From Candidatus Latescibacterota bacterium (lineage in GTDB: Bacteria; Latescibacterota; UBA2968; UBA8231): a stretch of DNA of 64,000 bases. Below the pieces are notes generated by a model, which saw nothing but the letters and a program-made list of their open reading frames with translations, did not search any database and was not told where the DNA came from. A program made the translations under genes and the position numbers. The number at the start of each line of letters is the position of its first letter. Positions within the stretch are counted from its first letter, which is position 1. Below are positions 1 through 64,000 of this stretch, piece after piece. The stretch lies in NCBI GenBank assembly GCA_965248265.1, contig CBDFJF010000002.1:2016001-2080000 (forward strand), in the 5' to 3' direction.

Positions 1-131
1 GTCACGTCGAACAGCAGGACGTCGAGGAAGGGACTTTCGTAGAAGAGCAGGTAGTCGAAAAAGGCATCCAGAATGCACGCAACCAGACCCGTCAGGGCCG
101 CGAGGATTATGATCCTGCGTTTACTCTTCAT
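1..131 (-). CDS. 5' part of a membrane protein running off the window edge (possibly a sensor kinase N-terminus)
   Basis: Manual translation from ATG at 131: MKSKRRIIILAALTGLVACILDAFFDYLLFYESPFLDVLLFDV..., basic N-terminus then hydrophobic helix, open to the edge. Confidence 0.5.
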   Translation of the reverse strand, partial: MKSKRRIIILAALTGLVACILDAFFDYLLFYESPFLDVLLFDV

Positions 132-264
132 GAGTGACCGTCTACCAACTCGACTTGCGGTTGCCCCACGGTCTCGCGCACAGGGCCTCTATTTCGGAGA
201 AAAAAATGTGTCCGGCGTGTGAGGCGAGAGCCACGGCGGGAGGCGCCGCGGAGCGCTCGGTGCC

Positions 265-1431
265 TCAAAGATCCTGAAGAAGGACGAGGACGTTCTGGTT
301 CTGAGTGTTTGCCTGCGCGAGGATCGAAGTGCCGACCTGGGACAGGATCTGCGCCCGGGTCAGATTGGTGACTTCGGCGGCGAAATCGGCATCGCTGATG
401 GTCGATTCAGAGGCCTGAATCGAGGTGATGGCCTCCTCGGTCGAACTGATGGAAAAATTGAGCCTGTTCTGCACGGCGCCGATGGTACCGCGCTCCTGCG
501 CGACGGTGCTGATGGCGCTGTCTATGGAGGTGATAGCGGTCTGGGCCGTCGAAATGCTGGCGACTGAAGTGCTAGCCAGATTCAGTTGGGTGCCGGTCGC
601 GCGCAGGTCGGGAACGGAAACCTCGATGCGGTTGGCGGCCGTGTTCGTCGACCCAACTTGGAAGGAGCCTCCCGTACCAGACTGTATGACGATCTGAGTA
701 CTGCCAAGATCACCATCCAAAAATTGACCTGTGGCGCCGGTGACGTTGGCTCCTGCAAGTGTGACCTGGATCCCCAGCGTATCGAAATTGGCGACTACCT
801 GGGTGCCGGTCGCCACGACCCCTGCATCGAGAATGGTTCCAACAGATAGAGTCTGCGAGAGGGTGCCGTTGCCCAGTGTTATTTGGTTGTCACCAGCTGT
901 GTCGACGAAGTTGAAGGTCCCCGCCTGGGCTCCCGAGAGCCTTACCCCTGTCACGCCTGTTACATTGCTGGTGGCAAGTGTACTGGAAGTCGCGTCGACC
1001 GAATTGCCGAACCCGGTGAGCAATACCTGGTTGTTGAAGGTCGTGCTGAGGGCGATGCGATCGATCTCGGAGACCAGTTGGCTGAACTCCGTCTGTATCG
1101 CCTCTCGATTGGTATCGGTGAGGGTGCTGGAGGAGGATTGAACCGCCAGTTCGCGCGTGCGGATTAGAATGTCGTTGACCTGGGCCAGAGAGCCTTCAGC
1201 CGTCTGCAGCAGGTCGTTGGCCTGCGAGGCGTTTTTTTCACTGGCTCGCAATCCGGCCAGATCGGCTCGCAAGCCTTCGCGTACCGACAGACCAGCTGCG
1301 TCATCGCTGGCGCGGTTGATCCTGAGGCCGGAAGACAACCTCTCCGTCGTCGCGCTCAGTGACTGGGTGGTATTGCCCAGGTTCCGAGCGGCATTCAGCG
1401 CCGAAATGTTGGTGTTTATGCTTAGTGCCAC
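265..1431 (-). CDS. fliC: Flagellin
   Basis: N-terminal INTNISAL...ERLSSGLRINRASDDAAGL and C-terminal RGTIGAVQNRL...ISDADFAAEVTNLTRAQILSQ flagellin domains; GTG start with GAGG RBS. Confidence 0.96.
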   Translation of the reverse strand: MALSINTNISALNAARNLGNTTQSLSATTERLSSGLRINRASDDAAGLSVREGLRADLAGLRASEKNASQANDLLQTAEGSLAQVNDILIRTRELAVQSSSSTLTDTNREAIQTEFSQLVSEIDRIALSTTFNNQVLLTGFGNSVDATSSTLATSNVTGVTGVRLSGAQAGTFNFVDTAGDNQITLGNGTLSQTLSVGTILDAGVVATGTQVVANFDTLGIQVTLAGANVTGATGQFLDGDLGSTQIVIQSGTGGSFQVGSTNTAANRIEVSVPDLRATGTQLNLASTSVASISTAQTAITSIDSAISTVAQERGTIGAVQNRLNFSISSTEEAITSIQASESTISDADFAAEVTNLTRAQILSQVGTSILAQANTQNQNVLVLLQDL

Positions 1432-1569
1432 TGTAGTAGACCTCTTGGGGGAAATCTACCTCAAGGTACATCACACAAGCGCGGGTATCAAGTATAAAAA
1501 ATAAGGGGTTATCGCAGGGCGGGGACGACTGCCCTTTTGGCAGTTTATCGACTGCCTATTGTAGCCGAC

Positions 1570-4182
1570 TCAGGCGCCGGCACTCCGCTCACGCGTGAGT
1601 CCTGCTGCTTCATCGATGATTCTGGCCACGTCGTCGCTCTCAAACGGTTTGCTCAACAGCAAGTCGACGTCGGCATGTTGATCCGTGTTATCCCTGAACT
1701 GCCATCCCGTCATCAGCACCGTTGCCGTCGTCGGCGACCGCTGCTTGACCTCCTGAATGAGTTCCAGGCCTGAGACTTCCGCCATTACCCAATCGGTTAC
1801 GATAACGTCGAAGTCGTGGGCTCGGATGCGCTCCTGCGCCGACTGGCCGCTGGACAGACATTCGACGCGGTGCTGGATTAGAAGAGGCTGAATCATCTCC
1901 AGTACCCGCGGTTCGTCGTCGACTACCAGGATGTCGAGTTTCTGCAGACGTGGCGGCGCCTCCAGGTCGTCTTCGTCCAGTGACTCGGCCGCCTCGCTCA
2001 ACGGAACGCTGATGACGAAGGTTGTGCCCGAATCCGGCCGGCTCTCAATGCGGACCCGACCACCCATGCCCCGAACCAGTCCCCACACCGTGCTCAATCC
2101 CAACCCCGTGCCGCTCTCGGAGCCTTTGGTCGTGAAGAAGGGCTCGAAAACCCGCCTGCGCGTCTCCTCATCCATACCGATGCCGGTGTCTGCCACGGTC
2201 AGTTGGATCTCACCCGAATCAAAGCGTGTAGACACGGTTATGGTGCCCCCATCGGGCATGGCATCGACGGCATTGAAGATCAGATTGGATAGAATCTCCT
2301 GCCAGGCCGACTCCGGTGTCTCAATCGGTGGTACGTCGGCGAGGTCGGTCTCCACATGGATCGAGCGTCCCTGGCGCTCCGGCTCAGACTTCCACTTGGG
2401 GGTCGTCATGTCGATGACCTCGCAGACAACCTTGGACAAGTCGACCTGGTCTGTTCTGTCCGGATCAGTGGGCCGGCCGAAGGTCTGGATGCGGCGGACG
2501 ATCGCCGAACAATTGCGCGCCGATTCCAATATGCGCTCTGCTTCTTCGCGCACCGGGGTGGACACGTCCTCCCGCAGCGCCAGCAGCTCCGCATTCATCA
2601 AGATGACTGTCAGGAGGTTGTTAAAATTATGCGCCACCCCGGCGGCCATTTCACCAAGAGCTCTCAGTTTTTCTGCTTGATGCAATTGCTCGCGAAAGCG
2701 GACCGTGGCCAACTCGCGCTCGCGGCGGTCAGTCACGTCTCTGGCAATGGCGTGAATGCCCACAGGGTCATCCGCCTCGGTCAACCACCTGGAAACAACT
2801 TCGAAGGTTGAGGTGTTACCGCTGCGTCCGATGAATGCGGCCTCGAAACTGGGACGCGGATCACCGGCTACGGCCAGTTCCTCCTGAACGCGAAGCCGTT
2901 CGGTGTCCTCGGGTGCCAGCACAGAGTAAAGGCTGGTACCGACCAGCTCGCGCGAGTCGAAGCCAAAAAACTGCTGCGCGGCGCGATTGGCGGAGGTCAA
3001 TACCAGGTTCAGATCGGTCGTGAAGACGAGATCGTTGGCGTTGTCGAACAGGTCGCGGTAGGCGCGCTCTGAGGCCTCCAGCGCCTGGGTGGAGAGGGCC
3101 AGTGCTGCAGCCATATCATTGAAATACTCCGCGAGACCCCCGAATTCGTCCCGCCGCTTCACCGGTATTCGATGCCCGAGCTCGCCAGCCGCCAGCCGTT
3201 TCGTGCCTTCCTGCAACTCTTCCACCGGCTGCGTCAAACGGCGGGAGCCGATTACACTGATGATGATGGCAACCAGCAGCACCGCACCGCCAATGCCGAG
3301 CAGGGCGCGTTCCAGGATGCCGACGAATTCGAGCGCCTCATCGAGAGACAATTGGATTACGTACAAGGTCCGGTTGGCCTCGCCAACGGCGCCGGTTACG
3401 GACTCACGATCCGAGAATGAAGGATCGAACACATGAGCAACAGAAAAGAAGGTCTCCTCGCCGACATTCACGAGGAAGGTTTCACCCGTTGTGAGCTCTG
3501 CTTCTTCGAAACCGCGCAACAGCTCTGCATGGTCATCGCTGTCCCAGGAAGATCCCATGAGTTCATCGCCATGGAGAAAAGAAACGTGGCCATGCATCAG
3601 CTGTTTCAGTCGCGCTGCCTCGCTGTCATCCATCAGGAAACCGGTTATTAGGGCGCCGACAATCAAGTCCTGGGCGAACACGGGTACGCTGACTATCTGA
3701 TAGAGCCGCCCTGCTTCGGCCAGCAGTCCAGTATAGTCACGGCCGCTGACGGCATTGGCCACAGGACTCACCAGGCGTAAGTCCTGACCATAGGTAGGGG
3801 CCTTGCCGCGTTCGATATAGGCCAGTACGCGGCCGGCGCAGTCCGTGGCAACGAACAGGTCGCTGTCTATCATCACCTGAAGCTCGTCTGCAACGGGCTG
3901 AACCGTGCGCGCATGGCTGTCGAAGTCCCCAGCCGGGATATCCAGGGTGGCGGAGAAGCGGGGGCTGTCGGCTACGACTTCCAACTGCTGTTGGCGAAAT
4001 CTTGACCGCTCGAACAATAGCTCCTCGAGCACGGCGCTGGACAAATCCAACTCCTCACGAAGCTGACTCTTCACTTGCCTTTCGACATACCCTCGAGTCA
4101 CCAACAGCGCCAGGCCCACGAGCGAGGCGACGATAAGGCATATAAAAAGGATGAGGCGGGTTCTCAGCGTCAGCGGAACCAT
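1570..4182 (-). CDS. Hybrid sensor histidine kinase (TM, extracytoplasmic sensor, TM, HAMP, PAS, HisKA, HATPase, REC)
   Basis: H-box AHNFNN, N-box NLIFNAVDAM, DTGIGM, FEPFFTTK, GTGLGL; C-terminal receiver LVVDDE...TD...SKPF. Confidence 0.93.
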   Translation of the reverse strand: MVPLTLRTRLILFICLIVASLVGLALLVTRGYVERQVKSQLREELDLSSAVLEELLFERSRFRQQQLEVVADSPRFSATLDIPAGDFDSHARTVQPVADELQVMIDSDLFVATDCAGRVLAYIERGKAPTYGQDLRLVSPVANAVSGRDYTGLLAEAGRLYQIVSVPVFAQDLIVGALITGFLMDDSEAARLKQLMHGHVSFLHGDELMGSSWDSDDHAELLRGFEEAELTTGETFLVNVGEETFFSVAHVFDPSFSDRESVTGAVGEANRTLYVIQLSLDEALEFVGILERALLGIGGAVLLVAIIISVIGSRRLTQPVEELQEGTKRLAAGELGHRIPVKRRDEFGGLAEYFNDMAAALALSTQALEASERAYRDLFDNANDLVFTTDLNLVLTSANRAAQQFFGFDSRELVGTSLYSVLAPEDTERLRVQEELAVAGDPRPSFEAAFIGRSGNTSTFEVVSRWLTEADDPVGIHAIARDVTDRRERELATVRFREQLHQAEKLRALGEMAAGVAHNFNNLLTVILMNAELLALREDVSTPVREEAERILESARNCSAIVRRIQTFGRPTDPDRTDQVDLSKVVCEVIDMTTPKWKSEPERQGRSIHVETDLADVPPIETPESAWQEILSNLIFNAVDAMPDGGTITVSTRFDSGEIQLTVADTGIGMDEETRRRVFEPFFTTKGSESGTGLGLSTVWGLVRGMGGRVRIESRPDSGTTFVISVPLSEAAESLDEDDLEAPPRLQKLDILVVDDEPRVLEMIQPLLIQHRVECLSSGQSAQERIRAHDFDVIVTDWVMAEVSGLELIQEVKQRSPTTATVLMTGWQFRDNTDQHADVDLLLSKPFESDDVARIIDEAAGLTRERSAGA

Positions 4183-4197
4183 TGCAGTCTATCAGAC

Positions 4198-4866
4198 TCA
4201 GAAATCCAGCGGCAGGTTGACGACGCTTGTGTGCGAGGGAACTGTGATTACCGCGTGCTTCTCTCCGGCCGTCGGGTGCCAGGCCTTTACCGTGTAGGAC
4301 CCCGGAGGAATGTTCTCAAGGCGGAAGGCCCCAGATGAATCCGGAGCCGTGAAGAAGTGATGGTCCAGCACAACGATGTAGGCCTTCATGCGGGAGTGTA
4401 TCTCGCAGCGCACGACCACGATGGCATCCTCGTCAAAACGCACGCTGGCCTTCTCGCCGCCAGCGAAGCGGCCGAGGTCGAAACGGTCGCCGGAAACGAT
4501 GGAGAAGACGTTGTGATAGTAGTCGTCTTCGTTGGGGAACTCCACCTTCGAGCCGACCGCAATCGGCAGGACATGCGGAATAAAGCGGTCGCTATTCTGT
4601 CGCATCACCAAAGGCCCGGCGGCCGGTGTGGGGGGAGAGGAGGCAGGTGGATTTTCCAGATAGACAACCACATCGACCGGTGACGGCGCTCGTGGTGTTG
4701 GCCGTTTTGCCGACGAGCGATAAACGCCGCGGTTATATGCCACCGGTTTCTCGCGTTGAGGCGCGGCAGTCAACGATACGGTCCCCTCTATCGTCGCAGA
4801 CCGGAGCGGCATGGCGTTGAAGACCAGAGTGACGGCTATCGTGATGGCGAAAACCAGGCGCTTCAT
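4198..4866 (-). CDS. Secreted cupredoxin-like protein with carboxypeptidase-regulatory-like beta domain
   Basis: Signal peptide; FPNEDDYYHNVFS and CEIHSRM (His...CxxHxxM type-1 copper ligand pattern); IPPGSYTVKAWHP. Confidence 0.75.
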   Translation of the reverse strand: MKRLVFAITIAVTLVFNAMPLRSATIEGTVSLTAAPQREKPVAYNRGVYRSSAKRPTPRAPSPVDVVVYLENPPASSPPTPAAGPLVMRQNSDRFIPHVLPIAVGSKVEFPNEDDYYHNVFSIVSGDRFDLGRFAGGEKASVRFDEDAIVVVRCEIHSRMKAYIVVLDHHFFTAPDSSGAFRLENIPPGSYTVKAWHPTAGEKHAVITVPSHTSVVNLPLDF

Positions 4867-4897
4867 CAGTCGACGGTCCTCAGGGGATCAGAATACA

Positions 4898-6163
4898 TCA
4901 GAAAACAATGGTCAGTTGGGCGGCGACGATGTTCTCGTCAGACGAGGATGGCCGGCCCGAGTCGTTGAGTTGAGCGACCAGCTTGTAGATGACAGCATCG
5001 CTGGCGCGATATCCCAGGCCGAGTTCGATCCGATCGACATCATAATCCCACGACTGTACACTGCCGCTACCGGTACCGTCATCGATCTCATCATAACGCA
5101 AGCCACTGTACCGTCCGGCGGCCAGTAGTCCGGGAGCCAATTTGTAGGTGGCCTCGGCATAGAATCCGATCACACTCAGGTCCTGCACGCCTCCACCCGC
5201 ATCGACGATGTTCGGTGATTCCCATGAATTGAAGGCGATCTCGCTCGTCAACGACAGGTGCCGGATTCCGTATTCCATGGCAAGGCCGGTGATTTTCTGG
5301 TCAAAGTCTTCTACTCCAACGCCGTTCAGGTGCGGGGCCACGGATCGGTCCAGGTAAGGCCCCTGCGCGTATGAGCCCTGAACGAACAAACCGGCAAATG
5401 GTACGAATCCCAGGCGGCCGGCAACCTGTCTGCCGTCATTGTTGTCACTGGCACCCGAGCGCGGATCCGACAACGTGCCCTGAGTCACTGCCAGGGAGTA
5501 CTCCAGCCGCCAGGCTGATCCAACGATGCCGCCTCCGAAGTCCCAGCAGGAATCGTATATCATTGGCAGACCCCTGAATGAGGCCGGGGATCCCCCGCCG
5601 CCATAACCGGTGAACCGGCCGGGGAAGCCCTGACCCCGGTGGGCCAGCAGGTCGGCATTGTCGGATGGTAGCTGATTGGAGCGCAGCGATGAAGCGTAGT
5701 GATACATCAACGGGTAGCCGATCAGTGGGTTCTTATCGGAATAAGCCCGCTGGGTGAAGTGCCCGAAGGGTGTCGGTATCTTGCCGATCTCGAGGTTGAG
5801 ATGTCCCTTCTCGCCGGCGATGACGTTGTAGCGCAGGTACGACCGAAGAAAGGACCCAATAGAGGCGCTGCTGGAGGGGTCCAGAAATGTGCGGTTGAAG
5901 ACGGTGAGGTGGTCGTTGACGGCAATGTCAGCGGCAAGGCTCAGCCGCACGTGGTTGAAGGGGCTGTCGCCTCTTCTCTGTCGGTTGTCATCGAGCGCAT
6001 CACTATCGGCCGCAGAGAGCAGGAAGTCGACGGTCGCGCCCGGAAACACGGATGGACCTGCCATCCCCGCCTCATCAGATTGGGCCGTCTGGGCTGCACC
6101 AGCAACACAGAGCGCGCACAGGAAGGGAAGGCAATACGCGGATGGTGTTCCGAACACCTGCAA
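4898..6163 (-). CDS. Outer-membrane beta-barrel/porin-like protein
   Basis: Signal peptide, alternating amphipathic beta strands, GKIPTPFG motif, C-terminal ...QLTIVF. Confidence 0.7.
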   Translation of the reverse strand: MQVFGTPSAYCLPFLCALCVAGAAQTAQSDEAGMAGPSVFPGATVDFLLSAADSDALDDNRQRRGDSPFNHVRLSLAADIAVNDHLTVFNRTFLDPSSSASIGSFLRSYLRYNVIAGEKGHLNLEIGKIPTPFGHFTQRAYSDKNPLIGYPLMYHYASSLRSNQLPSDNADLLAHRGQGFPGRFTGYGGGGSPASFRGLPMIYDSCWDFGGGIVGSAWRLEYSLAVTQGTLSDPRSGASDNNDGRQVAGRLGFVPFAGLFVQGSYAQGPYLDRSVAPHLNGVGVEDFDQKITGLAMEYGIRHLSLTSEIAFNSWESPNIVDAGGGVQDLSVIGFYAEATYKLAPGLLAAGRYSGLRYDEIDDGTGSGSVQSWDYDVDRIELGLGYRASDAVIYKLVAQLNDSGRPSSSDENIVAAQLTIVF

Positions 6164-6337
6164 AAGATTGCTCCAGTCGTTGTAAACGGACGCTTACTTT
6201 GGAATCCCCAAAGATAGGTCATGAGGGCGCAAGACCAAACTGCTTTGAATCACCGGCTCGGATTCAGTGATGGGCAGCATGTGGAACGAGAACTATTAGC
6301 GCTCGAGGGATACTTCGGGGAAGCCATCCCCGAGCAC

Positions 6338-7477
6338 CTATTTTTTCCCAGTTCTCCGAGCACGCGGGAACCGTTTGTCGAGGAAACGCCCGTTTTTCTG
6401 CAACAGTTCGCCGTCCGCGTAGATCTCACCGCCCGGACGCAGATCACAGACCATATCCCAGTGCAGGCCGCTCTGGTTGTTGCTGCCGGTCTCGGGGTAG
6501 GCGCTGCCAAGGGCAAGATGGATGGTGCCGCCGATTTTCTCGTCGAAGAGCGTATTGCGGGTGTACCGGGTGATGTTGTAATTGGTGGCGATGGCTGCCT
6601 CGCCGACGTAGGCTGAACCGCGGTCCATGCCTACCATGGCTTTCAGGAAGTCCTCACCCTTGCTGGCCTCCGCCTTGACGACGCGGCCTTTCTCAAAGGC
6701 CAATCGCGCGCCGACAACCTCCTGCCCGCCGTGCACGGCTGGAAAACTGAAGGCGATGTGCCCCTCGACACTGGTTTCCTCCGGCCCGGTAAAGATTTCG
6801 CCATCCGGGAAGTTGTACTGGCCGTCGCAGTTGATCCAGGTGCGACCCTTACAGCTATAAGTCAGGTCGGTGTCTTCGGCGACGATGCGGATGGAGCGAG
6901 CCCGGTTGAGGCGCCTTGTCAGTGCCTGCTGCGACTTGGAGATGTCCTTCCAGATCCGCACTGGATCTTTCTCGTCCAGAAAGCCAGCTCCAAAGACGAA
7001 ATTCTCATACGCCTCCAGCGACATCTCGGCGTCCTGGGCACTGGCATGACACGGCCACTGAGTGCCCACCCAACGCAGGTCGCCGCGAGCGCTGCGATCC
7101 ATGAATATCTTGTTTAACGACCGGTTGGCCTTGGATGCGAGGGCCATCTTCTTGGGATCTGAACCGCTCAGGGCTCTCGTGTTCTGGCTGCCCCAGATGC
7201 CAATCGTAGCGTCGACACTCCTAAGCTTGTGTCTGCTGTACGGATTGACCCAGGTCAGCTGCTTGGGCTTGGCGACTTCGAAGAAGATCTCCGACAGACC
7301 GTCAATGCCGATTTCCGTCATCGGATGCGCACCGCATTCCAGTGCTTCGCGGTAACAGGCCCTTATCAGTGGTGAGGCGATGGCATCACCGCGAATGATT
7401 ACCGTGTTGCCCGGCTTCAGCTTGACCGAGTAGCGGGTCATCAACTGCGCCAGCTTGTCGATACGGGGGTCAGCCAT
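6338..7477 (-). CDS. Aminopeptidase, M29 family (AmpS/PepS/aminopeptidase T-like)
   Basis: NFPDGEIFTGP, GEAAI, NTLFDEKIGGTIHLALGSAYPE, SGLHWDMV. Confidence 0.93.
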   Translation of the reverse strand: MADPRIDKLAQLMTRYSVKLKPGNTVIIRGDAIASPLIRACYREALECGAHPMTEIGIDGLSEIFFEVAKPKQLTWVNPYSRHKLRSVDATIGIWGSQNTRALSGSDPKKMALASKANRSLNKIFMDRSARGDLRWVGTQWPCHASAQDAEMSLEAYENFVFGAGFLDEKDPVRIWKDISKSQQALTRRLNRARSIRIVAEDTDLTYSCKGRTWINCDGQYNFPDGEIFTGPEETSVEGHIAFSFPAVHGGQEVVGARLAFEKGRVVKAEASKGEDFLKAMVGMDRGSAYVGEAAIATNYNITRYTRNTLFDEKIGGTIHLALGSAYPETGSNNQSGLHWDMVCDLRPGGEIYADGELLQKNGRFLDKRFPRARRTGKK

Positions 7478-7742
7478 CGGTGGAAGCCTTTCGGTGGTCA
7501 GCCATCTTGGTGATCAATTCATCATCGTCGGCGCTCGCCATCACCAGCTCGTAAAACGCGTCGGACGAAATCTCCGCTTCCTCCAGGAAGCGCTCGTCTG
7601 CCCCTCACGGGAATATGTAGTCCCCGAGCCGGCCGGCCTTGAGTGCACGGACCTTGTCTGAAATCCGCGCCAGCCACGGCATGTCGCCGATGACGAGGCC
7701 CCGGGCGCGTGGTTTGAAATCCAGGTTGTCTGATTCGCTCAT
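7470..7742 (-). CDS. DUF5069-like small protein, candidate selenoprotein (Sec at codon 46); absent from the ORF track
   Basis: MSESDNLDFKPRARGLVIGDMPWLARISDKVRALKAGRLGDYIFP(U)GADERFLEEAEISSDAFYELVMASADDDELITKMADHRKASTDG; in-frame TGA at 7605-7607; fills the operon gap exactly and overlaps the aminopeptidase start by 8 bp. Confidence 0.75.
7564..7598 (-). promoter_or_regulatory. Bacterial SECIS-like hairpin
   Basis: mRNA after UGA: GGGGCA GACGAG CGCUUCC-UGGA-GGAAGCG GAGAU UUCGUC; apical loop starts 19 nt after UGA with G at loop position 2. Confidence 0.65.
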
Positions 7743-7744
7743 GA

Positions 7745-8845
7745 TTACTCTCTTTCCAGGAAGGAATGCACCGCTTCGCTGAATAGCGATCTGAAGTCAG
7801 CAGCGGGTGTATCGGATGTCAGTGGCGAGGAGAGGATGTCGACGAGTTGCCGCAATCTGTGCTGTGGGCGCTTCCAGGCATGAAGGAGTGCTCGGTGGTG
7901 TGGCAGGGACGGTTGCGCAAGTGAACGGCACAGCATGGCAGCCGCCTGCAGATGAAACAGGATATGGTGACCGTCGAGGGCGAAGACGCCGTCAGTAACT
8001 TCCTTGGCATATACCATGACGAACTCCGGACTTAGGGGGCATACGAATTCACCATCCTCACGACCGGCACCCAGGCTGGTCGCGTACTGCACCAGACGTC
8101 GCTCCGGCCAGTCCCAGCCGATCTTGGCGAATTCGATGAAGCTGACCGTGCCGGTGGCATCGTCAATGACGACATTGCGGGCATTGAAATCAGTACTGGC
8201 CAGCGTCGGCTCTCTCTGGCTGAGCGTCATCCAGATATCGTCCAGGCGAGCGACCAGGGCTTGTCCGGCCGAATCACGGGCCCCGCAGTGGCTGAGAAGC
8301 ACAGCCAATCCCTCTTGGGCCTCTGCTGGAGCGCTGGTTGCAACTTCGGCGTGGTGCCTGCGTGTAACAGCGCGCGACACGTGGGGAAGTAGGAGCTCGC
8401 ACTGTTCAGACAGCACATGCTCGATTCCGCAGAATCCGGCTACCAATTTCGCGGACAGATCTGGCGATATGCCGAACTCCTGGGCGTGGTCGTCCAGAGT
8501 ACGGTCCCCGCAACGCTCCAAATAGATGAAGCGAGTCCCGGGGTCGACAGCTAGAGCGCGGGGCACGAGACAACCGTGCTCTGCCAAAATGCCGAGAACC
8601 TTGGACTCAACGATGAGCAGGTCGTCGGCGGCGCCCTCTGTGGACGATCCGAAGGCCTGGTGTTTGGCGACCACGCGCGATCCATCTTCCAGTTCAACAG
8701 ACCAGACGCCTGCTGACAGTTCGTCTAGGTTGATGACAGCCTGCTGTGTTGAGGAGAAACTTGCTACATGCCGCCGGAGATAATCCTCCAGTGATTGATC
8801 GGACGGGCCGCCAGAGCTGGTGAGGTGATCGACGGCGAGGCTCAC
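7745..8845 (-). CDS. Aminoglycoside-phosphotransferase/kinase-like fold protein
   Basis: VVAKH lysine, TDFNARNVV catalytic loop, FIEFAKIGWD (DF-like motif). Confidence 0.7.
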   Translation of the reverse strand: MSLAVDHLTSSGGPSDQSLEDYLRRHVASFSSTQQAVINLDELSAGVWSVELEDGSRVVAKHQAFGSSTEGAADDLLIVESKVLGILAEHGCLVPRALAVDPGTRFIYLERCGDRTLDDHAQEFGISPDLSAKLVAGFCGIEHVLSEQCELLLPHVSRAVTRRHHAEVATSAPAEAQEGLAVLLSHCGARDSAGQALVARLDDIWMTLSQREPTLASTDFNARNVVIDDATGTVSFIEFAKIGWDWPERRLVQYATSLGAGREDGEFVCPLSPEFVMVYAKEVTDGVFALDGHHILFHLQAAAMLCRSLAQPSLPHHRALLHAWKRPQHRLRQLVDILSSPLTSDTPAADFRSLFSEAVHSFLERE

Positions 8846-9231
8846 GGCAGGTCGAACACGATCACTTGGGCGGTGAGTTTGCCAGCTTGACTGTTGAAAC
8901 CTGGATTTTCATTCATGGCGAAGTGGATGACCCCATCGCGATCGGTTATGAAGTCGTGCCGACTGCCCACTGCAATCGCAGGTCCGTCGCCGATGCGGGC
9001 GATCAGGGCGCCAACGTTGACTCCGGGCATGAGGTAACCGTCGCCCGCTAAGTGATTGTAGACGCCGTCGGCACCGCACCAAACGATCTGGTTGCGCATG
9101 TCTGGCGACCACACGTCCTCCACATCGATGACGATGCGCTGACCCTTCTCTACGCGAATCAGGGTGTCCTGCCAGCTCGGGCTGGGACGAACCGTGCGGG
9201 AGATTGTCAGAGCCATTTGCGCTTCTTTCAC
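8842..9231 (-). CDS. LecA/PA-IL-like galactose-binding-fold small protein
   Basis: WQDTLIRVEKGQRI...GADG...NVGALIARIG...GVIHFAMNE; stop overlaps the start of the next gene. Confidence 0.6.
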   Translation of the reverse strand: MKEAQMALTISRTVRPSPSWQDTLIRVEKGQRIVIDVEDVWSPDMRNQIVWCGADGVYNHLAGDGYLMPGVNVGALIARIGDGPAIAVGSRHDFITDRDGVIHFAMNENPGFNSQAGKLTAQVIVFDLP

Positions 9232-9475
9232 TTGGCCAATAGGGTCTGTAAGTCCATCACTCGAAGGATATGATCACACTGTCTGCCGTCAAGTTTTAGG
9301 AACCTGATTGAGCCAATCACCCAATACAATCACTCATGCCCAAAAAGATGCGGGGGTTGCGCTGGTTGTTGGCCGGTCAGGGACTCAACTCCAGCGCCTG
9401 CCATTCCTGTTGCGGATCCGGGCAACGCAAGCGGATGACATATAGAGGAGGAAGAAGCGAAATGAGTTCCGCCGC

Positions 9476-12115
9476 CTAAAAAAAGAACGGCGGTGGATCC
9501 GTGCCGTGTCGTCGGCGGTACTCGCGAACGAATGGTGCACCGAGCAGATCGTAATAGTGCCACGCCGTCTTCTCACCGGGATTCAATCTGATAGCCCGCC
9601 CGTAGGCGGCGAGGGCCTTCCTTTTCTGGCGTTTATACCGCAGGACATCCCCCTCCAGAACCTGGCGCTTGCCCTCAAAATAAGTGACCAATCGCGGCAG
9701 CATCGCGCCGCGTCCGACATCGGTCGCGAACTTCAGGTAGCTCTCCAGGGGGGCTACTGGAGTGCTTTCGAGATGGCGCTGGAGGTCACCCAGAACCCTC
9801 CATACATGGGCGCGAAAACCGCGGCGGCCGGCGAAACTAAGATGAGGATGATCGTCCGTGTTGATCGGTCCCTCACCGACATACCCGGCAAACAAAACTT
9901 CGTCGAATAGAAAGCAGCTCAGCACATCAATGGGCGTGCCCAGATCCACCTCGTCCAGGCTCTCGCGCACCCGCAGGCGATCGAACTTCCTTTGAAACGC
10001 CTCCACGTCAACACTCAAAGGCTGCTTGGTCCCGACCATGATGGCGTAGTTGTTCGTCCGCCACAGGGTCGCGTGTGGGAAGGCGGAATGGAAGGTACGC
10101 AGGACCGTCTTGAAGTCGTCGACCTGCATGCCGTGAAACGGCAGCCATTGTACGAAGATGCCGTCGTCGTTCAGGTGAACGCGGCACAGCTCGTAGAAAT
10201 CGCGTGTGTAGAGGACCCAACTGTCGGTGCTGGTGGGATGGGTGGCATCGCCGGTGATGACGTCATATTTGCGGTCCGTCGTCAGCAGGTAGTTGCGGCC
10301 GTCGTCGACGATCACCCGCACCGGCAACTCATCCAACCGGTCGAGGACGTCGTGATTGAAGCTTCCGTACTCCTGTCGGGCCGCCTCGACGACGTCGGGG
10401 ACGATTTCGACACATTCCACCAGCGCCAAGTCGTGCTGTGCCACCGCGCCCAGGGAGATGGCACCGCCAAGTGCTACGACCAGGACATCCTGTGGGTCGG
10501 GGTGCAGCAGCAGCGGGAGATGGCCGAGAAGGCGGAACAGCTGGAAGGAGCTGTAATCGGTGGGTACCTGGCCGCCGCGGTTAAACTGCAGCAAGCGGTA
10601 CCCTGGTTTGGATAACACCGTCACGACACCTTCACGACCCTCGCTGTAGTAGGCGAGCTTGCGCACCGAATCACGAGGCTCAGCGATCGTTCTCAGGACG
10701 TCGTCTGGCGCCAATATGAGTATGAGAACGGCGATCGCCATGGTGCCGCCGACCACGGTTTTTCTGCGCCGGGGAGGACGAATCCCCGGGTGCAACAGCA
10801 ACACGATCAGGCCAGCGGCCAGGTTGATGAGGCCGAGTGCCTTGAAGGTTCCCTCCGTGCCGAATGCGGGAATCAGCAAGAACCCTGTGGCGAAGGCGCC
10901 GCCGATGGCGCCCAGGCTGTTGACGGCATAGACGTCCCCGACACCACGGCCCAACAACGACAACTGACGCGTGTTGATGCGGCTGACAACAGGAAACAGG
11001 GCACCCATCAAAAAGGTTGGCACGAACATGATGGTGAACGAGACGGCGAATATGCCCAGGCGATAGCGCCACCATGCTTGAGCCTGCTGGATGAACCCAA
11101 TCCACTCCGATGACCATATGAAAAGGAACACGGAACAGACGCCCATGATGCCGATGAGGACTTCCATAAAACCGAACAGCGCCAGCAGGTCCCTGTTGGC
11201 CTTGAGGTAGCGACTGCATGCAAAGCTGCCGAGCGAGATACCAAGCAGAAAGGCGATCAGGATGATGCTGAACTCGTAATGGGTGTTGACGGCGAAAGCG
11301 ACGATGAACAGACGCAGCCAGGCGACCTCGTAGCCGAGGGCGGCGAATCCCGATAGCGCAAAGCCAACGATGACGATGGTGATGAGGTGGTGGGGTATGG
11401 GACCATCAGAGCTGGCATCCGCAGCTGGTTCAGAAGTCGTCGCAGCGGGGCGAGCCTCATCCTGCAATCGTTTGCGATCAAGGAGCAGGGCGAGTGCGGC
11501 GACGACGAAATTGACGGCCGCAACCGAATAGGTGCTGGCCCTCAGGCCCAGGGCCTCCATCAGGAAGAAGGTGATCGTGATGACGCCGGCCACGGCGCCC
11601 AGCGTGTTGACGCCGTATAGCCATCCGACGCCGACGCCCACACCGGACAGGCGGCGCACGACGAACTTGGACAGCACTGGAAGCGTCGCTCCCATCAGGG
11701 ACGTCGGTATGAGCAGGAGTACGAAGCTGATCAGAAATCGCAGCGTTGGGTGCAGCACACTGCTTTCGGGATCAAGGGTCTGCAGCAGCGCCGCGGAAGA
11801 TCCGATTTCGCGGGCAAGGGTCGGAAAGAGAAGGGCGTAGGAACCGACACCCGCTTCCAGCAAGGCGAACACGCGCAACGGCCGCTCGACACGGTCGATG
11901 TATCGGCCAAAGACAAAGCTGCCGAGCGCGAGACCGGCCATGAAGGCACTCAAGACGGTACTGACGGCGAGCAAGGTAGCGCCGAAGACGACCGTCAGCA
12001 TCCGGGCCCAGACGACCTGATAGACCAGACCACACGCTCCGGACAGGAAGAACAGGGATGGAATCACCCATCGCAGCTGTGGGAGGTCGCGACGCGCAAG
12101 ATTCGGGGTCTTCAT
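9476..12115 (-). CDS. Fused multi-TM membrane domain/spermidine synthase-like methyltransferase with C-terminal TPR
   Basis: LSGACGLVYQVVWAR, LMGATLP, YGVNTLGA repeats; VEIVP, DDGRNYL, YDVITGDATHP, LYTRDFY. Confidence 0.9.
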   Translation of the reverse strand: MKTPNLARRDLPQLRWVIPSLFFLSGACGLVYQVVWARMLTVVFGATLLAVSTVLSAFMAGLALGSFVFGRYIDRVERPLRVFALLEAGVGSYALLFPTLAREIGSSAALLQTLDPESSVLHPTLRFLISFVLLLIPTSLMGATLPVLSKFVVRRLSGVGVGVGWLYGVNTLGAVAGVITITFFLMEALGLRASTYSVAAVNFVVAALALLLDRKRLQDEARPAATTSEPAADASSDGPIPHHLITIVIVGFALSGFAALGYEVAWLRLFIVAFAVNTHYEFSIILIAFLLGISLGSFACSRYLKANRDLLALFGFMEVLIGIMGVCSVFLFIWSSEWIGFIQQAQAWWRYRLGIFAVSFTIMFVPTFLMGALFPVVSRINTRQLSLLGRGVGDVYAVNSLGAIGGAFATGFLLIPAFGTEGTFKALGLINLAAGLIVLLLHPGIRPPRRRKTVVGGTMAIAVLILILAPDDVLRTIAEPRDSVRKLAYYSEGREGVVTVLSKPGYRLLQFNRGGQVPTDYSSFQLFRLLGHLPLLLHPDPQDVLVVALGGAISLGAVAQHDLALVECVEIVPDVVEAARQEYGSFNHDVLDRLDELPVRVIVDDGRNYLLTTDRKYDVITGDATHPTSTDSWVLYTRDFYELCRVHLNDDGIFVQWLPFHGMQVDDFKTVLRTFHSAFPHATLWRTNNYAIMVGTKQPLSVDVEAFQRKFDRLRVRESLDEVDLGTPIDVLSCFLFDEVLFAGYVGEGPINTDDHPHLSFAGRRGFRAHVWRVLGDLQRHLESTPVAPLESYLKFATDVGRGAMLPRLVTYFEGKRQVLEGDVLRYKRQKRKALAAYGRAIRLNPGEKTAWHYYDLLGAPFVREYRRRHGTDPPPFFF

Positions 12116-12331
12116 GCGACTGCGGTCGTCGAGATCTCAGATACCGAAGCCGAATTCGGCGCATCGAAATAGTCGGTCTTGAGCAGTCGCAGGCGATTCT
12201 CTACGCTTGATCGCGTGGCCGCACACATGGTGTCCATCCCGGTGTTGCCGAGTTTGCGACGCACTAGTTCGGGCATGGAATCGATTCAGATGGTGACGAG
12301 GAAGTAGGCGTTTTGAGAGGGAGACAAAATA

Positions 12332-13006
12332 GTGGCCAATCTGTTGGGAAACAAACCGAGATCAGGATGCGCGTGTTCGCTGCTGCTGAGCCTCAGCCTT
12401 GTCTGGGGTTGCACCGATGGAGATCCCGGGCACGAATTGGAGGAGCGGGCCAAGCCGGGGAATTCACAACCGCAGCCACCCATCTTGTTCGACCTACCCG
12501 CCTTCGAGTTCACCAGCCAGGAGGGCAAGACGTTTGGATCGGAACAACTGCAGGGCAAGGTGTGGATAGCCAACTTCATCTTCACCCGCTGTGTGCTCAG
12601 CTGTCCCGTGCAGACGAGCCACATGGCCAAGCTGCAGCAGCGCCTTGCACAAAGCGCAGGTTGGGAGGACATGGCTCTTGTGAGCTTCAGCGTGGATCCA
12701 GAGTACGACACCCCCCAAGTCCTCACCGAATACGGCTCAGGGTATGGCGCTGACTTCGTGCACTGGCGTTTTCTCACGGGTCAACGGAGCCTGATCTGGG
12801 ATTTGAGCAAGAACGGATTCAAGCTTCCAGTCGCGGAGCGTCCGATGGAGGTCGGACTGCCTCTGTTTCATGCCCCTCATCTGGTTCTCGTCGACCAACA
12901 TCTGCGCATACGTGGCTTCTATGATGGAATGACCGGCGAGGAATTCGAGCAAATCAGCGACGACGTCGAGCGTGTGCTGGAAGAGGCAGCCGCGCCGGAT
13001 GGCTGA
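12332..13006 (+). CDS. SCO1/SenC family copper chaperone, probably a lipoprotein
   Basis: FIFTRCVLSCP (CxxxC), SVDPEYDTP, WRFLTG, conserved His, LVD...IRGFY. Confidence 0.92.
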   Translation: MANLLGNKPRSGCACSLLLSLSLVWGCTDGDPGHELEERAKPGNSQPQPPILFDLPAFEFTSQEGKTFGSEQLQGKVWIANFIFTRCVLSCPVQTSHMAKLQQRLAQSAGWEDMALVSFSVDPEYDTPQVLTEYGSGYGADFVHWRFLTGQRSLIWDLSKNGFKLPVAERPMEVGLPLFHAPHLVLVDQHLRIRGFYDGMTGEEFEQISDDVERVLEEAAAPDG

Positions 13007-13074
13007 CCGATGGCAATGAACACGATTCTGGCGACCCACGCTATCATGCGTCGCTGAGCAGAGAAAGGAGAAAC

Positions 13075-13968
13075 ATGAGTGCGGAACTTGAGATCATAGC
13101 AGACGATGGCAATGTGGTCGGCGAAGGTCCGATCTGGGACGGGCAGCGCCAGCGGTTGCTGTGGACGGACATCGAGAGTGGTCTGGTCTACCAGATTGAT
13201 GCTGAGGGGAAGAAGCGCATCATAAGCCGCGACCTCATCGTCGGCGCGATCGGCTTGAACGACGATGGCAGGTTGATCTTCGCGGGGAGAACGGGAGTAC
13301 GCCTATGGCGAGGGCAGGACGATTACAAGACCCTGGTAACGGAGTTCGAGGGCGAAGCCCTTGACTTCAACGATGGCATCATGGGTCCACAGAGCAGGCT
13401 CTATGCAGGCACGGTGTATTGGGGCGAGAACGGCATGGAAAAACTGGGGAAGCTCTACCTCATTGAAGGAGATGGCAGCACCAGGGTCGTCGTCGAGGAT
13501 GTCGAGCTTTCCAACGGATTGGGCTTCAGCCCGGATAATCGCACGCTCTACCATACCGACACTACCGTGCGAAAGATCTACGCGTTCGACGTCGATGCCG
13601 GCTCCGGTGAGTTGTCGAACAAACGGGCCTTCGTGACAGTCCCCGACGATGAAGGCATTCCCGATGGGATGACGGTCGATGCGGACGGCTTTGTATGGAG
13701 CGCGCAGTGGTACGGTTCGCAAGTGGTGCGCTATGATCCCGATGGAGCTGTTGAGCGGCGGATTCCAATGCCGGTACAGCAGGTTTCCTGCGTCATGTTT
13801 GGCGGTCCGGATCTGACGGATCTGTACATCACTTCGGCAGCGTACTCGTGGCGGAGTGACGTGGCGCCGCCGGGGTATGACTTCAATGCGCCGAATATCG
13901 GAGGGGCGTTGTATCGGCTGCGAACGGATGTTCAGGGGAAACCTGAGCATGTGGCTGGCTGGTCGTAG
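13075..13968 (+). CDS. SMP-30/gluconolactonase family protein
   Basis: GEGPIWD, FNDG, SNGLGFSPD, PDGMTVDADG, LYITSA; AGGAG RBS. Confidence 0.94.
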   Translation: MSAELEIIADDGNVVGEGPIWDGQRQRLLWTDIESGLVYQIDAEGKKRIISRDLIVGAIGLNDDGRLIFAGRTGVRLWRGQDDYKTLVTEFEGEALDFNDGIMGPQSRLYAGTVYWGENGMEKLGKLYLIEGDGSTRVVVEDVELSNGLGFSPDNRTLYHTDTTVRKIYAFDVDAGSGELSNKRAFVTVPDDEGIPDGMTVDADGFVWSAQWYGSQVVRYDPDGAVERRIPMPVQQVSCVMFGGPDLTDLYITSAAYSWRSDVAPPGYDFNAPNIGGALYRLRTDVQGKPEHVAGWS

Positions 13969-14134
13969 AGGGGATTCGCGTGTGTATTGGGCTCGTGTGT
14001 GACGGCTTCGCATCATGTGCATGCGTCCCCCACAGTGCAAGCAGCGAAGCAGGACCAGACCCGGGCCGCGAGAATGAACAGGTTCATCTCACGTTTGGAG
14101 AAGGGAGTTCCGTCGGTCTGAGACCGGCCTGAGC

Positions 14135-14401
14135 ATGCGTAGAGAGATTGTCGTGGGGTTGATCGTCATCGTCACCATCGTGGTTGCCCTCACCTATTCC
14201 ACGATGCAGCTGCGTCAGCACACCTGCCGCGTCTGTATCACCTACAACGGCCAAACGAACTGCGCCACGGCCTCTGGCTCCACGAAGGAAGAGGCGATAC
14301 GGACAGGGATCTCCACAGCTTGCGCTCCAATCAGCAACGGCGTGACACAGACGATCCAGTGTGGGAACACCGCTCCGACCAGCATCGAATGGCTGCAGTG
14401 A
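14135..14401 (+). CDS. Small membrane-anchored Cys-containing hypothetical protein
   Basis: N-terminal TM helix followed by CRVC and three further Cys. Confidence 0.65.
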   Translation: MRREIVVGLIVIVTIVVALTYSTMQLRQHTCRVCITYNGQTNCATASGSTKEEAIRTGISTACAPISNGVTQTIQCGNTAPTSIEWLQ

Positions 14402-14765
14402 AGAAGCGCCACTGCGTGTCTGATCGTCAAGCCGCGTAGTCGGGGACTGTGACCGTCCGCAGAGGCACGGCGAGATCTAGAATTCACATTCTAAAGAGAT
14501 CGATAGTTTAGATCCCTCGGGACCTTGGTGTCGAGTGGAACTCTGGCTTTGTGAGGGTGCGATGTGCGCTTCGCTCAGCTCGGCGGGCATGATGGTCTTG
14601 GATTCAGATCCGCAAGGTCCGATTCAGGCGCATCGATCGGGCTACGGTTTCATCTTGCCATGCCTTTGATCGGTTACAGAGGATCGATAGCTATCTTATG
14701 GAGTGATTTCCAGCCCTGTCGGCCTATTGATGGCATGCATTAATTCCGGTCGAAAAACAGATGAC

Positions 14766-15611
14766 CTAATAGAATTGTTTAGAGATCTCTTTGAGCGTCT
14801 TAAATTCAAATTCTGACAATTGGCCGACCATTCTATGAACCAGTTTGCAGATTTTGGTGCGGTCTCTTTCCCGAATCCAGTGTTTAGCCATCCAGCCCCC
14901 AGGTGTTCGAGGTATGAGATCCTTCAAACGGTATGCCGGTTTGGGATGCAGTCCGCCCGGTAAAAAATCTTCGATATGGAGCATCAGGTTGATGACCATC
15001 CGGTCAAATCGTCGAGCCTCCCACATAAATAGGGATAAAAATGCCAAAGAACCACTATGTCGGAAGGACAAGAATGTGGGAGATATGAGTGGAAATAACA
15101 GGCAACTGGTTGGAATTTCGAGCAAGCCATCCCGAATAAAATAGGGAGATCGTTTCGACCAGAGCCAGGGATTCTGGAACGGATAGGAGCTAAAAATACC
15201 CAAACGCTGGGGAGTTGAACTGCTATCGATTCGATAGTCCAGATTACGCAGTTCGTCCAGGGCGAAGTCATTGACTTTGCAGCAGGTGGGCGACCGAAAA
15301 GAGTGGGGAGAAAAGCCAAGGAAGTCTTCGAAACATTTTTTAGAAACAGACAGAAATTCCAACGCTCGGCCTTTTCCTATTTGCAATGCCTGTTTTTCTT
15401 GATCGTTGTGATAATGTGAATGGGTGCCCAATTCATGGGGTCCTGTGATCAGGTCTGCGATTGCAGATCTAAATTTAGACATGTTCAGCATAATGGTGGG
15501 GATCAGGAAGGTCACAGGCAGATTGGCCTTTTTCAACCATTCGTTACAACGCAGAATATCGTCCGGACTGTCTCCTGTGTGCAGGTCAATTGTCAGCGCA
15601 ACAGTTGACAC
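14766..15611 (-). CDS. Polysaccharide deacetylase (NodB-like) family protein
   Basis: ALTIDLH, TFL, HELGTHSHYH, FRSP, DSS, EIP; AT-richer than flanks by eye. Confidence 0.8.
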   Translation of the reverse strand: MSTVALTIDLHTGDSPDDILRCNEWLKKANLPVTFLIPTIMLNMSKFRSAIADLITGPHELGTHSHYHNDQEKQALQIGKGRALEFLSVSKKCFEDFLGFSPHSFRSPTCCKVNDFALDELRNLDYRIDSSSTPQRLGIFSSYPFQNPWLWSKRSPYFIRDGLLEIPTSCLLFPLISPTFLSFRHSGSLAFLSLFMWEARRFDRMVINLMLHIEDFLPGGLHPKPAYRLKDLIPRTPGGWMAKHWIRERDRTKICKLVHRMVGQLSEFEFKTLKEISKQFY

Positions 15612-15649
15612 GTAACTATCCTCTTTGAATTTCTGAGTAGGTCTTTATC

Positions 15650-16387
15650 ATGGCACGAAATAGGTTCACTCCTTTTGTACTGGATCCGGTTGCATATCGA
15701 AATTCTTTGAGCGTCACAGATCGGGCGTTTCTGGACCTGATCGGTCATGTGGATGGACAGCGCATTCTGGATATGGGATGTGGTAACGGCTTCCTCTCAA
15801 TTTATATGGCCCGGCAGGGAGCTTGTGTCACTGCAATCGATTCGGCTGTACAGGCCGTTCACAACACCAAGCAAATGGCCTGTGTGAATGGGTTGGATTC
15901 AGGATTGAAGGTGTGCCACATGGATGCTCGTACACTGGGTGACTTAGGCGGATCATATGACCTGGTTGTGGGACGTTTTATCCTCCATCATATCGAGCCT
16001 TTCCCCGCATTTGTCGATTTGTTATCCCGATTTTTAGGGGCTGGCAGGGGTGTTTTTTTGGAAAACAGCGCCCGCAATCCCATTTTGATGTTTTGCCGAT
16101 CTTATCTGGTGGGAAAGTTTGGGATTCCCAAACTTAGCAACGCGGAGGAGTTTCCTTTTGAACAGCGGGAAATTGAAATACTCCAACGAAGATTTCGTTC
16201 TGTCAAGGTCTATTCCCCCGAATTTCTATTTTTTAATTTAATGAGTACCTATTTCTCTCACCCCAATTGGTTTGGCCATGTTTTCAAGGGTTTGGACACA
16301 GGGCTGGCCAGGTGTTTTCCATTCCTCCGACAGTACAGTTATTGTCAGATCATTGAATTTCGCCATACTCTGGGTCAAAAAGCCTGA
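15650..16387 (+). CDS. Class I SAM-dependent methyltransferase
   Basis: RILDMGCGNG motif I, AID, YDLVVGRFILHH. Confidence 0.88.
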   Translation: MARNRFTPFVLDPVAYRNSLSVTDRAFLDLIGHVDGQRILDMGCGNGFLSIYMARQGACVTAIDSAVQAVHNTKQMACVNGLDSGLKVCHMDARTLGDLGGSYDLVVGRFILHHIEPFPAFVDLLSRFLGAGRGVFLENSARNPILMFCRSYLVGKFGIPKLSNAEEFPFEQREIEILQRRFRSVKVYSPEFLFFNLMSTYFSHPNWFGHVFKGLDTGLARCFPFLRQYSYCQIIEFRHTLGQKA

Positions 16388-16494
16388 AAGCCCAAGCATC
16401 CCTCTATTCCGACTCGCTCGCCTGTTCCAATCAATGTTATCTGGCAGTTTACGGTAGTGGGTGAATTCATTCGCACACATTGAGATCCCCGGCT

Positions 16495-17181
16495 CTACAC
16501 CATGCGGGCGGTGGCCAAGCGGGCGGCGAAGCGTAGGGCGGAGATCATGTTGGTGTGGTCGGCGATGCCTTTGCCGGCGATGTCGAAGGCGGTGCCGTGG
16601 TCGACGGAGGCGCGGATGATGGGGAGGCCGAGGGTGACGTTTACCGCGTCGGCGAAGGCGACCAGTTTGATGGGTATGTGTCCCTGATCGTGGTACATGG
16701 CGATGACGCCGTCGAATTCGTCGTTGAAGGCGCGGTAGAACAGGGTGTCACCGGGAAGGGGTCCGGTGACTTCCCAATCTTGAGCCTGTGCACGCTGTAC
16801 AGCTGGTTCGAGGGCGATGGCGTCTTCTTCTCCGAAGAGGCCGTGTTCGCCGGCGTGCGGGTTGAGGCCGGCGACGCCGATCCGGGGGCGTTCATAGCCC
16901 AGATCGACAAGAGCCTGACGGGCCAATGCGATCGTCTCGTAGACGCGTTCTTCCGTGAGCCGGCCAGGTACGTCGTGCAGGGCGATATGGGTGGTGGCGT
17001 GGATGACTTTCAGGCGTTCGGACACCAACATCATGCGGTAACTCTTCGTACTCGTGAGGTCGCCGAGCAACTCGGTATGCCCCGCGTAATTGAAACCGAC
17101 GCGATTCATGGCCTCTTTGTTCAAGGGTGCTGTGACGATGCCGTCGACCTTGTTTGCCAGCGCCAGCTCAACGGCGGTCTC
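16495..17181 (-). pseudogene. pdxA: PdxA/PdxA2 dehydrogenase, N-terminally truncated remnant
   Basis: Frame open from 17181 as ETAVELALANKVDGIVTAPLNKEAM...GHTE...GLNPHAGE...MYHDQG...SVDHGTAFDIAGKG; N-terminal part absent. Confidence 0.8.
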
Positions 17182-17381
17182 CGTGCCCCGTCAGCGTCGC
17201 GATCACGGCTCTCCGCATTACAGACCATGACGTCTGCTGGCGGCGCTTCCAACTTCTGAGGTGGTCCCGAGATGACCCGGGCACTGAAGCCAGCCCGAAC
17301 AAACTGAAGTCCCGTGTCGCAGGCGCCAGTGAAATCGTCAGCGATGATGAGGCAGGACAGGTCGGGGGCGGTCATGTTCAT
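17182..17381 (-). pseudogene. Four-carbon acid sugar kinase (DtnK/OtnK-like), N-terminal fragment only
   Basis: IIADDFTGACDTG and NAESR motifs, then an abrupt out-of-frame junction into pdxA. Confidence 0.8.
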
Positions 17382-17524
17382 AACCCGGACACGCGTGAGT
17401 GGGGTGTATCACCAGTTACGAAATACAAACTCCTCCAGGCTTGAAGATAGTCAAGCTATCGCCGCGCATTCAGGTCTTCTGACTGGCAGTATCATCGGAC
17501 CGATGGTATGTTGACACCACGCCA

Positions 17525-18088
17525 ATGTGTGTGTCTGAAGGAGAAGGTCCGCGTGAAGATCACCCACTCGGTAAACATCTGGAAGTGCCGGTCTACAAAT
17601 TGATGGGCGGACAGAAGATTCGGGAAGCGGTCAAGGTTGCGGCATGGACTCGCCCAGCTTCGCCGGAGCACTTCCGGTCCGAGGTGCGACGGGCGGCGGA
17701 TCAGGGCTACATGGTTTTCAAGATGCACTCGGCTGACGGACATTCCATCAACCTGGATGATCAGTACGAAGAGGATGTCACTACCGAGACCATCCCCGTC
17801 ATAGAGGGATATTCACCCGTACCTGAGGGCCCAGGCCTGGGATTCGAGGTAGACGAGGACGCCATTGCCCGGCTGGCGGCCAACAAGCCGATTGAGCGGC
17901 CGCGGTTTGTCGGTATTCTGCATATGCCGGGTGGGCACACGTTCTACGGTCCGGGGCAGGTGGCGCCCTACGGTGAGGAGGGTACCATTCGGGGATTCAG
18001 GACGGAGGTATGGGAAGAGGACGGGTCCTCTGAGTTCGAGAAGATCTACCAGCGCGTCCAAGAAGAAGGGCGGATTCCAGCCGAGTGA
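17525..18088 (+). pseudogene. Mandelate racemase/enolase-superfamily remnant (paralog of 54974-56191) lacking the N-terminus and about 145 internal residues
   Basis: GKHLEVP..KLMG...AAWTRPASPE...FKMH joined directly to HSINLDDQY...SPVPEGPGLGFEVDE; both blocks match the intact copy. Confidence 0.8.
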
Positions 18089-19110
18089 AAATCGCCCTGA
18101 TCGGCCTGCCGCAGGCCGGCAAGAAAACGCTCTTCCACCTGCTTACGGGTAAGAAACCCCCTGAAGTCCGCAAGCCCGGTGAGGTGTTGGAGGGCATGGC
18201 GTCGATTCGCGACGAGCGCGTCGATGCCCTGGCCCGTGTCTGCTCACCACAGAAGACGACCTACGCACAGAATCATTTCGTCCTGTGCCCCGATGCTGCG
18301 CCCGGATCCTACGAATGGCTGAGCGAAGCTCGCCGCTGCCAACTCGTCTGCATCGTGGCCCGTGCTTTCGAGTCGGAGCAGTTGTATCACCCCGACGGCA
18401 GTGTCGATCCCGATCGTGATTGTGAGAACCTGGAAGCCGAACTGTTGCTGGCGGACATGGAGATCATCGAGAATCGACTCGCGCGTCTGGAGAAGGAGGG
18501 TCGTACCGGCCTGCGTGATGAGCAGAAACGCGAGGAGGAGGCTCTGAAGCTATGTTTGCCGGAGCTGGAGGCGGGAAAGAGACTTGCCGATGTCCCACTG
18601 GCGCACTACCAACTAGATGCCATTCGCAGCCTAGATTTTGTCACGCTGCTACCAATGTTGCGGGTCTATAATGTTTCCGAGGACGAGTTGGAGCGTGACT
18701 ACGGGGAACACGTGACGGCCGTTTCATGCAAGATCGAACAAGAGATCATGGAGATGGCTGATCCGGCAGAGCGGGCCGAGTACATTGAAGCGCTCGGAGT
18801 CACCGCGTCTGGTCTGGATCGCGTCAACGAGGGATCTTACGATGCGCTCGGCCTGATGTCCTTCTACACGGCCGGCGAGGATGAGTGTCGAGCCTGGACA
18901 ATATCCAAAAAATCCCTGGCTCCAGTTGCCGGCGGCAAGGTTCACAGCGACATCGAGCGCGGATTCATCCGGGCTGAGGTGATCAAGCTCGATGATTACG
19001 TCGAGACCGGATCGGAGGGTGCCGCAAGGAACGCAGGAAAAATCCAGACACGCGGGCGCGACTACGTCGTCGAGGACGGCGACGTGATCCATTTTCTGTT
19101 CAGCGTGTAG
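18085..19110 (+). CDS. ychF: YchF-like Obg-family ATPase (divergent)
   Basis: GLPQAGK P-loop, ELLLAD, RAWTI, HSDIERGFIRAEV, YVVEDGDVIHF (TGS domain). Confidence 0.8.
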   Translation: MKIALIGLPQAGKKTLFHLLTGKKPPEVRKPGEVLEGMASIRDERVDALARVCSPQKTTYAQNHFVLCPDAAPGSYEWLSEARRCQLVCIVARAFESEQLYHPDGSVDPDRDCENLEAELLLADMEIIENRLARLEKEGRTGLRDEQKREEEALKLCLPELEAGKRLADVPLAHYQLDAIRSLDFVTLLPMLRVYNVSEDELERDYGEHVTAVSCKIEQEIMEMADPAERAEYIEALGVTASGLDRVNEGSYDALGLMSFYTAGEDECRAWTISKKSLAPVAGGKVHSDIERGFIRAEVIKLDDYVETGSEGAARNAGKIQTRGRDYVVEDGDVIHFLFSV

Positions 19111-19127
19111 GAAGGTCCTCACCCCGG

Positions 19128-20477
19128 ATGTCGGATTTCACCCCCTGGCAGTTGCTGGTCGATTTCGGTTTCGCGGCTGGGTTGCTGCTGTGCGGGCAAC
19201 TCGTGCGCTCGAAGGTTGTGATCGCACAGCGCCTGTTTCTTCCCGCCGGAGTGATCGGCGGTTTTTTCGGACTGGCACTGGGTCCCAACGGTGTCGGCCT
19301 GGTGCCGATGTCCGCGGCGATCTCGATCTATCCCGGCCTGCTGATTGCTCTGGTGTTTGCCACACTGCCATTTTCCAGTGCGCAAGTCGCCTTCGCCAGC
19401 CTGTCGAGAAGGGTCGCCGATCTGTGGACCTTCTCCTGCGTGGCGATCCTGTTGCAATGGGGGGTCGGGATTCTCCTGACTCTGGGCGTTCTGAGAGCCG
19501 TCTGGACGGAAATCAACCCCGGTTTCGGCGCCTTGGTCGCCGCTGGTTTCGTCGGTGGGCACGGCACCGCGGCGGCAATGGGTGAGAGTTTTCGCGCACT
19601 CGGGTGGCCCGAAGCCGGTTCCCTGGCCATGACGGTGGCGACCGTCGGTATCCTCAGCGCCATCATCGGCGGCATGATCTGGATCAAGTGGGGGGCGCGC
19701 TCAGGCCACGCCCAGTTCGTGACGCGATTCGACGATCTGCCCTGGAGCCTGCGCACAGGATTGGTACCGGCTGGAGAGCGTCAATCGCTGGGTAGCGGGA
19801 CGGTTTCCGGAAACTCCATAGACAGCCTGGCTCTTCACCTGGGCCTTGTCGGTGTCGCCGCCCTCGGCGGTTACTTTCTCAGCCAGTGGTCATCGGGACT
19901 CACCCAGTACGGCAAGCTGCCCGTGTTCTGCATGGCCTACGTCGCCGCGATTGTCCTCCACCGGCTGCTGCGGGTCACCCAGGTCGAGCACTATGTAGAC
20001 GGTAAAACGATGACCCACCTGGGAGGCGCTTTGACCGATCTACTTGTCGTCTTCGGCATCGCCTCCATCAAGCTCTCTATCCTGATCGAGTTCGCGGTAC
20101 CGTTGACGCTGATTTTCGCAGCCGGCATCGCAACCTGTGGCATGCTCTTCCGTCTGCTCGGCCCCCGTTTCTTTGCCGCGTACTGGTTCGAGCATTCGCT
20201 GTTCACCTGGGGATGGATCACCGGGGTTACGGCCATGGCCATCGCGCTGCTGCGCATCGTGGATCCGCGCAACGAGTCATCTTCGCTGGCCAATTTCGGT
20301 CTGGCCTATCTGTTCATCGCCCCACTCGAAATCGGACTTGTAGTCATGGTGCCGGTTTTGTTGGTAGGGGGGCACGGTTGGCTGGTGGCGGGGGTGGTGT
20401 TGGCCGCAGCCGCAGTATTGACCACACTCAGATTGTTTACGGGAGCACGATCACAAACCAATGGGGTGACCGAGTGA
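19128..20477 (+). CDS. gltS: Sodium/glutamate symporter (GltS family)
   Basis: Multi-TM; FLPAGVIGG, GFVGGHGTAAAMG, ALLRIVDP. Confidence 0.8.
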   Translation: MSDFTPWQLLVDFGFAAGLLLCGQLVRSKVVIAQRLFLPAGVIGGFFGLALGPNGVGLVPMSAAISIYPGLLIALVFATLPFSSAQVAFASLSRRVADLWTFSCVAILLQWGVGILLTLGVLRAVWTEINPGFGALVAAGFVGGHGTAAAMGESFRALGWPEAGSLAMTVATVGILSAIIGGMIWIKWGARSGHAQFVTRFDDLPWSLRTGLVPAGERQSLGSGTVSGNSIDSLALHLGLVGVAALGGYFLSQWSSGLTQYGKLPVFCMAYVAAIVLHRLLRVTQVEHYVDGKTMTHLGGALTDLLVVFGIASIKLSILIEFAVPLTLIFAAGIATCGMLFRLLGPRFFAAYWFEHSLFTWGWITGVTAMAIALLRIVDPRNESSSLANFGLAYLFIAPLEIGLVVMVPVLLVGGHGWLVAGVVLAAAAVLTTLRLFTGARSQTNGVTE

Positions 20478-20923
20478 ATGCGGACAAGCTGAAAAATATC
20501 ACGGACAAGGTGCCGGCGTTTCGCGACCTGACTACCCGTCAGTTGCACGGGATGATCCAGGCTGGAGAAACCATCGTCCGGGAGCAGGGGACAGTCTTGT
20601 GCAAGGAAAGTGAGACGAGCACGGACATGTTCATCCTGCTGGCGGGGGAGCTGTCCGTGGAGACGAACAACATGCAACTGACGGCGGTGAAGACCTCGGA
20701 CATCGTTGGCGAGATGAGCTTGATAACTGGATTACCGCGCAGTGCAACCATCAAGGTGGTCAAGGAGGCTACCCTGTTCGTTGTGCGCAAGCAGGAATTC
20801 GACAGTTTGATGCGAGAGAATGCGGACCTCGCGGCGAAGATTTATCGAAACATGCTGCTGTCCTTGTGCTCAAAGCTGAGGGATACCAATATCCATCTGG
20901 TGGCGAGTAATCTGGGGGTGTAA
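20474..20923 (+). CDS. Cyclic-nucleotide-binding domain protein
   Basis: GTG start overlapping the gltS stop; MFILLAGEL, VGEMSLI...PRSAT. Confidence 0.85.
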   Translation: MNADKLKNITDKVPAFRDLTTRQLHGMIQAGETIVREQGTVLCKESETSTDMFILLAGELSVETNNMQLTAVKTSDIVGEMSLITGLPRSATIKVVKEATLFVVRKQEFDSLMRENADLAAKIYRNMLLSLCSKLRDTNIHLVASNLGV

Positions 20924-20941
20924 GCCGCAAGCCGGAAGCAC

Positions 20942-20989
20942 ATATCAAGAAATCTTGATATTGACATGTGGTTATGGGCATAGTAAGTT
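20942..20989 (+). promoter_or_regulatory. SahR-type operator ATATCAAGA-AA-TCTTGATAT abutting a sigma70 promoter TTGACA-N17-TAAGTT
   Basis: Perfect 9-bp inverted repeat 20942-20961; -35 at 20961-20966; -10 at 20984-20989; ATG at 21000. Confidence 0.8.
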
Positions 20990-20999
20990 CTGAACCACG

Positions 21000-21932
21000 A
21001 TGGCCGATTCCCTCAAGATTCACAAGGCGCTGGCAGATGAGACCCGGCTCAGGTTGGTTCGGCTGCTTTCCCAGGGTCCCCTCAACGTCAACGAGATCAT
21101 CGATGTCCTGCACATGGGACAGAGTCGTATCTCCAGGCATCTCAAGATCCTGGCTGAAGCCGAGCTGGTGTCGAACCGACGTGAGGGTACGTGGGTTTAC
21201 TACCACGCCAACAACCATTCTGCGGGCAACCTGACCTCCGAAACGCTGGATTTGCTGCGTCGCCACGAGCACGATTTACCCTTTCACGATGAGGATCTGC
21301 AAGGCCTGCAGGGGGTGGTTGAGCGCCGCCACGCCCAGACCAGGGATTTCTTCAACAAGGTCGAGGATCCTCGGCAACTACATCAGGGATTGCAGCAAAA
21401 CGGTGATTCCTATCGGCAGATCGCCATGTCCTTGATGCAGAACCGGCACCGCTCCGTTCTGGATCTGGGAACCGGGGCTGGGTTGCTGCTGCCGCGATTG
21501 CTGGAGAAGGCCGAGCAGGTGATTGCCGTCGACTCATCGACCAAGATGTTGGAAATGGCCCGACACACTGCTGGGAGCGAGGCCGGGCGCTGTGATTTCC
21601 GTTTGGGCGATCTGGCTCACCTGCCGGTGGCCAACGGTGAAGTAGACGCCGTCATGGCCTGCATGGTCTTGCATCATCTATCCAATCCAGCCGGTACCAT
21701 CGCTGAGGCCCACCGGGCACTCAATACTGGAGGAGAGCTGTTGATCGTCGATCTGTGCAAACACAACGATGAAAGTTTCAGAGAAAGCCAGGCCGATCTC
21801 TGGCTCGGTTTCGAACCCACCGAAATAGAGCGTTGGCTGGCAACGAATGACTTCGATCTCCTCGACACCGGCATTGCCGGCGATACGGGGAGTTCCCATC
21901 AACTCATCACATTTCGAGGACGGAAAAAATGA
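21000..21932 (+). CDS. sahR: ArsR-HTH plus methyltransferase-domain regulator (SahR-type)
   Basis: [11 protein letters not shown]...[14 protein letters not shown]; [11 protein letters not shown] domain; coupled to ahcY. Confidence 0.85.
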
Positions 21933-23260
21933 CTGTAGCCGCTGAAAAGACGATTGATGTGCAAGTGCAGGACTTCAAGGTTGCTGATCTGGAGCTGGCC
22001 GAATGGGGCCGGCAGGAGATCATTCTGGCGGAAAAAGAGATGCCAGGTTTGATGTCCCTGCGGGAGGAGTACGCAGCGCAGCAGCCGTTGAAGGGAGCAC
22101 GGATTTCAGGTTCCCTGCATATGACCATACAGACGGCTGTTCTCATTGAGACGCTGACAGCACTGGGCGCAGAAGTTCGTTGGGCGTCATGCAACATTTT
22201 TTCCACGCAGGACCACGCGGCCGCTGCCATCGCCGTTACCGGCGTGCCGGTGTTCGCCTGGAAGGGCATGAGTGAAGACGAATACTGGTGGTGTACCGAT
22301 CAGACGCTGAACTGGGGCGAGGATGGTGGCCCCAACATGATTCTGGATGACGGCGGTGATCTGACCAAGTGGGTCCATGACAAGCGCCCGGAGTTGTTGC
22401 CCAATGTGCGTGGTGTCTCAGAAGAGACGACCACGGGTGTCCATCATCTCTACCAGATGATCAAGGAACAGACCCTCAAGGTGCCGGCCATCAACGTCAA
22501 CGACAGCGTCACCAAATCCAAGTTCGACAACCTCTACGGGTGCAGAGAAAGCCTGGCCGACGGCATTAAGCGTGCTACCGACATCATGATAGCCGGCAAG
22601 GTCGCCATCGTCGCCGGATATGGCGACGTCGGCAAGGGTTGTGCTCAGTCGATGGGTGGCTTGGGTGCGCGCGTCATCGTCACTGAGGTCGATCCGATCT
22701 GCGCTCTACAGGCGGCGATGGAAGGGTATGAAGTCAGAAAAATGGAAGATATCGTTGCGGATGGGGACATCTTCATCACTACCACCGGATGCAAGGATGT
22801 CATCACCATCGACCACATGGCGAGTATGAAAGACGGCGCCATCGTCTGCAACATTGGTCACTTCGACGTCGAAATTCAGGTGGCCGAGCTCGAGGCCTTC
22901 ACCGGCATCAAGAAGGAGGAAGTGAAGCCGCAGGTCGACAAGTACACCTTTCCAGATGGCACATGCCTCATCCTTCTGGCGGCCGGACGGTTGGTGAATC
23001 TGGGTTGCGCCACGGGGCACCCCTCCTTCGTGATGTCCAATTCATTCACCAATCAGGTGTTGGCGCAAATCGAGTTGTACAACAACCACGACAAGTATGA
23101 GGTCGGGGTATACATGTTGCCGAAGCATCTGGACGAGAAGGTTGCCCGGCTTCACCTGAAGAAATTAGGTGTGGAGCTGGACGAACTCACCCAGGATCAG
23201 TCAGCCTATCTGAACATTCCGGCAGAAGGTCCGTACAAGCCTGAACACTATCGCTACTAG
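21929..23260 (+). CDS. ahcY: Adenosylhomocysteinase
   Basis: [65 protein letters not shown]. Confidence 0.98.
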
Positions 23261-23321
23261 GATCTGCACTTGAGTCTGTCCGGGCGGCCGGGATGCTCGA
23301 CGCTCAGGATGCGCAGCAGCT

Positions 23322-24404
23322 TCACGGAGGGGGGGGTGAAAACAGGCTCAGGTACTGGCCCAACCCTTCGGACTCGAGATTCTCCTTTGGCACAAAACGC
23401 AGAGAGGCGGAATTGATGCAGTAGCGTAACCCGGTAGGGGCCGGGCCATCCTCGAACAGATGGCCCAGATGTGAGTCGCCATGGGTGCTGCGTACTTCAG
23501 TCCGCGTCATGAACAGCGTGCGGTCTGTCTTTTCAACGATACTGTCAGACTCGAGTGGCTGCGTGAAACTGGGCCAACCGGTACCTGATTTGAACTTGTC
23601 GGTCGAACTGAACAACGGCTCGCCGGAAACGATGTCGACATAAACGCCGGCCTTCTTGTTGTCCCAATACTCATTACGGAACGGCGGCTCGGTGTCGTCT
23701 CGCTGCGTCACCGAATACTGCAGATCGCTCAGTTTTTGGCGCAGCTCTTCGTCGGACGGCTTGACGAAACCGTTGCCGCCACTGCTCTTGTCAGCGTGCA
23801 GATCTCGTCCCCAGATACTCTCGATGAATTGGTCGCGCCCCGAGCCACTGCGATATCGGTGATAATGGGCGGCGTTCTTCTTGTAGTAATCCTGATGGTA
23901 TTCCTCGGCACGATAGAAGGTAATGGCCGGCCGGACGGGGGTGACGATCGGTTTGTCGAATCGGCCTGAAGCGTCCAGAGCGGACTTAGAGGTCTCTGCC
24001 AGCTTCTTCTGTTCCTCATCATGATAGAAGATGGCTGAGGTATATTGCAGACCGCGGTCGTAAAATGAACCACCGGCATCCGTGGGATCGAACTGACGCC
24101 AGTAGTGGTCGAGCAGTTCCTGGTAGGATACTTCCTCAGCGACGTAGGTGATCTCCACGGCTTCCAGATGGCCGGTCCTGCTGGAGCTCACCTGCTTGTA
24201 GGTCGGGTCCTTCTCCGGGCCGCCCGTGTACCCCGAGACAGCGGATACGACTCCGGGCAGCTTGTCGAACGGGGCTTCGATGCACCAGAAGCAACCACCA
24301 GCAAAGGTCGCTTTCTCGATCGTGCCTGCATCGGCACCCTGTTGCTGGACAGCGACCACGGCTACGATGGCCAGTGCGGCCAACACTGCGAAATTGGTCT
24401 TCAT
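23322..24404 (-). CDS. msrAB: Exported methionine sulfoxide reductase MsrA/MsrB fusion
   Basis: FAGGCFWC and AEEYHQDYY (MsrA); [20 protein letters not shown] (MsrB); ATG 24404 with AGGAG RBS and signal peptide. Confidence 0.95.
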
Positions 24405-24512
24405 CTCAAGACTCCTGGTAGGCATCCTAGCGGACGTTCCGTGCACCGAATTTCAGCATGGGCTGCCAATTCATCAATGGGACGCGTGATGCTCCGTTGG
24501 GTTGCAAGGGGG

Positions 24513-24669
24513 GGTCCCTGCGTTTTTTCCCTCTAGACTGGTTTGTGACCCCGGGGCGCTCCAAAACCCACCCCACCACCCCACAACTTCGTTGTGAAAG
24601 CCCGGGAGCGCCCCTGCCCCCACCAACCCCACCTACAAACCAGTCCTCGGGAAAAAAGGCGCAGGGACC
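24513..24669. other. Long intergenic rod-like inverted repeat (structured RNA or MITE candidate)
   Basis: Nested helices GGTCCCTGCG/CGCAGGGACC, TTTTTTCCC/GGGAAAAAA, GACTGGTTTGT/ACAAACCAGTC, GGGGCGCTCC/GGAGCGCCCC, apical CACAAC-TTC-GTTGTG. Confidence 0.55.
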
Positions 24670-24760
24670 ACGCCATGAAAGAAGGGGAGCAAACACACGG
24701 AGAGGCTCTAGGGGGAAAGCGCACCCTACACAGGTCGATCTGAGTACACAGGAGGGGCCG

Positions 24761-25663
24761 TTATTCTGGTGCAGGATCTGAGGGCGATCTGGCGAGGGTG
24801 ACTTTGGTCCATTCCTCTATGGGTTGGAAGCTGTTACCGGAGAAGGCGCCACTTCGACCTCCGCGGCCGCCGTAGCCTCCTCCGCGACCCTGTCCAAAGC
24901 CGCCATCTCTGCCGCCGAAGCCACCGCCCTGACCGCCGAAACCTCCTGCGGTCTGGCCGGTCAGGTCGCGGTTCTGGAAGGCGCGTTGGAAGTCTATTTC
25001 CCGGGTCTTGAAGCCAACGGCAATGTTCTTGCCGGGTTTGGATGGTAGTGGTGGGAGCGGGTACTGGCCTGCCAGGGGAAAACGGGCTTCGTAGACCAGG
25101 CGCCCATCGGCGAGGGTTACCATGACGCGCACGTCCTTTTCGCCCAACATCGTCAACGAGCGGATTTCTTTTTCACCCCTACCGAGCAGCATGGGTTGTT
25201 GCGTGGCGAGGATGCGTTCGAAAGCGTCCTGAAGCTGTGCCGGTCCGGCCCTGCGCAATCCTTCCTGTTCATCCCGATACCGCCGGCCTTGAAAGTCGCC
25301 AAAAGCAGCCTGGTCTCGCATTGGGTCGCGATCCATGTTGAACATACCAAGTGGGTACCGGACCCCCAGGATCTTGCTCTGACGGCCACCGGGATCGATC
25401 CACACTTCGAAGCCTCGCATGATGGCCTGGCGTTGGAGATTGCGATCGGCGGTGCTCAGCGTCAGGTACAGGAAGTCGTCATCGTTGGCCACGCCGATAT
25501 CGACTGGCCAGTCCTTGACGTACAATTTCAGATCTTGCCAATCGCTGTCGTCGCCGTCGATGACGATGTCGCGATCGGGCCAGCGGCTGTCGATTCTCAG
25601 GCCCCCACAGGAAAGCAGCAACAAGGCGAGAAGGATCGAGATTGTCGCTACGTGTCGGTCCAT
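24761..25663 (-). CDS. Hypothetical lipoprotein with Gly/Arg-rich C-terminal region
   Basis: Lipobox LLLSC; IDGDDSDW; GGFGGQGGGFGGRDGG tail; GGAG RBS. Confidence 0.75.
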   Translation of the reverse strand: MDRHVATISILLALLLLSCGGLRIDSRWPDRDIVIDGDDSDWQDLKLYVKDWPVDIGVANDDDFLYLTLSTADRNLQRQAIMRGFEVWIDPGGRQSKILGVRYPLGMFNMDRDPMRDQAAFGDFQGRRYRDEQEGLRRAGPAQLQDAFERILATQQPMLLGRGEKEIRSLTMLGEKDVRVMVTLADGRLVYEARFPLAGQYPLPPLPSKPGKNIAVGFKTREIDFQRAFQNRDLTGQTAGGFGGQGGGFGGRDGGFGQGRGGGYGGRGGRSGAFSGNSFQPIEEWTKVTLARSPSDPAPE

Positions 25664-25756
25664 CGATGACTCCTGGATCTTGGAGGAACTCGTGTGTATT
25701 GTGATTAGACACTCGAGGCGCGGATTCGTTCAACGGCGGGAACGTAGGGGGAACAT

Positions 25757-25794
25757 AAAAAAAGAGCCGAACACCCGCAGGTGACCGGCTCTTT
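25757..25794 (-). terminator. Intrinsic terminator
   Basis: Minus strand AAAGAGCCGGTCACC-TGCG-GGTGTTCGGCTCTTTTTTT. Confidence 0.75.
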
Positions 25795-25941
25795 CACTCT
25801 GGAAGCACCACGCTAGGCGTGGCACCTCACATGGCTTCTGGTCTGGATAAGAACCTCCTTCCTGCAAAGACGCGGCATACTGATTGGGGGCGCCGCGCAC
25901 GAAATGGAGGCGTGTTATTGGCCCTTGCGGCAAACAACACC
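25757..25941 (-). ncRNA. Candidate ~185-nt sigma-28-dependent sRNA
   Basis: Bounded by a FliA-type promoter and a terminator; several hairpins (GCAA-looped, CGCGGC...GCCGCG, CCACGC-CTA-GCGTGG); no convincing ORF. Confidence 0.5.
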
Positions 25942-25947
25942 TTACCT

Positions 25948-25974
25948 TTATCGGTCGTCCCTCGCCGAGCTTTA
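25948..25974 (-). promoter_or_regulatory. Sigma-28 (FliA)-type promoter
   Basis: TAAA-N15-ACCGATAA against consensus TAAA-N15-GCCGATAA. Confidence 0.65.
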
Positions 25975-25995
25975 TTCTCTAGCGGATATTTGCTT

Positions 25996-26817
25996 ATGAA
26001 ACTCAGCGTGTTCACAGACGAGATCAATTCATCCCTGCCGCGAGCGCTGCAGCTGGTGAGTGAGTGGAATCTTTCGCATGTCGAGATTCGCACCATTATG
26101 GGTGGGCGTTTTCCCAGATTGGAGGACGCCGAGCTTGCGGATCTGGACTCGAGCGTGAAAGAGGCAGGTTTAGCGGTTTCTGCCGTGTCGCCCGGGTACT
26201 TCAAATGTCTGATCGACGATGCCGAGATTGAGGCCGGTATCAGCGAAGGGTTGCCCCGGGCTTGTGAGTGGGCCCTGAAGTTGGGGACCAACTCTGTGTC
26301 GAGCTTTGCCTTTCGGCGCTCAGAGGGAGAGATGCCGACGGTGCAGGTGGTGGACTATCTCGGGCGCATGGCCGATGCGGTGAATTCGGCCGGCTGCCGG
26401 ATGCTGCTGGAAAATGAGGCGGGGTGTTGGGGTGGTACAGGGCTTGAAGCGGTCGACATCATTCGCCAAGTGGGATTCGAGCGCCTTGGACTGTGCTGGG
26501 ACCCAGGCAATTCGACCCGCGCTGGTGGTGATCCCTCAGTGGAGTTCGAGCAGATTCGCAGCTTCATCGAGCACGTTCATCTGAAGAACTACGAACCAGC
26601 GCAGGGCCGGTGGTCGGTTCTCGACCGTGGTGTGGTGGATTGGCCAGGGATCATGGCATTGCTTCGCGACATCGACTACCAGGGATTTCTTATCCTCGAG
26701 ACGCATACCGATATCAGCCTGCACGAGTTCGCGCCACTCGAAGGGCAACTGGATGGGAAGGAAGGAAATACGCTCCACAATCTGAAATACTTACGTGGGC
26801 TGCTTGACGGAAGTTGA
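25996..26817 (+). CDS. Sugar phosphate isomerase/epimerase (AP endonuclease 2 TIM barrel)
   Basis: KLSVFTDEI, LLENE, WDPGN, HVHLK, G.VDW, LETH; start moved to ATG 25996. Confidence 0.88.
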   Translation: MKLSVFTDEINSSLPRALQLVSEWNLSHVEIRTIMGGRFPRLEDAELADLDSSVKEAGLAVSAVSPGYFKCLIDDAEIEAGISEGLPRACEWALKLGTNSVSSFAFRRSEGEMPTVQVVDYLGRMADAVNSAGCRMLLENEAGCWGGTGLEAVDIIRQVGFERLGLCWDPGNSTRAGGDPSVEFEQIRSFIEHVHLKNYEPAQGRWSVLDRGVVDWPGIMALLRDIDYQGFLILETHTDISLHEFAPLEGQLDGKEGNTLHNLKYLRGLLDGS

Positions 26818-26829
26818 GGCGCCGCCAAC

Positions 26830-27888
26830 CTATCCTCGTTCGATAATTCCACCACCCAGACAGGTGTTGCCGTCGTAGAACACGGCGTGTTGCCCAGAGG
26901 CGATCCCGGCGTCAGGCTCTGCGAGCTCGACGTAGAGGGTATCCGTCGATGGGCAGAGGCGGACTCCACAATCGGCCAGGTCCGGGGCATGCCGGATTCT
27001 CACTTGCAGCTTGTCCGAATCGGGAGCACCACTGATCCAGTTGATGTTGCGCACGGTGAATGAGGAGCGTCTGTTGTGTTCCAATTGGTCGCGGTGCACG
27101 ACATAGACGATGTTGCGCTCAGTGTCCTTGTCAGCGACGTACCAGGGACCGCCTCCGAGCCCGAGTCCGAAGCGCTGACCGATGGTGTAAAACCAGAATC
27201 CTTCGTGCTCACCCAACCGCTGAGTGGAAGTCTGGTCGATGATGTCACCTGGTTGAGTGCCCAGGTGGAACTGGATGAAGTCCCGGTATCGTATCTTGCC
27301 CAGAAAGCAGATTCCCTGGCTGTCCTTACGCGCGCGGTTAGGCAGCTCGACGCGGTCGGCGATTTCGCGCACTTGTGTCTTGCGTAGATGGCCGATCGGG
27401 AACAGGGTTCTCGCCAGCTGATCCTGATTGAGATTGGACAGGAAGTAGGTCTGGTCCTTGACCGGGTCGGTACCGCGCTTCAACAACCAGTCGCCGTTGT
27501 TGGCCAGGATCTGAGCATGATGTCCCGATGCCACTTTGGCGAAGCTGTCGTCAATACAGTCGAAGAAGGCGCCGAACTTGATGTGCTGATTGCAGAAGAT
27601 ATCCGGGCTGGGTGTACGCCCGCTGCGCAGTTCGCTCAGGGCGTGGGAAACGACCAGATCGAGATACTCGGCTTGCAGCGGTACGATCGTCAGAGGGACA
27701 TTGAACTGCTCACACACGGCGCGTACGAAGTGTAGATCCTCTTCCCAAGGACAGTCACCGACGTAGGCCACTTCATCCTCGAGCCACACCTTGAGGTAGA
27801 AGGCGTGGAGATCGTGACCCTGGTCAGCCAGCAGGCTCAAGGCGACGGAGCTGTCGACTCCACCAGATAGCAGAATAGCGGTTTTCAT
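26830..27888 (-). CDS. mnmA: tRNA 2-thiouridylase
   Basis: SGGVDSS, TPSPDIFCN, KDQTYFL, DSQGICF, YTIGQR. Confidence 0.96.
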   Translation of the reverse strand: MKTAILLSGGVDSSVALSLLADQGHDLHAFYLKVWLEDEVAYVGDCPWEEDLHFVRAVCEQFNVPLTIVPLQAEYLDLVVSHALSELRSGRTPSPDIFCNQHIKFGAFFDCIDDSFAKVASGHHAQILANNGDWLLKRGTDPVKDQTYFLSNLNQDQLARTLFPIGHLRKTQVREIADRVELPNRARKDSQGICFLGKIRYRDFIQFHLGTQPGDIIDQTSTQRLGEHEGFWFYTIGQRFGLGLGGGPWYVADKDTERNIVYVVHRDQLEHNRRSSFTVRNINWISGAPDSDKLQVRIRHAPDLADCGVRLCPSTDTLYVELAEPDAGIASGQHAVFYDGNTCLGGGIIERG

Positions 27889-27935
27889 GCTGGAAAACGT
27901 ACAGGCTGAGAGAATGAGGAGCAACACAGAAGACG

Positions 27936-29150
27936 GTGAGTGAGTCAGATCGAGGTCTTCGCAAGATAGTCATCTCCCTCTACGTGCCGACGCTGCTGAT
28001 GGGGTTCTGCGGTGCACTGGTGGTACCGATTCTACCGCTGCTGGCCCTGTCTTTCGACGTGTCGTATGGGATGACTGGCGTCGTTCTGGCTGCACCCGGA
28101 ATCGGTACCCTGATCTGTGACATGCCGGTGGGCACACTCGTGCGCCGGATCGGCTATCGGTGGGGAATGCTAGCCGGTGGGAGCGTCATGTTCGTGGCCG
28201 CCCTGGCCGTGTTTACCTCAACCAGTATCGTTGAGCTTTTCATCTATCGTCTGTTCACGGGAGTCGGGCTGACGCTGTGGGGCATATCGATCCAGGCCTA
28301 TCTGTACGAGTCCATCGGACAGGCGCAACTTGGCCGAGCAAGCGCCCTGATAGGTGGCATTTATCGGTTGACCAGCTTCGTGGCCCCCGCCCTTGGTGGG
28401 TTCATGGGAGAGGCGCTCGGGCTACGCTTTCCGTTCCTGCTCTATGCCGTCCTATCGTTGGTGAGTCTGGCCGTCGTTTTCGCGTCCGTGCCCAGGCCCG
28501 ATCTCGGGAATCGTAAAGTCAGGGATGAACGTTCCGGTCGTTTCAGAGACCACCTCAGAGCGAATCTGCGCATCGTACTGCGCGGCGGACCGGGCTACGC
28601 CGTCGGGCAGATCACGCGCACGTCCCGCAATGTGATAATCCCGCTATTCGCAGCGGAAGTGCTTGGACTCAGTCCCTCGTCGATCGGCCTGGTAACGAGT
28701 CTGTCGTTCGGAATAGACCTGATCATGGTATATCCAGCAGGAGTGATCATGGATCGCTGGGGTCGAAAGTTTGCCTATGTCCCCAGCTTCTTCCTGCAGG
28801 GAATGGCGCTGTCAATGATTCCGTTCACCACGAGCTTTGTCGAACTACTCGTCGTCGCCATGGCCCTCGGTTTTTCCAATGGCATCGGAGCTGGGACAAT
28901 GCTGGCGCTGGCCGGAGACCTGGCTCCGGAGAAAGGACGCGGGGATTTCCTGGGCATCTGGCATTTCGTGGGAGACGTTGGCGGGACAAGCGCCCCATTG
29001 ATCATGGGCAAGGTTGGTGATCTGGCGGGTCTTGGTGCCTCAGCGTTCGTGGCGGGAGCATCAGGAGTATTGGCGGCGGCACTATTGGGTTTCCTGGTAC
29101 CGGAAACGCTTGCAAAACCCGAGAAGGGAGATGGTCCTATCAAGGGCTGA
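27936..29150 (+). CDS. MFS transporter
   Basis: About 12 TM helices; GVIMDRWGRK motif A. Confidence 0.9.
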   Translation: MSESDRGLRKIVISLYVPTLLMGFCGALVVPILPLLALSFDVSYGMTGVVLAAPGIGTLICDMPVGTLVRRIGYRWGMLAGGSVMFVAALAVFTSTSIVELFIYRLFTGVGLTLWGISIQAYLYESIGQAQLGRASALIGGIYRLTSFVAPALGGFMGEALGLRFPFLLYAVLSLVSLAVVFASVPRPDLGNRKVRDERSGRFRDHLRANLRIVLRGGPGYAVGQITRTSRNVIIPLFAAEVLGLSPSSIGLVTSLSFGIDLIMVYPAGVIMDRWGRKFAYVPSFFLQGMALSMIPFTTSFVELLVVAMALGFSNGIGAGTMLALAGDLAPEKGRGDFLGIWHFVGDVGGTSAPLIMGKVGDLAGLGASAFVAGASGVLAAALLGFLVPETLAKPEKGDGPIKG

Positions 29151-29360
29151 CTGCAACGGTAGTAACGATGTGTACGTGGGGTTGAACACGAGAGAGGCTG
29201 CTCGCAGGTGACGGAGCAGCCTTCTCTTTTGTGGCATCCAACAAGCCAACACACCATTTTCGGAACCAGGTCCCGGTAACCTGTTGTGGCCAACTCAGCT
29301 ACAGGTCCGGAAAGTATGTGGCCATGGAGGCATCCTCTTAGCAGCAACAGGGAAGCACTG

Positions 29361-32300
29361 ATGGAAGAGAAACCAAAACGACCCAGCATCAACGGCCGGG
29401 GTGTGTGGCAACAGTTTACCATCCAAGACGGTCTTCCTGACATGAAGATCGAATGCATTTATGAGGACTCTCAGGGAATACTCTGGATAGGCACACACGA
29501 TCGAGGAGTAGTCCGCTATGACGGCAGAGAATTCCAGACCTTCACTCGTCAGGACGGACTGTCTGGTGATGGTGTATTCAGCGTCATTGAGGATGAGTCT
29601 GGTACGCTGTGGTTTGGGACCAATGGGGGAATAACGGCCATGGATGGTGGCGCCTTCGTCCAATTGGAAGGAACAGAAAGCCTAAGTTGCCTTTGGGGAG
29701 TTTGTGTCAGCGATGGTGCCATATGGTTCGGTTTGGAAAAAAAACCTGCGCAGTCGCCTGCGGTTTGCCGCGTATGGGGCAAACAGAGAGAAGTGCTGTT
29801 TGCGGAAGGTGATCCACCAGATGCAGGTGGGAGTATTCACCGTACGGTGTCTGATGGTATGGGTAGTGTACTGTGTGCCGGACAGGGCGTTTTCCTATCC
29901 AGCGATGAAAGTATGTCTTCGATCTCGAGTCTAGATTCGCTGATACATGTAAACGATATGCTTCTTCGATCTGATGGTTCAATTTGGATATCTGAATACC
30001 GGGGAATTTTCAAGTATGAACCCTCGGAGGATCGAATTGAGTGTATCTCGTCAAACAGAAACGTAGAGGCGTTGGCTGAGGACGCTGACGGTGTTGTATG
30101 GCTTTGTGGAAACAATGGAAAGTTGTGGTCTTGGGATCCGGTAGCCGGTTTTGAGGAGAAGCTAGACCTCGATGCTGTGTTTTGGCGTGGAATGATATTT
30201 GACCATCGAGGTCGGCTGTGGATCGGATCTTACGGATCGGGTCTGGTCTACTATGAGGAAACGAGGATACAGGTTTTCGGTTGCGCGCAAGGATTGCCCA
30301 ATGAACGAATCAGGAATGTTGCGTTGGACAAAGATAAGCGAGTATGGGTCGGCACTGAGTCAGGTTTGGCGGTCGTTGGCAATTCTTCGATTGAACCTGT
30401 TGGTGCACAGCTTCTCGCAGAAGAAAAGATTTCAAGCTTGGAAGTGGATCGGTCGGGCCGATTGTGGATTGGCACACGAGCCGGACACGTGATTACATAT
30501 TTCAACGGTGAGTTTACAGAGCAGGAAGCGGTCCGGGAGTTCGAGCGATACAGTATTAGCAAGTTGGCGGTAGACTCACTTAATCGAGTTTGGTTCGCTT
30601 CTCGCCATGGCCTCGGATTCGGCTACTACGATGACGGCATAGTGCAACACTATCCCGCTACACAAGAGGAGAACTATCCCACATGGGTCGGTGCAATGGC
30701 TGCGGACAAAGATGGACACATATGGATCGGTTCCGCCGAACCAAGTAAATGGAGCGGGCTATGTCGCGCAGGCGATTCAGAGCTAACCAGATATCCCTTG
30801 GCAGAGGCATTGCCTATTTCATCTCTGTGTGTTGAGGATCAAGTGGTCTGGATCGGTTCAAGCGAAGGGTTGTTTTCGTTGCACAGACGGACAGGAAGTT
30901 TATGCAAGACAACACAACGGCTTTCGTGCCAGATCGTAACCGCCATTACTGTAGCCAGCAACGGAACCCTGTGGATAGGTACGGAGGGGGGTGGCGTAAA
31001 TCATTACGATGGGACCACTGTTCAAGCCATACAGATCCCAGGCGATGTCCAGCGCAACGTTATCAACGACATCTGCGAAGATGTCTTTGGTGATATGTGG
31101 ATTGCTACCAATTGCGGGTTGGTGAGGTTCCAGAGGACGAGGATGCCTCCATCCGCCGAGATTCTAAGTGTTCTTGGGCAAGATGAGCAAAACGGTTCCG
31201 AAGAGGTCCGGGCGTACAAGGCGGGGCGAGAGATCACCATCAGGTTTTCTGGATACAGCCCTGACGAGCACACCTCCCACCTAACATTTCTGTACCGCCT
31301 TGTCGGCTGCGAGGACGATTGGAATCAAACGGATGAGACAAGTGTAAGCTACGCTGGCCTAAAGCCTGGCTCATATCGCTTCGATCTTCGAGCTGTTGAC
31401 CGTGACTTGAACCGGTCAGAGATCGCTTGTGTCGAGTTGAGTATTGCACCGACGCCCATGGATGTTGCCTTGAATGAGGCACTGTCAGGAGACAGCGGAG
31501 GCCAGGAGTTTATTGGTCACAGTGCATGCATTCTGGAGGTCATGGACAGGATCAAAGACGTGGCGCCGAGCGACCTAACGGTCTCGATTTTCGGGGAGAC
31601 TGGCACTGGGAAGGGGTTGATCGCCAGAGCCGTACACGCGCTGAGCGATAGAAAATTAGGGCCTTTCGTTTCCGTGAACTGTGGCGCGTTACCCGAAGGC
31701 CTTGTAGACAGCCAACTATTCGGTCATGAACGTGGGGCATTCACCGGTGCGTCTGCTCGGAGAGTGGGCAAGTTCGAGCTAGCCGACAGCGGTAGTATTT
31801 TCTTGGACGAAATCGGAGATCTGCCAATTGAATCCCAGGCAAGGTTGTTGCATGTCCTTCAAGAGTTGTCTATCGAGCGAGTTGGCGGTAGTCGGCAGAT
31901 TCCCGTTAGTGTGCGGGTTATAGCTGCAACCAACCGAGACTTGCCTCAAGCTGTTCAGGAAGGGTATTTCCGAGAGGACCTATTCTATAGGTTGAACGTT
32001 TTCGCCATCGAAATGCCACCCTTGCGAAGGCGTCGAGAAGACATAGGTGAGCTAGCAGAGTTTTTTGTAGCACGATTTGCGGAACATCTGAATCAACGGC
32101 CGCCCAAGATCTCCAGCGACGCGATGAAGATCCTAACTGGATATGAGTGGCCTGGCAACGTGCGCGAGCTGGAGCACATGATGCAACGAGCTGTCTTGTT
32201 GGCGAAAAGTGACGTCATCCAGTTAGCCCATCTTCCTAGTGTTGCTGAAGAACAGATTGCAGATCAAGGTAGCCTCGTGATACAGCCTTGGGCTGCCCAC

Positions 32301-32450
32301 GAGCGTCGCTATCTTGAGCAAGTTCTCGACCAAACAGAAGGTGTTATTTATGGTGACAACGGGGCGGCAGCCCTATTGGAAATCCATCCGAATACACTGA
32401 GAAGCAGGCTAAACAAGCTTGGCATAAAGGTAAGAAAGAAAAAAGAGTAA
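29361..32450 (+). CDS. Sigma-54 enhancer-binding protein 1: two-component-regulator beta-propellers, Y_Y_Y, AAA+, HTH (no TM)
   Basis: Repeated D..G.LW.GT blades; YRLVGCEDDW...YAGLKPGSYRF; GETGTGKG, FGHERGAFTGA, FLDEIG, YEWPGNVREL; HTH GAAALLEIHPNTLRSRL; start chosen by alignment to the paralog. Confidence 0.92.
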   Translation: MEEKPKRPSINGRGVWQQFTIQDGLPDMKIECIYEDSQGILWIGTHDRGVVRYDGREFQTFTRQDGLSGDGVFSVIEDESGTLWFGTNGGITAMDGGAFVQLEGTESLSCLWGVCVSDGAIWFGLEKKPAQSPAVCRVWGKQREVLFAEGDPPDAGGSIHRTVSDGMGSVLCAGQGVFLSSDESMSSISSLDSLIHVNDMLLRSDGSIWISEYRGIFKYEPSEDRIECISSNRNVEALAEDADGVVWLCGNNGKLWSWDPVAGFEEKLDLDAVFWRGMIFDHRGRLWIGSYGSGLVYYEETRIQVFGCAQGLPNERIRNVALDKDKRVWVGTESGLAVVGNSSIEPVGAQLLAEEKISSLEVDRSGRLWIGTRAGHVITYFNGEFTEQEAVREFERYSISKLAVDSLNRVWFASRHGLGFGYYDDGIVQHYPATQEENYPTWVGAMAADKDGHIWIGSAEPSKWSGLCRAGDSELTRYPLAEALPISSLCVEDQVVWIGSSEGLFSLHRRTGSLCKTTQRLSCQIVTAITVASNGTLWIGTEGGGVNHYDGTTVQAIQIPGDVQRNVINDICEDVFGDMWIATNCGLVRFQRTRMPPSAEILSVLGQDEQNGSEEVRAYKAGREITIRFSGYSPDEHTSHLTFLYRLVGCEDDWNQTDETSVSYAGLKPGSYRFDLRAVDRDLNRSEIACVELSIAPTPMDVALNEALSGDSGGQEFIGHSACILEVMDRIKDVAPSDLTVSIFGETGTGKGLIARAVHALSDRKLGPFVSVNCGALPEGLVDSQLFGHERGAFTGASARRVGKFELADSGSIFLDEIGDLPIESQARLLHVLQELSIERVGGSRQIPVSVRVIAATNRDLPQAVQEGYFREDLFYRLNVFAIEMPPLRRRREDIGELAEFFVARFAEHLNQRPPKISSDAMKILTGYEWPGNVRELEHMMQRAVLLAKSDVIQLAHLPSVAEEQIADQGSLVIQPWAAHERRYLEQVLDQTEGVIYGDNGAAALLEIHPNTLRSRLNKLGIKVRKKKE

Positions 32451-32469
32451 CACCTCGTGTTGACCTGGG

Positions 32470-32600
32470 TCACGGCATATGGTGATTCACGAGGTTGAGC
32501 ACGAAATATCGTGCACACTCTTCCGCGAGTGTATCCTGTAGATAGTTCAGTAGGTTGCTAAAAGAATTTGTATAGTAAGGTCACGACATTTCGTGACCTT
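32470..32600 (+). promoter_or_regulatory. Three palindromic enhancer (UAS) sites, CACGA-N4-TCGTG type
   Basis: TCACGG-CATA-TGGTGA 32470-32485; GCACGA-AATA-TCGTGC 32499-32514; AAGGTCACGA-CATT-TCGTGACCTT 32577-32600. Confidence 0.75.
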
Positions 32601-32693
32601 CGCTCTGGTCCGGTTCATACCCATTTTGTCAGTTTCATGGCAACCGTTTGTTTTGGCTCATCTTGCGATGATTCTCCTCACAATCAGCTTGGT

Positions 32694-32709
32694 TGGCCCA
32701 ATCCTTGCA
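32694..32709 (+). promoter_or_regulatory. Sigma-54 (-24/-12) promoter
   Basis: TGGCCCAATCCTTGCA, exact GG-N10-GC spacing, 37 bp before the AraC regulator ATG. Confidence 0.8.
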
Positions 32710-32746
32710 ATATCGGCAACCAAACCAATGAGAAAGTGAGGATTCG

Positions 32747-33466
32747 ATGCGCCCCAAAATCATCATTGCAGATAGTGAACTAGATTACTTGCCAAACGTC
32801 AGGACTGGAATCCTGGCTGGCTGCCACTTCGTCCGTGCAGCAAGCGAAGACGATGTGATGACTGAAATGCATGCTGCACCCGGCGCATGTCTTCTCTTGA
32901 TCGATTCTGGCAGAACCGAAGACAGTTCTTCAAAGCTGCTACGGAGAATCAAGGAGAAAGGGCGTCGCAGCAGCAAGGTGGTTTGCACTGCCGAGAATCC
33001 AACTGTTGAGCTTGTTATCGCCGCTTTTAAGGACGGCGCTTGTGATTTCATCCCAAAGCCAGCTTCACACAGCGAGGTGCTTTCCACCGTTCAAGCTCTG
33101 GTCCATTCCGCCGAAAGAATGCCGAGTTACTGGGCGCGTCGACTCGACGCATATCTGATTGACAACTTGTCCAATCCCGATCTCAACCTCGCATTCTTGC
33201 AAACACACTTCGCCGTGTCGAAGAGTTATCTTTCAAAGCTCTTCAGGTCTGAGATCGGCGTGCCATTTCGAGACCGGTTGATGAGATTCCGAATGCTAAA
33301 AGCAGCTAAGCTTATCGAAACTACGGACCATCCGATCTACCTGGTTTCATACCATTGTGGATTCCGAAGTCAATGTCGGCTTACTGAGGCATTTACGCGT
33401 TATCATGGACTCGGGCCTCGAAGATATCGTGAGGCACACAGATCTCAATTTTCTCGTTCAAACTAG
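32747..33466 (+). CDS. Response regulator with REC and AraC HTH domains
   Basis: IIIADS...LLLID...GACDFIPKP receiver; SKSYLSKLF...RMLKAAKL...CGF...F.R.HG..P..YR AraC. Confidence 0.88.
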   Translation: MRPKIIIADSELDYLPNVRTGILAGCHFVRAASEDDVMTEMHAAPGACLLLIDSGRTEDSSSKLLRRIKEKGRRSSKVVCTAENPTVELVIAAFKDGACDFIPKPASHSEVLSTVQALVHSAERMPSYWARRLDAYLIDNLSNPDLNLAFLQTHFAVSKSYLSKLFRSEIGVPFRDRLMRFRMLKAAKLIETTDHPIYLVSYHCGFRSQCRLTEAFTRYHGLGPRRYREAHRSQFSRSN

Positions 33467-33581
33467 AAGCACCCCAAGGGGATCTCTCTCTGTAATTGGT
33501 TGCTCGACGTTTCCTCCCGTCGTACCTTTGCGGAATGACCGCATTTGCAAGGCCAATTCGCATTAGGCAGACGACGAATAC

Positions 33582-36500
33582 ATGATGAAACCCGAGGCTC
33601 GTCCATACCACAGGGGGATATGGGAGCACTTTACAGTGCAGGACGGCCTTCCAGACATGAAGGTCGAATGCGTGTACGAGGACTCAAGGGGGGTGCTCTG
33701 GGTGGGAACGCACAACCGCGGATTGGTCCGGTACGATGGGGATGACTTTCAAGCGTTTACTACCAGAGAGGGTCTTTCTGGAGACGGAGTTTACAGCATA
33801 ATTGAGGATGAATCCGGAACGCTATGGATTGCAACCGATCGCGGTTTATCAACTTTCGACCAGGAGAATTTCCACAATGTCGATGTTGGTGTTGACTGTG
33901 GTTTCCTCTGGGGTGTTGACAGGGATGCTAAAGGCAATTTGTGGTTCGGGCTGCAACGCCGGCCAGGTTTACCTCCTGCGGTCTGCCGGGTAACAGAAAA
34001 TGATTGCAACATTGTTGTTGTGGACGAGACCGACGAGGCATCAGGGACAAGCATCCATTGCATCAGGACCAATCCAGAGGGCAATGTTTGGGTCGGCGGA
34101 CAGTCGGGATTGTATGAAAGCGAGTTTGATGGACGTTTTTCCCCTCTGAAGCAAGAATGGGACGTTTACGTCGTCGGCGACATACTCCCGACGGGGTCAA
34201 AGGGTATGTTGGTTGCAGCATACAACGGTTTGTGGCGGTTGGGGGATGGGGCTGCTGAGCATTTGCTTGCTGAAAGCGATAGTGGTCCAGTTTCATTAGC
34301 CCACGTTGATGATGATGTCTTCATGGTTTGTACGTATGACGGGCGCTTGCTTCGCGTTCTTGGGGACGAGGTGCAGCTGATTCACCATCTGAATTCCGTC
34401 CACACGGGAGGATTTGTATTTGATAGTGAGGGAAGATTGTGGATAGGTACGTATGGGTTGGGTCTGTACTGCTATGACGAAACCAGGCTTCAGATAACGC
34501 GGATGGACAGTGTTTCACCCAGCGCCTCAGTTACCTGCTTGAACACCGACTCCCACGGCGAGTTGGTTCTGGGCACTCGCCAAGGGGTGTTTGCTCTTGG
34601 TGATGCTGGTTTTTCGGCTCTCCGTAAATCTGAAACGCTTTCGAATGCCGAGATTACAGGTGTGCTGTTCGATAGTTCAGACCAATTGTGGTTGGGTACG
34701 CGCAATGGTTGGATTTACAGCCGCATTCAAGGGACGCTCAACCAGCATGAACTCGATCCGGCATTCCTCGGTTACAGTATTGATGCATTGGTAGAAGACA
34801 ACCATGGGCGAATATGGTATGGATCTCGGAGTGGGCAGGGGTTCGGCTGCATAGCTGATGGGAAGTCGGAGTTTTTTCCACCTGGTGGGAATGCCAATTA
34901 CCCATCTTGGGTGCGGGCAATTGCACGAGATCGATTGGGTGGGATGTGGCTCGGTTCTGCTTCTCCAGGGGATTGGGATGGGATTTCCAGGTACCGGGAA
35001 GGGGAGTTTGAGCAGATAAACGGGTTTTCAGGAGCAGCAATTCTGTCTCTTATGGAAGATCGCGACGGACGTATGTGGGTGGGCACGAACGAAGGCTTGA
35101 CCTGCATAGATGAAGACTATCTCATGACCTTCACGCAGAGTGACGGACTCTCATGTGAGATTGTAACGTCAATATTTCAAGCACGGAATGGGGTGTTGTG
35201 GATTGGCACTGATGGGGGCGGAATCAGCTGCTACGATGGTCAGGTGTTTCAGGCTTGGCGCGTGCCTCACGATCCAGCATGTAACGTCATTCACGATATT
35301 GCTGAAGGGCGAGATGGTGTAATCTGGTTTGCATCTGAAGGTGGTCTTATAAGGTACGAAGCAGGCCAGACGAAACCCACTGTTGATGTCGTTGAAGTCA
35401 TCGCAGATATAGCGTACCCCGTGCCTTCAGAGGTGCAGTTCCCGACGACGGTTGGAAGGATGACATTGCGATTCCGTGGAGTTAGTTCTTGCGACAGGGC
35501 GGAACACCTTGTTTACAGATATCAACTTCATGGTTACGAGAATGACTGGCAGCAAACAAAGAGTGGTCAGGTTGAGTACTATAAGTTGCAGCCTGGAGAG
35601 TACGTCTTCTACGTCCAGGCGGTTGACAGAGATTTGAACTACTCCAAACGCGCTGAGGTGCAGGTCGTAGTAACTGAAGACCCTCGTATCGAGGCTCTGA
35701 ATGATGCTCTTCGTGCAGAGGGTGCCAACGGTGAGTTCATTGGGAATAGTACGGCGCTAAGTGAGGTCAAAAGGCAAATTCGGGAGGTTGCTTGGACCGA
35801 TTTGACAGTGTTAGTGCTTGGAGAGACCGGCACCGGCAAGGGATTAGCGGCACGCGCGATTCATGATTCCAGTGAGCGCAACGAGCAACCGTTTATTCAC
35901 GTCAACTGCGGGGCTTTGCAGCACGGGCTCGTCGATAGCGAGTTGTTTGGGCACGAACGAGGAGCTTTCACTGGAGCTATCACTAGAAAGCTAGGGAAGT
36001 TCGAGTTGGCAGACAAAGGGACCATTTTTCTCGACGAAATTGGTGACCTCCCACTTGAGTCTCAAACGAGGTTGTTGCGGGTCTTGCAGGATCGCTGCAT
36101 TGAACGGGTAGGAGGCACCCAAACACTATCAATTGATGTAAGGGTGATCGCTGCTACAAATCGAGATCTCGTTGGTGCTGTGCGCGGAGAGAAGTATCGT
36201 GCTGATCTCTATTATCGGCTGAACGTGTTTCCTATTCGAATACCTGCACTCCGGGAGCGACAAGAGGATACGCCTCAGTTGGCTGGGCATTTCGTGAAAC
36301 GTTTCGCTGCCCATTTGAACCAAACCGCTCCGCGCATCAGTGATGCTGCCATGCAAATGTTGATGTCATACAGCTGGCCCGGGAACGTGCGCGAACTAGA
36401 GCATGTTGTGCAGCGAGCAGTGATTCTGGCGAAGGAGCAACAAATTGAACCTGTTCATATCGGCATTGGTCCTCCAGCGACGATAGTTCAAAGTGAGGAT

Positions 36501-36690
36501 CTGGCAGAGTTCCTCCCTCTACGGGAGCACGAAAAGCGCTATCTGGCGAAGGTGCTTGAGTTTACGGGGGGGGGTAATCCATGGGAAGCGCGGTGCTGCG
36601 CAATTGCTGAATATCAAACCCACAACCCTGCGGAGTCGACTTGAGAAATTGGGATTGATGAAAACCAAGCGCGTAGCGAAAACCAACTAA
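33582..36690 (+). CDS. Sigma-54 enhancer-binding protein 2 (paralog of EBP1), frameshifted in a G9 tract just before the HTH
   Basis: Same architecture with intact GAFTGA; removing one G from 36566-36574 gives FTGGVIHGKRGAAQLLNIKPTTLRSRLEKLGL* (stop 36690), matching the EBP1 HTH. Confidence 0.9.
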
Positions 36691-36723
36691 CATAGTGGCA
36701 ACCCATCAGAGCCGAAGCATTTG

Positions 36724-36850
36724 TTACGATATGTCGTAAAATCAACATTCGTTACTATATATCGTAAGTTATTACGTAACATGTTGACATGTATTCAATT
36801 ACACTAGAAAAAGGGATGTATGCCATAGAGTAATTTACGACATGTCGTAG
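36724..36850 (+). promoter_or_regulatory. Three palindromic enhancer (UAS) sites, TACGA-N4-TCGTA type
   Basis: TTACGA-TATG-TCGTAA 36724-36739; TTACTA-TATA-TCGTAA 36752-36767; TTACGA-CATG-TCGTAG 36835-36850. Confidence 0.75.
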
Positions 36851-36912
36851 TTCCCAGGGGGGCATAATACTACATCTCGCCTTGGTTAATATCGTATAAC
36901 TCATTGTTAATA

Positions 36913-36946
36913 AGTCGTTTGAGGTATTCCTCAGGCGACTTTTTTT
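36913..36946 (+). terminator. Intrinsic terminator directly upstream of the sigma-54 site
   Basis: AGTCGTTTGAGG-TATT-CCTCAGGCGACT followed by T6. Confidence 0.7.
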
Positions 36947-36949
36947 GTT

Positions 36950-36965
36950 TGGCATACATCTTGAT
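36950..36965 (+). promoter_or_regulatory. Sigma-54 promoter (variant -12, TTGA) of the peptide operon
   Basis: TGGCATACATCTTGAT; 115 bp from the third UAS versus 113 bp at the paralogous promoter. Confidence 0.65.
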
Positions 36966-37032
36966 ATAACACAATTAGACGAAGCGACATTCGCTAAGCG
37001 GTTAAGGCAGGTCCATCTCTTAGGAGGAAATC

Positions 37033-37251
37033 ATGAGTTTCAGATCGATAGCTGACTGGTGTGCGAAAGGTATGGCAGTAGTTGGTGCAGTTGCTTTGGC
37101 GGGCAGCGTTGGCGCAGAAGCATCCTCACATGAGGCGGCGTTGAGCCAAGACTCCTCGCTCTATGTGCCTCAAGCAGATGTCTCAGTTGGGTACGTGGTA
37201 GCAGGTGATTTCGATTCTGATGGCGGCGGGAATCCGCCTAAGCCTGAGTAA
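37033..37251 (+). CDS. 72-aa secreted precursor-like peptide, copy 1
   Basis: AGGAGG RBS; Sec-like signal ending AEA (residue 30); C-terminus YVVAGDFDSDGGGNPPKPE. Confidence 0.9.
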   Translation: MSFRSIADWCAKGMAVVGAVALAGSVGAEASSHEAALSQDSSLYVPQADVSVGYVVAGDFDSDGGGNPPKPE

Positions 37252-37359
37252 CACTGAATCTTCTCGAATCTCACCGTGTTAGATGTTCTGCGCCTGCAGG
37301 TCGGGCGAAAACTGTTACGATTTTCGCGGACAGGTGGGTCCATCTCTTAGGAGGAAATC

Positions 37360-37578
37360 ATGAGTTTCAGATCGATAGCTGACTGGTGTGCGAAGGGTTT
37401 GGCAGTAGTTGGTGCAGTCGCTTTGGCAGGTAGCGTTGGGGCAGAAGCATCCTCACATGAGGCGGCGTTGAGCCAAGACTCCTCGCTCTATGTGCCTCAA
37501 GCAGATGTCTCGGTTGGGTACGTGGTAGCAGGTGATTTCGATTCCGATGGCGGCGGGAATCCGCCTAAGCCTGAGTAA
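37360..37578 (+). CDS. 72-aa secreted precursor-like peptide, copy 2
   Basis: Identical to copy 1 except M14L; 7 of 8 nucleotide differences are synonymous. Confidence 0.9.
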   Translation: MSFRSIADWCAKGLAVVGAVALAGSVGAEASSHEAALSQDSSLYVPQADVSVGYVVAGDFDSDGGGNPPKPE

Positions 37579-37984
37579 CCGACGGCTTAATCTTCTTCGG
37601 TATCTACCGTGTTAGATGCTCTGCGCCAGCAGGTTGGGCGAAAACTGCTAAGATGGGGCAGGCAGTTGCATCAATATTCGACGGCGCTTGATCTGCGGCG
37701 CGAGCATCTTACGGTCCTTGTCTTCTTCCACGGATACTCTCTCGCTCACACAATCAGGCCTCTCGTAGTCGCTCGCTCGTTGCGCGACCGAGGTTATCAG
37801 GTCGTTCTGGCCGGACGTGGACCTCATGCGGTTCGCATTCGGGAGGAAGGCTTTCGTGTGTACGATGTGGAAACGCTCCCGCAGGACAGGATGGATCAGT
37901 TCGTCGCTCGTGGCGACTACATGTACTATGACTATGAATGGGTGGATAGATGCGTTTGATACTCCCCCGGAAAAATGGACACCG

Positions 37985-38854
37985 TCAAGCAGCAAGTTTG
38001 GTTGAATGCTGCTCGAATGCTGCGGGTGTTGCGTAATCCAGGGTGGAATGACTCCTTTCTCGATTGTAAAAAATCTCGATGTAGTCGAACAGGCTGCGAT
38101 ACGCGGCCCGGTAGTTGAGCCAGTGTTCGTGGTAGGTCAACTCGGTCTTGAGCAGATGGAAGAAGGACTCAGCCACGGCGTTATCCCAGCAGTCGCCCTT
38201 ACGGCTCATACTCTGCACAAAGCCGTGTTTGCTGACCCAGTTAGTGAACGCGGTGCAGGCGTATTGAACGCCGCGATCGGAATGGATGATCAGACCCCTC
38301 GGCGGACGACGTTGAGCTACAGCCCGCTGCAGCGCGACCAGCGCCACGCGGTGATCCAGTGCCGAGCTCAACGCCCAACCCACCACGCGCCTGGAGTACA
38401 GGTCGATGACGACGACCAAATACAACCAGCCGCGACCGACGCTGAGGTAGGTCAGGTCGCTGACCCACACTTGATTGGGGCGCTGTGCGGTGAAATCGCG
38501 CTGCAAACGGTTCGGCGCCACCGCAAATCGATGTTGCGAGTTGGTCGTCACCTTGAAACGGCGTCGCACAATCGAACGCAGACCCAACACACGCATGCGC
38601 CGTGCAACGCGATTCTCGCCCACCTGCCAGCCTCCGTCTATCAGGGCGCGGGTGATCTTTGGGCTACCGGAGCGCCGCTTGCTGGCTTCAAACAACTTGT
38701 TGATCTCGACATCCAGTCGCCGAGTCTGCTCAGCTCGAGGACTGATCGGGCGCTGCTGCCAGGCGTAGAAACCGCTACGCGACACCCGCAGCACGCGACA
38801 CAACATAGTGACCGGGTACATCGCCTTCTCCACCTCGATGAAGCGATACCTCAT
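37985..38854 (-). CDS. IS3 transposase OrfB (DDE/rve)
   Basis: WVSDLTY, IDLYSRRVVGW, HSDRGVQY, SRKGDCWDNAVAESFF. Confidence 0.96.
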   Translation of the reverse strand: MRYRFIEVEKAMYPVTMLCRVLRVSRSGFYAWQQRPISPRAEQTRRLDVEINKLFEASKRRSGSPKITRALIDGGWQVGENRVARRMRVLGLRSIVRRRFKVTTNSQHRFAVAPNRLQRDFTAQRPNQVWVSDLTYLSVGRGWLYLVVVIDLYSRRVVGWALSSALDHRVALVALQRAVAQRRPPRGLIIHSDRGVQYACTAFTNWVSKHGFVQSMSRKGDCWDNAVAESFFHLLKTELTYHEHWLNYRAAYRSLFDYIEIFYNRERSHSTLDYATPAAFEQHSTKLAA

Positions 38855-39138
38855 CTGGACTCGTTGGCGAAGAAGGCCGCCGCCTTTTTTAGGATATCTC
38901 GTTCCTGGGACACCCGCGCCAGCTCACGCCGCAAACGGCGGACCTCCTCGTCGTGATCACCTAAATGGCCGGTACCTGGGAAGGCTTCATCTCCTTGGAC
39001 CTTCAATTCTCTCTTCCAACGACTGATAATGCCTGCACTTAAACCCAATCGTTGCTCGACCCCTCGGGCCGATACCCCTTCTTCTGCGGCCAGGCGAATG
39101 GCCTCGAGCTTAAACTCACGATCATACTTGCGTGACAT
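38851..39138 (-). CDS. IS3 transposase OrfA (HTH) with an A6G -1 frameshift site
   Basis: MSRKYDREFKLEAIRL...ERDILKKAAAFFA; AAAAAAG at 38884-38890 on the minus strand; GGAGG RBS. Confidence 0.93.
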   Translation of the reverse strand: MSRKYDREFKLEAIRLAAEEGVSARGVEQRLGLSAGIISRWKRELKVQGDEAFPGTGHLGDHDEEVRRLRRELARVSQERDILKKAAAFFANESR

Positions 39139-41410
39139 AAGAACACCTCCTGCCAGAAATTTAACTTGGCGCTTCGAGGTGTCCACTCTCTTGGGGAAGT
39201 ATCAGTTCAGTCCGAGCGCCTGCTGCTCAAAATGCTCAAGCCCCAGTTCGTGATTCATGACATGAAGCCGACGGCGGCGATTAGCGCTCGCCTCGAGGGG
39301 GTCGATGACGCGAAGATAACTCAGGCTTACAACCAGCCGGGTTACTCAGAGGTCATCCATCTCCCAGACTGGTTTTCGACTGAATCTGGACCTTTCGACG
39401 AATACCTCGCTGATCATGCCTGTGAGGCGAGCGCACAGCAATCCTTCTGCATGCTGGCCGACATCCCTGAGTTCCACCCCAACGACGAGGAAGCGGGTGG
39501 ATACCACTATGTCGGTCCCTTACTCGATCAGCCCGCCGAACCCGAGCATGTAGAGTTACTTGATGCCGATTGGGACCAGTCGCTGCCTCTTGTCTATCTG
39601 ACGTGCGGAAGCAGCGGACGATCGCCCGACTATCTGGATGATTTCATCGCGGCGGTGAAAGACCGTCCCTTTCGGGTCCTGATCACGACGGCGGGTCGGT
39701 GGACTGATTCCAATGAGGGGGCGGCGTTGCCGCGCAATGTGCGCGTTACCGATTTCGTCCCGGGGGAGTGGGTTCTGAGGCGAGCACAGATGATGATCGG
39801 GGTCGTCGGTATCGGCTCGATCTACCAGGCTCTCGGAAATGGTGTTCCCGTAGCCGGCGCGCCGGAGCATCTCGATCAAGAGTACCACCTGAATCGTGTC
39901 GAAGCGCTGGGTTTGGGTGCCAAACTGGACCGTCGGGATCTCGGCACAACGACCCTCATCGATGCGATCGAATCCATGCTCGCGAATCTCAAGGGCTTTC
40001 AAAAGCGCTGTGCCGTTTTCTCGAGCGCCCTCAAGGGATTCGATGGCGCCAGTCGGGTTGCCGACCTGGTGGACGCTCATTTTATATCCCGGAACAAGGC
40101 CTATAGAGTTGACCAGTCCGAAATGGTGACGGCCGAGGAGTTCCTTCACTACCTGAATCACACAACCCCGCCGGAACTGTCACGGGAAGAGGTGAGCCGA
40201 ATTCTGCAGAATGGGTTGCGCAGCGGGATTCCACATTGCCGCCAGAGCAAGCGTATCTATTTCGACCATTTGGACAGCTGGAATTGGCTGTATGACAACG
40301 AGCCGGCCTTTTTCGAGGCCGATTATCGGGCCTCAGAGAACAAGCGGCGCCAGTTTTTCGCCAGCAACAACGGCCACGTGCGCTGCCTCGAGGCTTGGCA
40401 ACGATTCCAGGTGACTTACCAATACAGGATCTTCCCTCGACCGCCGGCCGAGTACAGGCCGCTGGCGCCGGGTCAGCGACTCAAGCTGTTCATCCCCTTC
40501 CCGATTCACAAACCCGGACATCAGATCGACGTTGAGCTCAAGTCGTGCTCATCCGAGGCCATGGTCTCCTCTTTCGTGCCTCAACTCGGATTCATGTATG
40601 GCTTCGAGAGCGAGGTGCACTCCGACTCCAGGCCGCTGGAGTTCAGTTACAGCTGTGAACTGAGTGTTCGTGAGCAGGGTACGGGCGAAGGAGAACGCGA
40701 GCTCACCGAAGCGGAGCGTCACGGCAATCTGGAAGTCGACCCCGAGATCGCGCGGCTTCCGGAAGTGATCCAGTTCAGGCAACGGTTGGCCCCGGCGGAT
40801 GATAGCCGAGCTGCCATGGCGCGCGCCATCTATGATGAACTGGCTCGGTCGAGGCGCTTTCGCAAAACGAAGGACCGCTCTCACAACATGCTTTACTGCA
40901 CCGCCTCGATTCTGAGCGGCAAGAGTGGCCACTGCGTGACGATGTCACGCGCCTACATGGCTCTGTGCCGCCTCGAGGGCATACCGGTCCGTGAGATCTC
41001 GGGTGCACTTGCAGGCTATCCGTCGGGAAATGGCGGGTTCCAGATGAAGACCTATTGCGAGCCGGTCTTCGGACATACCTGGGTTGAGATCTTTCTGGAG
41101 GGGGAAGGGTGGATGCCTGTGGAGTTTCATTCCATCGTCATCGGTGAGCAGGCTCTCACCAAGGGCAACGTAACCGACGACGTTACCAGGGCCCTGGTGG
41201 CTGAGAACTCAAAGCGGTATCACGACTACTACTTCGGCAATCTGGACAATCACCGCCTGGTGTGCTCGAACTCCGTCAAGCAGATCCCACAGGCCATGGT
41301 CGAAGACCCCACGTTGCCCCTCGACCACGATGATCATTGGTCCCCGGCGCACGATCTGCGCTATGACTGCTCGCTGCAGTTTACGAAGGTGTGAGCGCGA
41401 GAGGACAGGC

Positions 41411-42505
41411 ATGGTCGATATCAGTGTAATCATCCCGACATACAATCAAATGGAGCGGCTGCGTCTGGTGCTTTGCGGCCTCGAGAATCAGCGTCTGGAG
41501 TCGTCACGCTATGAGGTCATCGTCGTCGACGATGGCTGCACGGACGGTACACCGGAGATGGTAGCACAGCGCATGGCGGATGGGGATTGCGGGAATCTCA
41601 GCCTGATTTCTGCCAATCCGAAAAAGGGTCGCAGTGCGGCGCGCAATCGGGGGCTTGAGGAGGCCACGGGTGATGTGGTCGTATTCCTCGACGGCGACGC
41701 TCTTCCCGCACCGGATCATCTGGAGCGGTTCGCACAGGCGATTGAGGACCACGGTCCCCAATGCCTGCTGTGCGGCATGCAGTACAGCTTGCCCGAGCTC
41801 GAGTTTTTCAAGGATCCGCAGAGTGGGGCGCTATATCCGGATGTGCCGGTAGCCAGCGTCGTCAAGGATTACGTGGGCCTGCGTCGCCAGGAGCTCATCG
41901 TCACGGAGGAGATGATCATCCGCGATTTCGACGCCATCCGGTCAAGGGCCAAGGAGGGCGGCTACCCCTTCGAAGAATCGAAACGTCGTCAGGAGGAGGC
42001 ACGCGCGCTGCTGTACTCGCGACCCGATGCCGAGAGCACCTGGTTGGCTTTCATTCCGCACAACGGCGCCGGACCCAGACAGCTACTGTTGGAGGCGGGC
42101 GGATTCGACGAGGAGATCCCGTTCAGCGAGGGGTGGGAACTCGCCTATCGGATGCGGCGGGAGCACGGTTGTGACATTCGCTGGGTCCAGGCGGACACCT
42201 TCCATCTGTACCACTACCACCCGTTCCTGGACCCTGAAGGGGGAAAGCGCGAAGGGCAAATCCGCTATCGCGCCATCGAATACATGGTTGCCAAGCACGA
42301 TGATGAGCGCATCCGTCTTCTCTACTTCTGGTACGCCCACCTGTGGCCTGATTTCTACATCCCGCAGGAGGCCGTCGTTCAGGATCTCGTTCATTTCGAC
42401 CAACTGTACACCGATCTGTGCGCCGATACCTGGCGTCAGCACCAGGTGATTCTCGAGCACCATCCATCCCAATTTCTGAAACAAGCGATTGAGGCTGTGA
42501 TATGA
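41411..42505 (+). CDS. GT2 (GT-A) glycosyltransferase
   Basis: ISVIIPTYN, VIVVDDG, GRSAARNRG, FLDGD, GGFDE, HLYH; start ATG 41411 after GAGGA. Confidence 0.9.
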   Translation: MVDISVIIPTYNQMERLRLVLCGLENQRLESSRYEVIVVDDGCTDGTPEMVAQRMADGDCGNLSLISANPKKGRSAARNRGLEEATGDVVVFLDGDALPAPDHLERFAQAIEDHGPQCLLCGMQYSLPELEFFKDPQSGALYPDVPVASVVKDYVGLRRQELIVTEEMIIRDFDAIRSRAKEGGYPFEESKRRQEEARALLYSRPDAESTWLAFIPHNGAGPRQLLLEAGGFDEEIPFSEGWELAYRMRREHGCDIRWVQADTFHLYHYHPFLDPEGGKREGQIRYRAIEYMVAKHDDERIRLLYFWYAHLWPDFYIPQEAVVQDLVHFDQLYTDLCADTWRQHQVILEHHPSQFLKQAIEAVI

Positions 42506-43728
42506 TCCAGACAAACGGTACTCTCAAGGAAAAACAGCTCATAGAGGCACTGGAGCTGCACGAAAAGGGGGATGACCGTCGCGGTCTGGCCCTCGACTGC
42601 TATCAGCTCGGCGTCATTCACCAGGACGGGGGCCGCCTGGAGAGCGCCGAGCGTCTGTTTCGGCGGGCCCTGGTGCTGTGCGAAGCGCTGCAGGACATCA
42701 GTGGCGCGGCGGCGGCGCATGCGCGCTTGGGTCTCTTGTTCGAGATCTACGGCGACACCGGCCAGGCGAGGTTCTTCCTGGAGGAGGCTTGCCGTATGCA
42801 CCAGGCCGCGGAGGACAGGTCCGGCCTGGCGAGCGACTACGGGTATCTCGGCTTTATCGACTTCATCGAGGGTGATCACGCGTCGGCGGAGGAGCGTCTG
42901 CGTGAGGCGTTGCGCATGAATGAGCAGCTGGGGAACGAGGCTCGCGCTGCCGAGGACATGGGGAACATCGGCAATGTCTACCTAGCCAAGGGTGATTTCG
43001 AGGAGGCGGAGACGATGTATCACAAAGCCCTGGCGCAATACGAGAAGCTCGGCGATCAAAAAGGAATGGGCAGTCTGTATCGGAGTCTCGGACGACTGTG
43101 GCTGGAGCGCGATGATCCCGAGCAGGCAAAGGTGTTTTTCGAGCTCGGTCTCGGGTTGCACACGCAAGTGGGCTGGGTGCTGGGAGAGGCGCTACAGCAT
43201 GATGGCATTGCCCTGGTGTACGAACGAACCGGTCTCGCTGATAAGGCGGAGGAGTGTTACCAGCGAAGTCTGGAACTGTTGCGCGAAACCGGGCATCGCA
43301 CCCAAATCGCTCGAGCGCAGACGCAGCTGGGTACTTTGCGCGCGACCCGTGGAGAGCTGGACGGAGCCTGTGATTCGTTCGAAGAGGCCCTCGAGCTTCA
43401 CGAGCAAATCGGGGATTACAGCGGCGTGGCGTACGCCTGCAGGCGACTCGGGACGATCTACTTGAATCCTGCCAACCCCGATCTCGAGCGCGCTGAGCAG
43501 ATGTACCAAAAGGCACTGGGGATTTATCGCGAGCAGGGGGACGAACGTGGCGAGGGAGCGGTTTTCTCCGGATTGGGAAATCTGGCAGCCCGTCGTGGCG
43601 ATGTCTCGCAAGCCATCGGTATGTGGAAGGTCGCATCAGAACGGTTCAAGAAACTTGGCATCGTCGATCAGGTAGAGAAGCTGGATATCGCCATGAAGCA
43701 GATCTGGTCGCGCGGCATGGTCGCGTAG
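42502..43728 (+). CDS. Stand-alone tetratricopeptide repeat protein
   Basis: Consecutive ~40-aa repeats (A..Y..LG..Y...GD...A...Y..AL) over the whole length; ATGA coupling to the GT2. Confidence 0.9.
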   Translation: MIQTNGTLKEKQLIEALELHEKGDDRRGLALDCYQLGVIHQDGGRLESAERLFRRALVLCEALQDISGAAAAHARLGLLFEIYGDTGQARFFLEEACRMHQAAEDRSGLASDYGYLGFIDFIEGDHASAEERLREALRMNEQLGNEARAAEDMGNIGNVYLAKGDFEEAETMYHKALAQYEKLGDQKGMGSLYRSLGRLWLERDDPEQAKVFFELGLGLHTQVGWVLGEALQHDGIALVYERTGLADKAEECYQRSLELLRETGHRTQIARAQTQLGTLRATRGELDGACDSFEEALELHEQIGDYSGVAYACRRLGTIYLNPANPDLERAEQMYQKALGIYREQGDERGEGAVFSGLGNLAARRGDVSQAIGMWKVASERFKKLGIVDQVEKLDIAMKQIWSRGMVA

Positions 43729-43743
43729 AAAGAAGAAACCATC

Positions 43744-45012
43744 GTGACCTATCAGGATTCTTCCGGAACAAGAGCCGTCGGATACCGTGAGGTGTTGCGT
43801 GTTGTCACGCGACTTATGCGGGATCAGATCTGGCGCATGGACCGTCCCGAGGACTGGCAACGTGCGCTCACAGCCCTGATAGACGCGTTGAAGGCGTTGC
43901 GTATTCCATTCGACAGTTGTGACCTGCACCATGTCGATTCGGCGAGTGAGGCTCCTGCCATTCCGCACCTGTTCTCGTGGAGAGACAATCGCTGGCGTCA
44001 AACGGTTGTGGGAGAGGACAGGGACACAATTTCACAGATATGGCGACGTGGAGAGCCCGACCATCGAACCGACGTCGCTGCCGTCGACGCGCACGACCAG
44101 GGCGACATTTTGAGGATGCGGCATGGCTATGCCATCCGCTCGGCACTCGACGTTCCATTCGCCAACGGAGTTCTGTCGCTCTACAGCAGCTCCGCAAACG
44201 CGTTCTCGGAACGCGATATCGAGATGGTTATCGAACTCGCCGAGGGCCTCGTTACCCTGTACAACCGTCTCGATGATCTCAAAGAGTTGGAGGCCAAGCA
44301 ACGGCAGGTAGAGCAGGCACAGCGACTCGAAATGGTGGGGCAGTTGGCAGCCGGCATGGCACACGAAATCAACAACTGTCTGTCCGTCATTCTGGGGCAG
44401 AGCGAGTTGCTGCTGCTGGACCAGCTCGATCCGGGCGTTCGCGAGAGTGTCCAGCTGATTTCCAAAGCCGCCGAGGGAACCAAGTACAGCTCGCGGCGAT
44501 TGTTGGATATGGCGCGAGGACAGGAGCCTGAGCGGGCGCCGATCGATCTGAACACCCTGGTCATGGAATCGGTCGAACTCGTGCGTCGGCAATTCAAGCG
44601 AGAGGAAATCGAGATAGTCGATGAACTCGGTGCGGGGCTACCGCTCGTCAACGGTGAGCCGACTCAACTGCAACAGATCGTGATCAATCTGCTGCAGAAC
44701 GGTCGGGACGCGCTCAGGGGCAGAAGGCGATCGGGGCTTATTCGAATTCGGACACGGCGACTCGACAACAGGGTGACGCTGTCGGTCGAGGATGACGGGC
44801 CCGGCGTTCCCGAGCGCATCCGTGATAGAATCTTTGAACCCTTCTTCAGTACCAAGGAGAAGGGCAAGGGGACTGGTCTCGGTTTGAGTATCTGTCAGAC
44901 CATAGCTCACAACCACAGTGGCTACTTAAGACTTGAATCCTCATCCCGGGGCACCTGCGTTGTCCTGGATCTGCCTATCGCAGACAAGGCAGCATTGCAG
45001 GCGTTCAACTGA
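43744..45012 (+). CDS. Cytoplasmic sensor histidine kinase (GAF-like, HisKA, HATPase)
   Basis: RSALDVP..GVLSL.S...NAFSERD GAF-like; [33 protein letters not shown]; no TM. Confidence 0.9.
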
Positions 45013-45141
45013 TCGATCGCTGAACGCTGATCACCCGGTTACTCCGCTGCACCCCATGCAGTGGAAATCCGCCCAATATCCCGACGATACAGGCCGGCAA
45101 AATCGTCCTCTGACCCCTAGATAACATGCGGTCAGAGGATG

Positions 45142-45170
45142 TTGACGTTCCACTTGTACGGAAATAGTTT
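45142..45170 (+). promoter_or_regulatory. Sigma70-type promoter for the downstream membrane-protein operon
   Basis: TTGACG-N17-TAGTTT. Confidence 0.5.
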
Positions 45171-45303
45171 AATCCAGCTTCGGTCATTCGGGCGGCCTCC
45201 GCTCTGAGTCGCGCGCGCGATCGGCACGGCCTTCGACACGACCGCGATCGCCTCCTGCCGCGTGCATCAGTGACATCACACTCATAGCAATAGAAGACCT
45301 GGG

Positions 45304-47469
45304 TTGAAGATCGGTCTGCCGCAAGACTTCAGACAGTATCTCTCGATGCGGGGTACGTCCGTCACGGGTGAAGAGACGGCCGAGCACCGGCCATTGACCG
45401 TACGTGCACTGGTGATTGGCACCTTCCTGTCGTTCTTTCTCGGTGTCGGCTCCAACTACGCCGATCTGGTTATCTCCGGCAGCTACATGACCCTCGATTT
45501 CAGCGCACCGGGGGCGATCTTCCTCTTCCTCGTGCTTGTCGGATTCCTGAACAGCCTGTTCAAGTTGACCGCCAAAGACTGGCGGATCTCGGGCGTTGTG
45601 TTCGCTGCCGTCGCCGCAGCTTACCTAGCACACTTCTATCCCTATGACGACATGCCCCTATGGTCACCGGGGGTTCTGTTCACCAGCTTCCTCGTCGCCT
45701 GCCTGCTCGCGAACACGATGCTGGCCGCCATGGGCAAGAACATGGCCCTGAATCGCTCCGAGCTGATCGTCGTTTACGTCATGCTCATCATCGTGGCCTC
45801 GTTCGCGACGATGGGACTGTGCGAGACCCTGTTGCCGGCAATCACCGGCGTCTTCTACTACGCCAATCCCGACAACAAATGGGCCGAGCTGCTGTTTCCG
45901 CACCTGCCCCTCGACATCATGCTGGACGACGGCAATACCAACCGGTCGTTCTTCGAGGGATTCGCGACACCGGAGTATCGCATACCCTACGAGCTCTGGA
46001 TCCGGCCGATGGCGATGTGGGGCGTGTTTCTCCTGGCTCTGTACGTGGCCATGGTGAGCACGGCCGTCATTCTGCGGCGGCAGTGGATGGACAGGGAGCG
46101 CCTGTCCTACCCGCTGGTGCAGACGGCGCAGGAGATTATCCGCGGCGAAGAGGACAGCCGCATCGTCAACCCGTTCTTCAAGAGCTGGGCGATGTGGTCC
46201 GGGGCATCGATTCCCATACTGGTAGGGTTGTTCACTGGATTGAACCGCCATCTCGGAGGTTGGCCCGTCATCACGACCGGTTGGTCGTTCCCGATTTACG
46301 GTGGCCAGAGCATCAACATGACGCTCAGCTTCGCGGTCCTGGGTTTTTCGTACTTGATCGGGCCCGATATCGCCATGGGTATTTGGGGATTCGCACTACT
46401 GAACAAAGTGGAGAGCATGATTTTCGTGAGTCAGGGCGTGACCAAGCAACAGGAAGTGTGGGCGGTGAAGGTCTCCGAGCTGATGAACTACCAGGGTCTG
46501 GGCGCTCTGATCGTGTTCGTCCTACTGGGACTGTGGGTAGGTCGAGAACACCTGGCCCAGGTGGGGAGGAAGTTCCTCGGTTTGTCATCCAGGCTCAGCG
46601 ATGACAACGAGATCATGTCCTACCGCGCTGCCGTACTGAGCCTGCTGTCGGGCGTGATCGTTATGGTTGGATGGTTCGCGTACCTGGGAACGCCGCTGTG
46701 GGCGAGTGTTCTCTTTATCGGATTGGCCTTTATCATCTTCATCGGTCTCTCGAGGGTGGTCGCCGAATCCGGCATCCCCGCTATCATCTCACCTATGGTA
46801 GCGCCAGACTTCATGGTCTACGGCCTGGGCTCGAAGCTGCTGGGGACTCAGGCCATCGCCAACTTCTCGATGAGCTACATCTTCGCCACCGACATCCGCG
46901 TGTTTTTGATGGGCATGTGTGCGAACGGACTCAAGCTCGTCGAGGGCATGACGAAGACGGCTCGTCGCCAGGTGTTCTGGGCGATCATGATCGCCATCGT
47001 CGTCGGCTTGACGGGCTCTCTGTACACCATCATGGAGGCGTCCTACCGCGACGGCGGCATCAACACCTCCAACTGGTTTTTTAAAGGTATGCCGATCATC
47101 ATCTACGAGACCGCGGAGGCCGGTCTTGAAGAGAGTAGCGGAGTGTACTGGCCAGGCATGGGCTTCATGACGCTCGGCGGCGCTGGCATGCTGGGGTTGA
47201 CCTGGCTGCGCCAGCGCTTCCTGTGGTGGCCCCTGCACCCGATCGGTTTCCCCATCATGGCCAGCTGGATCGTCGACTGGATGTGGTTCAGTGTGTTCCT
47301 GGCCTGGCTGATCAAGGTAATCATCCTGCGGTACGGCGGTGCCGAGCTGTTCAACAAGAGCCGGATTTTCTTCCTCGGGATCATCACCGGCCGCATGCTG
47401 ATCTCTGGAATGTGGCTCGTCGTCGACTACGTGACCGGCTTCGTCGGCAACAGCATTTTCTGGATATAG
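45304..47469 (+). CDS. Polytopic membrane protein, DUF6785/DUF6784-like (OPT-related); start may be ATG 45346
   Basis: ELIVVYVM, LRRQWMDRERLSYPL, RVVAESG, WWPLHPIGF, WLIKVIILRYGG...FFLGIITG. Confidence 0.8.
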   Translation: MKIGLPQDFRQYLSMRGTSVTGEETAEHRPLTVRALVIGTFLSFFLGVGSNYADLVISGSYMTLDFSAPGAIFLFLVLVGFLNSLFKLTAKDWRISGVVFAAVAAAYLAHFYPYDDMPLWSPGVLFTSFLVACLLANTMLAAMGKNMALNRSELIVVYVMLIIVASFATMGLCETLLPAITGVFYYANPDNKWAELLFPHLPLDIMLDDGNTNRSFFEGFATPEYRIPYELWIRPMAMWGVFLLALYVAMVSTAVILRRQWMDRERLSYPLVQTAQEIIRGEEDSRIVNPFFKSWAMWSGASIPILVGLFTGLNRHLGGWPVITTGWSFPIYGGQSINMTLSFAVLGFSYLIGPDIAMGIWGFALLNKVESMIFVSQGVTKQQEVWAVKVSELMNYQGLGALIVFVLLGLWVGREHLAQVGRKFLGLSSRLSDDNEIMSYRAAVLSLLSGVIVMVGWFAYLGTPLWASVLFIGLAFIIFIGLSRVVAESGIPAIISPMVAPDFMVYGLGSKLLGTQAIANFSMSYIFATDIRVFLMGMCANGLKLVEGMTKTARRQVFWAIMIAIVVGLTGSLYTIMEASYRDGGINTSNWFFKGMPIIIYETAEAGLEESSGVYWPGMGFMTLGGAGMLGLTWLRQRFLWWPLHPIGFPIMASWIVDWMWFSVFLAWLIKVIILRYGGAELFNKSRIFFLGIITGRMLISGMWLVVDYVTGFVGNSIFWI

Positions 47470-47473
47470 GCAG

Positions 47474-50400
47474 ATGCACGGCTCACCTCAACTCCTCTTC
47501 ATCTGCGTTGCAGCGTTGCTTTGCGGTGGGTGGACGAGCGCCCATGGGAAACAGCTGCGGTTGAAGGAGACGATCACAGCGCTGTCCACGCAGGGCTCTC
47601 GCCTGGCAGGGTATCCCGGCGACCGCTTCGCGGCCGACCTGGTCGAACGAGAGTTGATCGCCGCGGGCGTGGAAGGCGTCACGCGCGAGCCCTACGAAGT
47701 GGTCGTGCCCATGGACCACGGCGCTTCTCTCCGGATCCTGCGAAGCGACGGCAATTCACACTCCGATGAACCGAAGATTGAGCTCAAGTCGCTGTGGCCT
47801 AACCTGGTTCGCACCAATACCCTGGGTCCGCAAGGGCTGGAGGGGGAGCTGATCTACGCCGGCAACGGTGACTATGCCGATTTTAACGGCGAGCGAGTTC
47901 AGGGCAGCATCGCGCTCATGGAGTTCAACAGTGGTAAGAACTGGAAAAACGCTGCCGCGCTTGGGGTGGCCGCCGTCATCTTCATCGAACCTGAGGAGAC
48001 GTCCCGTATAGAGAGCCGGCGGAAGTGGAGTTGGGCTCCCGTCCACGTGCCTCGCTTTTGGATCGACCGCGCCTCCGGCAGTGCCTTGCGCCAGCGTGTG
48101 GAGGACGCAGGTGGGCTGCGGGTTCGCCTGCAGGCGCGCATGGACTGGGAACTCCACAAGACCTGGAACATCTGGGGAATCGTTCCCGGTACGGATCCAG
48201 AATTGGCCGACGAGTTGGTTGCCGTGCACGCTTACTACGACGGCATCTCGGTCGTTCCCGCAGACAATCCCGCCGCCGAAAGCGCGTCGAGTATCGCCGG
48301 CCTGCTCGAATTTGCCCATTACCTGAAGGCTCATCCTCCGGGACGGCCGGTGGCTCTGGTGGCGACCGGGTCACACTTTCTGGGACATAAAGGTGTCTTC
48401 GAATTCTTCGACCGGCATGCGCGCACCGACCCGCTCCTCAAGAGCAGGATGCCGAAGCGCCTGGTTGCCGATGGCGTCGATACCCGTCGTCTTGTAGCGG
48501 CCGTCCAGGAGCGGGGGTTGGACCTCGACTCGCTGGGGGTGGTCCTGCGTCCTGCGGCAGATTCACTGCAGGCACCGGTCTTCGACTCGGCGGACATCGA
48601 GAAGCTGGCCGCGTACGTGAAGCTGAGGCGTCTTGATCCCGACACACTCGGTGTCCCGCTCGAGCCAGACAGCCTCGCGATCGCTCTGTTCGTCGCTCTG
48701 GACCTGTCCAGCCGCAGCCGCCAGGTGGGCCTCATACACAGTGCACGGCAGCCGGAACACCGACGCATGTTCGTTCCCCTGGGACGCAGTTTCACGCGCT
48801 ACGCGGCGGCCGCGGCGACAAAGCACGGCCGCCGTCCCGACGGTCTCGTCAACCTGATCAGCCCGATCAAGGGACTCTCAGAGGATACTTACCTGTACTA
48901 CGGTTCGTATGTCGAAGCCGGTGAGGCGGCCAGGGATGTCGGCATCATGGCCCTCAATCTGGTGACCACGACCGATGCGCGCCTTGTCATCGATACCCCA
49001 CTCGACACTCCGGACAAGGTCGATTTCGTCAATCTTCAGCATCAGAGCGAGATGATCAACCAGGTCTTGCACAAAGCCCTGGGAGATCCCGATCTGTTCG
49101 GTCCGAACGCCATCGATAACAGGAAGAGTCACGAAAAGAACATCACCGATGAAAGGGCTACTATCGCCGGACGTCTGCGGTTGCTGCCCAAACGCGACGC
49201 CACTCCAGTCGACCCGGTGCCGAACGCCGTGGTCGTCATCGTCGACAATTTTTACGATGACTCGTGGCGACCTGGAGTGTACCTGGCGGATGAAGACGGG
49301 AATTACCAGGCGGGGGTGAGAAGGTGGAAATGCGAGGTGATGGGATTCCAGCTGGACGAGACCACCGGCGACATCACCTACGCGACCGACATGGGAGAGC
49401 GCGCTCAGGCGATCGGAAAGTTCGAGCAGACACCATCGAAGGCGGAAACGGTATGGACGACGATTCTGTTCCCGAGTGAGAGCATGGAGATCCACGAGCG
49501 CATTCACGCTCACCGCCATTGGACCTTCGGCAACTTCCATGAGGACATGAAGATCCTGGACCACAGGGGAGCCACGCCCCGTCAGTACGGTTTCGCTCTC
49601 GGGGACTACGACGAACAGATGATGGTCCTGTTCTCCACCTCGGGAGATTCGCTGCGTCTGGTAGATGAATCGATGGTGCTACTCAACAATGAGGGAGCCC
49701 GCGATGAGATCGAGGGGCAAGGCCACGGATTCGATCTGAGCACGAGCAAGATGGTGCCTTGGGCCGGCATGCAGTCGGCGGAGGACATGTGGCGTCTGGA
49801 CGAGCTGCGGATCGAGCGTATGCGGAGGTTCGCGATCGAGAATCCGCGCGTTGACGCGCTGCACGAACGCGCTCGCCTCTCGCTCGAACGTGCCACCGAG
49901 GCCATGGAAGCCCTCGACTGGGGGCATTATGCTAAATACGTCCGTGAAGCCCTGGGCTTCGAGTACCGGGCTTATCCTGACGTGAAGGGGACCCAGAGCG
50001 ATGTCCTGAACGGATTGGTGTTTTTTGTCGCCCTGTTGATTCCGGCGGCTTTCTTCAGCGAGCGTTTGATTTTCGCGTCGACGGACATCCGCCGGCAACT
50101 GACGTTGTTCGGTTTGATCCTGCTCGTGGTCTGGATCGTGCTTGCGCAGGTCCATCCCGCCTTCGGTCTGGCGCACCCGATCATAGTGCTGCTCGCGTTG
50201 ATGGTGCTGGTCACGGCTTTCTTCGTCATCTCCCTCATTGCCGGACGCTTCAACGGGTTCATGGATGAGCTGCGGGAGATGCGCACGGGCACCGTGGAGG
50301 GAGACATCAGCCGCGCCGGGACGGCCTACGTCGCTTTCATGCTCGGCATCTCCAACATGCGGCGGCGGGCACTGCGCACGAGTCTCACACTGGGGACGAT

Positions 50401-52105
50401 TACCGTGCTGACGTTCACGGTGCTGTCATTCACTTCAGCGAAGCAGGCGATACGATTCGTCGGTTTCGAGAAGGACTGGTCGCCTTCTTACGCTGGTGTT
50501 CTCATGCACGACGTGCACTGGTGGTCGTGGGAGCCGACGAATCTGGATTACCTGCTGTCCCACTTCGGTGAGCACGGCACGGTGGTGTCGCGCAACTGGT
50601 TGACGATGGGCTGGCGCGGCGATGGGTTTGTGCCCATTCGCCGGGGAGACCTCGAGGCGCGGGCAATGGGTGTTGTTGGGCTCTCGGTGGATGAACCCGC
50701 GGTGACGGGACTCGACCGGGCGCTCACGGCTGGAACCTGGTTCGGTCACACCGCTGCCGAGGAGGGGATAATCCTATCGGGTGAGCTGGCCGCGCAGCTG
50801 GACATCACGGAGCCGGAAGTCAACGGCGGTACCGGCGTTGAAGCGCCGCAGGTCTCATTGCTGGGCCGCTCCTGGAGTGTGATTGGCCTCTTCGACGCCG
50901 AGATCTACGAAGGTATTCACGACCTGAACAACGAACCTGTGACTCCGGCCAAGCAACGGTTTGAGCAATTCAGCCTGCCGGGGATGGATCACTTGATGGA
51001 AAGCAGCAACGTGTTCTGGGATTCGAACGTCGACATCGGCTACGAGCACACGCCGGCGAGCCGGCTGGCCATACTGCCTTTCGATCAAATGAGGGAGATG
51101 GGGGTGAAACTGCGCTCGGTGGCCGTCGCCCTGGATGAACCGGAAGCAGCAAGGGAACTGGTCGAGAGTTACCTGACGCGTGCCGCCTTCCGTTTGTTCG
51201 CCAGCCTGCCTGATGACGACGGCACACAGCGCGCCTATTCCTACACATCGCTGGCCGTGACCGGACTGGAAGGATTCGGCCATCTCCTCATTCCTCTGTT
51301 GATCGCCGCCCTTATCGTACTCAACACGATGATGGGTGCCGTGTACGAGCGCCATCAGGAGATTGGTGTTTACTCTTCGGTCGGCCTGGCTCCCGTCCAC
51401 ATAGCATTCCTCTTCATCGCCGAAGCGTGCGTCTATGGCGTCCTCGGCATCACCCTCGGATATCTCATCGGACAAACCGGTGCGAAGCTGCTGCTGGCAT
51501 TCGATCTGTTACAGGGGGTGTCGTTGAATTACTCCTCGACCTCCGCCATCGCCGCCGCGCTCCTGGTCATGGCCGTCGTCGTCATCTCGACACTGTACCC
51601 TGCCAGGATTGCATCGCAGGTGGCCGTGCCCGATGTCGTGCGCCGCTGGCAGCTACCCGATCCTGAGGACGATACGTGGCAGTTCGCTTTCCCGTTCACG
51701 GCGAACGCGCAGGTCATCCAGAGTTTGTGCGGTTACCTGCATTCGTATTTCTGCTCCTACGGTCACGAGTCGGTCGGCAAGATGTACACGGAGAAGACGC
51801 GCATCGTCACTGCTGAGGAGGACGGTAAGCCCGTTTATTCGGTGCAATTGCTGCTGTGGTTGGCTCCCTTCGACATGGGAGTAAGCGAGTACCTGCAGTT
51901 CACGATGGCTCCCAGTGATATCCCGGGGATTTACGGTATTCGACTGTATATCGAGCGCATCAGTGGCCCGATCGCGTTCTGGCAACGGCTGAATCTGCGC
52001 TTCATGCTGGAGCTGCGAAAACAGTTCCTGGTGTGGCAGACGCTGGGGGATGAGCTGCAGGAGCAACACAGCCAGCATGCCCGTCAGGTGATTCAGCATG
52101 AATAA
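47474..52105 (+). CDS. Large exported PA/M28-peptidase-like domain fused to TM and MacB/FtsX-like permease domains
   Basis: Signal peptide; GELIYAGNG PA domain; NMRRRALRTSLT; VYERHQEIGVYSSVGLAP..I..LF..EA; STLYPA. Confidence 0.85.
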   Translation: MHGSPQLLFICVAALLCGGWTSAHGKQLRLKETITALSTQGSRLAGYPGDRFAADLVERELIAAGVEGVTREPYEVVVPMDHGASLRILRSDGNSHSDEPKIELKSLWPNLVRTNTLGPQGLEGELIYAGNGDYADFNGERVQGSIALMEFNSGKNWKNAAALGVAAVIFIEPEETSRIESRRKWSWAPVHVPRFWIDRASGSALRQRVEDAGGLRVRLQARMDWELHKTWNIWGIVPGTDPELADELVAVHAYYDGISVVPADNPAAESASSIAGLLEFAHYLKAHPPGRPVALVATGSHFLGHKGVFEFFDRHARTDPLLKSRMPKRLVADGVDTRRLVAAVQERGLDLDSLGVVLRPAADSLQAPVFDSADIEKLAAYVKLRRLDPDTLGVPLEPDSLAIALFVALDLSSRSRQVGLIHSARQPEHRRMFVPLGRSFTRYAAAAATKHGRRPDGLVNLISPIKGLSEDTYLYYGSYVEAGEAARDVGIMALNLVTTTDARLVIDTPLDTPDKVDFVNLQHQSEMINQVLHKALGDPDLFGPNAIDNRKSHEKNITDERATIAGRLRLLPKRDATPVDPVPNAVVVIVDNFYDDSWRPGVYLADEDGNYQAGVRRWKCEVMGFQLDETTGDITYATDMGERAQAIGKFEQTPSKAETVWTTILFPSESMEIHERIHAHRHWTFGNFHEDMKILDHRGATPRQYGFALGDYDEQMMVLFSTSGDSLRLVDESMVLLNNEGARDEIEGQGHGFDLSTSKMVPWAGMQSAEDMWRLDELRIERMRRFAIENPRVDALHERARLSLERATEAMEALDWGHYAKYVREALGFEYRAYPDVKGTQSDVLNGLVFFVALLIPAAFFSERLIFASTDIRRQLTLFGLILLVVWIVLAQVHPAFGLAHPIIVLLALMVLVTAFFVISLIAGRFNGFMDELREMRTGTVEGDISRAGTAYVAFMLGISNMRRRALRTSLTLGTITVLTFTVLSFTSAKQAIRFVGFEKDWSPSYAGVLMHDVHWWSWEPTNLDYLLSHFGEHGTVVSRNWLTMGWRGDGFVPIRRGDLEARAMGVVGLSVDEPAVTGLDRALTAGTWFGHTAAEEGIILSGELAAQLDITEPEVNGGTGVEAPQVSLLGRSWSVIGLFDAEIYEGIHDLNNEPVTPAKQRFEQFSLPGMDHLMESSNVFWDSNVDIGYEHTPASRLAILPFDQMREMGVKLRSVAVALDEPEAARELVESYLTRAAFRLFASLPDDDGTQRAYSYTSLAVTGLEGFGHLLIPLLIAALIVLNTMMGAVYERHQEIGVYSSVGLAPVHIAFLFIAEACVYGVLGITLGYLIGQTGAKLLLAFDLLQGVSLNYSSTSAIAAALLVMAVVVISTLYPARIASQVAVPDVVRRWQLPDPEDDTWQFAFPFTANAQVIQSLCGYLHSYFCSYGHESVGKMYTEKTRIVTAEEDGKPVYSVQLLLWLAPFDMGVSEYLQFTMAPSDIPGIYGIRLYIERISGPIAFWQRLNLRFMLELRKQFLVWQTLGDELQEQHSQHARQVIQHE

Positions 52106-52221
52106 GGCGCAATCAAAACGCGAACGAAGACTGTCCTCGCTGTGCTCGGCCAGTCTTTTGGAGTTCGCTTCGCGAACTCCCGGGGTGAATTGGCTTGAAT
52201 AAGGTGCAATCAAAACGCGAA
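52099..52221 (+). repeat. 26-bp direct repeat of a gene start flanking a 71-bp hairpin-containing insert
   Basis: TGAATAAGG(C/T)GCAATCAAAACGCGAA at 52099 and 52196; GGAGTTCGC-TTC-GCGAACTCC at 52160-52180. Confidence 0.75.
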
Positions 52222-54897
52222 AGGCAGTACGAGGAGGTTAACGAGTATCGTGACCTGCTGTCGGCGCCAGACCGGTTTGAGGAAGGGTTTACCAGGCGAA
52301 CGGTAATCGGGGTCATCTTCATTGCCCTGATCATGATCCCGGGGCAGATGTATTTGAGTCTGGTAACCGGGATCGGCATCGGGGATGCGGCGCAGTGGGT
52401 GACGGTGATTCTGTTTCTGGAGGTTGCCAAGCGTTCGTTCACGACGCTGAAGCGCCAGGAAATCTTTTTGCTGACGTATGTCGCCTCGCAGCTGATCGTA
52501 CGCGCCGAGACGCAGACCTTTCTGCAGTTGATATGGCGGCAATATTTCGTCGGCTCACCAGAGGCCAGGCAGTTCGGGCTGACGGAGAAGCTCGTGGGAC
52601 TGCAGTACATGGGGTTGCCCTGGTTTTCGCCCTCTCCCGATTCTCCGGCGGTTATAGAGCGGTCCTTTTTTCACGTGGAGTGGGCCCTGCCGATTCTCCT
52701 GATGGTGCTCGCCATCATCGTCGGCCGAGTTACCTGGTTCACATCCGGTTACGCGCTGTTTCGCCTCGTTTCGGACAAGGAGCGCCTGCCCTTTCCGACG
52801 GCGCCACAGCAGGCACTTGGGGCGATGGCGCTGGCCGAAGAGAGTGGCGCCGAGGCGGAGACCTGGAAGTGGCGCACGTTTTCCGTTGGTGGTACGATCG
52901 GCCTCGTCTTCGGCTTCGTCTACGTCGCCATCCCGATGCTTACCGAGACGTTCGCTGGCACCAAGGTAGAAATTTTTCCGATACCGTTCGTCGACCTGAC
53001 GCCGATTCTTGGACAGCACTTCGGCGCCACGCCCATCGCGATCAGTTTCAGTCTGTCACCGATCTTCGCGGGCTTGCTGCTGCCTTTCTGGAGCGTGATG
53101 GGATCGTTCGCCGGGGTGATTTTCTTCATCGTGGCATCGCCGTTGCTGCATCACTACGGGATGATGCCGCACTGGGTTCCCGGCATGAGCGCGGTGCAGA
53201 CGCAGATCACGTCCGGTGTGGACTTCTGGCAGCCGTTCGCCATGGGTGTCACGTTGGCAGTTACCGCGATCAGCATCGGTCAGGTCGTGCGCGCTGGCAG
53301 GCAGCGGCGTGAAGACAGTGAGAGCGAGGCCGCTGCAACGACACCCGGCACGGGGCAATGCGCGCATGCTGAGTGCAAGAACGAGGCGCGGGTTCGTGGA
53401 TACTGTCTCGAACACCTGAACAGGGGCGATTTCTCACTGTGGATCTGTATCGCCCTGTTCTTCCTGGCGTCCGCGTATTCCATCATCCTGGCAAAGACGC
53501 TGTTTCCGATGCTGGTGAGCAGTAGCATGCTGGTCTTCATGCTCTTCATCGCGTTCCTCTACGGACCGATGATGTCCTTCGTGTCGGCGCGTCTCGACGG
53601 GTTGATCGGTCAGCAGATCCAGATCCCCTACATGCAAGAGGCGACCGTCTTTCTGATCGGCTACCGTGGCGTCGAAATCTGGTTCGTGCCCCTGGCCGCA
53701 TCCGATTACGGTGGCGGGGCGGAAACCTTCCGCGTCATGGAACTGACCGGGATGCGGTTTACGAGTCTGCTCAAAGCAGAGCTCGTGATGATCCCGATCG
53801 TCCTGGGTGCCAGCCTCGTGTACTGGAGTCTCCTGTGGAAGCTGGCGCCGATACCGTCAGACGCCTATCCGTACGTGCAGACTTTCTGGCCGGCGCGCGC
53901 CTTCCAGGAGGCGGTGAAATACTCGGCGACGCAGTATAGCCGTCTGTGGCGCGCTGGTGAAGAGGTAGAGGAGGAAGGGGAAGGCGCGATCGTGGCTCCC
54001 GGACAGGTGGTCTGGAGTCCGGCCAACCTGCAGGACAACGCTCTCTACTACTGGCGGGCGCGAGTGGCCGCGCCGGTAGATACGATAAATGGCATTAGCG
54101 TGAGTGTGCGCAACCCGCGTTTGCGGCGACACAGTCCATGGTCACGTGTGGGGTACTTCTATACCGACTTCAGCACCAGCGGGTCTGAACGCTCTCCTCC
54201 GGTCGTTGCCGCGCGCGGGTTCGACAAGAAGGCCGATGAGAGTCTGCCGCTGGCGTCTCTGGACAGTCCCGCCGACGGTACGGTGGTGTCCGAGGCTGAA
54301 GCCTTTTTCCGAGTGACCATGGAGCCCGAATGGGACGACCCGGTCGAGGTCGTCTTTGAGTTGGATACCGATCCGGAGTTTAACGGTGATTTTTTCCAGG
54401 GATCCTCCGAGCGACCCATGTTCTTTCAGATCTACTGGGAGGATCTGACCTCGACCGGGGACGGCCGCGACGACGACTCCGACGGCATTGCCGACGAAGA
54501 GTGGCTGAACCAGAAAGACGATGACGGCGATGGGTTGGTCGACGAAGATGTTCACCATCCCCTGCGCGGAGAGAAGTGGCCGATCGTCGGGATCGGCGCG
54601 ACGTTCGGGCTGGTGCTCTACCTCGTTCTCGGTTTCTTCGGCATGCCCATGTTCTTCGTCTGGGGCTACATCCGAGCGGTGGCGACGTCAGGTGTGGCGA
54701 CATTCTTCTCGCTGCTGACGGAAGTGATCGGAGCTCTGATCGCCAAGTACTACTTCTGGCCCCGGTACGGAAAACAGCAGTGGCGCCAGTACGCGATGGT
54801 CCTCGCCGTCGGCTTCGGTGTGGGGATGTCGCTGATCGGTATGTGCTCGGCCGCCATACTGATGGTAGTGAAGGCGGTTTCGCCCATGCAGTTTTGA
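52195..54897 (+). CDS. OPT-like polytopic membrane protein with an inserted soluble beta/acidic domain
   Basis: EYRDLL..PD.FEEGF, AAQWVTVILF, DKERLPFPTAP, APIPSDAYPY; insert with YYWRARV and DDDSDGIADEE/DDDGDGLVDED. Confidence 0.8.
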   Translation: MNKVQSKRERQYEEVNEYRDLLSAPDRFEEGFTRRTVIGVIFIALIMIPGQMYLSLVTGIGIGDAAQWVTVILFLEVAKRSFTTLKRQEIFLLTYVASQLIVRAETQTFLQLIWRQYFVGSPEARQFGLTEKLVGLQYMGLPWFSPSPDSPAVIERSFFHVEWALPILLMVLAIIVGRVTWFTSGYALFRLVSDKERLPFPTAPQQALGAMALAEESGAEAETWKWRTFSVGGTIGLVFGFVYVAIPMLTETFAGTKVEIFPIPFVDLTPILGQHFGATPIAISFSLSPIFAGLLLPFWSVMGSFAGVIFFIVASPLLHHYGMMPHWVPGMSAVQTQITSGVDFWQPFAMGVTLAVTAISIGQVVRAGRQRREDSESEAAATTPGTGQCAHAECKNEARVRGYCLEHLNRGDFSLWICIALFFLASAYSIILAKTLFPMLVSSSMLVFMLFIAFLYGPMMSFVSARLDGLIGQQIQIPYMQEATVFLIGYRGVEIWFVPLAASDYGGGAETFRVMELTGMRFTSLLKAELVMIPIVLGASLVYWSLLWKLAPIPSDAYPYVQTFWPARAFQEAVKYSATQYSRLWRAGEEVEEEGEGAIVAPGQVVWSPANLQDNALYYWRARVAAPVDTINGISVSVRNPRLRRHSPWSRVGYFYTDFSTSGSERSPPVVAARGFDKKADESLPLASLDSPADGTVVSEAEAFFRVTMEPEWDDPVEVVFELDTDPEFNGDFFQGSSERPMFFQIYWEDLTSTGDGRDDDSDGIADEEWLNQKDDDGDGLVDEDVHHPLRGEKWPIVGIGATFGLVLYLVLGFFGMPMFFVWGYIRAVATSGVATFFSLLTEVIGALIAKYYFWPRYGKQQWRQYAMVLAVGFGVGMSLIGMCSAAILMVVKAVSPMQF

Positions 54898-54973
54898 GGT
54901 CCACCTCGCTTCAACCCGCAACAACCAACACCACGTGCCGGTATGAGCACGCAAACATCGTTGAGGAGCCAAC

Positions 54974-56191
54974 GTGAAGATTACCGATATCGACATCATG
55001 CACATGAATCCGGCGATCGCCGCACGAAACGCCGACCAAAAGGCCCGCTTCAACAAGATCGACACCCAGACGCTGTTCAAGGTTGCCACGGATAACGGCA
55101 TCACTGGATACGGAGACAACCGTGGACACGTCTCCATCCCCGAGAAGGACGTGGAAAGGCTGATCGGATGCTCGCCATTCGATTTCGTCAACGCCGTTCT
55201 GCACCCAGGCCTCATGGGGGCACTCTACGATGTAATGGGTAAGCACCTGGAGGTACCAGCCTACAAGCTCATGGGGCAGAAGAGGCGTGACCGCGTGGCT
55301 GTCGCCGCATGGACCCGGCCGGCAAGTCCTGAAGACCTGGCAGCGGAGGTTGAGCGGGCTGCTGCCGATGGCTACATGATATTCAAGATGCACACGTGCG
55401 CCCACTACGACGTCTTCGAGCAGAATCGCGCCGTCGAGGAGGTGGCGCCGACGGGGTTCAAGATGCATTACGACTTCAACCACAATCGCGTGTCGACGGA
55501 CGTTCTGCGACTGGTCCAGGAGCTGGAAAAGTCGTCGGTGGTGGGTTTTCTGGAGGATCCGCTGGTGTGGCGTGACATTGACGGCTGGCGTCGCCTGCGG
55601 GAGAAGACCTTCATTCCGATCCTCATGCATGTTCCCCAGCTGGGTGGGGGCCCCGAAATCATACATGGGTGCGCGGATCTCTACATGGTCGGCGAGAATG
55701 ACAGCGTCGGTGGCACCATGGCCCGGGGCTTCGCGTGCGCCGAGGCCAACGTGTCGACGGTGCTGCAGCTGACGGGCGGAACGCTCACCAAGGCCCTGGC
55801 CCTGCACATGGCAGCGGTACTGCCCAACATCTCCCACACCATCAACCTGGACGACCAGTACGCGGAGGATGCGACGGGACAACGCATCGAAGTGTTCGAG
55901 GGCAGCTCGCCGGTCCCTGAGGGGCCGGGGCTGGGATTTGAGGTGGACGAAGAGATCGTCAAGCGGTTGGCAGCCAATCCGCCAACGCAGATACCCCGGC
56001 ACATCGGGATCTTGCACTTGCCGGGTGGTCACAAGCTCTACACGATCTCCTTCCCCGGAGTAAGTCGAATGACGGGTTTTGCCGAAGGCAACATCCGTGG
56101 CCTGAAGCTGGAGATTTGGAATGATGACGACTCACCGGAGTTCGCCGATTGCTTCGAGCGGCTCCAAAGGGAAGGATCGTTTCGGGAATGA
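54974..56191 (+). CDS. Mandelate racemase/muconate lactonizing enzyme family protein
   Basis: TDNGITGYG, ALYDVMGK.LEVP.YKLMG, FKMH, DFNH, LEDP, PEGPGLG; GAGGAG RBS. Confidence 0.9.
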   Translation: MKITDIDIMHMNPAIAARNADQKARFNKIDTQTLFKVATDNGITGYGDNRGHVSIPEKDVERLIGCSPFDFVNAVLHPGLMGALYDVMGKHLEVPAYKLMGQKRRDRVAVAAWTRPASPEDLAAEVERAAADGYMIFKMHTCAHYDVFEQNRAVEEVAPTGFKMHYDFNHNRVSTDVLRLVQELEKSSVVGFLEDPLVWRDIDGWRRLREKTFIPILMHVPQLGGGPEIIHGCADLYMVGENDSVGGTMARGFACAEANVSTVLQLTGGTLTKALALHMAAVLPNISHTINLDDQYAEDATGQRIEVFEGSSPVPEGPGLGFEVDEEIVKRLAANPPTQIPRHIGILHLPGGHKLYTISFPGVSRMTGFAEGNIRGLKLEIWNDDDSPEFADCFERLQREGSFRE

Positions 56192-56399
56192 AAGAAAAAC
56201 GCTGGATCAACCCCTTGTGCAAGGGGAACGAAGGGTGACAATCGTTGTGGTTAGGTGATGGACGACCGGCTGTTGGCGCCGTTTCGTCGCCTGGGGCGGC
56301 GCTGATGTATTTTCCCCGGCGAAACAAGGGCTGTTACCTGATGAGTGCCGATCGGATCTTCCGCAACCGCCGGACGGCCTTCCTAAACATCCCTGGAGC

Positions 56400-57191
56400 G
56401 TGGCTCGAGGGCTATTCAGAAAGGAGACTTACTTGGCCACACCACGATCCGTCGTGCGCAACTGGCGCGACAGCGAATCCTATCTCGGCCACGACAACGC
56501 CATAATCTGGCCGATGTTGTTGCCGGTGAGCGAGGACGATGCGTCCCCTCACCACTGCCTGACTCATCTCAGCGGCTTCGCCGGACATTCTCTGCAGGGC
56601 GGCAAGAGCACGGACTATCACTCCCACGAGAATGCGGAGCAGTACTATTACATCCTCTCGGGCGAAATGGAAGTGCGTATCGAGGACGACCGCTTCCCGG
56701 TGAGCGAGGGCTCAGTCACCTACTTCCCACCTGGAGTCAAGCACCAGCTCATCGGCGACAGCTGCCCGGACTGGATGCAGTACCTCATCATCACCTGTCC
56801 GGTCGACGCCGCCGTCGACGCCAGCCAGAGCCAGTCCCGTATCATCAACTGGCGCGACGCCTCGCCCGCCATCGGCAATCACGGTAAGGCGGTAACCTGG
56901 CAACTACTGGAGCGGCTCGGGGCAACCGAACCGGCCACCGATCAACCCTGTCTGTTGGCCTTCCACTACCTGGCGCGTCAAGCGTTGGGCCGCGGTCAGG
57001 CTTCCGACATGCATCAGCACGATGACAAGGAACAGATTTACTACGTCACCGAGGGGGAAGGCGTGGTTGTAACCGAGTACGAGGCCCATGGCGTGCGCGA
57101 AGGGGACGCGGTCTACCTGCCTCGCTCAGTGCCCCACATGATCCTCAACGACGCCTGCGACGACTGGCTGTCATACCTGGTCGTGAGTTGA
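56400..57191 (+). CDS. Bicupin protein
   Basis: Two cupin motifs: HSHENAEQYYY...PPGVKH and HQHDDKEQIYY...PRSVPH. Confidence 0.88.
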   Translation: MARGLFRKETYLATPRSVVRNWRDSESYLGHDNAIIWPMLLPVSEDDASPHHCLTHLSGFAGHSLQGGKSTDYHSHENAEQYYYILSGEMEVRIEDDRFPVSEGSVTYFPPGVKHQLIGDSCPDWMQYLIITCPVDAAVDASQSQSRIINWRDASPAIGNHGKAVTWQLLERLGATEPATDQPCLLAFHYLARQALGRGQASDMHQHDDKEQIYYVTEGEGVVVTEYEAHGVREGDAVYLPRSVPHMILNDACDDWLSYLVVS

Positions 57192-57335
57192 TGATCCGGA
57201 CTACAGCTCCCGGTTGAAGGCCGGATCCACGGCTCGGTGTCGCGTTCACGTGCCCTCCGTGCGCCGGTTGCGGTGCGCCGATTCAGGCTTATCATACCTC
57301 AGGCCGTTGAGACTGTGAATGGAGGAGGACAACAA

Positions 57336-60011
57336 TTGACAGCACTGCCCACGCCCAGATCACTCAGCCGCCTTTGCCGTCAGGCACTACCGAAAATACT
57401 GGCGACTGCCGACGGCCGGCTGATGCGAGCGAACGTCGCCCGCATCGCCGAGACGGACCGCTGGAATTCATTCGATCGCTTTCAGGAGACCACACAGACG
57501 CTGTCCGAGTTGTACGAACGAGCGGGCGCCCGAGCCGAGGTGACACCGATCCAGACCGGGAGAAACCTGGGTGACGGTCACTGGGTGATTCAGGAGGCCC
57601 AGGATATCAAGGCGGCGGTTGCCGATGTGGTGAGTCCGGTACGCGAGCGGATCCTTGATTACCGGGATAATCCCTGGCACGTCGTACAGTGGACGGCGGC
57701 AACACCCCGGCGAGGTCTGCGTTGCTCCCTCGTGATTGTCGACGATGAACAGGAGTTGGATCGATTGCCCGCGGGTGGCCTCAAGGGCGCGGCAGTCCTG
57801 ACGCAACTGGATATCCGCGGTGTGATGGCGAAACTGGACCGAGCAGGTGCGGTAGCCGCGATCAGCGATCAGGCGGTACCCAACAACCCTGATGGGGTGG
57901 TGTGGACGAAATTCGGATGGGGCGCGGTGCCCATGGCCCATGCGAGGGCTAACCTGGTCGGATTGGTACTCTCTCAGCGACAGGGTCAAAGGCTACGCCG
58001 ATTACAAAATCGCCACGGTCAGCTCACCCTGCATCTGAAGGTAGATGCGCCGAAGTACGTGGGGTCCCACGACGTCGTTTGCGGTGTGGTGGAAGGCGAG
58101 CAGGATCCTCAGGATGAAGTCTGGGCGTTCGCCCACAGCGCCGAGCCTGGTGCTCTCGACAACGCTTCGGGCTGTGCCCTCACGATTGAGGTCGCGCGTG
58201 TTCTGGAAAGGTTGATCGCTTCCGGTGCGCTACCACGACCGCGCCGTTCAATCAGGTTGGTGAATGGCTATGAGTGTTACGGGCTCTTCGCTTACCTGGA
58301 GCGCGTCAAGCGGATGCAGCCTCCGCTGGCCGGCGTCAACGTCGACACGGTCGGTTCCAAAGCGGCCGTATGCAACGGTCGCCTCGAATGGCACGCCACG
58401 ATTCCGATGTCGGCCGGGTTCGTCGATTGGATCGGCGAAAAGATTTTGCGCTCGACGTTGCGACAGGATGGGCGGTCCGGTTACCGCCTGAGCCTGGAAA
58501 ACTTCATGCAGACATCCGACACCCTGATCGGAGATCCACAGTACGGATTTCCCTGTCCCTGGATCACGACGCATCATCACAAGCCTGGCATCGGATTCGA
58601 CGCCTATCACTCATCCGCTGACACGATGGCTATGGTGAGTGTGCCGGGCTTGAAGACCTGCGCCAGTGCAATGGCTGCCTATCTCTACTACCTGGCGCAG
58701 GCCGACAGCGATGATGTTGCTGCCATAGCCAGCGTCGAGGCGGAGCGCCTGGCGCGACACGCGGGAGGCCGTAGACGTCTCAAGCCTGCGGAAGCGACCT
58801 ATGTCCGCGATGCCATGGATGTCAGCCTGCGCCAACTGCGCCGGTGGTCGTGGGGTGGAGATCGAACCCAGATCGAGAGGCACCTGGCGGACTGCCAGGC
58901 TCAGGTGACCACCGCTGTGAGAGCCGCCACCGCTTCGCGGGCAACTCCTCGAAGTAGACTTTCGCAGGGGCGGCGCATCCCTCGTCGAACGGCATTACTG
59001 ACACCGACCGGGGACAACTGCCCGCCGCCGATCAGCAGACGCATCGATGGGTCTGGATTGCAGCGCTGGGCTCTGTACTGGGCGGACGGCAAGCGCTCGC
59101 TGGCTCAGATCCAGCAGGCCATTTCAGTAGAAGAGAGTGGCTTTCTGAGCCCGCTGGGCAAGACCGGAGACGTGGAAGTAGAGCTGCAAAACGTCATCGA
59201 CTACTTCGAGGCTCATGCAGAACTGGGCTATATCGAGCTGCCGGACGTTGAGAGTGTGATAACGAAGCGCCAGCTCATCGCCGATCTGCGACGTCTGGGC
59301 TTGCGCGAGGGTATGGACGTGATGGTCCACAGCTCTCTCTCCAGCCTCGGTGCCGTGAGCGGGGGAGCCGATACGGTCGTCGACGCCTTGCTGGCAGTGG
59401 TGGGGCGTTCGGGCACCCTGCTGATGCCCTCCTTCAACCACAAAACCGCACAGGTCTACAACCCGATGACGACACCGACGAAGAACGGGGCCATACCGGA
59501 CGCCATGTGGCGCCGCCCACGCGCCGTGCGCAGCATGCACCCGACGCACGCGGTGGCTGCCATCGGCGCGCGGGCAGTGGAATACTGTCGTGACCATCTC
59601 GAGATCGGCATCTGGGCGCCGGAGAGTCCGATCGGCAAGCTAGTTCACGACGGAGGCTACCTGCTGGCTCTGGGCGTTAACCACGATTCGACGACGGCCT
59701 ACCACGTAGCGGAGATGTCGGTGCCCTGCGGTTGCATCGATCCCTTCGCCAACATCGATCGCGTCGTGCAGCCCGACGGCACCGTCGAGGAGGTGTGGGG
59801 GTTGGGATTTCGGTCAGCAGCCTGTCCGGTTCCGGTCTCACCGAAACTGGATAACGCCCTCAACCGGCGCGGTCTTCAAAAGTGCGGTCGTGTTGGTGAA
59901 GCAGACTGTCAGCTGGTGCTCGCGCAGGATCTGTGGCGAGTAAGGCGAGAGCATCTGCGCGGGGTCTGCCCCACGTGCAAGGTCAAACCAAAGTATCGCG
60001 ACGACACATGA
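57336..60011 (+). CDS. M28/DUF4910-like aminopeptidase fused to an AAC(3)/YokD-family acetyltransferase
   Basis: AHSAEPGALDNASG, YE, NVDTVG, YHSSADT; then LRRLGL..G..VMVHSSLSSLG, GTLLMP, RSMHPTH, TAYHVAE, C-terminal CPTC; TTG start after GGAGGAGG. Confidence 0.85.
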   Translation: MTALPTPRSLSRLCRQALPKILATADGRLMRANVARIAETDRWNSFDRFQETTQTLSELYERAGARAEVTPIQTGRNLGDGHWVIQEAQDIKAAVADVVSPVRERILDYRDNPWHVVQWTAATPRRGLRCSLVIVDDEQELDRLPAGGLKGAAVLTQLDIRGVMAKLDRAGAVAAISDQAVPNNPDGVVWTKFGWGAVPMAHARANLVGLVLSQRQGQRLRRLQNRHGQLTLHLKVDAPKYVGSHDVVCGVVEGEQDPQDEVWAFAHSAEPGALDNASGCALTIEVARVLERLIASGALPRPRRSIRLVNGYECYGLFAYLERVKRMQPPLAGVNVDTVGSKAAVCNGRLEWHATIPMSAGFVDWIGEKILRSTLRQDGRSGYRLSLENFMQTSDTLIGDPQYGFPCPWITTHHHKPGIGFDAYHSSADTMAMVSVPGLKTCASAMAAYLYYLAQADSDDVAAIASVEAERLARHAGGRRRLKPAEATYVRDAMDVSLRQLRRWSWGGDRTQIERHLADCQAQVTTAVRAATASRATPRSRLSQGRRIPRRTALLTPTGDNCPPPISRRIDGSGLQRWALYWADGKRSLAQIQQAISVEESGFLSPLGKTGDVEVELQNVIDYFEAHAELGYIELPDVESVITKRQLIADLRRLGLREGMDVMVHSSLSSLGAVSGGADTVVDALLAVVGRSGTLLMPSFNHKTAQVYNPMTTPTKNGAIPDAMWRRPRAVRSMHPTHAVAAIGARAVEYCRDHLEIGIWAPESPIGKLVHDGGYLLALGVNHDSTTAYHVAEMSVPCGCIDPFANIDRVVQPDGTVEEVWGLGFRSAACPVPVSPKLDNALNRRGLQKCGRVGEADCQLVLAQDLWRVRREHLRGVCPTCKVKPKYRDDT

Positions 60012-60074
60012 TATTGCACCCGACAACGATCAATCACGTCAACGATCAAATAAGGCCATGGAAACGATGCATTT

Positions 60075-60818
60075 ATGAGTAAGAAGATCCTGATTACTGG
60101 AGCCAACGGCCTGGTGGGGACTGCGCTGCGTCGATTCCTGCACGGTCGCTACAACCTGCGTCTTCTCTTTCACAACACGGTACCAGAGGTTGAGCCCGGG
60201 GTCGAAGTAGTCGTCTCGGATCTATCCGACTTCGAGTGCATGGTCGAGGCAGGGGCCGGAGTCGACGCGATCGTCCACTTGGGGATCGCCACCGGCAAGG
60301 GGGGGCAGCCACGGGCTCGATATAATCAGCTGATACTCGAGACCAATGTGCAGGGTACCTACAACATCTTCGAGTCGGCCCGAATCAATGGTGTTGAGAC
60401 CGTCGTATTCGGGTCCAGCAACGCGGTCACTGGCCTCTACGAACGAGATGGCATTCTGACGACGCCGGACATGCCGGTGCGTCCGCGTGACTTCTACGGA
60501 GTCAGCAAGGTCTTTGGCGAAGCCATGGGTCGCCACTATCACGAGTTATTCGACCTATCCGTCTACTGCATCCGCATCTGCAGTTTCCCCAACACGGACG
60601 AGTGCATGAGCGACTTTGAGCCGGGGATGAACCGCTGGCTCAGCAGCCGGGACGTGGCCGAATTGACCGCCTGCTGCATCGAGGCGCCCCACCCGCAATT
60701 CGGCATCATCTACGGAGTATCGAAGGGGGCGGAAAAGAAATGGGATATCACAAACGCCAAGGAGTTGGTGGGTTGGGAGCCTCAGGACGACGGTATTCGG
60801 AGGAATCGATCAAAGTGA
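60075..60818 (+). CDS. NAD-dependent epimerase/dehydratase (uronate dehydrogenase-like extended SDR)
   Basis: ITGANGLVG, SSN, YGVSKVFGE, WLSSRD. Confidence 0.88.
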   Translation: MSKKILITGANGLVGTALRRFLHGRYNLRLLFHNTVPEVEPGVEVVVSDLSDFECMVEAGAGVDAIVHLGIATGKGGQPRARYNQLILETNVQGTYNIFESARINGVETVVFGSSNAVTGLYERDGILTTPDMPVRPRDFYGVSKVFGEAMGRHYHELFDLSVYCIRICSFPNTDECMSDFEPGMNRWLSSRDVAELTACCIEAPHPQFGIIYGVSKGAEKKWDITNAKELVGWEPQDDGIRRNRSK

Positions 60819-62143
60819 CCGACACAGTAAGTGATACCCACCTGGAGGATCTGATCGCCGGCTTACGCCTCGAATGGCCGGAGGAGGGTTTAGAGCAGTT
60901 CACCCAGGGACGTTCCAGGGCTGATGCGATCGATGTGGTAGAGGCTATTGCCACCTGGCTCAACCAGATAAACACGCAGAACCACGACGGTGTGCTGCTG
61001 ACACCCACTCTCGTACGCTTCTTGTCCGATGGGGATGATGTGGATGCACGAATCGCGGAGCTGGACAGGTTGCGCAACGAGACTCGGGAAGGCCGCTTCG
61101 ACCTCACCAACGAACTGCAGCGCGAGCTGGAGTACAACAGATTCAGGTCCGAGTCGAACAGTCAACGGGATTGGCCCAAGGAACCAGCACAGCAGCGAGC
61201 CCTGTTCAAATCCCTCGAGGTTTTGCCGCCACAAGAGAAAGACCGGGTATGCACGCTGTCGGCAGAGGATGCTCACGAGGCCGGGAGAGCTGCACTGGAG
61301 GCCAAGGGTCTGCTGGACTTTTTGCGTGAAGCCCGCTCGAACACGGACCGCCCCATCACCGTGTTCGGCAACGATCGCTACGGCCGCATCTTTCTGGTGG
61401 AGCCGTTGGAACCGTATCTCCCTCCGGCGGAATTCGACCTGCTCTGCGATCGGATCCCCTCGCACTCCTCCATGCGCTTGACCGTGCCTCATCACGTTGA
61501 CCGGTTCCATCGCAGTGGTTTCGCGCCACCGACGATCAAACACCTCAACACCCACATGCCGCACATCGTGGCCGTAGACGTCTGCAGCCCGCGTGCCACT
61601 GAGAGCTACACCAAAATGCCCCGTGGATTGAGGGACTTGGTCAACTGGTTCATGGTCTTCAACTACATCCGCTCTGGGGGAGACCGCAGCCGATACGAGA
61701 AGGAGAGCGGATTGCCCGGCAGCAATCTCGCCGAGCTTGAGAAGTGGTGGCAGTTCGAGGTGGTTCGCCGGCTTATCAGGCAGTGGGTCGACCCCGGCTC
61801 GACTTATTCAATCTCACACTGGGCGCCCGAGCTGATGAAGGAAGTGATCATGGGTGAGCTCGTGGTCCCGGCCAAGCCGGTCGGTTCCTGGGACGAGCCC
61901 CAGGTTGTCGTGGCCAATCCCGGCTTGTATCGCACCGAAGGGGATGATCTGTCGGAGCTGCTGCGGACGACCCACCCCTACCACTTCAATGACCCGGAGA
62001 AGGCAGTCGCCGAGACCATCGTGCCCGGGTTCGGGGATCATGGCTTCGAAACCAGGGTAGACGGCTTCACGACGGATGAGTATGTGCTGGCCATACAGCA
62101 GCACATAGGCGTCGAGCTACGACAATTCGCCGGCGATCCCTGA
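60815..62143 (+). CDS. Hypothetical protein
   Basis: Long ORF, GTG overlapping the upstream stop, GGAGG RBS; no recognised domain. Confidence 0.7.
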   Translation: MTDTVSDTHLEDLIAGLRLEWPEEGLEQFTQGRSRADAIDVVEAIATWLNQINTQNHDGVLLTPTLVRFLSDGDDVDARIAELDRLRNETREGRFDLTNELQRELEYNRFRSESNSQRDWPKEPAQQRALFKSLEVLPPQEKDRVCTLSAEDAHEAGRAALEAKGLLDFLREARSNTDRPITVFGNDRYGRIFLVEPLEPYLPPAEFDLLCDRIPSHSSMRLTVPHHVDRFHRSGFAPPTIKHLNTHMPHIVAVDVCSPRATESYTKMPRGLRDLVNWFMVFNYIRSGGDRSRYEKESGLPGSNLAELEKWWQFEVVRRLIRQWVDPGSTYSISHWAPELMKEVIMGELVVPAKPVGSWDEPQVVVANPGLYRTEGDDLSELLRTTHPYHFNDPEKAVAETIVPGFGDHGFETRVDGFTTDEYVLAIQQHIGVELRQFAGDP

Positions 62144-62161
62144 GTCAATCCGGGTTCCAGC

Positions 62162-62905
62162 CTACGCCGGTTCGCCGGTGACAAGATTGAACCGGCCCTG
62201 CTCCCTGAAGGTCACCGGCGGGCAGTCAATCTCCTCACCGGATATCATCCTCTCCAGGATACCGGCGACGCCGCTTATGACGGGCTCGATGAGCCTGTTG
62301 CCCTTTTCGGCAGTGCCGAGGGCGGCGGATTCGTTGTCGATGTAATCGCTGTGGACGCGCTTGGGGTCCAACACCAGCATGGTAGAGGTCTCGTACTCGC
62401 CGGCGTGACCCGGCAGCGCTTTTTTCTCCATCACTTCATGAGCAAGCTCGAGATCGTAGACATCCCAGTAGGACTGGAATCTCAGGTTGACCTTCAGTTT
62501 GTCCCTGTACTCGTCCATCCGACGCATGATGGGCTTGGTGTTGCCGCCGTGGCCGTTGAGGATCAGGATGTTTTCGATGCCGGCGCGTACCAACGAATTG
62601 CACACGTCGAACACGTACTCGCAGAAGATCTCAGGGCGGACGGTAAGGGTGCCGATATGACTCATCCAGTGCTCGGACACACCGACCGGAATAGGTGAGG
62701 CCACGACCACCTGAGGATGTAGCCGCTTGGCGGCCTGTTCAGCCATGTAGGTTACATGCAGGGTGTCGTGGATCATCTCGAGGTGTTCGTTGTGCTGCTC
62801 CGTCGCCGCGATCGGTACGATGCCTGCCTTGATGGTACCCTGCTCCATGCGCTCGCGAAATTCCTTGCGCGTGAGATCACCTACAAAAACTCGATCGTCT
62901 GACAT
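62162..62905 (-). CDS. Creatininase family protein
   Basis: ATEQH..HL...HD, GVSEHW, NGHGGN, HAGEYETS. Confidence 0.92.
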   Translation of the reverse strand: MSDDRVFVGDLTRKEFRERMEQGTIKAGIVPIAATEQHNEHLEMIHDTLHVTYMAEQAAKRLHPQVVVASPIPVGVSEHWMSHIGTLTVRPEIFCEYVFDVCNSLVRAGIENILILNGHGGNTKPIMRRMDEYRDKLKVNLRFQSYWDVYDLELAHEVMEKKALPGHAGEYETSTMLVLDPKRVHSDYIDNESAALGTAEKGNRLIEPVISGVAGILERMISGEEIDCPPVTFREQGRFNLVTGEPA

Positions 62906-62935
62906 TTCCGTCAGCTCCTTTTGGTGGATAAAAGT

Positions 62936-63964
62936 TCATTCGTCGTCTTCAGCGTTCAATGTCATCAACTCGGCGTTGTGGGCGAACAGCGCTGGCGTAC
63001 CACCAGTATTCACGTACACGGCAGTTTGCCCGGCCGTGATTTTCCCGGCTCGAACATGCTCGATCAGTGACAGCATGGTTTTGCCATTGTAGACCGGATC
63101 CAGCACCATGCCGTGATGGCGCGCGACCAACCGAATGGTCTCGGCAATAGGTGCCGTGACCACACCGTAGCCAGATTCCACGTGATCGTCAACGAGGTCG
63201 AAGTCGTCGCGCTCCACCGCAGTCGACAGTCCGATCAGCTCGGCCGCACGGCCTGCGTAGTCGAGAATGGGCTCGACGAGTTCCTCTGTCCTGGACTCGG
63301 CGGAAACTCCGACGACGCGAGAGCGACACCCAAGATGTTTGAGTCCCAGTACCAGACCGGCCATCGTCATGCCGGCGCCAACGGTGACATAGACGAGATC
63401 GGGTTCCAGAGCCTGCTCGCGAAACTGTTTCACCAGTTCCTCCGCGGCTGTCACGTAGGCGGCTGTGGCCGCCGCACCGTAAGAGAGGCGCCGGTCCATG
63501 ACCGCGACCGTGCGTCCATCGCGCTCGAGTTGTTCCTGCAGACTCTGTTGCGCCTCCAGGACGCTTGCGCCGGACCATCGACTACCCAAGTACCGCACGT
63601 CGGCGCCTAGAAGGTGGAACAGTAGCAGGTTTCCCTGTTCCGATTCGGAGGACGGCGGGTCGTCCTGCAGTAGCAGCACGGCGCGCAGGCCCAGGCGGCT
63701 GGCCGCCGCCGCGATTTCCCGCAGCTTGTTCGATTGGGCCGAGGCGGAGCCGATGACCGTGTCACAGCCGCGCTCCACGACATCGCCCATGGCGTACTCC
63801 ATCACGCGGACTTTGTTACCGCCAGAGCACAACCCGCACACATCATCTCGCTTGATGAACAATCGCGGTCCATCGATGGCGACCGACAGCCGCGGGGCTT
63901 CTTCCAGGGGGGTCGGGAATTCGGTCAGGGGAATACGCGGTAGCTGACTACACAGATTACCCAT
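62936..63964 (-). CDS. D-cysteine desulfhydrase/ACC deaminase family PLP enzyme
   Basis: PTPL, IKRDD...GGNKVR, QSN, LDPVYNGK, NTGG.P. Confidence 0.92.
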   Translation of the reverse strand: MGNLCSQLPRIPLTEFPTPLEEAPRLSVAIDGPRLFIKRDDVCGLCSGGNKVRVMEYAMGDVVERGCDTVIGSASAQSNKLREIAAAASRLGLRAVLLLQDDPPSSESEQGNLLLFHLLGADVRYLGSRWSGASVLEAQQSLQEQLERDGRTVAVMDRRLSYGAAATAAYVTAAEELVKQFREQALEPDLVYVTVGAGMTMAGLVLGLKHLGCRSRVVGVSAESRTEELVEPILDYAGRAAELIGLSTAVERDDFDLVDDHVESGYGVVTAPIAETIRLVARHHGMVLDPVYNGKTMLSLIEHVRAGKITAGQTAVYVNTGGTPALFAHNAELMTLNAEDDE

Positions 63965-64000
63965 GTTGCTCCCGCAGGCGTCGGCAGGCCTCGGCTTCGT

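Follow-up and report, generated by a model that had tools for sequence, protein, structure and literature searches.

The locus analysed here raises the question of whether two small, apparently exported peptides are substrates of the glycosyltransferases encoded downstream of them, or are bystanders to some other chemistry. The window is the whole 64,000-nt stretch examined (contig CBDFJF010000002.1 of assembly GCA_965248265.1, positions 2,016,001–2,080,000, forward strand), from an uncultured Candidatus Latescibacterota bacterium. An earlier note had proposed a modified-peptide (RiPP-like) signalling system under a two-tier sigma-54 cascade, and all the + strand genes and sites that it listed were found by ORF listing, Pfam domain search and site scans. 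We favour, at a probability of about 0.5, a candidate glycosylated-peptide (RiPP-like) system under such a cascade. The features are as follows.

27936–29150, +: MFS transporter gene (Pfam MFS_1, E 6e-46), directly upstream of EBP1
29286–32450 (ORF; likely start 29361), +: EBP1 (Pfam Reg_prop, Y_Y_Y, Sigma54_activat, HTH_8)
32470–32485, 32499–32514, 32581–32596: CACGA-N4-TCGTG-type palindromes, candidate UAS for EBP1
32694–32709, +: sigma-54-type -24/-12 element TGGCCCAATCCTTGCA with confirmed GG-N10-GC spacing, 38 bp upstream of the AraC start
32747–33466, +: REC-AraC response regulator (Pfam HTH_18, E 4e-16; Response_reg, E 2e-4)
33582–36690 (ORF 33582–36644), +: EBP2, with the EBP1 architecture but no HTH_8 match (Pfam)
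36724–36739, 36752–36767, 36835–36850: TTACGA-N4-TCGTAA palindromes, candidate UAS for EBP2
36912–36941, +: intrinsic terminator, 13-bp stem with 6 GC, its T-run leading into the promoter
36950–36964, +: sigma-54-type -24/-12 element TGGCATACATCTTGA, 69 bp upstream of the first peptide gene
37033–37251, +: peptide gene 1, 72 aa (family alignment, family HMM matches)
37273–37321, +: duplicated 5'-end remnant of GT1::TG, 90% identical to 37606–37654, from a tandem duplication
37360–37578, +: peptide gene 2, 72 aa, differing from gene 1 at a single residue
37609–37956, +: GT1::TG, 5' part, 116 codons, homologous to the N-termini of intact 825–850-aa orthologues
37957–39204, -: IS3-family element, 1248 bp, splitting GT1::TG (orfB 37985–38854; orfA 38851–39186, likely later start near 39140)
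39208–41394, +: GT1::TG, 3' part, 728 codons (Pfam EryCIII-like_C/UDPGT and Transglut_core)
41408–42505, +: GT2 (GT-A) glycosyltransferase (Pfam, PDB match, AF2 pLDDT 91.3, Foldseek)
42502–43728, +: TPR-only protein, 408 aa (Pfam TPR_12, E 7e-46), its start overlapping the GT2 stop by 4 bases
43744–45012, +: soluble histidine kinase (HK; Pfam HisKA and HATPase_c) with an uncharacterised N-terminal sensor part

A conserved peptide–enzyme cassette

The cassette is conserved and restricted to one family of Candidatus Latescibacterota, the source of all 33 carriers among 168 genomes of the phylum. Conserved gene order had been set beforehand as a test, and within the window's clade of GT1::TG (clade A) the order EBP–peptide–GT1::TG–GT2–TPR–HK does recur across different genera: in L018, L019 and L021, in L026–L028, L034, L036, L037 and L048/L053, and in the metagenome loci L110 and L112–L114. 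The L020 contig breaks off after the EBP and GT1::TG, and L023–L025 have a partial GT1::TG followed by GT2-TPR-HK. Several clade-A loci continue beyond the kinase with a GFO/IDH/MocA oxidoreductase and an SKI-like kinase. Whether the MFS gene belongs to the system is uncertain; L018 carries one that is 46% identical to the window's, two genes upstream of its EBP, and in the other loci none was seen.

The two 72-aa ORFs are 99% identical. Gene 1 encodes a signal-peptide-like N-terminus ending in AEA; the acidic part that follows is 42 aa long and has ...GYVVAGDFDSDGGGNPPKPE as its end. The tandem duplication unit of 327–333 bp took along the first ~46 nt of GT1::TG, and the peptide unit at 37332–37579 is 96% identical to 37005–37252. 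The operon opens with the peptide, and no terminator separates it from GT1::TG in the window. The earlier note had named enzymes lacking adjacent small peptides as a refutation, but a short ORF (72–89 aa) with a shared C-terminal motif precedes GT1::TG in clade A wherever upstream DNA is assembled, at a spacing of 15–35 bp in most loci, and it is the sole gene of the clade-A operon that is neither enzyme nor regulator. In alignment these peptides have diverged to 18–35% identity, yet keep their position, signal-like N-terminus and C-terminal motif. The family HMM matches in 9 of 59 Latescibacterota GT1::TG loci and twice in the window, with no further matches in those loci; among 41 related genomes the peptide occurs in 7, all of them carriers of clade A, and always adjoins a clade-A GT1::TG.

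In sister clades, GT1::TG-GT2(-TPR) lies beside small ORFs of four unrelated families, two of which combine a conserved signal-like leader with a hypervariable Cys-rich core. A member of one of the four is held by 44 of the 59 GT1::TG loci. Six of the other 15 are cut at or inside GT1::TG; the remaining 9 have adequate flanks and contain none of the four families and no obvious signal-peptide ORF, which counts against the peptide reading. Small-ORF family type follows the enzyme tree, along which it changes 11 times; shuffling gives 24.4 changes on average, and none of 200 shuffles was as low. One sister clade (L064, L066 and L074) has GT1::TG, a GT2::TPR fusion, a standalone Peptidase_C39, a 90-aa ORF with a double-glycine leader (...DIKGG), an Rce1/CPBP protein and Yip1; to judge by sequence, the C39, double-glycine and CPBP components are hallmarks of the bacteriocin type. 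Sister clades also contain ABC-2 exporters and an outer-membrane efflux protein (OEP), and encode many secreted proteins: FG-GAP/FlgD_ig, DUF1573 and thioredoxin-like ones, plus a 300-aa family that has no Pfam match.

Two sigma-54 regulators and their candidate sites

EBP1 consists of a cytoplasmic Reg_prop/Y_Y_Y propeller sensor, a sigma-54 AAA+ activator and a Fis-type HTH (HPNTLRSRL), and GAFTGA is visible in its translation. Orthologues lie upstream of AraC in L026, L028 and L048/L053, and palindromes of the CACGA type occur upstream of AraC in L026, L028 and L048. By eye, the translation of REC-AraC shows two candidate Asp residues, one for the acid pocket (IIIADSE) and one as phospho-acceptor (LLLIDSG). 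In EBP2 a frameshift near 36570 falls immediately ahead of the DNA-binding helix, and three-frame translations place the helix-turn-helix LLNIKPTTLRSRLEKLGL (KPTTLRSRL) in another frame, ending at 36690. Contigs from three runs of one sample cover 36000–37039 with 0 differences and no indel listed. TTACGA-N4-TCGTAA-type palindromes are found downstream of every EBP2-type gene in L026, L027, L028, L036, L037, L048 and L078; allowing up to 2 mismatches, the window holds 6 matches against 1.03 expected, a number reached in 0 of 100 shuffles.

The -12 element of TGGCATACATCTTGA is TTGA, not TTGC. TGGCA[CT]-N5-TTG elements lie 17–99 bp upstream of the peptide-frame match in six relatives, and L026, L034 and L078 have an equivalent hairpin, T-run and TGGCA. 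Over 712 kb, 11–13 of 24 matches to the sigma-54-type motif are directly upstream of small ORFs, which come from three families. The genome contains rpoN. The two distinct palindrome types co-vary with two HTH types across loci, which supports the proposed two-tier cascade; we infer the pairing of each EBP with its palindrome type.

Enzymes and their distant relatives

The reconstruction of an 844-aa GT1-transglutaminase enzyme holds, with 116 and 728 codons on either side of the IS3-family element. The 3' part encodes the GT-B glycosyltransferase's C-half, a middle domain and a transglutaminase-like core, whose Cys-His-Glu triad is invariant in 43 of 43 homologues; the catalytic residues align with the catalytic Cys and His of TgpA in a PDB sequence match. 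An AF2 model of an orthologue (pLDDT 88.7) was compared by Foldseek. The GT1 part matches YjiC, OleD and CalG among PDB sequences, and its closest solved relatives (CalG, OleD, YjiC, GtfA/B/D) use small-molecule or non-ribosomal-scaffold acceptors. GT2 has a family-specific C-terminal helical part, and its closest relatives (K4CP, RmlT, TarP/S) act on polysaccharides, teichoic acids or lipid-linked sugars.

The ends of the IS3-family element are inverted (TGATAC...), and its insertion duplicated a 3-bp target, GTT (37954–37956 / 39205–39207). Six 100%-identical 1248-bp copies are present in the genome, and contigs from public runs extend from both flanks into the IS ends. Because this active element splits GT1::TG and the EBP2 frameshift removes the DNA-binding helix, the system is probably inactive in this genome.

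The kinase is conserved downstream of TPR in clade-A loci; it had been described as a GAF kinase, and its HisKA/HATPase_c domains are present but its N-terminus has no Pfam match to GAF. The TPR protein travels with the GT pair also in clades without a kinase or EBP. One sister clade has it as a fusion with GT2, a domain context that points to a substrate adaptor for the glycosyltransferase and not a pheromone receptor. The earlier proposal of RiPP-like signalling is partly supported: the conserved peptide–enzyme cassette, in clade A, and the two-tier cascade find support, and a sensing of the exported peptide by TPR, kinase or propeller, with a feedback loop, does not.

Distant relatives include GT2::TG fusions and one GT2::TG::GT1 triple fusion. 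Across 307 residues, the window's GT2 shares 29% identity with the GT2 half of such fusions, and the window's TG part is 29% identical to the TG half; together, the fusions and the identity to both halves show, in terms of domain architecture, that GT1, TG and GT2 act as one functional unit. In 8 of 14 full-length metagenome loci, GT2::TG and a separate GT1 adjoin FAAL-ACP-C-A-T NRPS genes, in clusters that also hold a sugar aminotransferase and an oxidoreductase, and here the acceptor is presumably non-ribosomal. The earlier claim that no described class has this combination must therefore be qualified, and a non-peptide acceptor becomes a live rival. No NRPS, FAAL, DegT or GMC homologue was found in the 59 loci or the window.

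Peptide substrate or other acceptor

In the glycosylated-peptide reading, EBP1 on the CACGA-type palindromes would switch on REC-AraC and EBP2 from the first -24/-12 promoter, and EBP2 on the TACGA-type palindromes would turn on the peptide operon. This would co-express a small, Sec-exported-looking peptide with cytoplasmic tailoring machinery of four modules: a GT1, the Cys-His-Glu domain of transglutaminase fold to which it is fused, a GT2 and a TPR adaptor. The TPR protein would present the nascent peptide to GT2 and GT1 for addition of sugars in the cytoplasm, the transglutaminase-fold domain may perform thiol-dependent acyl transfer, cross-linking or cleavage, and the modified peptide would exit via Sec, with the soluble kinase and REC-AraC as a second input. 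It counts against this reading that the enzymes are cytoplasmic and the peptide looks Sec-exported: modification would have to precede export, as is known for some proteins. We infer the role of the peptide as enzyme substrate, the chemistry and the export route. If correct, the cassette is probably a new peptide-modification system, of which this copy is broken by the IS insertion.

A less probable but serious alternative is that the product of GT1::TG, GT2 and TPR is a non-ribosomal glycoconjugate, be it a glycolipid, a glycosylated small molecule or an envelope glycan, the secreted peptides being co-regulated companions (bacteriocin, adhesin or structural partner) and not substrates. The resemblance of GT1 and GT2 to small-molecule and polymer glycosyltransferases favours it and, through the acceptors of their relatives, counts against a peptide. 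The FAAL/NRPS setting of the distant relatives is the main counter-evidence to the peptide reading; the ABC-2 exporters and OEP of sister clades would suit glycolipid or glycan export too, and the oxidoreductase and SKI-like kinase of clade A also fit a glycoconjugate. Against this stand the lack of NRPS, FAAL or carrier-protein genes in the 59 loci and window, the peptide's place at the head of the operon and strict co-occurrence with the enzymes, and the GT2::TPR fusion and C39/double-glycine/CPBP setting, which point to a polypeptide substrate. Improbable, in our view, is general cytoplasmic O-glycosylation of larger secreted proteins whose genes lie nearby or elsewhere (FG-GAP/FlgD_ig and DUF1573 proteins, the 300-aa family), with TPR as adaptor and the small peptides as one client among several or unrelated. 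Sister clades are rich in such proteins, and TPR-assisted protein glycosyltransferases exist (FlmG, PMC7591256); yet the larger families vary by clade whereas the small ORF recurs, and the clade-A operon offers only the peptide as client.

We consider it slightly less probable again that the locus is an RRNPP-like quorum-sensing loop, in which the exported peptide is processed, re-imported and bound by TPR (or sensed by the kinase or EBP propellers), feeding back on REC-AraC and the EBPs, with the glycosyltransferases as mere decorators. A Sec-exported-looking pro-peptide does adjoin a TPR-only protein that is cytoplasmic and similar in size to Rap; the locus also encodes a kinase and a REC regulator, and the ...PxPE conserved at the peptide's C-terminus might serve as a recognition tag. 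However, Pfam gives the TPR protein no HTH or other effector domain, TPR accompanies the GT pair where kinase and EBP are missing and in one clade forms a single protein with GT2, the domain search shows no oligopeptide permease at the window's locus, and RRNPP systems are known from Firmicutes. It is very improbable that the small ORFs are functionally unlinked to the enzymes and adjoin them through shared ancestry. All loci come from one bacterial family, and kinship inflates apparent conservation, but position and motifs persist in strongly diverged peptides, the UAS, terminator and -24/-12 architecture is dedicated, and unrelated peptide families fill the equivalent role in sister clades.

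Comparison with known systems

The clade-A peptide, with a variable N-terminal part and conserved C-terminus, reverses the usual leader/core pattern, which counts against the glycosylated-peptide reading. The glycocin enzyme SunS matches the window's GT2 marginally in sequence (E 0.49–0.74) and is not among the Foldseek matches listed. CtaJ and AdmF, two enzymes of the transglutaminase fold, have intermediates bound to carriers as substrates (PMC7898593), a precedent that favours a non-ribosomal glycoconjugate. FlmG, as described in PMC7591256, is a TPR domain fused to a glycosyltransferase, in which the TPR domain binds the protein substrate before export; the GT2::TPR fusion of L064, L066 and L074 is arranged like it.

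A conserved cassette in one family of Latescibacterota

The cassette reported for this region in the earlier note is real, and its conservation lies far above chance. Its genes, two of them encoding sigma-54 enhancer-binding proteins (EBPs), and the transporter gene before them are as follows.

27936-29150, +: MFS transporter
29286-32450, + (probable start 29361): EBP1, with Reg_prop repeats, Y_Y_Y, Sigma54_activat, AAA_lid_14 and HTH_8 (Pfam)
32747-33466, +: REC-AraC regulator
33582-36644, +: EBP2, with EBP1-like domains and no HTH_8 match (Pfam)
37033-37251 and 37360-37578, +: two 72-aa peptide ORFs
37957 (frame stops) and 39208 (frame resumes), +: GT1/transglutaminase-like gene in two pieces (GT1::TG)
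41408-42505, +: GT2, a separate glycosyltransferase
42502-43728, +: TPR-only protein (408 aa)
43744-45012, +: soluble HisKA/HATPase_c kinase

The start of the TPR gene overlaps the GT2 stop by 4 bases, and Pfam finds no families other than TPR over all 408 aa of its product. The enzymes and most of the window have a G+C content of 0.58-0.62, compared with 0.50-0.52 over the EBP1, AraC, EBP2 and peptide genes (30001-38000), and the regulator and peptide half may have a history distinct from that of the enzyme half; a second stretch of low G+C (0.506), at 14001-16000, is well removed from the cassette. On the 3' side, positions 45304-54897 encode two membrane proteins, one of 721 aa with DUF6785/DUF6784 and one of 900 aa with no Pfam match, as well as a 1543-aa protein that has PA, M28 and FtsX domains. 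These downstream genes do not adjoin the cassette in relatives.

Among 24 genomes of the same family, 8 gave matches at E <=4e-144 to the C-terminal fragment of GT1::TG, a strength reached in none of 16 genomes from three other families. When 168 genomes of the phylum were searched with a profile of the C-terminal half, 33 proved to contain the enzyme family, in up to 6 copies each, and all 33 belong to the window's own family (32 of 75 same-family genomes besides the window's, and 0 of 92 in 13 other families). Scanning a single genome for each GTDB species produced 59 loci; nearly all carry the label Candidatus Latescibacterota (a few come from MAGs labelled otherwise), and several of the loci share a single genome. 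The order EBP, gap, GT1::TG, GT2, TPR, histidine kinase recurs wherever the fetched contig permits, the exception being one locus (L022) with GT1::TG and GT2 only. GT2 follows GT1::TG in 55/59 loci, in 2 of these after 4-5 kb, and the TPR gene is present in 41/59.

The window copy is damaged

The copy of the cassette in the window is probably dead. A 1248-bp IS3-family element lies inside GT1::TG (37957-39204), with orfA (HTH_Tnp_1) and orfB (rve DDE) on the minus strand, inverted ends starting TGATAC (TG...CA type) and a 3-bp GTT target duplication. Its removal joins 116 and 728 codons into an enzyme of 844 codons, exactly the length that had been reconstructed in the earlier note. Six full-length copies of the element, 100% identical to one another, are found in the 7.3-Mb genome (sequences C1 and C2), which indicates that the element is active and the insertion recent. 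Contigs from public runs extend from both flanks into the ends of the element. No empty-site joint is listed among the contigs of one sample (X1-X4), which cannot exclude such an allele; bridging of a junction requires 31 letters inside the element, and no contig piece reaches so far at either junction.

The EBP2 gene changes frame near 36570, in a G-run at about 36567-36577, and its helix-turn-helix, LLNIKPTTLRSRLEKLGL, is readable only in another frame, ending at 36690. Contigs of three runs from one sample span 36000-37039 with 0 differences and 0 indels, and with this agreement the frameshift may be real rather than an assembly error, the contigs not being independent proof because they possibly derive from the same sample as the genome assembly. 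The duplication of the peptide gene is a tandem unit of 327-333 bp (two blocks, 96% and 90% identical), which also copied the first ~46 nt of GT1::TG. Run contigs break at this repeat; their pieces match each copy, and the tandem order rests on the assembly.

A short secreted-type peptide accompanies the enzymes

Relatives of the peptide were located first by position and then by profile, tblastn with the single peptide having found none. In relatives, the gap between EBP and GT1::TG holds an ORF of 72-89 aa. Its N-terminus is basic and is followed by a hydrophobic stretch that closes with an AxA-like site; its C-terminal part is acidic and finishes in ...[SGA]Y[VL]x[IVL]G...D...PPxPE. A conserved gene order with a similar short upstream ORF was what the earlier note had proposed to look for, and both are found. 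Within this family the N-terminal part is variable and the C-terminal motif conserved. The N-terminus of the window peptide itself resembles a signal peptide and ends in AEA, and the part beyond the predicted cleavage site lacks Cys, signal peptides being judged by eye (basic n-region, hydrophobic stretch, AxA). In most loci of the window's own enzyme clade (clade A) the peptide ORF lies 15-35 bp 5' of GT1::TG, behind a single candidate sigma-54 promoter and with no terminator between. The peptide profile, run over 41 related genomes, matched 7, exactly those with a clade-A GT1::TG and assembled upstream DNA; no match is more than a few hundred bases away from the enzyme gene (co-occurrence in 7/7 genomes).

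Prediction of a complex between the TPR protein and the mature peptide (residues 31-72) returned a score of 0.01 (mark 0.32), which speaks neither for nor against binding, and a search of the ESM Atlas with the peptide gave a best score of 0.77 and no lead. The idea that the peptide is an FG-GAP blade, which arose from its GDFDSDG motif and the FG-GAP proteins flanking sister clades, was dropped: the peptide HMM matches only the peptides among 5938 ORFs, which counts against it, and Pfam gives no FG-GAP match in the peptide at E up to 10.

Two EBP types co-vary with two site types

Both EBPs carry GAFTGA in their translations and match Sigma54_activat at E 1e-66; rpoN is present in the genome (G000:C1:559941-560414). 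Read from the translation, neither EBP has a hydrophobic segment at the N-terminus or between the propeller and the AAA+ domain, so their sensors are predicted to be cytoplasmic. The REC domain of the AraC-type regulator shows candidate acid-pocket and phospho-acceptor aspartates by eye, and its partner is likely the soluble kinase at the operon end. The candidate regulatory sites are as follows.

32470-32485, 32499-32514 and 32581-32596: three CACGA-N4-TCGTG palindromes upstream of AraC
32694-32709: AraC promoter TGGCCCAATCCTTGCA, with good spacing and a fit to the GG-N10-GC -24/-12 form
36724, 36752 and 36835: three TTACGA-N4-TCGTAA palindromes upstream of the peptide genes
36912-36941: terminator-like hairpin, the best of the region, whose T-run runs into TGGCATACATCTTGA
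36950-36964: peptide promoter TGGCATACATCTTGA, with -12 element TTGA

Allowing up to 2 mismatches, the TTACGA-N4-TCGTAA palindrome occurs 6 times in the window against 1.03 expected, and 6 or more occurrences were seen in 0/100 shuffles. The peptide promoter has GA at -12, and this TTGA/TTGT form also occurs in relatives; its motif has 2 matches in the window and is weak taken alone, because 12/100 shuffles give at least 2. Upstream of the gap ORFs, relatives likewise have three TACGA-type palindromes, then a hairpin and TGGCA[CT]-N5-TTG[AT]. On the operon strand, TGGCA[CT]-N5-TTG has 24 matches in the 712 kb of the 59 loci, a count with no shuffle control, and 11-13 of the 24 sit just 5' of small ORFs from three families.

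Comparison across loci separates the activators by their C-terminal ends. EBP2-type proteins end KPTTLRSRL (NPTT in L078), and TACGA...TCGTA palindromes lie 3' of their genes in the window and in L026, L027, L028, L036, L037, L048 and L078. EBP1-type proteins end HPNTLRSR[LM] (window, L026 and L028), and between their genes and AraC lie CACGA...TCGTG palindromes and a -24/-12 element. L048 is intermediate, with a KPST helix-turn-helix and mixed sites, and where a locus has just one EBP, it is of the EBP2 type. The two-tier sigma-54 cascade proposed in the earlier note thus finds a counterpart in two helix-turn-helix types that co-vary with two palindrome types across loci, and this co-variation supports a design in which two activators, acting at two types of site, would be wired in series. 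We infer the pairing of each protein with its sites from adjacency. In another sister clade (L054-L057, L063 and L077), a REC-type (NtrC-like) sigma-54 activator stands ahead of the cassette in place of the propeller-type EBP, accompanied by a CBM9 protein and a dCache-HAMP-PAS histidine kinase.

Sister clades carry other small-ORF families

Clustering of all ORFs in the loci brought out the small ORFs of sister clades. A family of 60-70 aa combines the leader MK[RK]x[IF]...LLPxQAxA with a hypervariable Cys-rich core and adjoins ABC-2 permeases, DUF1573 and a secreted 300-aa family that has no name; it occurs, often more than once per locus, in L030-L035, L041, L050-L059, L063, L065, L069 and L077, and several of its ORFs have their own TGGCAC-N5-TTGCA element. 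A family of 110-120 aa, with a conserved N-region, a hydrophobic stretch and a Cys-rich tail, adjoins two thioredoxin-like genes, FG-GAP/FlgD_ig proteins and DUF4159 (L038-L045, L061, L071, L073, L081 and L082). In the Cys-rich sister-clade families the leader is conserved and the core hypervariable. A third family, of 90 aa, has a leader ending ...DIKGG.

The 90-aa double-glycine ORF belongs to clade F (L064, L066 and L074), where the gene order is GT1::TG, a GT2::TPR fusion (856-868 aa), Peptidase_C39, the 90-aa ORF, Rce1/CPBP and Yip1 (for example the fusion cassette at L074:8070-13354); the Peptidase_C39 is standalone and membrane-anchored. Bacteriocin loci are typified by C39 peptidases, double-glycine leaders and CPBP/Abi proteins. 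Together with the GT2::TPR fusion, this set provides the strongest pointers to a polypeptide substrate.

Profiles of four peptide families matched 44/59 loci (9, 17, 15 and 3), 3 matches of the 15-locus family being long ORFs. Among the 15 loci with no match, 6 are cut at or inside GT1::TG; a crude signal-peptide heuristic gave no convincing small ORF in the eight with enough flank, a scan that left aside L084, a fragment. On a quick IQ-TREE maximum-likelihood tree of 43/59 loci (full-length, non-identical GT1::TG proteins), peptide family requires 11 changes against a shuffled mean of 24.4, with 0/200 shuffles as low; because related rows share labels, this fit reflects clustering and not co-evolution.

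The enzymes share a toolkit with non-ribosomal pathways

The GT1 half of GT1::TG is a GT-B enzyme of the macrolide/natural-product type, with YjiC, OleD and CalG among its PDB sequence matches. An AF2 model of the orthologue in L027 (pLDDT 88.7, pTM 0.84) has CalG2, UGT109A1, GtfA and OleD as its top Foldseek matches; the search with the whole model returned GT-B matches only and is uninformative on the TG half, which was instead examined by a profile search of the C-terminal half. That half comprises a family-specific middle domain (SWNWLY...) and Transglut_core in 28/28 members. In an alignment with TgpA (6g49, E 1.2e-4), the TG Cys and His coincide with its catalytic residues, and the triad of Cys, His and Glu, with Glu in place of Asp, is invariant in 43 homologues. 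GT2 is a GT-A enzyme (model pLDDT 91.3) whose best structural matches are K4CP, AvpGT, RmlT and TarP/S. Its Foldseek search singled out no peptide glycosyltransferase: ppGalNAcT-2 stands at rank 47 and SunS is not among the matches listed, the sequence match to SunS being marginal (E 0.49-0.74 over the common GT-A core).

When 1.84 billion representatives were searched with a profile, 101 proteins matched at E <=1e-30 and 575 at E <=1e-10; besides the 820-850-aa GT1::TG form, the search revealed a larger set of 670-770-aa proteins. Ten proteins from this search were scanned. Three proved to be GT2::TG fusions and a fourth, of 1204 aa, a triple fusion GT2::TG::GT1; another has a GT4-type domain before the profile-matched module, in which Pfam calls no TG core, and one has a methyltransferase-like domain. 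Over 307 residues, the window GT2 shares 29% identity with the GT2 half of one fusion (P0040), and the window TG part shares 29% with the TG half of that fusion. The fusion orders and these identities indicate that GT1, TG and GT2 form one toolkit, variously fused. Full-length GT2::TG loci from metagenomes have FAAL-ACP-C-A-T NRPS neighbours in 8/14 cases and a separate EryCIII-like GT1 in 7/14, and also DegT aminotransferase, GMC oxidoreductase or MFS genes; no conserved small ORF was seen in them. Metagenome contigs L095-L105 and L111 carry clusters of FAAL-ACP-C-A-T NRPS, GT2::TG and EryCIII-like GT1, probably a pathway for a glycosylated lipo-amino acid or lipopeptide.

Ribosomal or non-ribosomal product

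The reading that we find best supported of those weighed, with a probability of roughly 0.5, is that the cassette would make a RiPP-like product, the small ORFs encoding the substrates of the enzymes. Its main rival, which we consider rather unlikely, is that the enzymes make a non-ribosomal glycoconjugate and the peptides are mere co-regulated companions. The ancestry of the enzymes bears on that rival: transglutaminase-fold CtaJ and AdmF transfer carrier-bound acyl groups (PMC7898593), and this activity, taken with the NRPS-linked relatives, suggests that the ancestral or alternative substrate of the toolkit is probably non-ribosomal. On the other side, tblastn at 1e-5 found no NRPS, FAAL, DegT or GMC genes in the 59 Latescibacterota loci or the window.

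Building on the RiPP-like reading, we tentatively propose, at less than even odds, a new ribosomal natural-product class confined to one Latescibacterota family. It would comprise at least five unrelated precursor families with Sec-type or double-glycine leaders, an NRPS-related GT1/transglutaminase-fold/GT2 toolkit with a TPR adaptor, and a TG-mediated cross-link or acyl transfer new to RiPPs, gated by cytoplasmic propeller-sensor sigma-54 activators. The earlier note knew of no described class with this combination. That stands in so far as neither the combination of GT1::TG, GT2 and TPR nor a Latescibacterota cassette was found described in the article texts searched; it does not extend to the GT1/TG/GT2 toolkit, which also occurs in NRPS clusters.

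If the peptides are substrates, a phylum that has no cultured members would yield a new RiPP-like class of glycosylated peptides, unusual in its GT1-transglutaminase-fold fusion with GT2 and TPR, its Sec-type leaders and its dedicated sigma-54 enhancer control. The 59 genome loci and a few similar metagenome loci offer a comparative set in which several operons are intact. Even with a glycolipid product, the cassette would be an uncharacterised, phylum-specific, multi-copy envelope or secretion trait of clear regulatory design.

Comparison with known systems

The B proteins of lasso peptides are transglutaminase-fold leader peptidases. They share with the cassette a transglutaminase-fold Cys protease domain in a peptide-maturation setting; unlike lasso systems, the cassette has no lasso cyclase and no RRE, and because clade F has a separate C39 peptidase, the TG domain is probably not for leader removal.

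The cassette resembles RRNPP systems (Rap-Phr, NprR, PlcR) in having a gene for a Sec-type pro-peptide near a cytoplasmic TPR protein and two-component regulators, the peptide genes lying ~5 kb upstream of the TPR gene in the same operon and the export signal being judged by eye. Unlike RRNPP regulators, the window TPR protein has no effector domain, no Opp is seen in the locus, and the TPR protein travels with a glycosyltransferase, to which it is sometimes fused. The earlier note had the exported peptide sensed by the TPR, kinase or propeller proteins and feeding back on the regulators, a hypothesis that is unlikely as far as the TPR protein is concerned.

With NtrC-type cascades the cassette shares AAA+ activators with GAFTGA and an rpoN gene in the genome, candidate palindromic UAS 115-226 bp upstream of a candidate promoter of the GG-N10-GC type, and an EBP gene placed downstream of the presumed target promoter of another EBP. 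It differs in the TTGA/TTGT -12 element of the peptide promoter in the window's clade and in the EBP sensor, a cytoplasmic Reg_prop/Y_Y_Y propeller. In hybrid two-component systems of Bacteroides, the Reg_prop/Y_Y_Y module serves as the periplasmic sensor of glycans.

Cytoplasmic protein O-glycosyltransferases assisted by TPR domains include GmaR and OGT, as well as FlmG of Caulobacter. The TPR domain of FlmG binds the flagellin substrate for cytoplasmic O-glycosylation before export (PMC7591256). A TPR module is likewise coupled to a glycosyltransferase here, as separate genes in the window and as a fusion in clade F. FlmG has a GT-B domain and acts on flagellins, whereas here a GT-A GT2 is joined by an obligatory second enzyme, GT1::TG, and the candidate substrate is a 40-aa peptide.

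Glycocins (sublancin with SunA/SunS, glycocin F, pallidocin and enterocin F4-9) are glycosylated bacteriocin RiPPs (PMC12457901, PMC6405829 and PMC8620827). Shared with them is a small secreted peptide encoded beside a GT2-family glycosyltransferase; glycocin peptides are modified in the cytoplasm before export, and the same arrangement is proposed here. The sister clades come closer still, with Cys-rich cores, thioredoxin-like proteins, a C39 peptidase, a double-glycine leader and a CPBP protein. In contrast, the window peptide has a Sec-type signal, no double-glycine leader and no Cys in its mature part, and so lacks the Cys-rich core found in sister-clade families. Pfam and translation reveal no double-glycine leader, C39 or ABC gene in the window operon, and hence no C39-ABC exporter. 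Also unlike glycocins are the additional GT1::transglutaminase-fold enzyme and TPR protein, a GT2 with no more than a marginal likeness to SunS, sigma-54 control, and the phylum.

Thiotemplated pathways with AdmF and CtaJ provide a precedent for acyl transfer by a transglutaminase fold in natural-product assembly (PMC7898593). The NRPS-linked clusters with GT2::TG and GT1 (L095-L105) share all three homologous catalytic modules with the cassette, in other fusion orders that include a triple fusion. They carry FAAL-ACP-C-A-T, DegT and GMC, in place of which the Latescibacterota loci have small ORFs and TPR. If the peptides are substrates, the cassette would link ribosomal and non-ribosomal peptide chemistry, its three-module toolkit being found in NRPS clusters as well.

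Follow-up and report, generated by a model that had tools for sequence, protein, structure and literature searches.

A putative two-tier sigma-54 cascade arising from duplication of an activator, enhancer and promoter cassette

Results

We consider it probable that the region described here is a two-tier sigma-54 regulatory cascade, derived from a duplicated cassette that comprises an activator gene, a three-dyad enhancer and a -24/-12 promoter. Because the arrangement is shared by distant uncultured bacteria, the layout looks like a genuine two-step genetic switch. The sequence features, their conservation, their geometry and the association between recognition helix and site were observed directly, both in the window (the whole 64-kb stretch of DNA that was analysed) and in related loci.

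Two paralogous activators

The genes and segments that encode the regulators were the following.

29286..32450, + strand: EBP1, a sigma-54 activator (Pfam, motifs, hydropathy)
32747..33466, + strand: RR-AraC, a receiver-like domain with an AraC-type HTH (Pfam)
33582..36644, + strand: EBP2, a paralogue of EBP1 (Pfam, alignment, motifs)
36566..36574, + strand: G9 homopolymer, longer than any other run in the window
36574..36690, + strand: out-of-frame segment coding the EBP2 HTH (VIHGKRGAAQLLNIKPTTLRSRLEKLGL...), including IKPTTLRSRL

In EBP1, Pfam recognised a Reg_prop beta-propeller at the N-terminus, then Y_Y_Y and AAA+ domains and finally a Fis-type HTH. The GAFTGA motif of the AAA+ domain is at residue 817, and hydropathy detected no membrane segment in EBP1. 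The database copy of this protein (P0001) starts 10 codons later. EBP2 was 43% identical to EBP1 over 992 residues, and both proteins kept the GAFTGA and Walker A/B motifs. All curated NCBIfam equivalogs scored far below their cut-offs against the two EBPs. In RR-AraC, alignment with five orthologues showed a weakly conserved receiver.

The original prediction had contrasted the recognition helices IHPNTLRSRL and IKPTTLRSRL. Both are encoded, the former in EBP1, but the EBP2 helix is out of frame: the G9 tract holds one G more than the HTH-encoding frame requires, and the EBP2 reading frame leaves the HTH at that point. An AF2 HTH model (mean pLDDT 80.7) placed H55 directly before a predicted recognition helix (residues 56-66), with N57 as its second residue. 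The closest structural matches to this model were DNA-binding domains of sigma-54 activators and Fis, among them the DNA complexes 4fth and 3iv5, with probabilities up to 0.99 and weak E-values (at least 0.19).

Enhancer dyads, promoters and terminator

Three 14-bp dyads and a -24/-12 site follow each EBP gene, where they had been predicted, and the enhancer formed by the dyads comes directly after the stop codon of the activator gene.

32471..32484, no strand: UAS1 dyad 1, CACGGCATATGGTG, degenerate (2 mismatches to CACGA-N4-TCGTG)
32500..32513, no strand: UAS1 dyad 2, CACGAAATATCGTG, exact
32582..32595, no strand: UAS1 dyad 3, CACGACATTTCGTG, exact
32694..32709, + strand: P1, sigma-54-type -24/-12 promoter, TGGCCC-AATCC-TTGCA
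36725..36738, no strand: UAS2 dyad 1, TACGATATGTCGTA, exact
36753..36766, no strand: UAS2 dyad 2, TACTATATATCGTA, 1 mismatch
36836..36849, no strand: UAS2 dyad 3, TACGACATGTCGTA, exact
36912..36951, + strand: intrinsic-terminator-like hairpin and T-run, ending at the -24 element of P2
36950..36965, + strand: P2, sigma-54-type promoter with a non-canonical -12, TGGCAT-ACATC-TTGAT

Centre-to-centre distances were 29/82 bp in set 1, with 107 bp to the GG, and 28/83 bp in set 2, with 109 bp to the GG; the spacings first proposed (29/82/113 and 28/83/115) are the start-to-start form of these values. The proposed CACGA-N4-TCGTG and TACGA-N4-TCGTA sets are both present, although only two of the three dyads per set are exact, one in each being degenerate. 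Additional TCGTG/CACGA half-sites flank UAS1 dyad 1 (32456-60 and 32488-92), and the symmetry of UAS1 dyad 3 continues outward to AGGTCACGA-N4-TCGTGACCT. Exact ACGA-N4-TCGT cores occurred six times in the window, whereas 300 Markov shuffles averaged 1.32 and none of them reached six. Four of the six lay inside the two intergenic stretches; the other two (49253 and 56443) were in coding DNA and had no central AT. The description of N4 as a free spacer did not hold, as the two central bases were invariantly AT in all related sites.

The -24/-12 pattern itself was not enriched in the window (8 matches versus 4.96 expected; 13 of 100 shuffles reached 8), and its support comes from position and conservation. 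All 14 related promoters had the GG and the G at -13, a figure that is partly circular because promoter instances were picked with a GG...TG pattern. Only three of the 14 had the canonical C at -12. The remaining 11 had A or T, in agreement with the non-canonical -12 proposed for P2, and judging from these sequences the unusual -12 is characteristic of the family. Between 29000 and 38000 four sigma-70-like sites were detected, all on the - strand and none on the + strand, and no rpoN gene was present within the 64-kb window. P1 lies 52 nt before the ATG of RR-AraC, which would be the first gene transcribed from it.

The hairpin upstream of P2 had 13 pairs (-19.5 kcal/mol, z = -6.4). Its sequence varied among the window, L001/L003, L004 and L007, and the T-run at the -24 was common to all of them. 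A hairpin and T-run directly 5' of the second -24 in these five cases is consistent with the predicted insulation of the second tier. No comparable terminator was found between EBP1 and the first promoter (z = -1.67).

Related loci

A scan of genome contigs yielded 29 loci. Propeller-EBPs were encoded in 14 of them, from Latescibacterota and Gemmatimonadota MAGs (named: the L001-L007, L009 and L011-L014 region), and modules were recognisable in 10 of these 14 (L001-L007, L011, L013 and L014). The order EBP1, RR-AraC, EBP2, peptide and glycosyltransferase operon was kept in L001, L003, L011, L013 and L014, and in L002 up to EBP2, which is cut there; in all six, RR-AraC and EBP2 adjoined or overlapped. 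This conserved order supports the predicted cascade from EBP1 through RR-AraC and EBP2 to the peptide operon.

Geometry was likewise conserved. Dyads 1 and 2 were 28-30 bp apart overall: 29 bp in all four modules whose activator has an HPN helix, and 28 bp in seven of the eight KPT modules (non-redundant or near-copy), L005 having 29 bp. The spacing of dyads 2 and 3 was 78-83 bp except in the E1 module of L013 (71 bp), and the distance from dyad 3 to the -24 GG was 107-113 bp in 10 of 13 modules (87, 96 and 98 bp in the rest). Exact ACGA-N-AT-N-TCGT matches numbered 26 in the 517,359 nt searched, and 25 of them fell within modules.

Could a different protein, perhaps the AraC-type regulator or a global nucleoid protein, bind these dyads, or are they structural elements (terminators, repeats) unrelated to the activators? 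An AraC-type gene does lie within the cluster, and UAS2 is inside the 3' untranslated tail of EBP2. AraC-type proteins typically bind asymmetric sites, however, and the dyads, being perfect 14-bp palindromes centred on AT, have a form that suits dimeric Fis-type HTH domains. T-type dyads were moreover found in L004, L006 and L007 with no AraC DNA-binding domain nearby, L004 having only a stand-alone receiver. The dyads also keep a fixed distance from the -24/-12 site. As RNA, stems of this length would not make stable hairpins, and the terminator proper is distinct from the dyads. Lastly, two site classes would require two factors, and EBP1 and EBP2 are the only conserved paralogous DNA-binding pair nearby. 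We regard this explanation as very improbable.

Helix class and the outer base of the dyad

Activators with the helix HPNTLRSR were followed by CACGA-type dyads, in which the outer base was C in 24/24 cases, whereas those with KPTTLRSR were followed by TACGA-type dyads, in which it was T in 37/46 and C in 3/46. These counts leave out L006 and L014, which are near-copies of L004 and L013. An initial count (C in 22/22 for HPN; T in 36/44 for KPT, with 2 C) was later extended by one dyad each from L001 (6058, C/C; 10215, C/T). Dyad positions 2-5 and 7 were identical in both classes. Helix type and outer base agreed in 12 of 12 non-redundant modules, four HPN with C and eight KPT with T, which suggests that an EBP controls the promoter immediately following it, as first proposed. 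A Y/H change in the GVI(Y/H)G loop preceding the recognition helix also followed class.

The association amounted to one independent contrast on well-supported branches and two on all branches, and much of it may reflect a single ancient event followed by conservation. KPT dyads were also not uniform. Nine of their 46 outer bases were not T, and L011 and L013 had G, A or C on one side; Bases other than T are therefore tolerated in the KPT class, and the one-base orthogonality may not be strict. The E1-position activators of L011 and L013, which have other helices, match the scheme less well: no recognisable dyads were found for the former (helix NPS), and the latter (helix KPS) had mixed GACGA/CGCGA sites.

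The same data bear on a crossed or shared wiring of the sites, in which EBP2 would autoregulate P1 and EBP1 would act at P2, or mixed rings resembling HrpR/HrpS would act at both promoters. Proteins cannot be assigned to sites from adjacency alone, EBP1 and EBP2 are tandem paralogues with 43% identity, some KPT-class dyads carry the C just counted, and L004 has one exact C-type dyad with no HPN gene in the stretch covered. Against such wiring, helix class followed the class of the immediately downstream dyads in every one of the 12 modules, and a single mixed ring at both promoters would not need two separately conserved site classes. Furthermore, in L004, L005 and L007 the sole activator within 6.8-10 kb upstream was KPT-type, and only T-type dyads, with no C-type module, preceded the peptide operon; a swapped assignment is therefore disfavoured. 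We judged crossed or shared wiring unlikely.

Target operon

Downstream of P2 we found the following features.

37033..37251, + strand: small peptide gene, copy 1 (72 aa)
37360..37578, + strand: small peptide gene, copy 2
37609..37956, + strand: glycosyltransferase-transglutaminase fusion gene, 5' part, cut by the IS
37957..39204, - strand: IS3-family insertion sequence (Pfam, ends)
39208..41394, + strand: glycosyltransferase (EryCIII/MGT-like)-transglutaminase fusion gene, 3' part
41330..45012, + strand: conserved remainder of the operon
41330-42505, + strand: family-2 glycosyltransferase
42502-43728, + strand: TPR protein
43744-45012, + strand: soluble histidine kinase

The N-terminal segment of peptide copy 1 is hydrophobic, and its gene has a GGAGG ribosome-binding site. 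Copy 2 arose within a tandem duplication of 327 bp (96% identical), which takes in the start of the following gene (~46 nt) as well. The IS3 element carries orfA (HTH_Tnp_1) and orfB (rve); its ends read TG...CA, and the duplicated 3 bp are GTT.

Because the EBP2 HTH is frameshifted off and IS3 splits the first enzyme gene, tier 2 in this genome is probably disabled, or else mis-assembled. It is quite possible, if somewhat doubtful, that the locus is a decaying remnant, with an ancestral architecture, a dead second tier and no cascade operating here. The G9 frameshift that parts EBP2 from its HTH, the break in the fusion gene by an IS3 with an intact target duplication, the degenerate dyad in each set and the tandem duplication of the peptide gene all fit such decay. 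In contrast, the frameshift falls in the longest homopolymer of the window, a typical location for assembly errors, on a contig of 4.14 Mb; apart from this, both EBP frames remain intact for about 1000 codons and keep their catalytic motifs, and four of the six dyads are exact. Decay would bear on present function only and is compatible with the two-tier architecture described here.

Discussion

From these sequence data we infer DNA binding, the pairing of activators with dyads, sigma-54 dependence, operon structure and the formation of a hexamer from three dimers. In the proposed mechanism, EBP1 would be a cytoplasmic one-component activator, in which a double beta-propeller sensor and Y_Y_Y are joined to a GAFTGA-bearing AAA+ domain and a Fis-type HTH. 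Its dimers would occupy the three CACGA-W-AT-W-TCGTG dyads, three dimers supplying the six subunits of the active ring, and EBP1 would open sigma-54 holoenzyme at a distance, at P1 about 108 bp past the enhancer. P1 would then express RR-AraC and EBP2 as a single operon. EBP2 has its own sensor domain, so a separate second signal is probably needed. When active, EBP2 would bind the three TACGA-W-AT-W-TCGTA dyads, which lie in the 3' tail of the EBP2 transcript, and would activate P2. This promoter would drive the small secreted peptide gene(s) and the operon of glycosyltransferase-transglutaminase, GT2, TPR and histidine-kinase genes. The terminator between UAS2 and P2 would block P1 read-through, so the output operon would depend on active EBP2. 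What distinguishes the two channels would be one base pair per half-site, dyad position +/-7, read by the first residues of the recognition helix, which are H-P-N or K-P-T according to class.

Flagellar sigma-54 hierarchies (FleQ to FleS/FleR in Pseudomonas, FlrA to FlrB/FlrC in Vibrio) resemble this proposal in that one EBP activates the sigma-54 promoter of the next EBP's operon, and the next EBP activates the output. Unlike EBP1 and EBP2, the flagellar activators are not tandem close paralogues, and a phosphorylated response regulator acts as the second. Their sensor domains differ from those in the window, their binding sites are unrelated whereas the window's sets are one base apart, and their output is flagella rather than a peptide/glycosyltransferase operon.

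Bacteroides hybrid two-component systems, with Reg_prop/Y_Y_Y sensors and AraC outputs, share the propeller and Y_Y_Y sensor pair with the window EBPs. Their sensors are periplasmic, lie between membrane segments and feed a kinase; EBP1, in contrast, has no membrane segment, and its output is a sigma-54 AAA+ domain. Relatives of the window sensor fused to a receiver and AraC HTH were also found (P0051, P0066, P0068 and L005 5845-8721).

The sites of NifA, VnfA and AnfA differ in overall pattern rather than by a single base. As proposed for the window, these activators of Azotobacter vinelandii (PMC9542535) are paralogous and use different upstream sites at separate operons. They act in parallel, whereas EBP1 and EBP2 would act in series. 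They have GAF sensor domains and lack the cassette-like layout of gene, enhancer and promoter.

The NtrC family shares the dimerising Fis-type three-helix DNA-binding domain (NtrC4-DNA, 4fth; Fis-DNA, 3iv5). At glnAp2 the NtrC dyads lie ~100 bp or more upstream of the -24, and several dimers form the active AAA+ ring, as proposed for the window (background in PMC11407668). The window EBPs differ from NtrC in having a cytoplasmic Reg_prop propeller as sensor, with no receiver domain, and three dyads at 28-29 and ~80 bp.

A comparative-genomic reconstruction of EBP regulons, for example in Desulfovibrio vulgaris (PMC4641369), reasoned as we do, assigning conserved palindromic motifs near EBP genes and upstream of sigma-54 promoters to the neighbouring EBP. 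In its available part it mentions FlrA/FleQ and covers other EBP families, reporting there neither a propeller-EBP family nor paired one-base site classes. HrpR and HrpS of Pseudomonas syringae (PMC3105312) are also tandem-encoded, co-evolved paralogous sigma-54 activators; these form one hetero-oligomer at one promoter, whereas the window holds two separately conserved site classes at two promoters.

Two modules in tandem

Each of the two sigma-54 activator genes, EBP1 and EBP2, was found to be followed by three dyads and a −24/−12 site. A direct reading of positions 30500–37500, together with pattern searches, located these elements where the original prediction had placed them. The features are as follows, UAS1 and UAS2 being the dyad sets and P1 and P2 the promoters.

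29286–32450, EBP1; its stop codon precedes UAS1
32471 (CACGGCATATGGTG), 32500 (CACGAAATATCGTG) and 32582 (CACGACATTTCGTG), UAS1 dyads, 3′ of the EBP1 stop
32694, P1, TGGCCC-AATCC-TTGCA, with GG at −24 and GC at −12
32747–33466, RR-AraC, a receiver-like domain and an AraC HTH, between EBP1 and EBP2
36566–36574, G9 run in EBP2, the longest homopolymer of the window; the frame exits just before the HTH
36725 (TACGATATGTCGTA), 36753 (TACTATATATCGTA) and 36836 (TACGACATGTCGTA), UAS2 dyads, 3′ of the EBP2 gene
36912–36941, intrinsic-terminator-like hairpin and T-run, 13 pairs, −19.5 kcal/mol, z = −6.43, ending at the −24 of P2
36950, P2, TGGCAT-ACATC-TTGAT, i.e. GG-N10-GA, lacking the GC at −12

Each set comprised two exact dyads and one degenerate dyad, and the centre spacings were 29/82/107 in set 1 versus 28/83/109 in set 2. 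When the intergenic regions of both modules were aligned, the dyads and the −24/−12 sites were in register and little else was common. The window contained six exact ACGA-N4-TCGT cores versus 1.32 expected, a count reached in 0 of 300 shuffles, and four of the six fell inside the two short intergenic stretches. Chance was ruled out as the origin of the dyads by these shuffles and by the refined motif ACGA-N-AT-N-TCGT, for which 25 of the 26 exact matches in 517,359 nt were within modules. The exception, at 7612–7625 of the related locus L004, is an exact C-type dyad (CACGATATGTCGTG) inside an unrelated ORF, and no HPN activator was found in the stretch covered. Sites of exact or hybrid type were also present at 56443 (CACGATCCGTCGTG) and 49253 (TACGATGACTCGTG); as these fall in coding sequence and have no central AT, they were taken as chance.

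Half-sites TCGTG (32456–60) and CACGA (32488–92) were seen around the degenerate first UAS1 dyad (window 32453–32495), together forming an inverted repeat, ACCTCGTG...CACGAGGT. This repeat, 3′ of EBP1, was considered as a terminator but found no support (z = −1.67; 11 of 200 shuffles folded equally well).

Activator proteins and their DNA-binding domain

EBP1 and EBP2 shared 43% identity across 992 residues, marking them as paralogues. Both matched Sigma54_activat (PF00158; EBP1, E = 1.9e-66; EBP2, E = 1.7e-67), and both kept the GAFTGA, GETGTGK and DEIG motifs (Walker A/B). The two proteins had these domains in common: Reg_prop beta-propeller repeats, Y_Y_Y, the Sigma54_activat AAA+ domain and the AAA lid. 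At the C-terminus of EBP1, HTH_8 scored 20.2 bits, slightly below the 22-bit cut-off. Neither N-terminus matched Response_reg, Reg_prop and Y_Y_Y occupying that region instead, and the NCBIfam ntrC model scored 303.5 bits versus a cut-off of 558.6. Against every curated NCBIfam equivalog, EBP1, RR-AraC and the peptide encoded after P2 scored below the cut-off. By domain content, both proteins appear to belong to the sigma-54 activator family but to lie outside the NtrC response-regulator group. No membrane segment was found in either protein, and we therefore consider them to be cytoplasmic one-component activators. They are predicted to act from a distance on upstream activating sequences, with conserved dyads 87–113 bp and further upstream of −24. 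The gene rpoN was absent from the 64-kb window.

The last 75 residues of EBP1 were modelled with AF2 from a 14-row alignment (mean pLDDT 80.7, and >90 across the HTH), giving three helices at 23–37, 48–52 and 56–66. Because the third helix spans 56–66, the model places H55 just before the recognition helix and N57 as its second residue. In Fis, residues at the corresponding positions contact the outermost base. The third class-specific residue is Y or H within GVI(Y/H)G. A sequence search of the HTH against solved structures returned nothing meaningful (best E = 0.22, an unrelated phage protein), and for this reason a fold search was used. The nearest structures were DNA-binding domains of sigma-54 activators (2m8g; NtrC4, 3e7l; 4fth, with DNA; NtrC1, 4l5e) and Fis (1etx; 3iv5, with DNA); E-values were weak, at 0.19 or more, yet rmsd was 1.2–1.4 Å over 46–48 columns. 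In this domain family, recognition is ascribed to helix three (PMC11407668).

Helix class and dyad class

A scan of genome contigs with the sensor-domain alignment gave 29 related loci, a set that does not include the window genome or its closest relative. Recognisable modules were present at ten of them (L001–L007, L011, L013 and L014), with L006 a near-copy of L004 and L014 a near-copy of L013. Activators with the helix sequence HPNTLRSR (EBP1 of the window and the first-position activators of L001, L002 and L003) were followed by CACGA-type dyads, whereas KPTTLRSR activators (window EBP2 and those of L001, L003–L007, L011 and L013/14) were followed by TACGA-type dyads. In half-site matrices that left out L006 and L014, the outer base (dyad position ±7) was C in 22/22 half-sites of the HPN class; in the KPT class it was T in 36/44 and C in 2/44. 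A refined scan added the first dyads of L001, at 6058 and 10215, which are inside the 3′ ends of both activator genes, and the final totals were C 24/24 (HPN) and T 37/46, C 3/46 (KPT). Dyad positions 2–5 (ACGA) and the central AT were identical between the classes. Dyads 1 and 2 were 29 bp apart in 4/4 HPN modules and 28 bp apart in every KPT module with dyad 1 found, except that of L005 (29 bp). The spacing of dyads 2 and 3 was 78–83 bp, and dyad 3 was 107–113 bp from the GG in 10 of 13 modules.

The proposed pairing of each EBP with the dyads directly downstream gained support, as helix and dyad class concurred in 4 HPN and 8 KPT modules with no exception. By arithmetic that ignores relatedness this is a 1 in 495 association; the independent HPN/KPT contrasts among rows with DNA number 1 (well-supported branches) to 2. 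A rival explanation is that the wiring between the two activators and the promoters is crossed or shared. Three loci (L004, L005 and L007) had the second activator type only, within the 6.8–10 kb upstream covered, and the dyads at KPT-only loci were all of T type, evidence against crossed wiring. Another rival is that some other factor binds the dyads. Outside the two classes, the first-position activator of L011 (NPS) had no dyads at up to 2 mismatches, and that of L013 (KPS) had mixed dyads.

Promoters and terminator

A sigma-54 promoter has the form GG-N10-GC, with the consensus TGGCAC-N5-TTGCW. P1 agrees with this consensus at 10/11 positions. Across 14 related modules, the −12 base was the canonical C in 3, A in 7 and T in 4; the −24 element was TGGCAY in 11/14, and the G of −13 was present in 14/14, partly by construction of the search pattern. 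The TTGAT of P2, originally defended by its geometry, thus proved typical of the family, since −12 C occurs in just 3 of the 14 modules. By position and conservation P2 would be sigma-54-like, while differing from the textbook −12 element. These counts suggest that the sigma-54 of these lineages may routinely use TTG(A/T), not TTGC, at −12. The −24/−12 pattern alone was not enriched in the window (8 versus 4.96), and no sigma-70-like site was found on the + strand within 29000–38000. PMC12316311 does not mention Gemmatimonadota, Latescibacteria or TTGC.

The prediction had also described the cascade as insulated, and on this point the two modules differed. The hairpin at 36912–36941 was the top-scoring terminator-like element of the 9 kb from 29000 to 38000, and hairpins of differing sequence stood at the equivalent place in L001, L003, L004 and L007. 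It ends at the −24 of P2, and therefore the EBP2 transcript would carry UAS2 in its 3′ tail, with the terminator parting UAS2 from P2. Insulation was thus supported before P2; after EBP1 no comparable terminator was found. Hairpins 3′ of the peptide genes were no better than shuffles.

Upstream of EBP1 (window 29190–29250), a hairpin and T-run after an MFS gene are followed directly by TGGCAT-CCAAC-AAGC, a GG-N10-GC match; the order of hairpin, then TGGCAT, is as at P2. No dyads were seen upstream of this site.

RR-AraC and the output operon

The Response_reg match of RR-AraC scored 22.0 bits, under the 30.2 cut-off. Among six orthologues, three had D at the phospho-acceptor position and that of L002 had E; in the alignment rows of L011 and L013 the position was gapped or unclear.

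Two 72-aa peptide genes follow P2, within a tandem duplication at 37005–37654. The duplicated unit of ~327–333 bp spans the peptide gene with its ribosome-binding site and runs ~46 nt into the start of the gene that follows, and the copies are 96% and 90% identical. In related loci the peptide gene is single. The peptide family is conserved at 72–82 aa (window 37033–37251; L001, L003–L007, L011 and L013); the N-terminus is basic, a hydrophobic segment is present, and the C-terminal part is acidic and often ends with (V/L)(S/G)Y(V/I)x(I/L/V)G...D...PP. It had no Pfam, NCBIfam or Atlas match (the best ESM Atlas score, 0.77, was uninformative), and Rfam gave no match on the whole window.

Elements of the IS3 family carry orfA (HTH_Tnp_1) and orfB (rve DDE) between inverted TG...CA ends, and they duplicate 3 bp of the target. 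One such element was found downstream.

37957–39204, minus strand, IS3-family element, ends TGATAC...GTATCA, GTT target duplication on both sides
38851–39186, minus strand, orfA (HTH_Tnp_1, E = 1.4e-13)
37985–38854, minus strand, orfB (rve, E = 9.5e-28)

This element splits a glycosyltransferase-transglutaminase fusion gene that is intact (829–848 aa) in L001, L003, L004, L005 and L013. In EBP2, the sequence past the G9 run encodes the HTH (VIHGKRGAAQLLNIKPTTLRSRLEKLGL) out of frame, in the next reading frame; orthologues have runs of only 4–6 G at this position. The G9 run could stem from misassembly or slippage, or it could be a genuine inactivating mutation. That the system is locally dead in the window genome is a real possibility, favored by both the out-of-frame HTH and the IS3 insertion.

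The split gene is followed by GT2, by TPR and by a histidine kinase (43744–45012), which is soluble and ends the operon with no adjacent response regulator; the first tier encodes the receiver-like RR-AraC. The kinase and RR-AraC could be partners, closing a feedback loop between the tiers.

Related loci and family history

A protein search revealed a large family, whose named members were labelled Latescibacteria, Gemmatimonadetes or Poribacteria MAGs. In a YchF search, the best named relatives of the window were at 69% (Gemmatimonadota) and 62% (Latescibacterota). The common cluster order was EBP1, RR-AraC, EBP2, 72–82-aa peptide, ~835-aa glycosyltransferase-transglutaminase, GT2, TPR and kinase. 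Both activators were present at L001, L003, L011, L013 and L014, and the second was cut off at L002. In the closest relative (proteins P0002 and P0029), the EBP2 helix (P0029) is NPT.

The HPN proteins were rejected as a single clade (AU test, p = 0.00018), and the tree of the non-HTH parts does not group them. An HPN+PPS+NPS clade, defined after the first tree was seen, was not rejected (p = 0.06). The AU tests used quick LG+G4 trees, and the contrast tree left out the last 60 residues. The pairing of helix and site may have been kept by gene conversion between tandem paralogues, or may be of repeated origin.

Regulator genes had a G+C content of 50–52%, and that of the intergenic regions was 47% in one and 39% in the other; the flanks and the cluster's enzyme genes were richer, at 58–61%. 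Within 30000–38000, the lower values (0.39–0.52) were those of the regulator genes and their intergenic regions. Two variant arrangements were also observed. At L005 (5845–8721), a 958-aa fusion of propeller sensor, receiver and AraC HTH stands in place of EBP1 and RR-AraC, and P0051, P0066 and P0068 are similar fusions. At L004 (9300–9990), a stand-alone receiver ORF with no AraC domain precedes the single KPT activator gene; upstream of it are a sigma-54-like TGGCCA-ATTTT-TTGAT and everted TCGTA/TACGA half-sites. The L004 arrangement may represent a form of module 1 that is autoregulatory.

Discussion

The original reading of a cascade running from EBP1 to RR-AraC and EBP2, and from there to the peptide operon, survives as the best one, and related loci share the gene cluster. 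Under this cascade, a duplicated cassette would form a two-step sigma-54 relay in which a single base pair in each half-site keeps the channels apart. Both steps would have a sensor domain of their own, and owing to the terminator the output would hinge on EBP2. What is said here of DNA binding, of operon structure and of dependence on sigma-54 is deduced from sequence.

A broader joint reading, which we offer tentatively and would place somewhat short of probable, is that of an undescribed multi-phylum family of propeller EBPs with a mobile cassette, duplicated into orthogonal serial channels, a minimal Fis-HTH code and a TTG(A/T) −12 element. The cassette would consist of the gene, its three-dyad enhancer and the promoter, travelling self-contained. 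The change from C to T at dyad ±7 would go with the replacement of two or three residues, H-P-N giving way to K-P-T where the recognition helix starts and Y to H in the preceding loop, a specificity code that would be minimal for Fis-type HTH domains of sigma-54 activators. Our literature searches, including one on Latescibacter, sigma-54 and enhancers, turned up no publication on sigma-54 activators of the propeller type and none on the gene cluster.

Enhancer choice by sigma-54 activators and the insulation of duplicated transcription factors are poorly mapped. The two modules would provide a natural minimal pair, in which fold, dyad and geometry are shared and the differences come to a single base pair plus two or three residues, conserved over deeply diverged uncultured bacteria. 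Such a pair makes specificity-swap experiments simple to design, and orthogonal parts for tightly off sigma-54 circuits are possible. The locus also offers a first regulatory logic for a conserved, function-unassigned operon (peptide, glycosyltransferase-transglutaminase, GT2, TPR, kinase) of Latescibacterota- and Gemmatimonadota-like bacteria, and it flags a probable lineage-wide departure from the textbook −12 element.

Activator-to-activator cascades are familiar from flagellar systems (FleQ/FleR, FlrA/FlrC), and the likeness to the present case is that one activator controls the next. NtrC-type EBPs carry a phospho-accepting receiver, whereas EBP1 and EBP2 carry Reg_prop and Y_Y_Y. Paralogous activators that recognise different sites are known (NifA/VnfA/AnfA, PMC9542535), as are co-evolved activators encoded in tandem (HrpR/HrpS, PMC3105312), and activator sites have been inferred elsewhere by comparative genomics (PMC4641369).

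What the first reader, a model, noticed from the sequence alone, without database searches (positions are those of the whole stretch)
37033..37578. Tandem 72-aa precursor peptides under clear purifying selection
Seen: 8 nucleotide differences between the copies, 7 synonymous and 1 conservative (M14L in the signal), while the DNA after the stop has diverged with indels. Layout: Sec-like signal (AEA at residue 30), Ser-rich spacer with Gln39 and Gln47, then VVA followed by GDFDSDGGGNPPKPE with the only mature-region Lys (70). GDFDSDG matches the DxDxDG Ca-binding loop of FG-GAP/EF-hand-like motifs. Inference: Ser/Tyr/Asn are glycosylation candidates, Gln-Lys70 is a transglutaminase crosslink candidate, and the C-terminal 15-mer is a possible Phr-like mature signal.
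Basis: partly seen in the sequence, partly recalled or inferred. Interest (0 to 1): 0.85.

Follow-up and report, generated by a model that had tools for sequence, protein, structure and literature searches.

The report
Duplicated secreted peptide beside glycosyltransferase genes
Two near-identical genes encode a previously unannotated small secreted-type peptide that, in several genera of the uncultured phylum Latescibacterota, always sits between sigma-54 regulators and a glycosyltransferase/transglutaminase-like enzyme, so it is probably a new kind of sugar-modified peptide.

Summary
Two 72-aa ORFs (37033-37251, 37360-37578) differ at 8 bases, 7 synonymous and 1 M14L (dN/dS 0.04, p 3e-4), while the flanking DNA has diverged.

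They belong to an unannotated peptide family. It occurs in 10 of 168 Latescibacterota species genomes, in 8 genera. A search of 1.84 billion protein representatives found 33 short relatives.

Every genomic copy lies directly upstream of a fused GT-B glycosyltransferase/transglutaminase-like enzyme. The cassette is collinear: sigma-54 activator(s), peptide, GT1-TGase, GT2, TPR protein, histidine kinase. It has a conserved -24/-12 promoter and an upstream palindrome.

Family-wide features:
- a Sec-type signal
- a variable linker
- a strand-like core with a nearly invariant Tyr
- an acidic stretch
- a PPxPE-COOH tail

Lys70, Gln39/47 and the DxDxDG loop are not family features.

My best reading is a sigma-54-switched peptide that is glycosylated in the cytoplasm, most likely on Tyr, and then exported by Sec. 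This is inferred, not shown.

In this genome the only GT1-TGase gene is split by a recent IS3-family insertion. The tandem peptide duplication is unique to this lineage.

It is a new variant of glycosylated RiPP-like peptides. Interest is moderate to high.

The parts
29286..32450 (+). First sigma-54 enhancer-binding protein (EBP1): Reg_prop beta-propeller repeats, Y_Y_Y domain, sigma-54 AAA+ domain, HTH_8
   Evidence: Pfam. A second EBP paralogue upstream is also present in G029, G019, G160 and G020.
32747..33466 (+). Response regulator with receiver domain and AraC-type HTH, between the two EBPs
   Evidence: Pfam. tblastn finds it in the same position in G029, G019 and G160 (3 of 6 loci searched).
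33582..36690 (+). Second sigma-54 EBP (EBP2), directly upstream of the peptides. It reads as two frames: 33582-36644, and the HTH-bearing frame 36493-36690. An apparent +1 shift sits in a run of 9 G at 36566-36574.
   Evidence: Pfam. Sequence and translation. Ortholog of the G024 EBP at 47% identity.
36836..36849 (.). Palindrome TACGACATGTCGTA, candidate EBP binding site (UAS), ~100 bp upstream of the promoter. A second copy, TACGATATGTCGTA, lies ~110 bp further upstream.
   Evidence: TACGA-N4-TCGTA-like palindromes are found upstream of the peptide gene in 8 of 10 genomes.
36950..36964 (+). Sigma-54-type -24/-12 promoter TGGCAT-N5-TTGA, 83 nt before the first ATG
   Evidence: TGGCAY-N5-[TG]TG[ACT] lies 66-111 nt upstream of the peptide ATG in 9 of 10 genomes. 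rpoN is present in this genome.
37033..37251 (+). Peptide gene copy 1 (72 aa)
37276..37350 (+). 24-codon relic of the start of the GT1-TGase gene, carried along by the 327-bp tandem duplication
   Evidence: read directly from the alignment
37360..37578 (+). Peptide gene copy 2 (72 aa, M14L). It has its own ribosome site but no promoter of its own.
37609..37956 (+). 5' fragment of the GT1 (GT-B, UGT/MGT-type)-transglutaminase-like fusion gene (codons 1-116)
   Evidence: 61% identity to G024 residues 1-114
37957..39204 (-). IS3-family insertion sequence (1248 bp). orfA has HTH_Tnp_1 and orfB has rve. Imperfect terminal inverted repeats begin TGATACT. The 3-bp target duplication is GTT (37954-37956 and 39205-39207).
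   Evidence: Six 100% identical copies in the genome.
39205..41394 (+). 3' fragment of the GT1-TGase gene: rest of the GT-B domain, helical/beta-sandwich middle part, transglutaminase-like core with Cys-His-Glu
   Evidence: Pfam..
41411..42505 (+). Soluble family-2 glycosyltransferase. The probable start is MVDISV; the longest ORF starts at 41330.
   Evidence: Pfam. Conserved directly downstream of the enzyme.
42502..43728 (+). All-TPR protein (408 aa). Its start overlaps the GT2 stop.
   Evidence: Pfam. Conserved position.
43744..45012 (+). Soluble histidine kinase (HisKA + HATPase_c, N-terminal sensor part without a Pfam match)
   Evidence: Pfam. Hydropathy. Conserved position.

Best explanation
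The two ORFs are functional genes of a new, unannotated peptide family of Latescibacterota. The peptide is the dedicated partner, most likely the substrate, of the enzymes encoded directly downstream.

Proposed course of events:
1. One or both neighbouring sigma-54 activators bind the TACGA-N4-TCGTA palindromes. Their input domains are soluble beta-propeller/Y_Y_Y sensors. They open the TGGCAY-N5-TTG promoter.
2. The peptide and the enzyme genes are transcribed together.
3. In the cytoplasm the GT-B domain of the GT1-TGase fusion puts a sugar on the peptide core. The only nearly invariant hydroxyl is Tyr54. The family-2 glycosyltransferase may extend the sugar.
4. The TPR protein and/or the transglutaminase-like Cys-His-Glu domain hold or trim the peptide. 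Its PPxPE-COOH tail is the obvious handle.
5. The N-terminal n-h-c signal with a small-x-small site takes the product through Sec. This releases a ~40-residue, Cys-free, strongly acidic glycopeptide.

Shown: gene reality, selection, family, strict synteny, promoter conservation and enzyme folds. Inferred: that the peptide is the substrate, the Tyr site, the order of modification and export, and the role of the TGase domain.

In this genome the peptide gene was duplicated in tandem. Much later, the only GT1-TGase gene was split by an IS, so the pathway is currently broken here.
For: Selection:
- 7 synonymous to 1 conservative change between the copies, dN/dS 0.042, p 3.2e-4.
- The G024/G013 orthologue pair gives dN/dS 0.47.

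Peptide family:
- A profile search of 1.84 billion representatives gave 38 hits at E<=0.001, of which 33 are 65-105 aa.
- The family is in 10 of 168 genomes of the phylum and 8 of 49 genera, one copy each except two here.

Synteny:
- Every one of those copies lies directly upstream of a GT1-TGase gene (coordinates).
- On a quick ML tree of 23 enzymes, the peptide-linked ones form one group of 9 rows: 8 with a peptide and 1 at a contig edge. SH-aLRT is 88, and 0 of 500 label shuffles are as clustered.
- The order EBP-peptide-GT1TG-GT2-TPR-HK is collinear in all 7 loci with enough sequence.

Regulation:
- The sigma-54-type promoter is present in 9 of 10 genomes and the palindrome in 8 of 10.
- rpoN is present.

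Enzyme:
- AF2 model with pLDDT 90.1.
- The N-half resembles natural-product and phenol UGTs (UGT109A1 1.1e-18, CalG2, OleD, GtfD).
- His45 and Asp333-Gln334 are invariant or nearly invariant in 69 sequences.
- The C-half has pLDDT 93.1 and resembles transglutaminase-like proteins: putative cysteine protease 3isr at 8.6e-11 and TgpA at 1.6e-6.
- Cys677, His724 and Glu740 are invariant.

Peptide anatomy over 43 sequences:
- Tyr in 41.
- Terminal Glu in 39 and Gln in 3.
- PP-tail in 36.
- G[KR] at the end of the hydrophobic stretch in 40.
- A small-x-small site in 42 (my permissive rule).
- Predicted mature part with net charge -1 to -13, Cys-free in 42.

All cassette proteins except the peptide lack a membrane-like stretch. 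The GT1 maximum is an internal Rossmann strand.

Complex prediction of the G024 enzyme with its peptide gave weak support: score 0.34, best of 3 controls 0.00. That mark was reached by 58 of 80 solved complexes and 2 of 110 mismatched pairs, but at 0.60 or under by only 7 of the 80. The runs share at least 41% of contacts. The partner pLDDT is about 30.

Precedent: a Tyr-glycosylated RiPP, cacaoidin (abstract seen in the listing).
Against: - No modification has been observed; everything about chemistry is inferred.
- Tyr is absent in 2 of 43 peptides: Ala in P0151 and Pro in P0153. The G009 peptide has Phe at that place. Tyr therefore cannot be the acceptor in every member.
- GT-B enzymes of this class usually act on small molecules.
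- 14 of the 23 enzymes on the tree have no peptide family member in their fetched flanks. They still carry the same GT2, which follows the enzyme in 22 of the 25 loci where the script located it. The enzyme pair therefore does not need this peptide.
- The enzymes are cytoplasmic while the peptide looks Sec-routed. That requires modification before export. I know precedents only from memory (HMW1/HMW1C, serine-rich-repeat adhesins).
- The cassette has no exporter, immunity gene or dedicated peptidase.
- The complex score is only 'weak support'.
- In this genome the enzyme gene is interrupted.
Confidence: 0.45

Rival explanations
1. The peptide is not a substrate. It is a co-regulated small secreted or regulatory peptide. 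It could be a Phr-like signal, a periplasmic Ca-binding acidic peptide, or a modulator that docks on the TPR protein, the kinase or the EBP propellers. The two glycosyltransferases act on another acceptor such as a glycan, a lipid or another protein.
For: - The same GT1-TGase + GT2 pair occurs without the peptide in the other enzyme clades.
- The cassette is unusually rich in regulators: two EBPs, an AraC-type response regulator and a histidine kinase.
- The Tyr is missing in a few members.
- The signal region (W-x-A-R-x-L-A...L-G-K/R) is about as conserved as the core. That hints at a role beyond export.
Against: - Strict adjacency and probable co-transcription with the enzyme in 10 of 10 genomes.
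- One-clade co-inheritance.
- Only ~27 nt separate the peptide stop from the enzyme start.
- All sensors in the cassette lack membrane or periplasmic parts, so an exported signal has no evident receptor in the cassette.
- The TPR protein has no effector domain by Pfam.
Confidence: 0.25
2. The hydrophobic N-terminus is a RiPP leader rather than a Sec signal. The enzyme complex recognises it. The transglutaminase-like domain is the leader protease, as in lasso-peptide B proteins. It releases a C-terminal glycopeptide that leaves the cell by an unlinked route or acts inside.
For: - The N-terminal region is unusually conserved for a signal peptide.
- The TGase-like domain keeps an invariant Cys-His-Glu triad.
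- Its best structural match is a putative cysteine protease.
- Lasso-peptide leader proteases are transglutaminase-like (PMC10885120, passage read).
Against: - The N-terminus has the full n-h-c layout, with basic residues first and a 12-residue hydrophobic core of mean hydropathy 1.6-3.1.
- A small-x-small site follows at a fixed distance in 42 of 43. That is what signal peptidase I needs.
- No RRE or cyclase-like partner was seen in the cassette by Pfam.
Confidence: 0.15
3. The peptide is a primer or anchor on which the two glycosyltransferases build a longer glycan (glycogenin-like, Tyr-linked). This would give a peptide-linked polysaccharide at the cell surface.
For: - Nearly invariant Tyr (41 of 43).
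- Two different glycosyltransferases sit in a row.
- The GT2 resembles exopolysaccharide and glucan-chain enzymes at the level of its N-terminal domain only.
Against: - No polymerase, flippase or export genes are conserved in the cassette.
- A long glycan made in the cytoplasm would not pass Sec.
- The GT2 matches are generic.
Confidence: 0.07
4. The ORFs are non-functional leftovers here, because the pathway is broken by the IS.
For: - The only GT1-TGase gene of the genome is split by an IS.
- EBP2 shows a frameshift in a G9 run.
Against: - The six IS copies are 100% identical, so the insertion is far younger than the duplication (dS 0.146).
- Both peptide frames are intact with dN/dS 0.04.
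- The frameshift may be a homopolymer sequencing error.
Confidence: 0.05

Closest known systems
Glycosylated RiPPs made by GT1-type enzymes, e.g. cacaoidin (Tyr carrying a disaccharide)
   Same: A small ribosomal peptide is encoded next to GT-B glycosyltransferases. A Tyr is the likely sugar acceptor (abstract).
   Different: Here there is a Sec-type signal instead of a classical leader. There are no lanthionine or other tailoring enzymes. The GT is fused to a transglutaminase-like domain. The cassette is under sigma-54/EBP control. The phylum is Latescibacterota. The modification is not shown.
Glycocins (sublancin, glycocin F; SunS-type GT2 enzymes) - features recalled from memory
   Same: Peptide plus a soluble family-2 glycosyltransferase, with TPR-like helical repeats nearby.
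   Different: Glycocin cores are Cys-rich helical hairpins with disulfides. They have double-Gly leaders and ABC/C39 exporters. Here 42 of 43 predicted mature parts have no Cys. No ABC transporter is conserved. The leader is signal-like.
Phr/RNPP signalling peptides of Firmicutes - features recalled from memory
   Same: Short pro-peptide with a Sec signal, a conserved C-terminal part, and a cytoplasmic TPR protein encoded nearby.
   Different: The TPR protein here has no HTH or phosphatase domain. Glycosyltransferases are part of the unit. The organism is a diderm-type uncultured phylum. No oligopeptide importer is in the cassette.
Lasso-peptide B proteins (transglutaminase-like C96 cysteine proteases)
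   Same: A transglutaminase-like Cys-His catalytic core is encoded next to a small peptide (PMC10885120 passage).
   Different: No Asn-synthetase-like cyclase or RRE is in the cassette. The third triad residue is Glu. The domain is fused to a GT-B glycosyltransferase. The closest structures are 3isr and TgpA, not a lasso protease.
FG-GAP / DxDxDG calcium loops
   Same: The window peptide has VAGDFDSDGG. 11 of 43 family members have DxDxDG after a hydrophobic strand.
   Different: No Pfam FG-GAP, VCBS or EF-hand match in any of 43 peptides at E<=10. The 5 long proteins hit by the peptide profile are Big_2/LRR or low-complexity proteins, not FG-GAP.

Membership tests
RiPP precursor peptide (generic) | Short ORF encoded beside, and co-inherited with, peptide-modifying enzymes | tested here: met
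   10 of 10 genomes with the peptide have it directly upstream of GT1-TGase. The peptide-linked enzymes form one clade.
RiPP precursor peptide (generic) | The peptide is post-translationally modified by those enzymes | not testable with these tools
   Only a weak complex prediction: 0.34 against a best control of 0.00.
Sec/signal peptidase I signal peptide | Basic n-region, hydrophobic h-region, c-region with small residues at -3/-1 | tested here: met
   Hand rule. A basic residue precedes the core in 42 of 43. The 12-mer hydropathy is 1.6-3.1. A small-x-small site is found in 42 of 43. No SignalP was available, so this is by inspection only.
Sigma-54-dependent promoter | GG at -24 and TGC-like at -12 with fixed spacing, an EBP gene nearby, and rpoN in the genome | tested here: met
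   TGGCAY-N5-[TG]TG[ACT] in 9 of 10 genomes, 66-111 nt before the ATG. EBPs. rpoN. The -12 element is TTGA/TTGT rather than TTGC in most. In the window alone the pattern is not rarer than chance: 2 found, 0.75 expected.
Glycocins | Cys-rich disulfide-stapled core, double-Gly leader, ABC/C39 exporter | tested here: not met
   No Cys in 42 of 43 mature parts. No transporter is conserved in the cassette.
Phr/RNPP system | Cognate cytoplasmic TPR receptor with an effector (HTH or phosphatase) domain | tested here: not met
   The TPR protein matches TPR families only.
FG-GAP / EF-hand-like Ca loop | Profile match to the repeat family; DxDxDG conserved | tested here: not met
   0 of 43 match. DxDxDG is present in 11 of 43.
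Lasso peptide system | TGase-like protease together with an Asn-synthetase-like lactam synthetase and an RRE | tested here: not met
   Only the TGase-like core is present. No such partners are among the conserved genes.
GT1 (GT-B, UGT/MGT type) glycosyltransferase | Two Rossmann-like domains, N-terminal catalytic His, C-terminal nucleotide-sugar motif ending in D/E-Q | tested here: met
   Foldseek TMt 0.7-0.8 to UGT109A1, CalG2, OleD and YjiC. His45, Asp333 and Gln334 are conserved in 69 sequences. The assignment of these residues as catalytic is by analogy and is recalled.
Transglutaminase-like superfamily (PF01841) | Papain-like core with a Cys-His-Asp triad | tested here: met
   Pfam 5.8e-14. 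Cys677 and His724 are invariant. The third residue is an invariant Glu740 instead of Asp. Fold matches are 3isr and TgpA.
IS3 family insertion sequence | orfA (HTH) and orfB (DDE/rve) in overlapping frames, terminal inverted repeats TG...CA, 3-bp target duplication | tested here: met
   Six identical copies.

The most novel reading that the evidence does not exclude
This is the founding locus of a new class of bacterial glycopeptides. In this reading the peptide is a sigma-54-switched, Sec-routed, Cys-free acidic peptide. Its conserved Tyr is O-glycosylated in the cytoplasm by a glycosyltransferase physically fused to a transglutaminase-like Cys-His-Glu enzyme. That second domain further processes or couples the peptide through its conserved PPxPE/Q C-terminus. 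The exported product would serve as a calcium-binding extracellular signal or matrix component that feeds back on the unusually dense regulatory set of the cassette (two propeller-EBPs, kinase, AraC regulator).
Probability: 0.2. Interest if true: 0.8.

Novelty: new variant of a known kind. Interest (0 to 1): 0.6.

Why it matters
Latescibacterota are uncultured and almost nothing is known of their secreted products.

This locus defines a peptide family with no annotation. It has no Pfam or NCBIfam match. It also defines a fusion enzyme family, GT-B glycosyltransferase + transglutaminase-like core, seen only in one family of this phylum among the genomes searched.

If the peptide is glycosylated as proposed, three things would be new:
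- a peptide-modification logic: a signal-peptide-bearing substrate and a fused GT/Cys-enzyme
- a new handle for genome mining of such peptides
- a clean, testable sigma-54 regulon, with promoter, palindrome and two sensors, in a phylum without genetics

The conserved Tyr, the C-terminal Glu and the invariant Cys-His-Glu triad give direct mutational tests.

Tried and rejected
- ESM Atlas look-up of the peptide: best score 0.77, below the level at which a hit is a lead.
- Pfam and NCBIfam scans of the peptides: nothing usable.
- Long proteins hit by the peptide profile (P0135, P0155, P0159, P0163, P0165): Big_2/LRR or low-complexity proteins, not FG-GAP, so I treat them as spurious repeat hits.
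- PDB sequence search with the C-terminal half: only TgpA at E 0.43. The fold search was needed to place it.
- S. pyogenes TglA (9crn) came up in the fold search. No paper on it was found, and the 'TglA' found in the literature is an unrelated pearlin precursor.
- Literature: no paper holds Latescibacteria + glycosyltransferase + transglutaminase. None holds the five terms. The three papers concern thioamidated RiPPs, leader proteases and lasso peptides. The sponge Latescibacterota paper lists only antiSMASH classes and no such cassette (passages). Supplements were closed and were not seen.
- Sequencing runs: no RNA holder listed, so there is nothing on expression.
- Laying contigs of 4 runs (one sample) on 37580-39600:
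  - No contig joins across the IS.
  - Unitigs run 30 letters into the left IS end and 28 into the right end. Both are below the tool's 31-letter bar for bridging.
  - This neither proves the junctions independently nor excludes a rare IS-free allele.
- Earlier findings of this scan: three look-ups, nothing.
- Pup-like reading (C-terminal Glu/Gln as a conjugation handle): considered. A transglutaminase cannot use the Glu that 39 of 43 members carry as an acyl donor, and the peptide looks exported. I did not search for PafA/Dop.
- The repeat finder did not report the IS terminal repeats. I read them by eye.
Full report
OBSERVATION

The window holds two 72-codon ORFs at 37033-37251 and 37360-37578 on the + strand. 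They differ at 8 bases. Seven changes are synonymous and one is ATG>TTG (M14L).

With 52.7 synonymous and 163.3 non-synonymous sites, this gives dS 0.146, dN 0.006 and dN/dS 0.042. Seven or more synonymous changes out of eight has a binomial probability of 3.2e-4.

After the stop codons the two repeat units show 18 mismatches and 12 gap columns in 91 columns. The 24 bases before each ATG, which hold the AGGAGG site, differ at one base.

The repeat period is 327 bp. Each unit carries the first ~15 codons of the next gene. A 24-codon relic of that gene's start (37276-37350) therefore lies between the peptide genes.

NEIGHBOURHOOD

Downstream lie, in order (Pfam):
- a gene for a GT-B glycosyltransferase (EryCIII-like_C, UDPGT) fused to a transglutaminase-like core
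- a family-2 glycosyltransferase
- an all-TPR protein
- a soluble histidine kinase

Upstream lie two sigma-54 enhancer-binding proteins with Reg_prop/Y_Y_Y input domains. A receiver-AraC regulator sits between them.

None of these proteins has a membrane-like stretch; only the peptide has one.

The GT1-TGase gene is split after codon 116 by a 1248-bp IS3-family element (37957-39204):
- It has an orfA with HTH_Tnp_1 and an orfB with rve.
- Its ends begin TGATACT. The 3-bp duplication is GTT (read).
- Without the element the reading frame runs on as ...DRCVQSER..., which fits the family consensus DRCVxSER.
- The genome has six 100% identical copies, so the insertion is recent.
- It is the only GT1-TGase gene of this genome.
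- Contigs of four runs of one sample end 30 and 28 letters inside the element. None joins across it. That is below the tool's bar for an independent bridge and does not exclude a rare intact allele.

THE PEPTIDE FAMILY

A single-sequence search found only one other relative, at 62% identity. In relatives' genomes, weak tblastn hits in genus g14 turned out to be 79-aa peptides. They sit between a sigma-54 EBP and an intact 829-aa GT1-TGase.

A profile of ten peptides found:
- 13 clusters in the 5.8-billion-protein collection
- 38 hits at E<=0.001 among 1.84 billion representatives, of which 33 are 65-105 aa

The five long hits are Big_2/LRR or low-complexity proteins.

Names on homologues place the family in Latescibacteria/Latescibacterota; some records are labelled Gemmatimonadetes.

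A profile census of all 168 species genomes of the phylum found the peptide in 10 genomes of 8 genera, all in one family. Each has one copy except the two here. The tandem duplication is therefore specific to this lineage.

Anatomy over 43 aligned sequences:
- A basic N-terminus.
- A hydrophobic stretch W-x-A-R-x-L-A-...-L-L-G-K/R. The G[KR] is present in 40 of 43; the exceptions are the two window copies and P0156.
- A small-x-small site a few residues later in 42 of 43 (my permissive rule; SignalP was not available).
- A variable linker.
- A strand-like core phi-x-phi-[S/G/A]-Y-phi-x-phi-[G/D].
- An Asp/Gly-rich stretch.
- A Pro-rich tail ending in Glu.

Counts for the conserved positions:
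- Tyr is present in 41 of 43. It is absent in P0151 (Ala) and P0153 (Pro). The G009 peptide found later has Phe.
- The last residue is Glu in 39, Gln in 3 and Thr in 1.
- DxDxDG occurs in 11 of 43.
- A Lys occurs in the last eight residues in 11 of 43.
- The predicted mature parts carry net charge -1 to -13, and 42 of 43 lack Cys.

No peptide matches any Pfam family meaningfully or any NCBIfam model (window peptide only).

THE ENZYME FAMILY AND THE LINK

The GT1-TGase fusion occurs in 33 of 168 genomes of the phylum. All are in family f1 (32 of 75 besides this genome; 0 of 92 in the other families). There are up to five matches per genome in genus g14.

157 proteins scored E<=1e-10 among the 8000 candidates scored. 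The 120 listed carry PF01841, nearly all with GT1 families.

A peptide of the family lies upstream of the enzyme in 8 of the 30 fetched loci. This holds in all 10 genomes of the census.

On a quick maximum-likelihood tree of 23 enzymes of at least 700 aa, the peptide-linked enzymes form one group of nine rows:
- Eight rows have a peptide. The ninth, L027, starts 53 nt from a contig edge.
- SH-aLRT is 88.
- 0 of 500 label shuffles are as clustered.
- The careful search did not finish, and the long branches L030/L032 are flagged.
- Rows left out were two short ones and five that my motif did not locate.

The other enzyme clades have other genes upstream. One is a 304-aa secreted protein with a GCGCTG motif. 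In one case it is an FG-GAP protein with a C-terminal sorting domain.

A GT2 gene starting M-x-I-S-V-V-I follows the enzyme in 22 of the 25 loci where my script located it. Two of the others end at the locus edge. L032's GT2 was seen by tblastn.

tblastn with the G024 proteins shows the order EBP-(peptide)-GT1TG-GT2-TPR-HK in G024, G029, G019, G160, G009, G131 and the window. A second EBP lies upstream in G029, G019, G160, G020 and the window. The AraC-type regulator lies between the EBPs in G029, G019 and G160.

REGULATION

TGGCAY-N5-[TG]TG[ACT] lies 66-111 nt before the peptide ATG in 9 of 10 genomes. G003 is the exception. TACGA-N4-TCGTA-like palindromes lie 170-315 nt before the ATG in 8 of 10. 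One of the two misses has only 161 nt of upstream sequence.

In the window the promoter is at 36950-36964 and the nearer palindrome at 36836-36849. The second peptide copy has neither.

The pattern alone is not rare in the window: 2 found, 0.75 expected. The evidence is its conservation in position.

rpoN is present.

EBP2 reads through a run of nine G (36566-36574) into the wrong frame. Its HTH (GVIHGKRGAAQLLNIKPTTLRSRLEKLG) is in the other frame. This may be a homopolymer error or a real shift.

ENZYME STRUCTURE

The AF2 model of the G024 enzyme, built from a 69-row alignment, has pLDDT 90.1 and pTM 0.84.

The N-terminal ~400 residues match natural-product and phenol UDP/TDP-glycosyltransferases with TMt 0.7-0.8: UGT109A1 at 1.1e-18, CalG1/2/4, OleD/OleI, YjiC and GtfD (sequence level). 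His45 in the loop FFHGYSLAHTIRP is invariant in 69 sequences. In the EHLDQEYHLNR motif, Asp333, Glu335 and His337 are invariant and Gln334 is nearly so. Reading these as the catalytic base and sugar-binding motif is by analogy and is recalled.

The C-terminal 422 residues, modelled alone (pLDDT 93.1), consist of a helical part, a beta-sandwich and a transglutaminase-like core. The best matches are the putative cysteine protease 3isr (8.6e-11) and TgpA (1.6e-6). Seven matches have E<=0.001.

The alignment to TgpA equates Cys677, His724 and Glu740 with its Cys-His-Asp triad. All three are invariant.

A complex prediction of enzyme and peptide gave weak support. The score was 0.34 with the best of three controls at 0.00. 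The mark was reached by 58 of 80 solved complexes and 2 of 110 mismatched pairs, but at 0.60 or under by only 7 of the 80. The runs share at least 41% of contacts. The partner pLDDT is about 30.

INTERPRETATION

Shown:
- The genes are real and selected.
- They belong to a conserved family.
- The family is strictly linked to one clade of a GT-B/TGase fusion enzyme, inside a conserved, sigma-54-type regulated cassette.

Inferred, at about 0.45 for the whole chain: the peptide is glycosylated in the cytoplasm, most likely on Tyr54 and possibly extended by the GT2. It is handled by the TPR protein and the Cys-His-Glu domain. It is then exported by Sec and cleaved after the AxA site to give an acidic ~40-residue glycopeptide.

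The main rival, at 0.25, is that the peptide is a co-regulated secreted or regulatory peptide and the sugars go elsewhere. The enzyme pair exists without the peptide in sister clades, and three members lack the Tyr. These two facts keep that rival alive.

COMPARISON AND NOVELTY

The closest known kinds are:
- GT1-glycosylated RiPPs such as the Tyr-glycosylated cacaoidin (abstract)
- glycocins (recalled)
- Phr-type signals (recalled)
- the transglutaminase-like leader proteases of lasso peptides (PMC10885120, passage)

The locus fails the defining features of glycocins, lasso systems, RNPP systems and FG-GAP/EF-hand repeats; see the membership table.

No paper describing the cassette was found.

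I rate it a new variant of a known kind: a glycosylated ribosomal peptide with an unusual signal-peptide-bearing substrate and a fused enzyme.

Noticed in passing
window 36566-36574 (within 33582-36690): The sigma-54 activator directly upstream of the peptides changes frame in a run of nine G. Its C-terminal HTH is encoded in the other frame (36493-36690). This is either a homopolymer sequencing error or a real, possibly phase-variable, frameshift.
   Followed up: partly
window 37957-39204; also five other places in the genome: An IS3-family element of 1248 bp has six 100% identical copies in the genome, so it has been active recently. Here it splits the only GT1-TGase gene, with a 3-bp GTT target duplication.
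   Followed up: yes
L019-L028 (genus g14), upstream of paralogous GT1-TGase genes: A sister clade of the enzyme has, in place of the peptide, a 304-aa signal-bearing protein with a GCGCTG motif ending just before the enzyme gene. It may be a different protein substrate of the same enzyme pair.
   Followed up: no
L033 55-1471: In another paralogous locus the gene ending at the enzyme's start encodes a 472-aa FG-GAP-like repeat protein (GDFDGDG, DGDGDVD motifs) with a C-terminal sorting-type domain. The motif echoes the peptide's GDFDSDGG. The sister locus L034 lacks it, so it may be a coincidence.
   Followed up: no
window 45304-54897: Downstream of the kinase lie three genes: a DUF6785/DUF6784 protein (721 aa), a 1543-aa protein with an FtsX-like permease domain, and a 900-aa protein without a Pfam match. 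They are not next to the cassette in G024, so they are probably not part of it.
   Followed up: partly
window 57237-60011: A 924-aa ORF combines a peptidase M28 domain with an aminoglycoside 3-N-acetyltransferase-like (Antibiotic_NAT) domain. This is an unusual fusion.
   Followed up: no
window 36920-36950 and the same place in L014, L017, L018: A short GC-rich hairpin followed by a run of T ends immediately at the -24 element of the sigma-54-type promoter in several loci. It is probably the terminator of the upstream activator gene, abutting the promoter.
   Followed up: no
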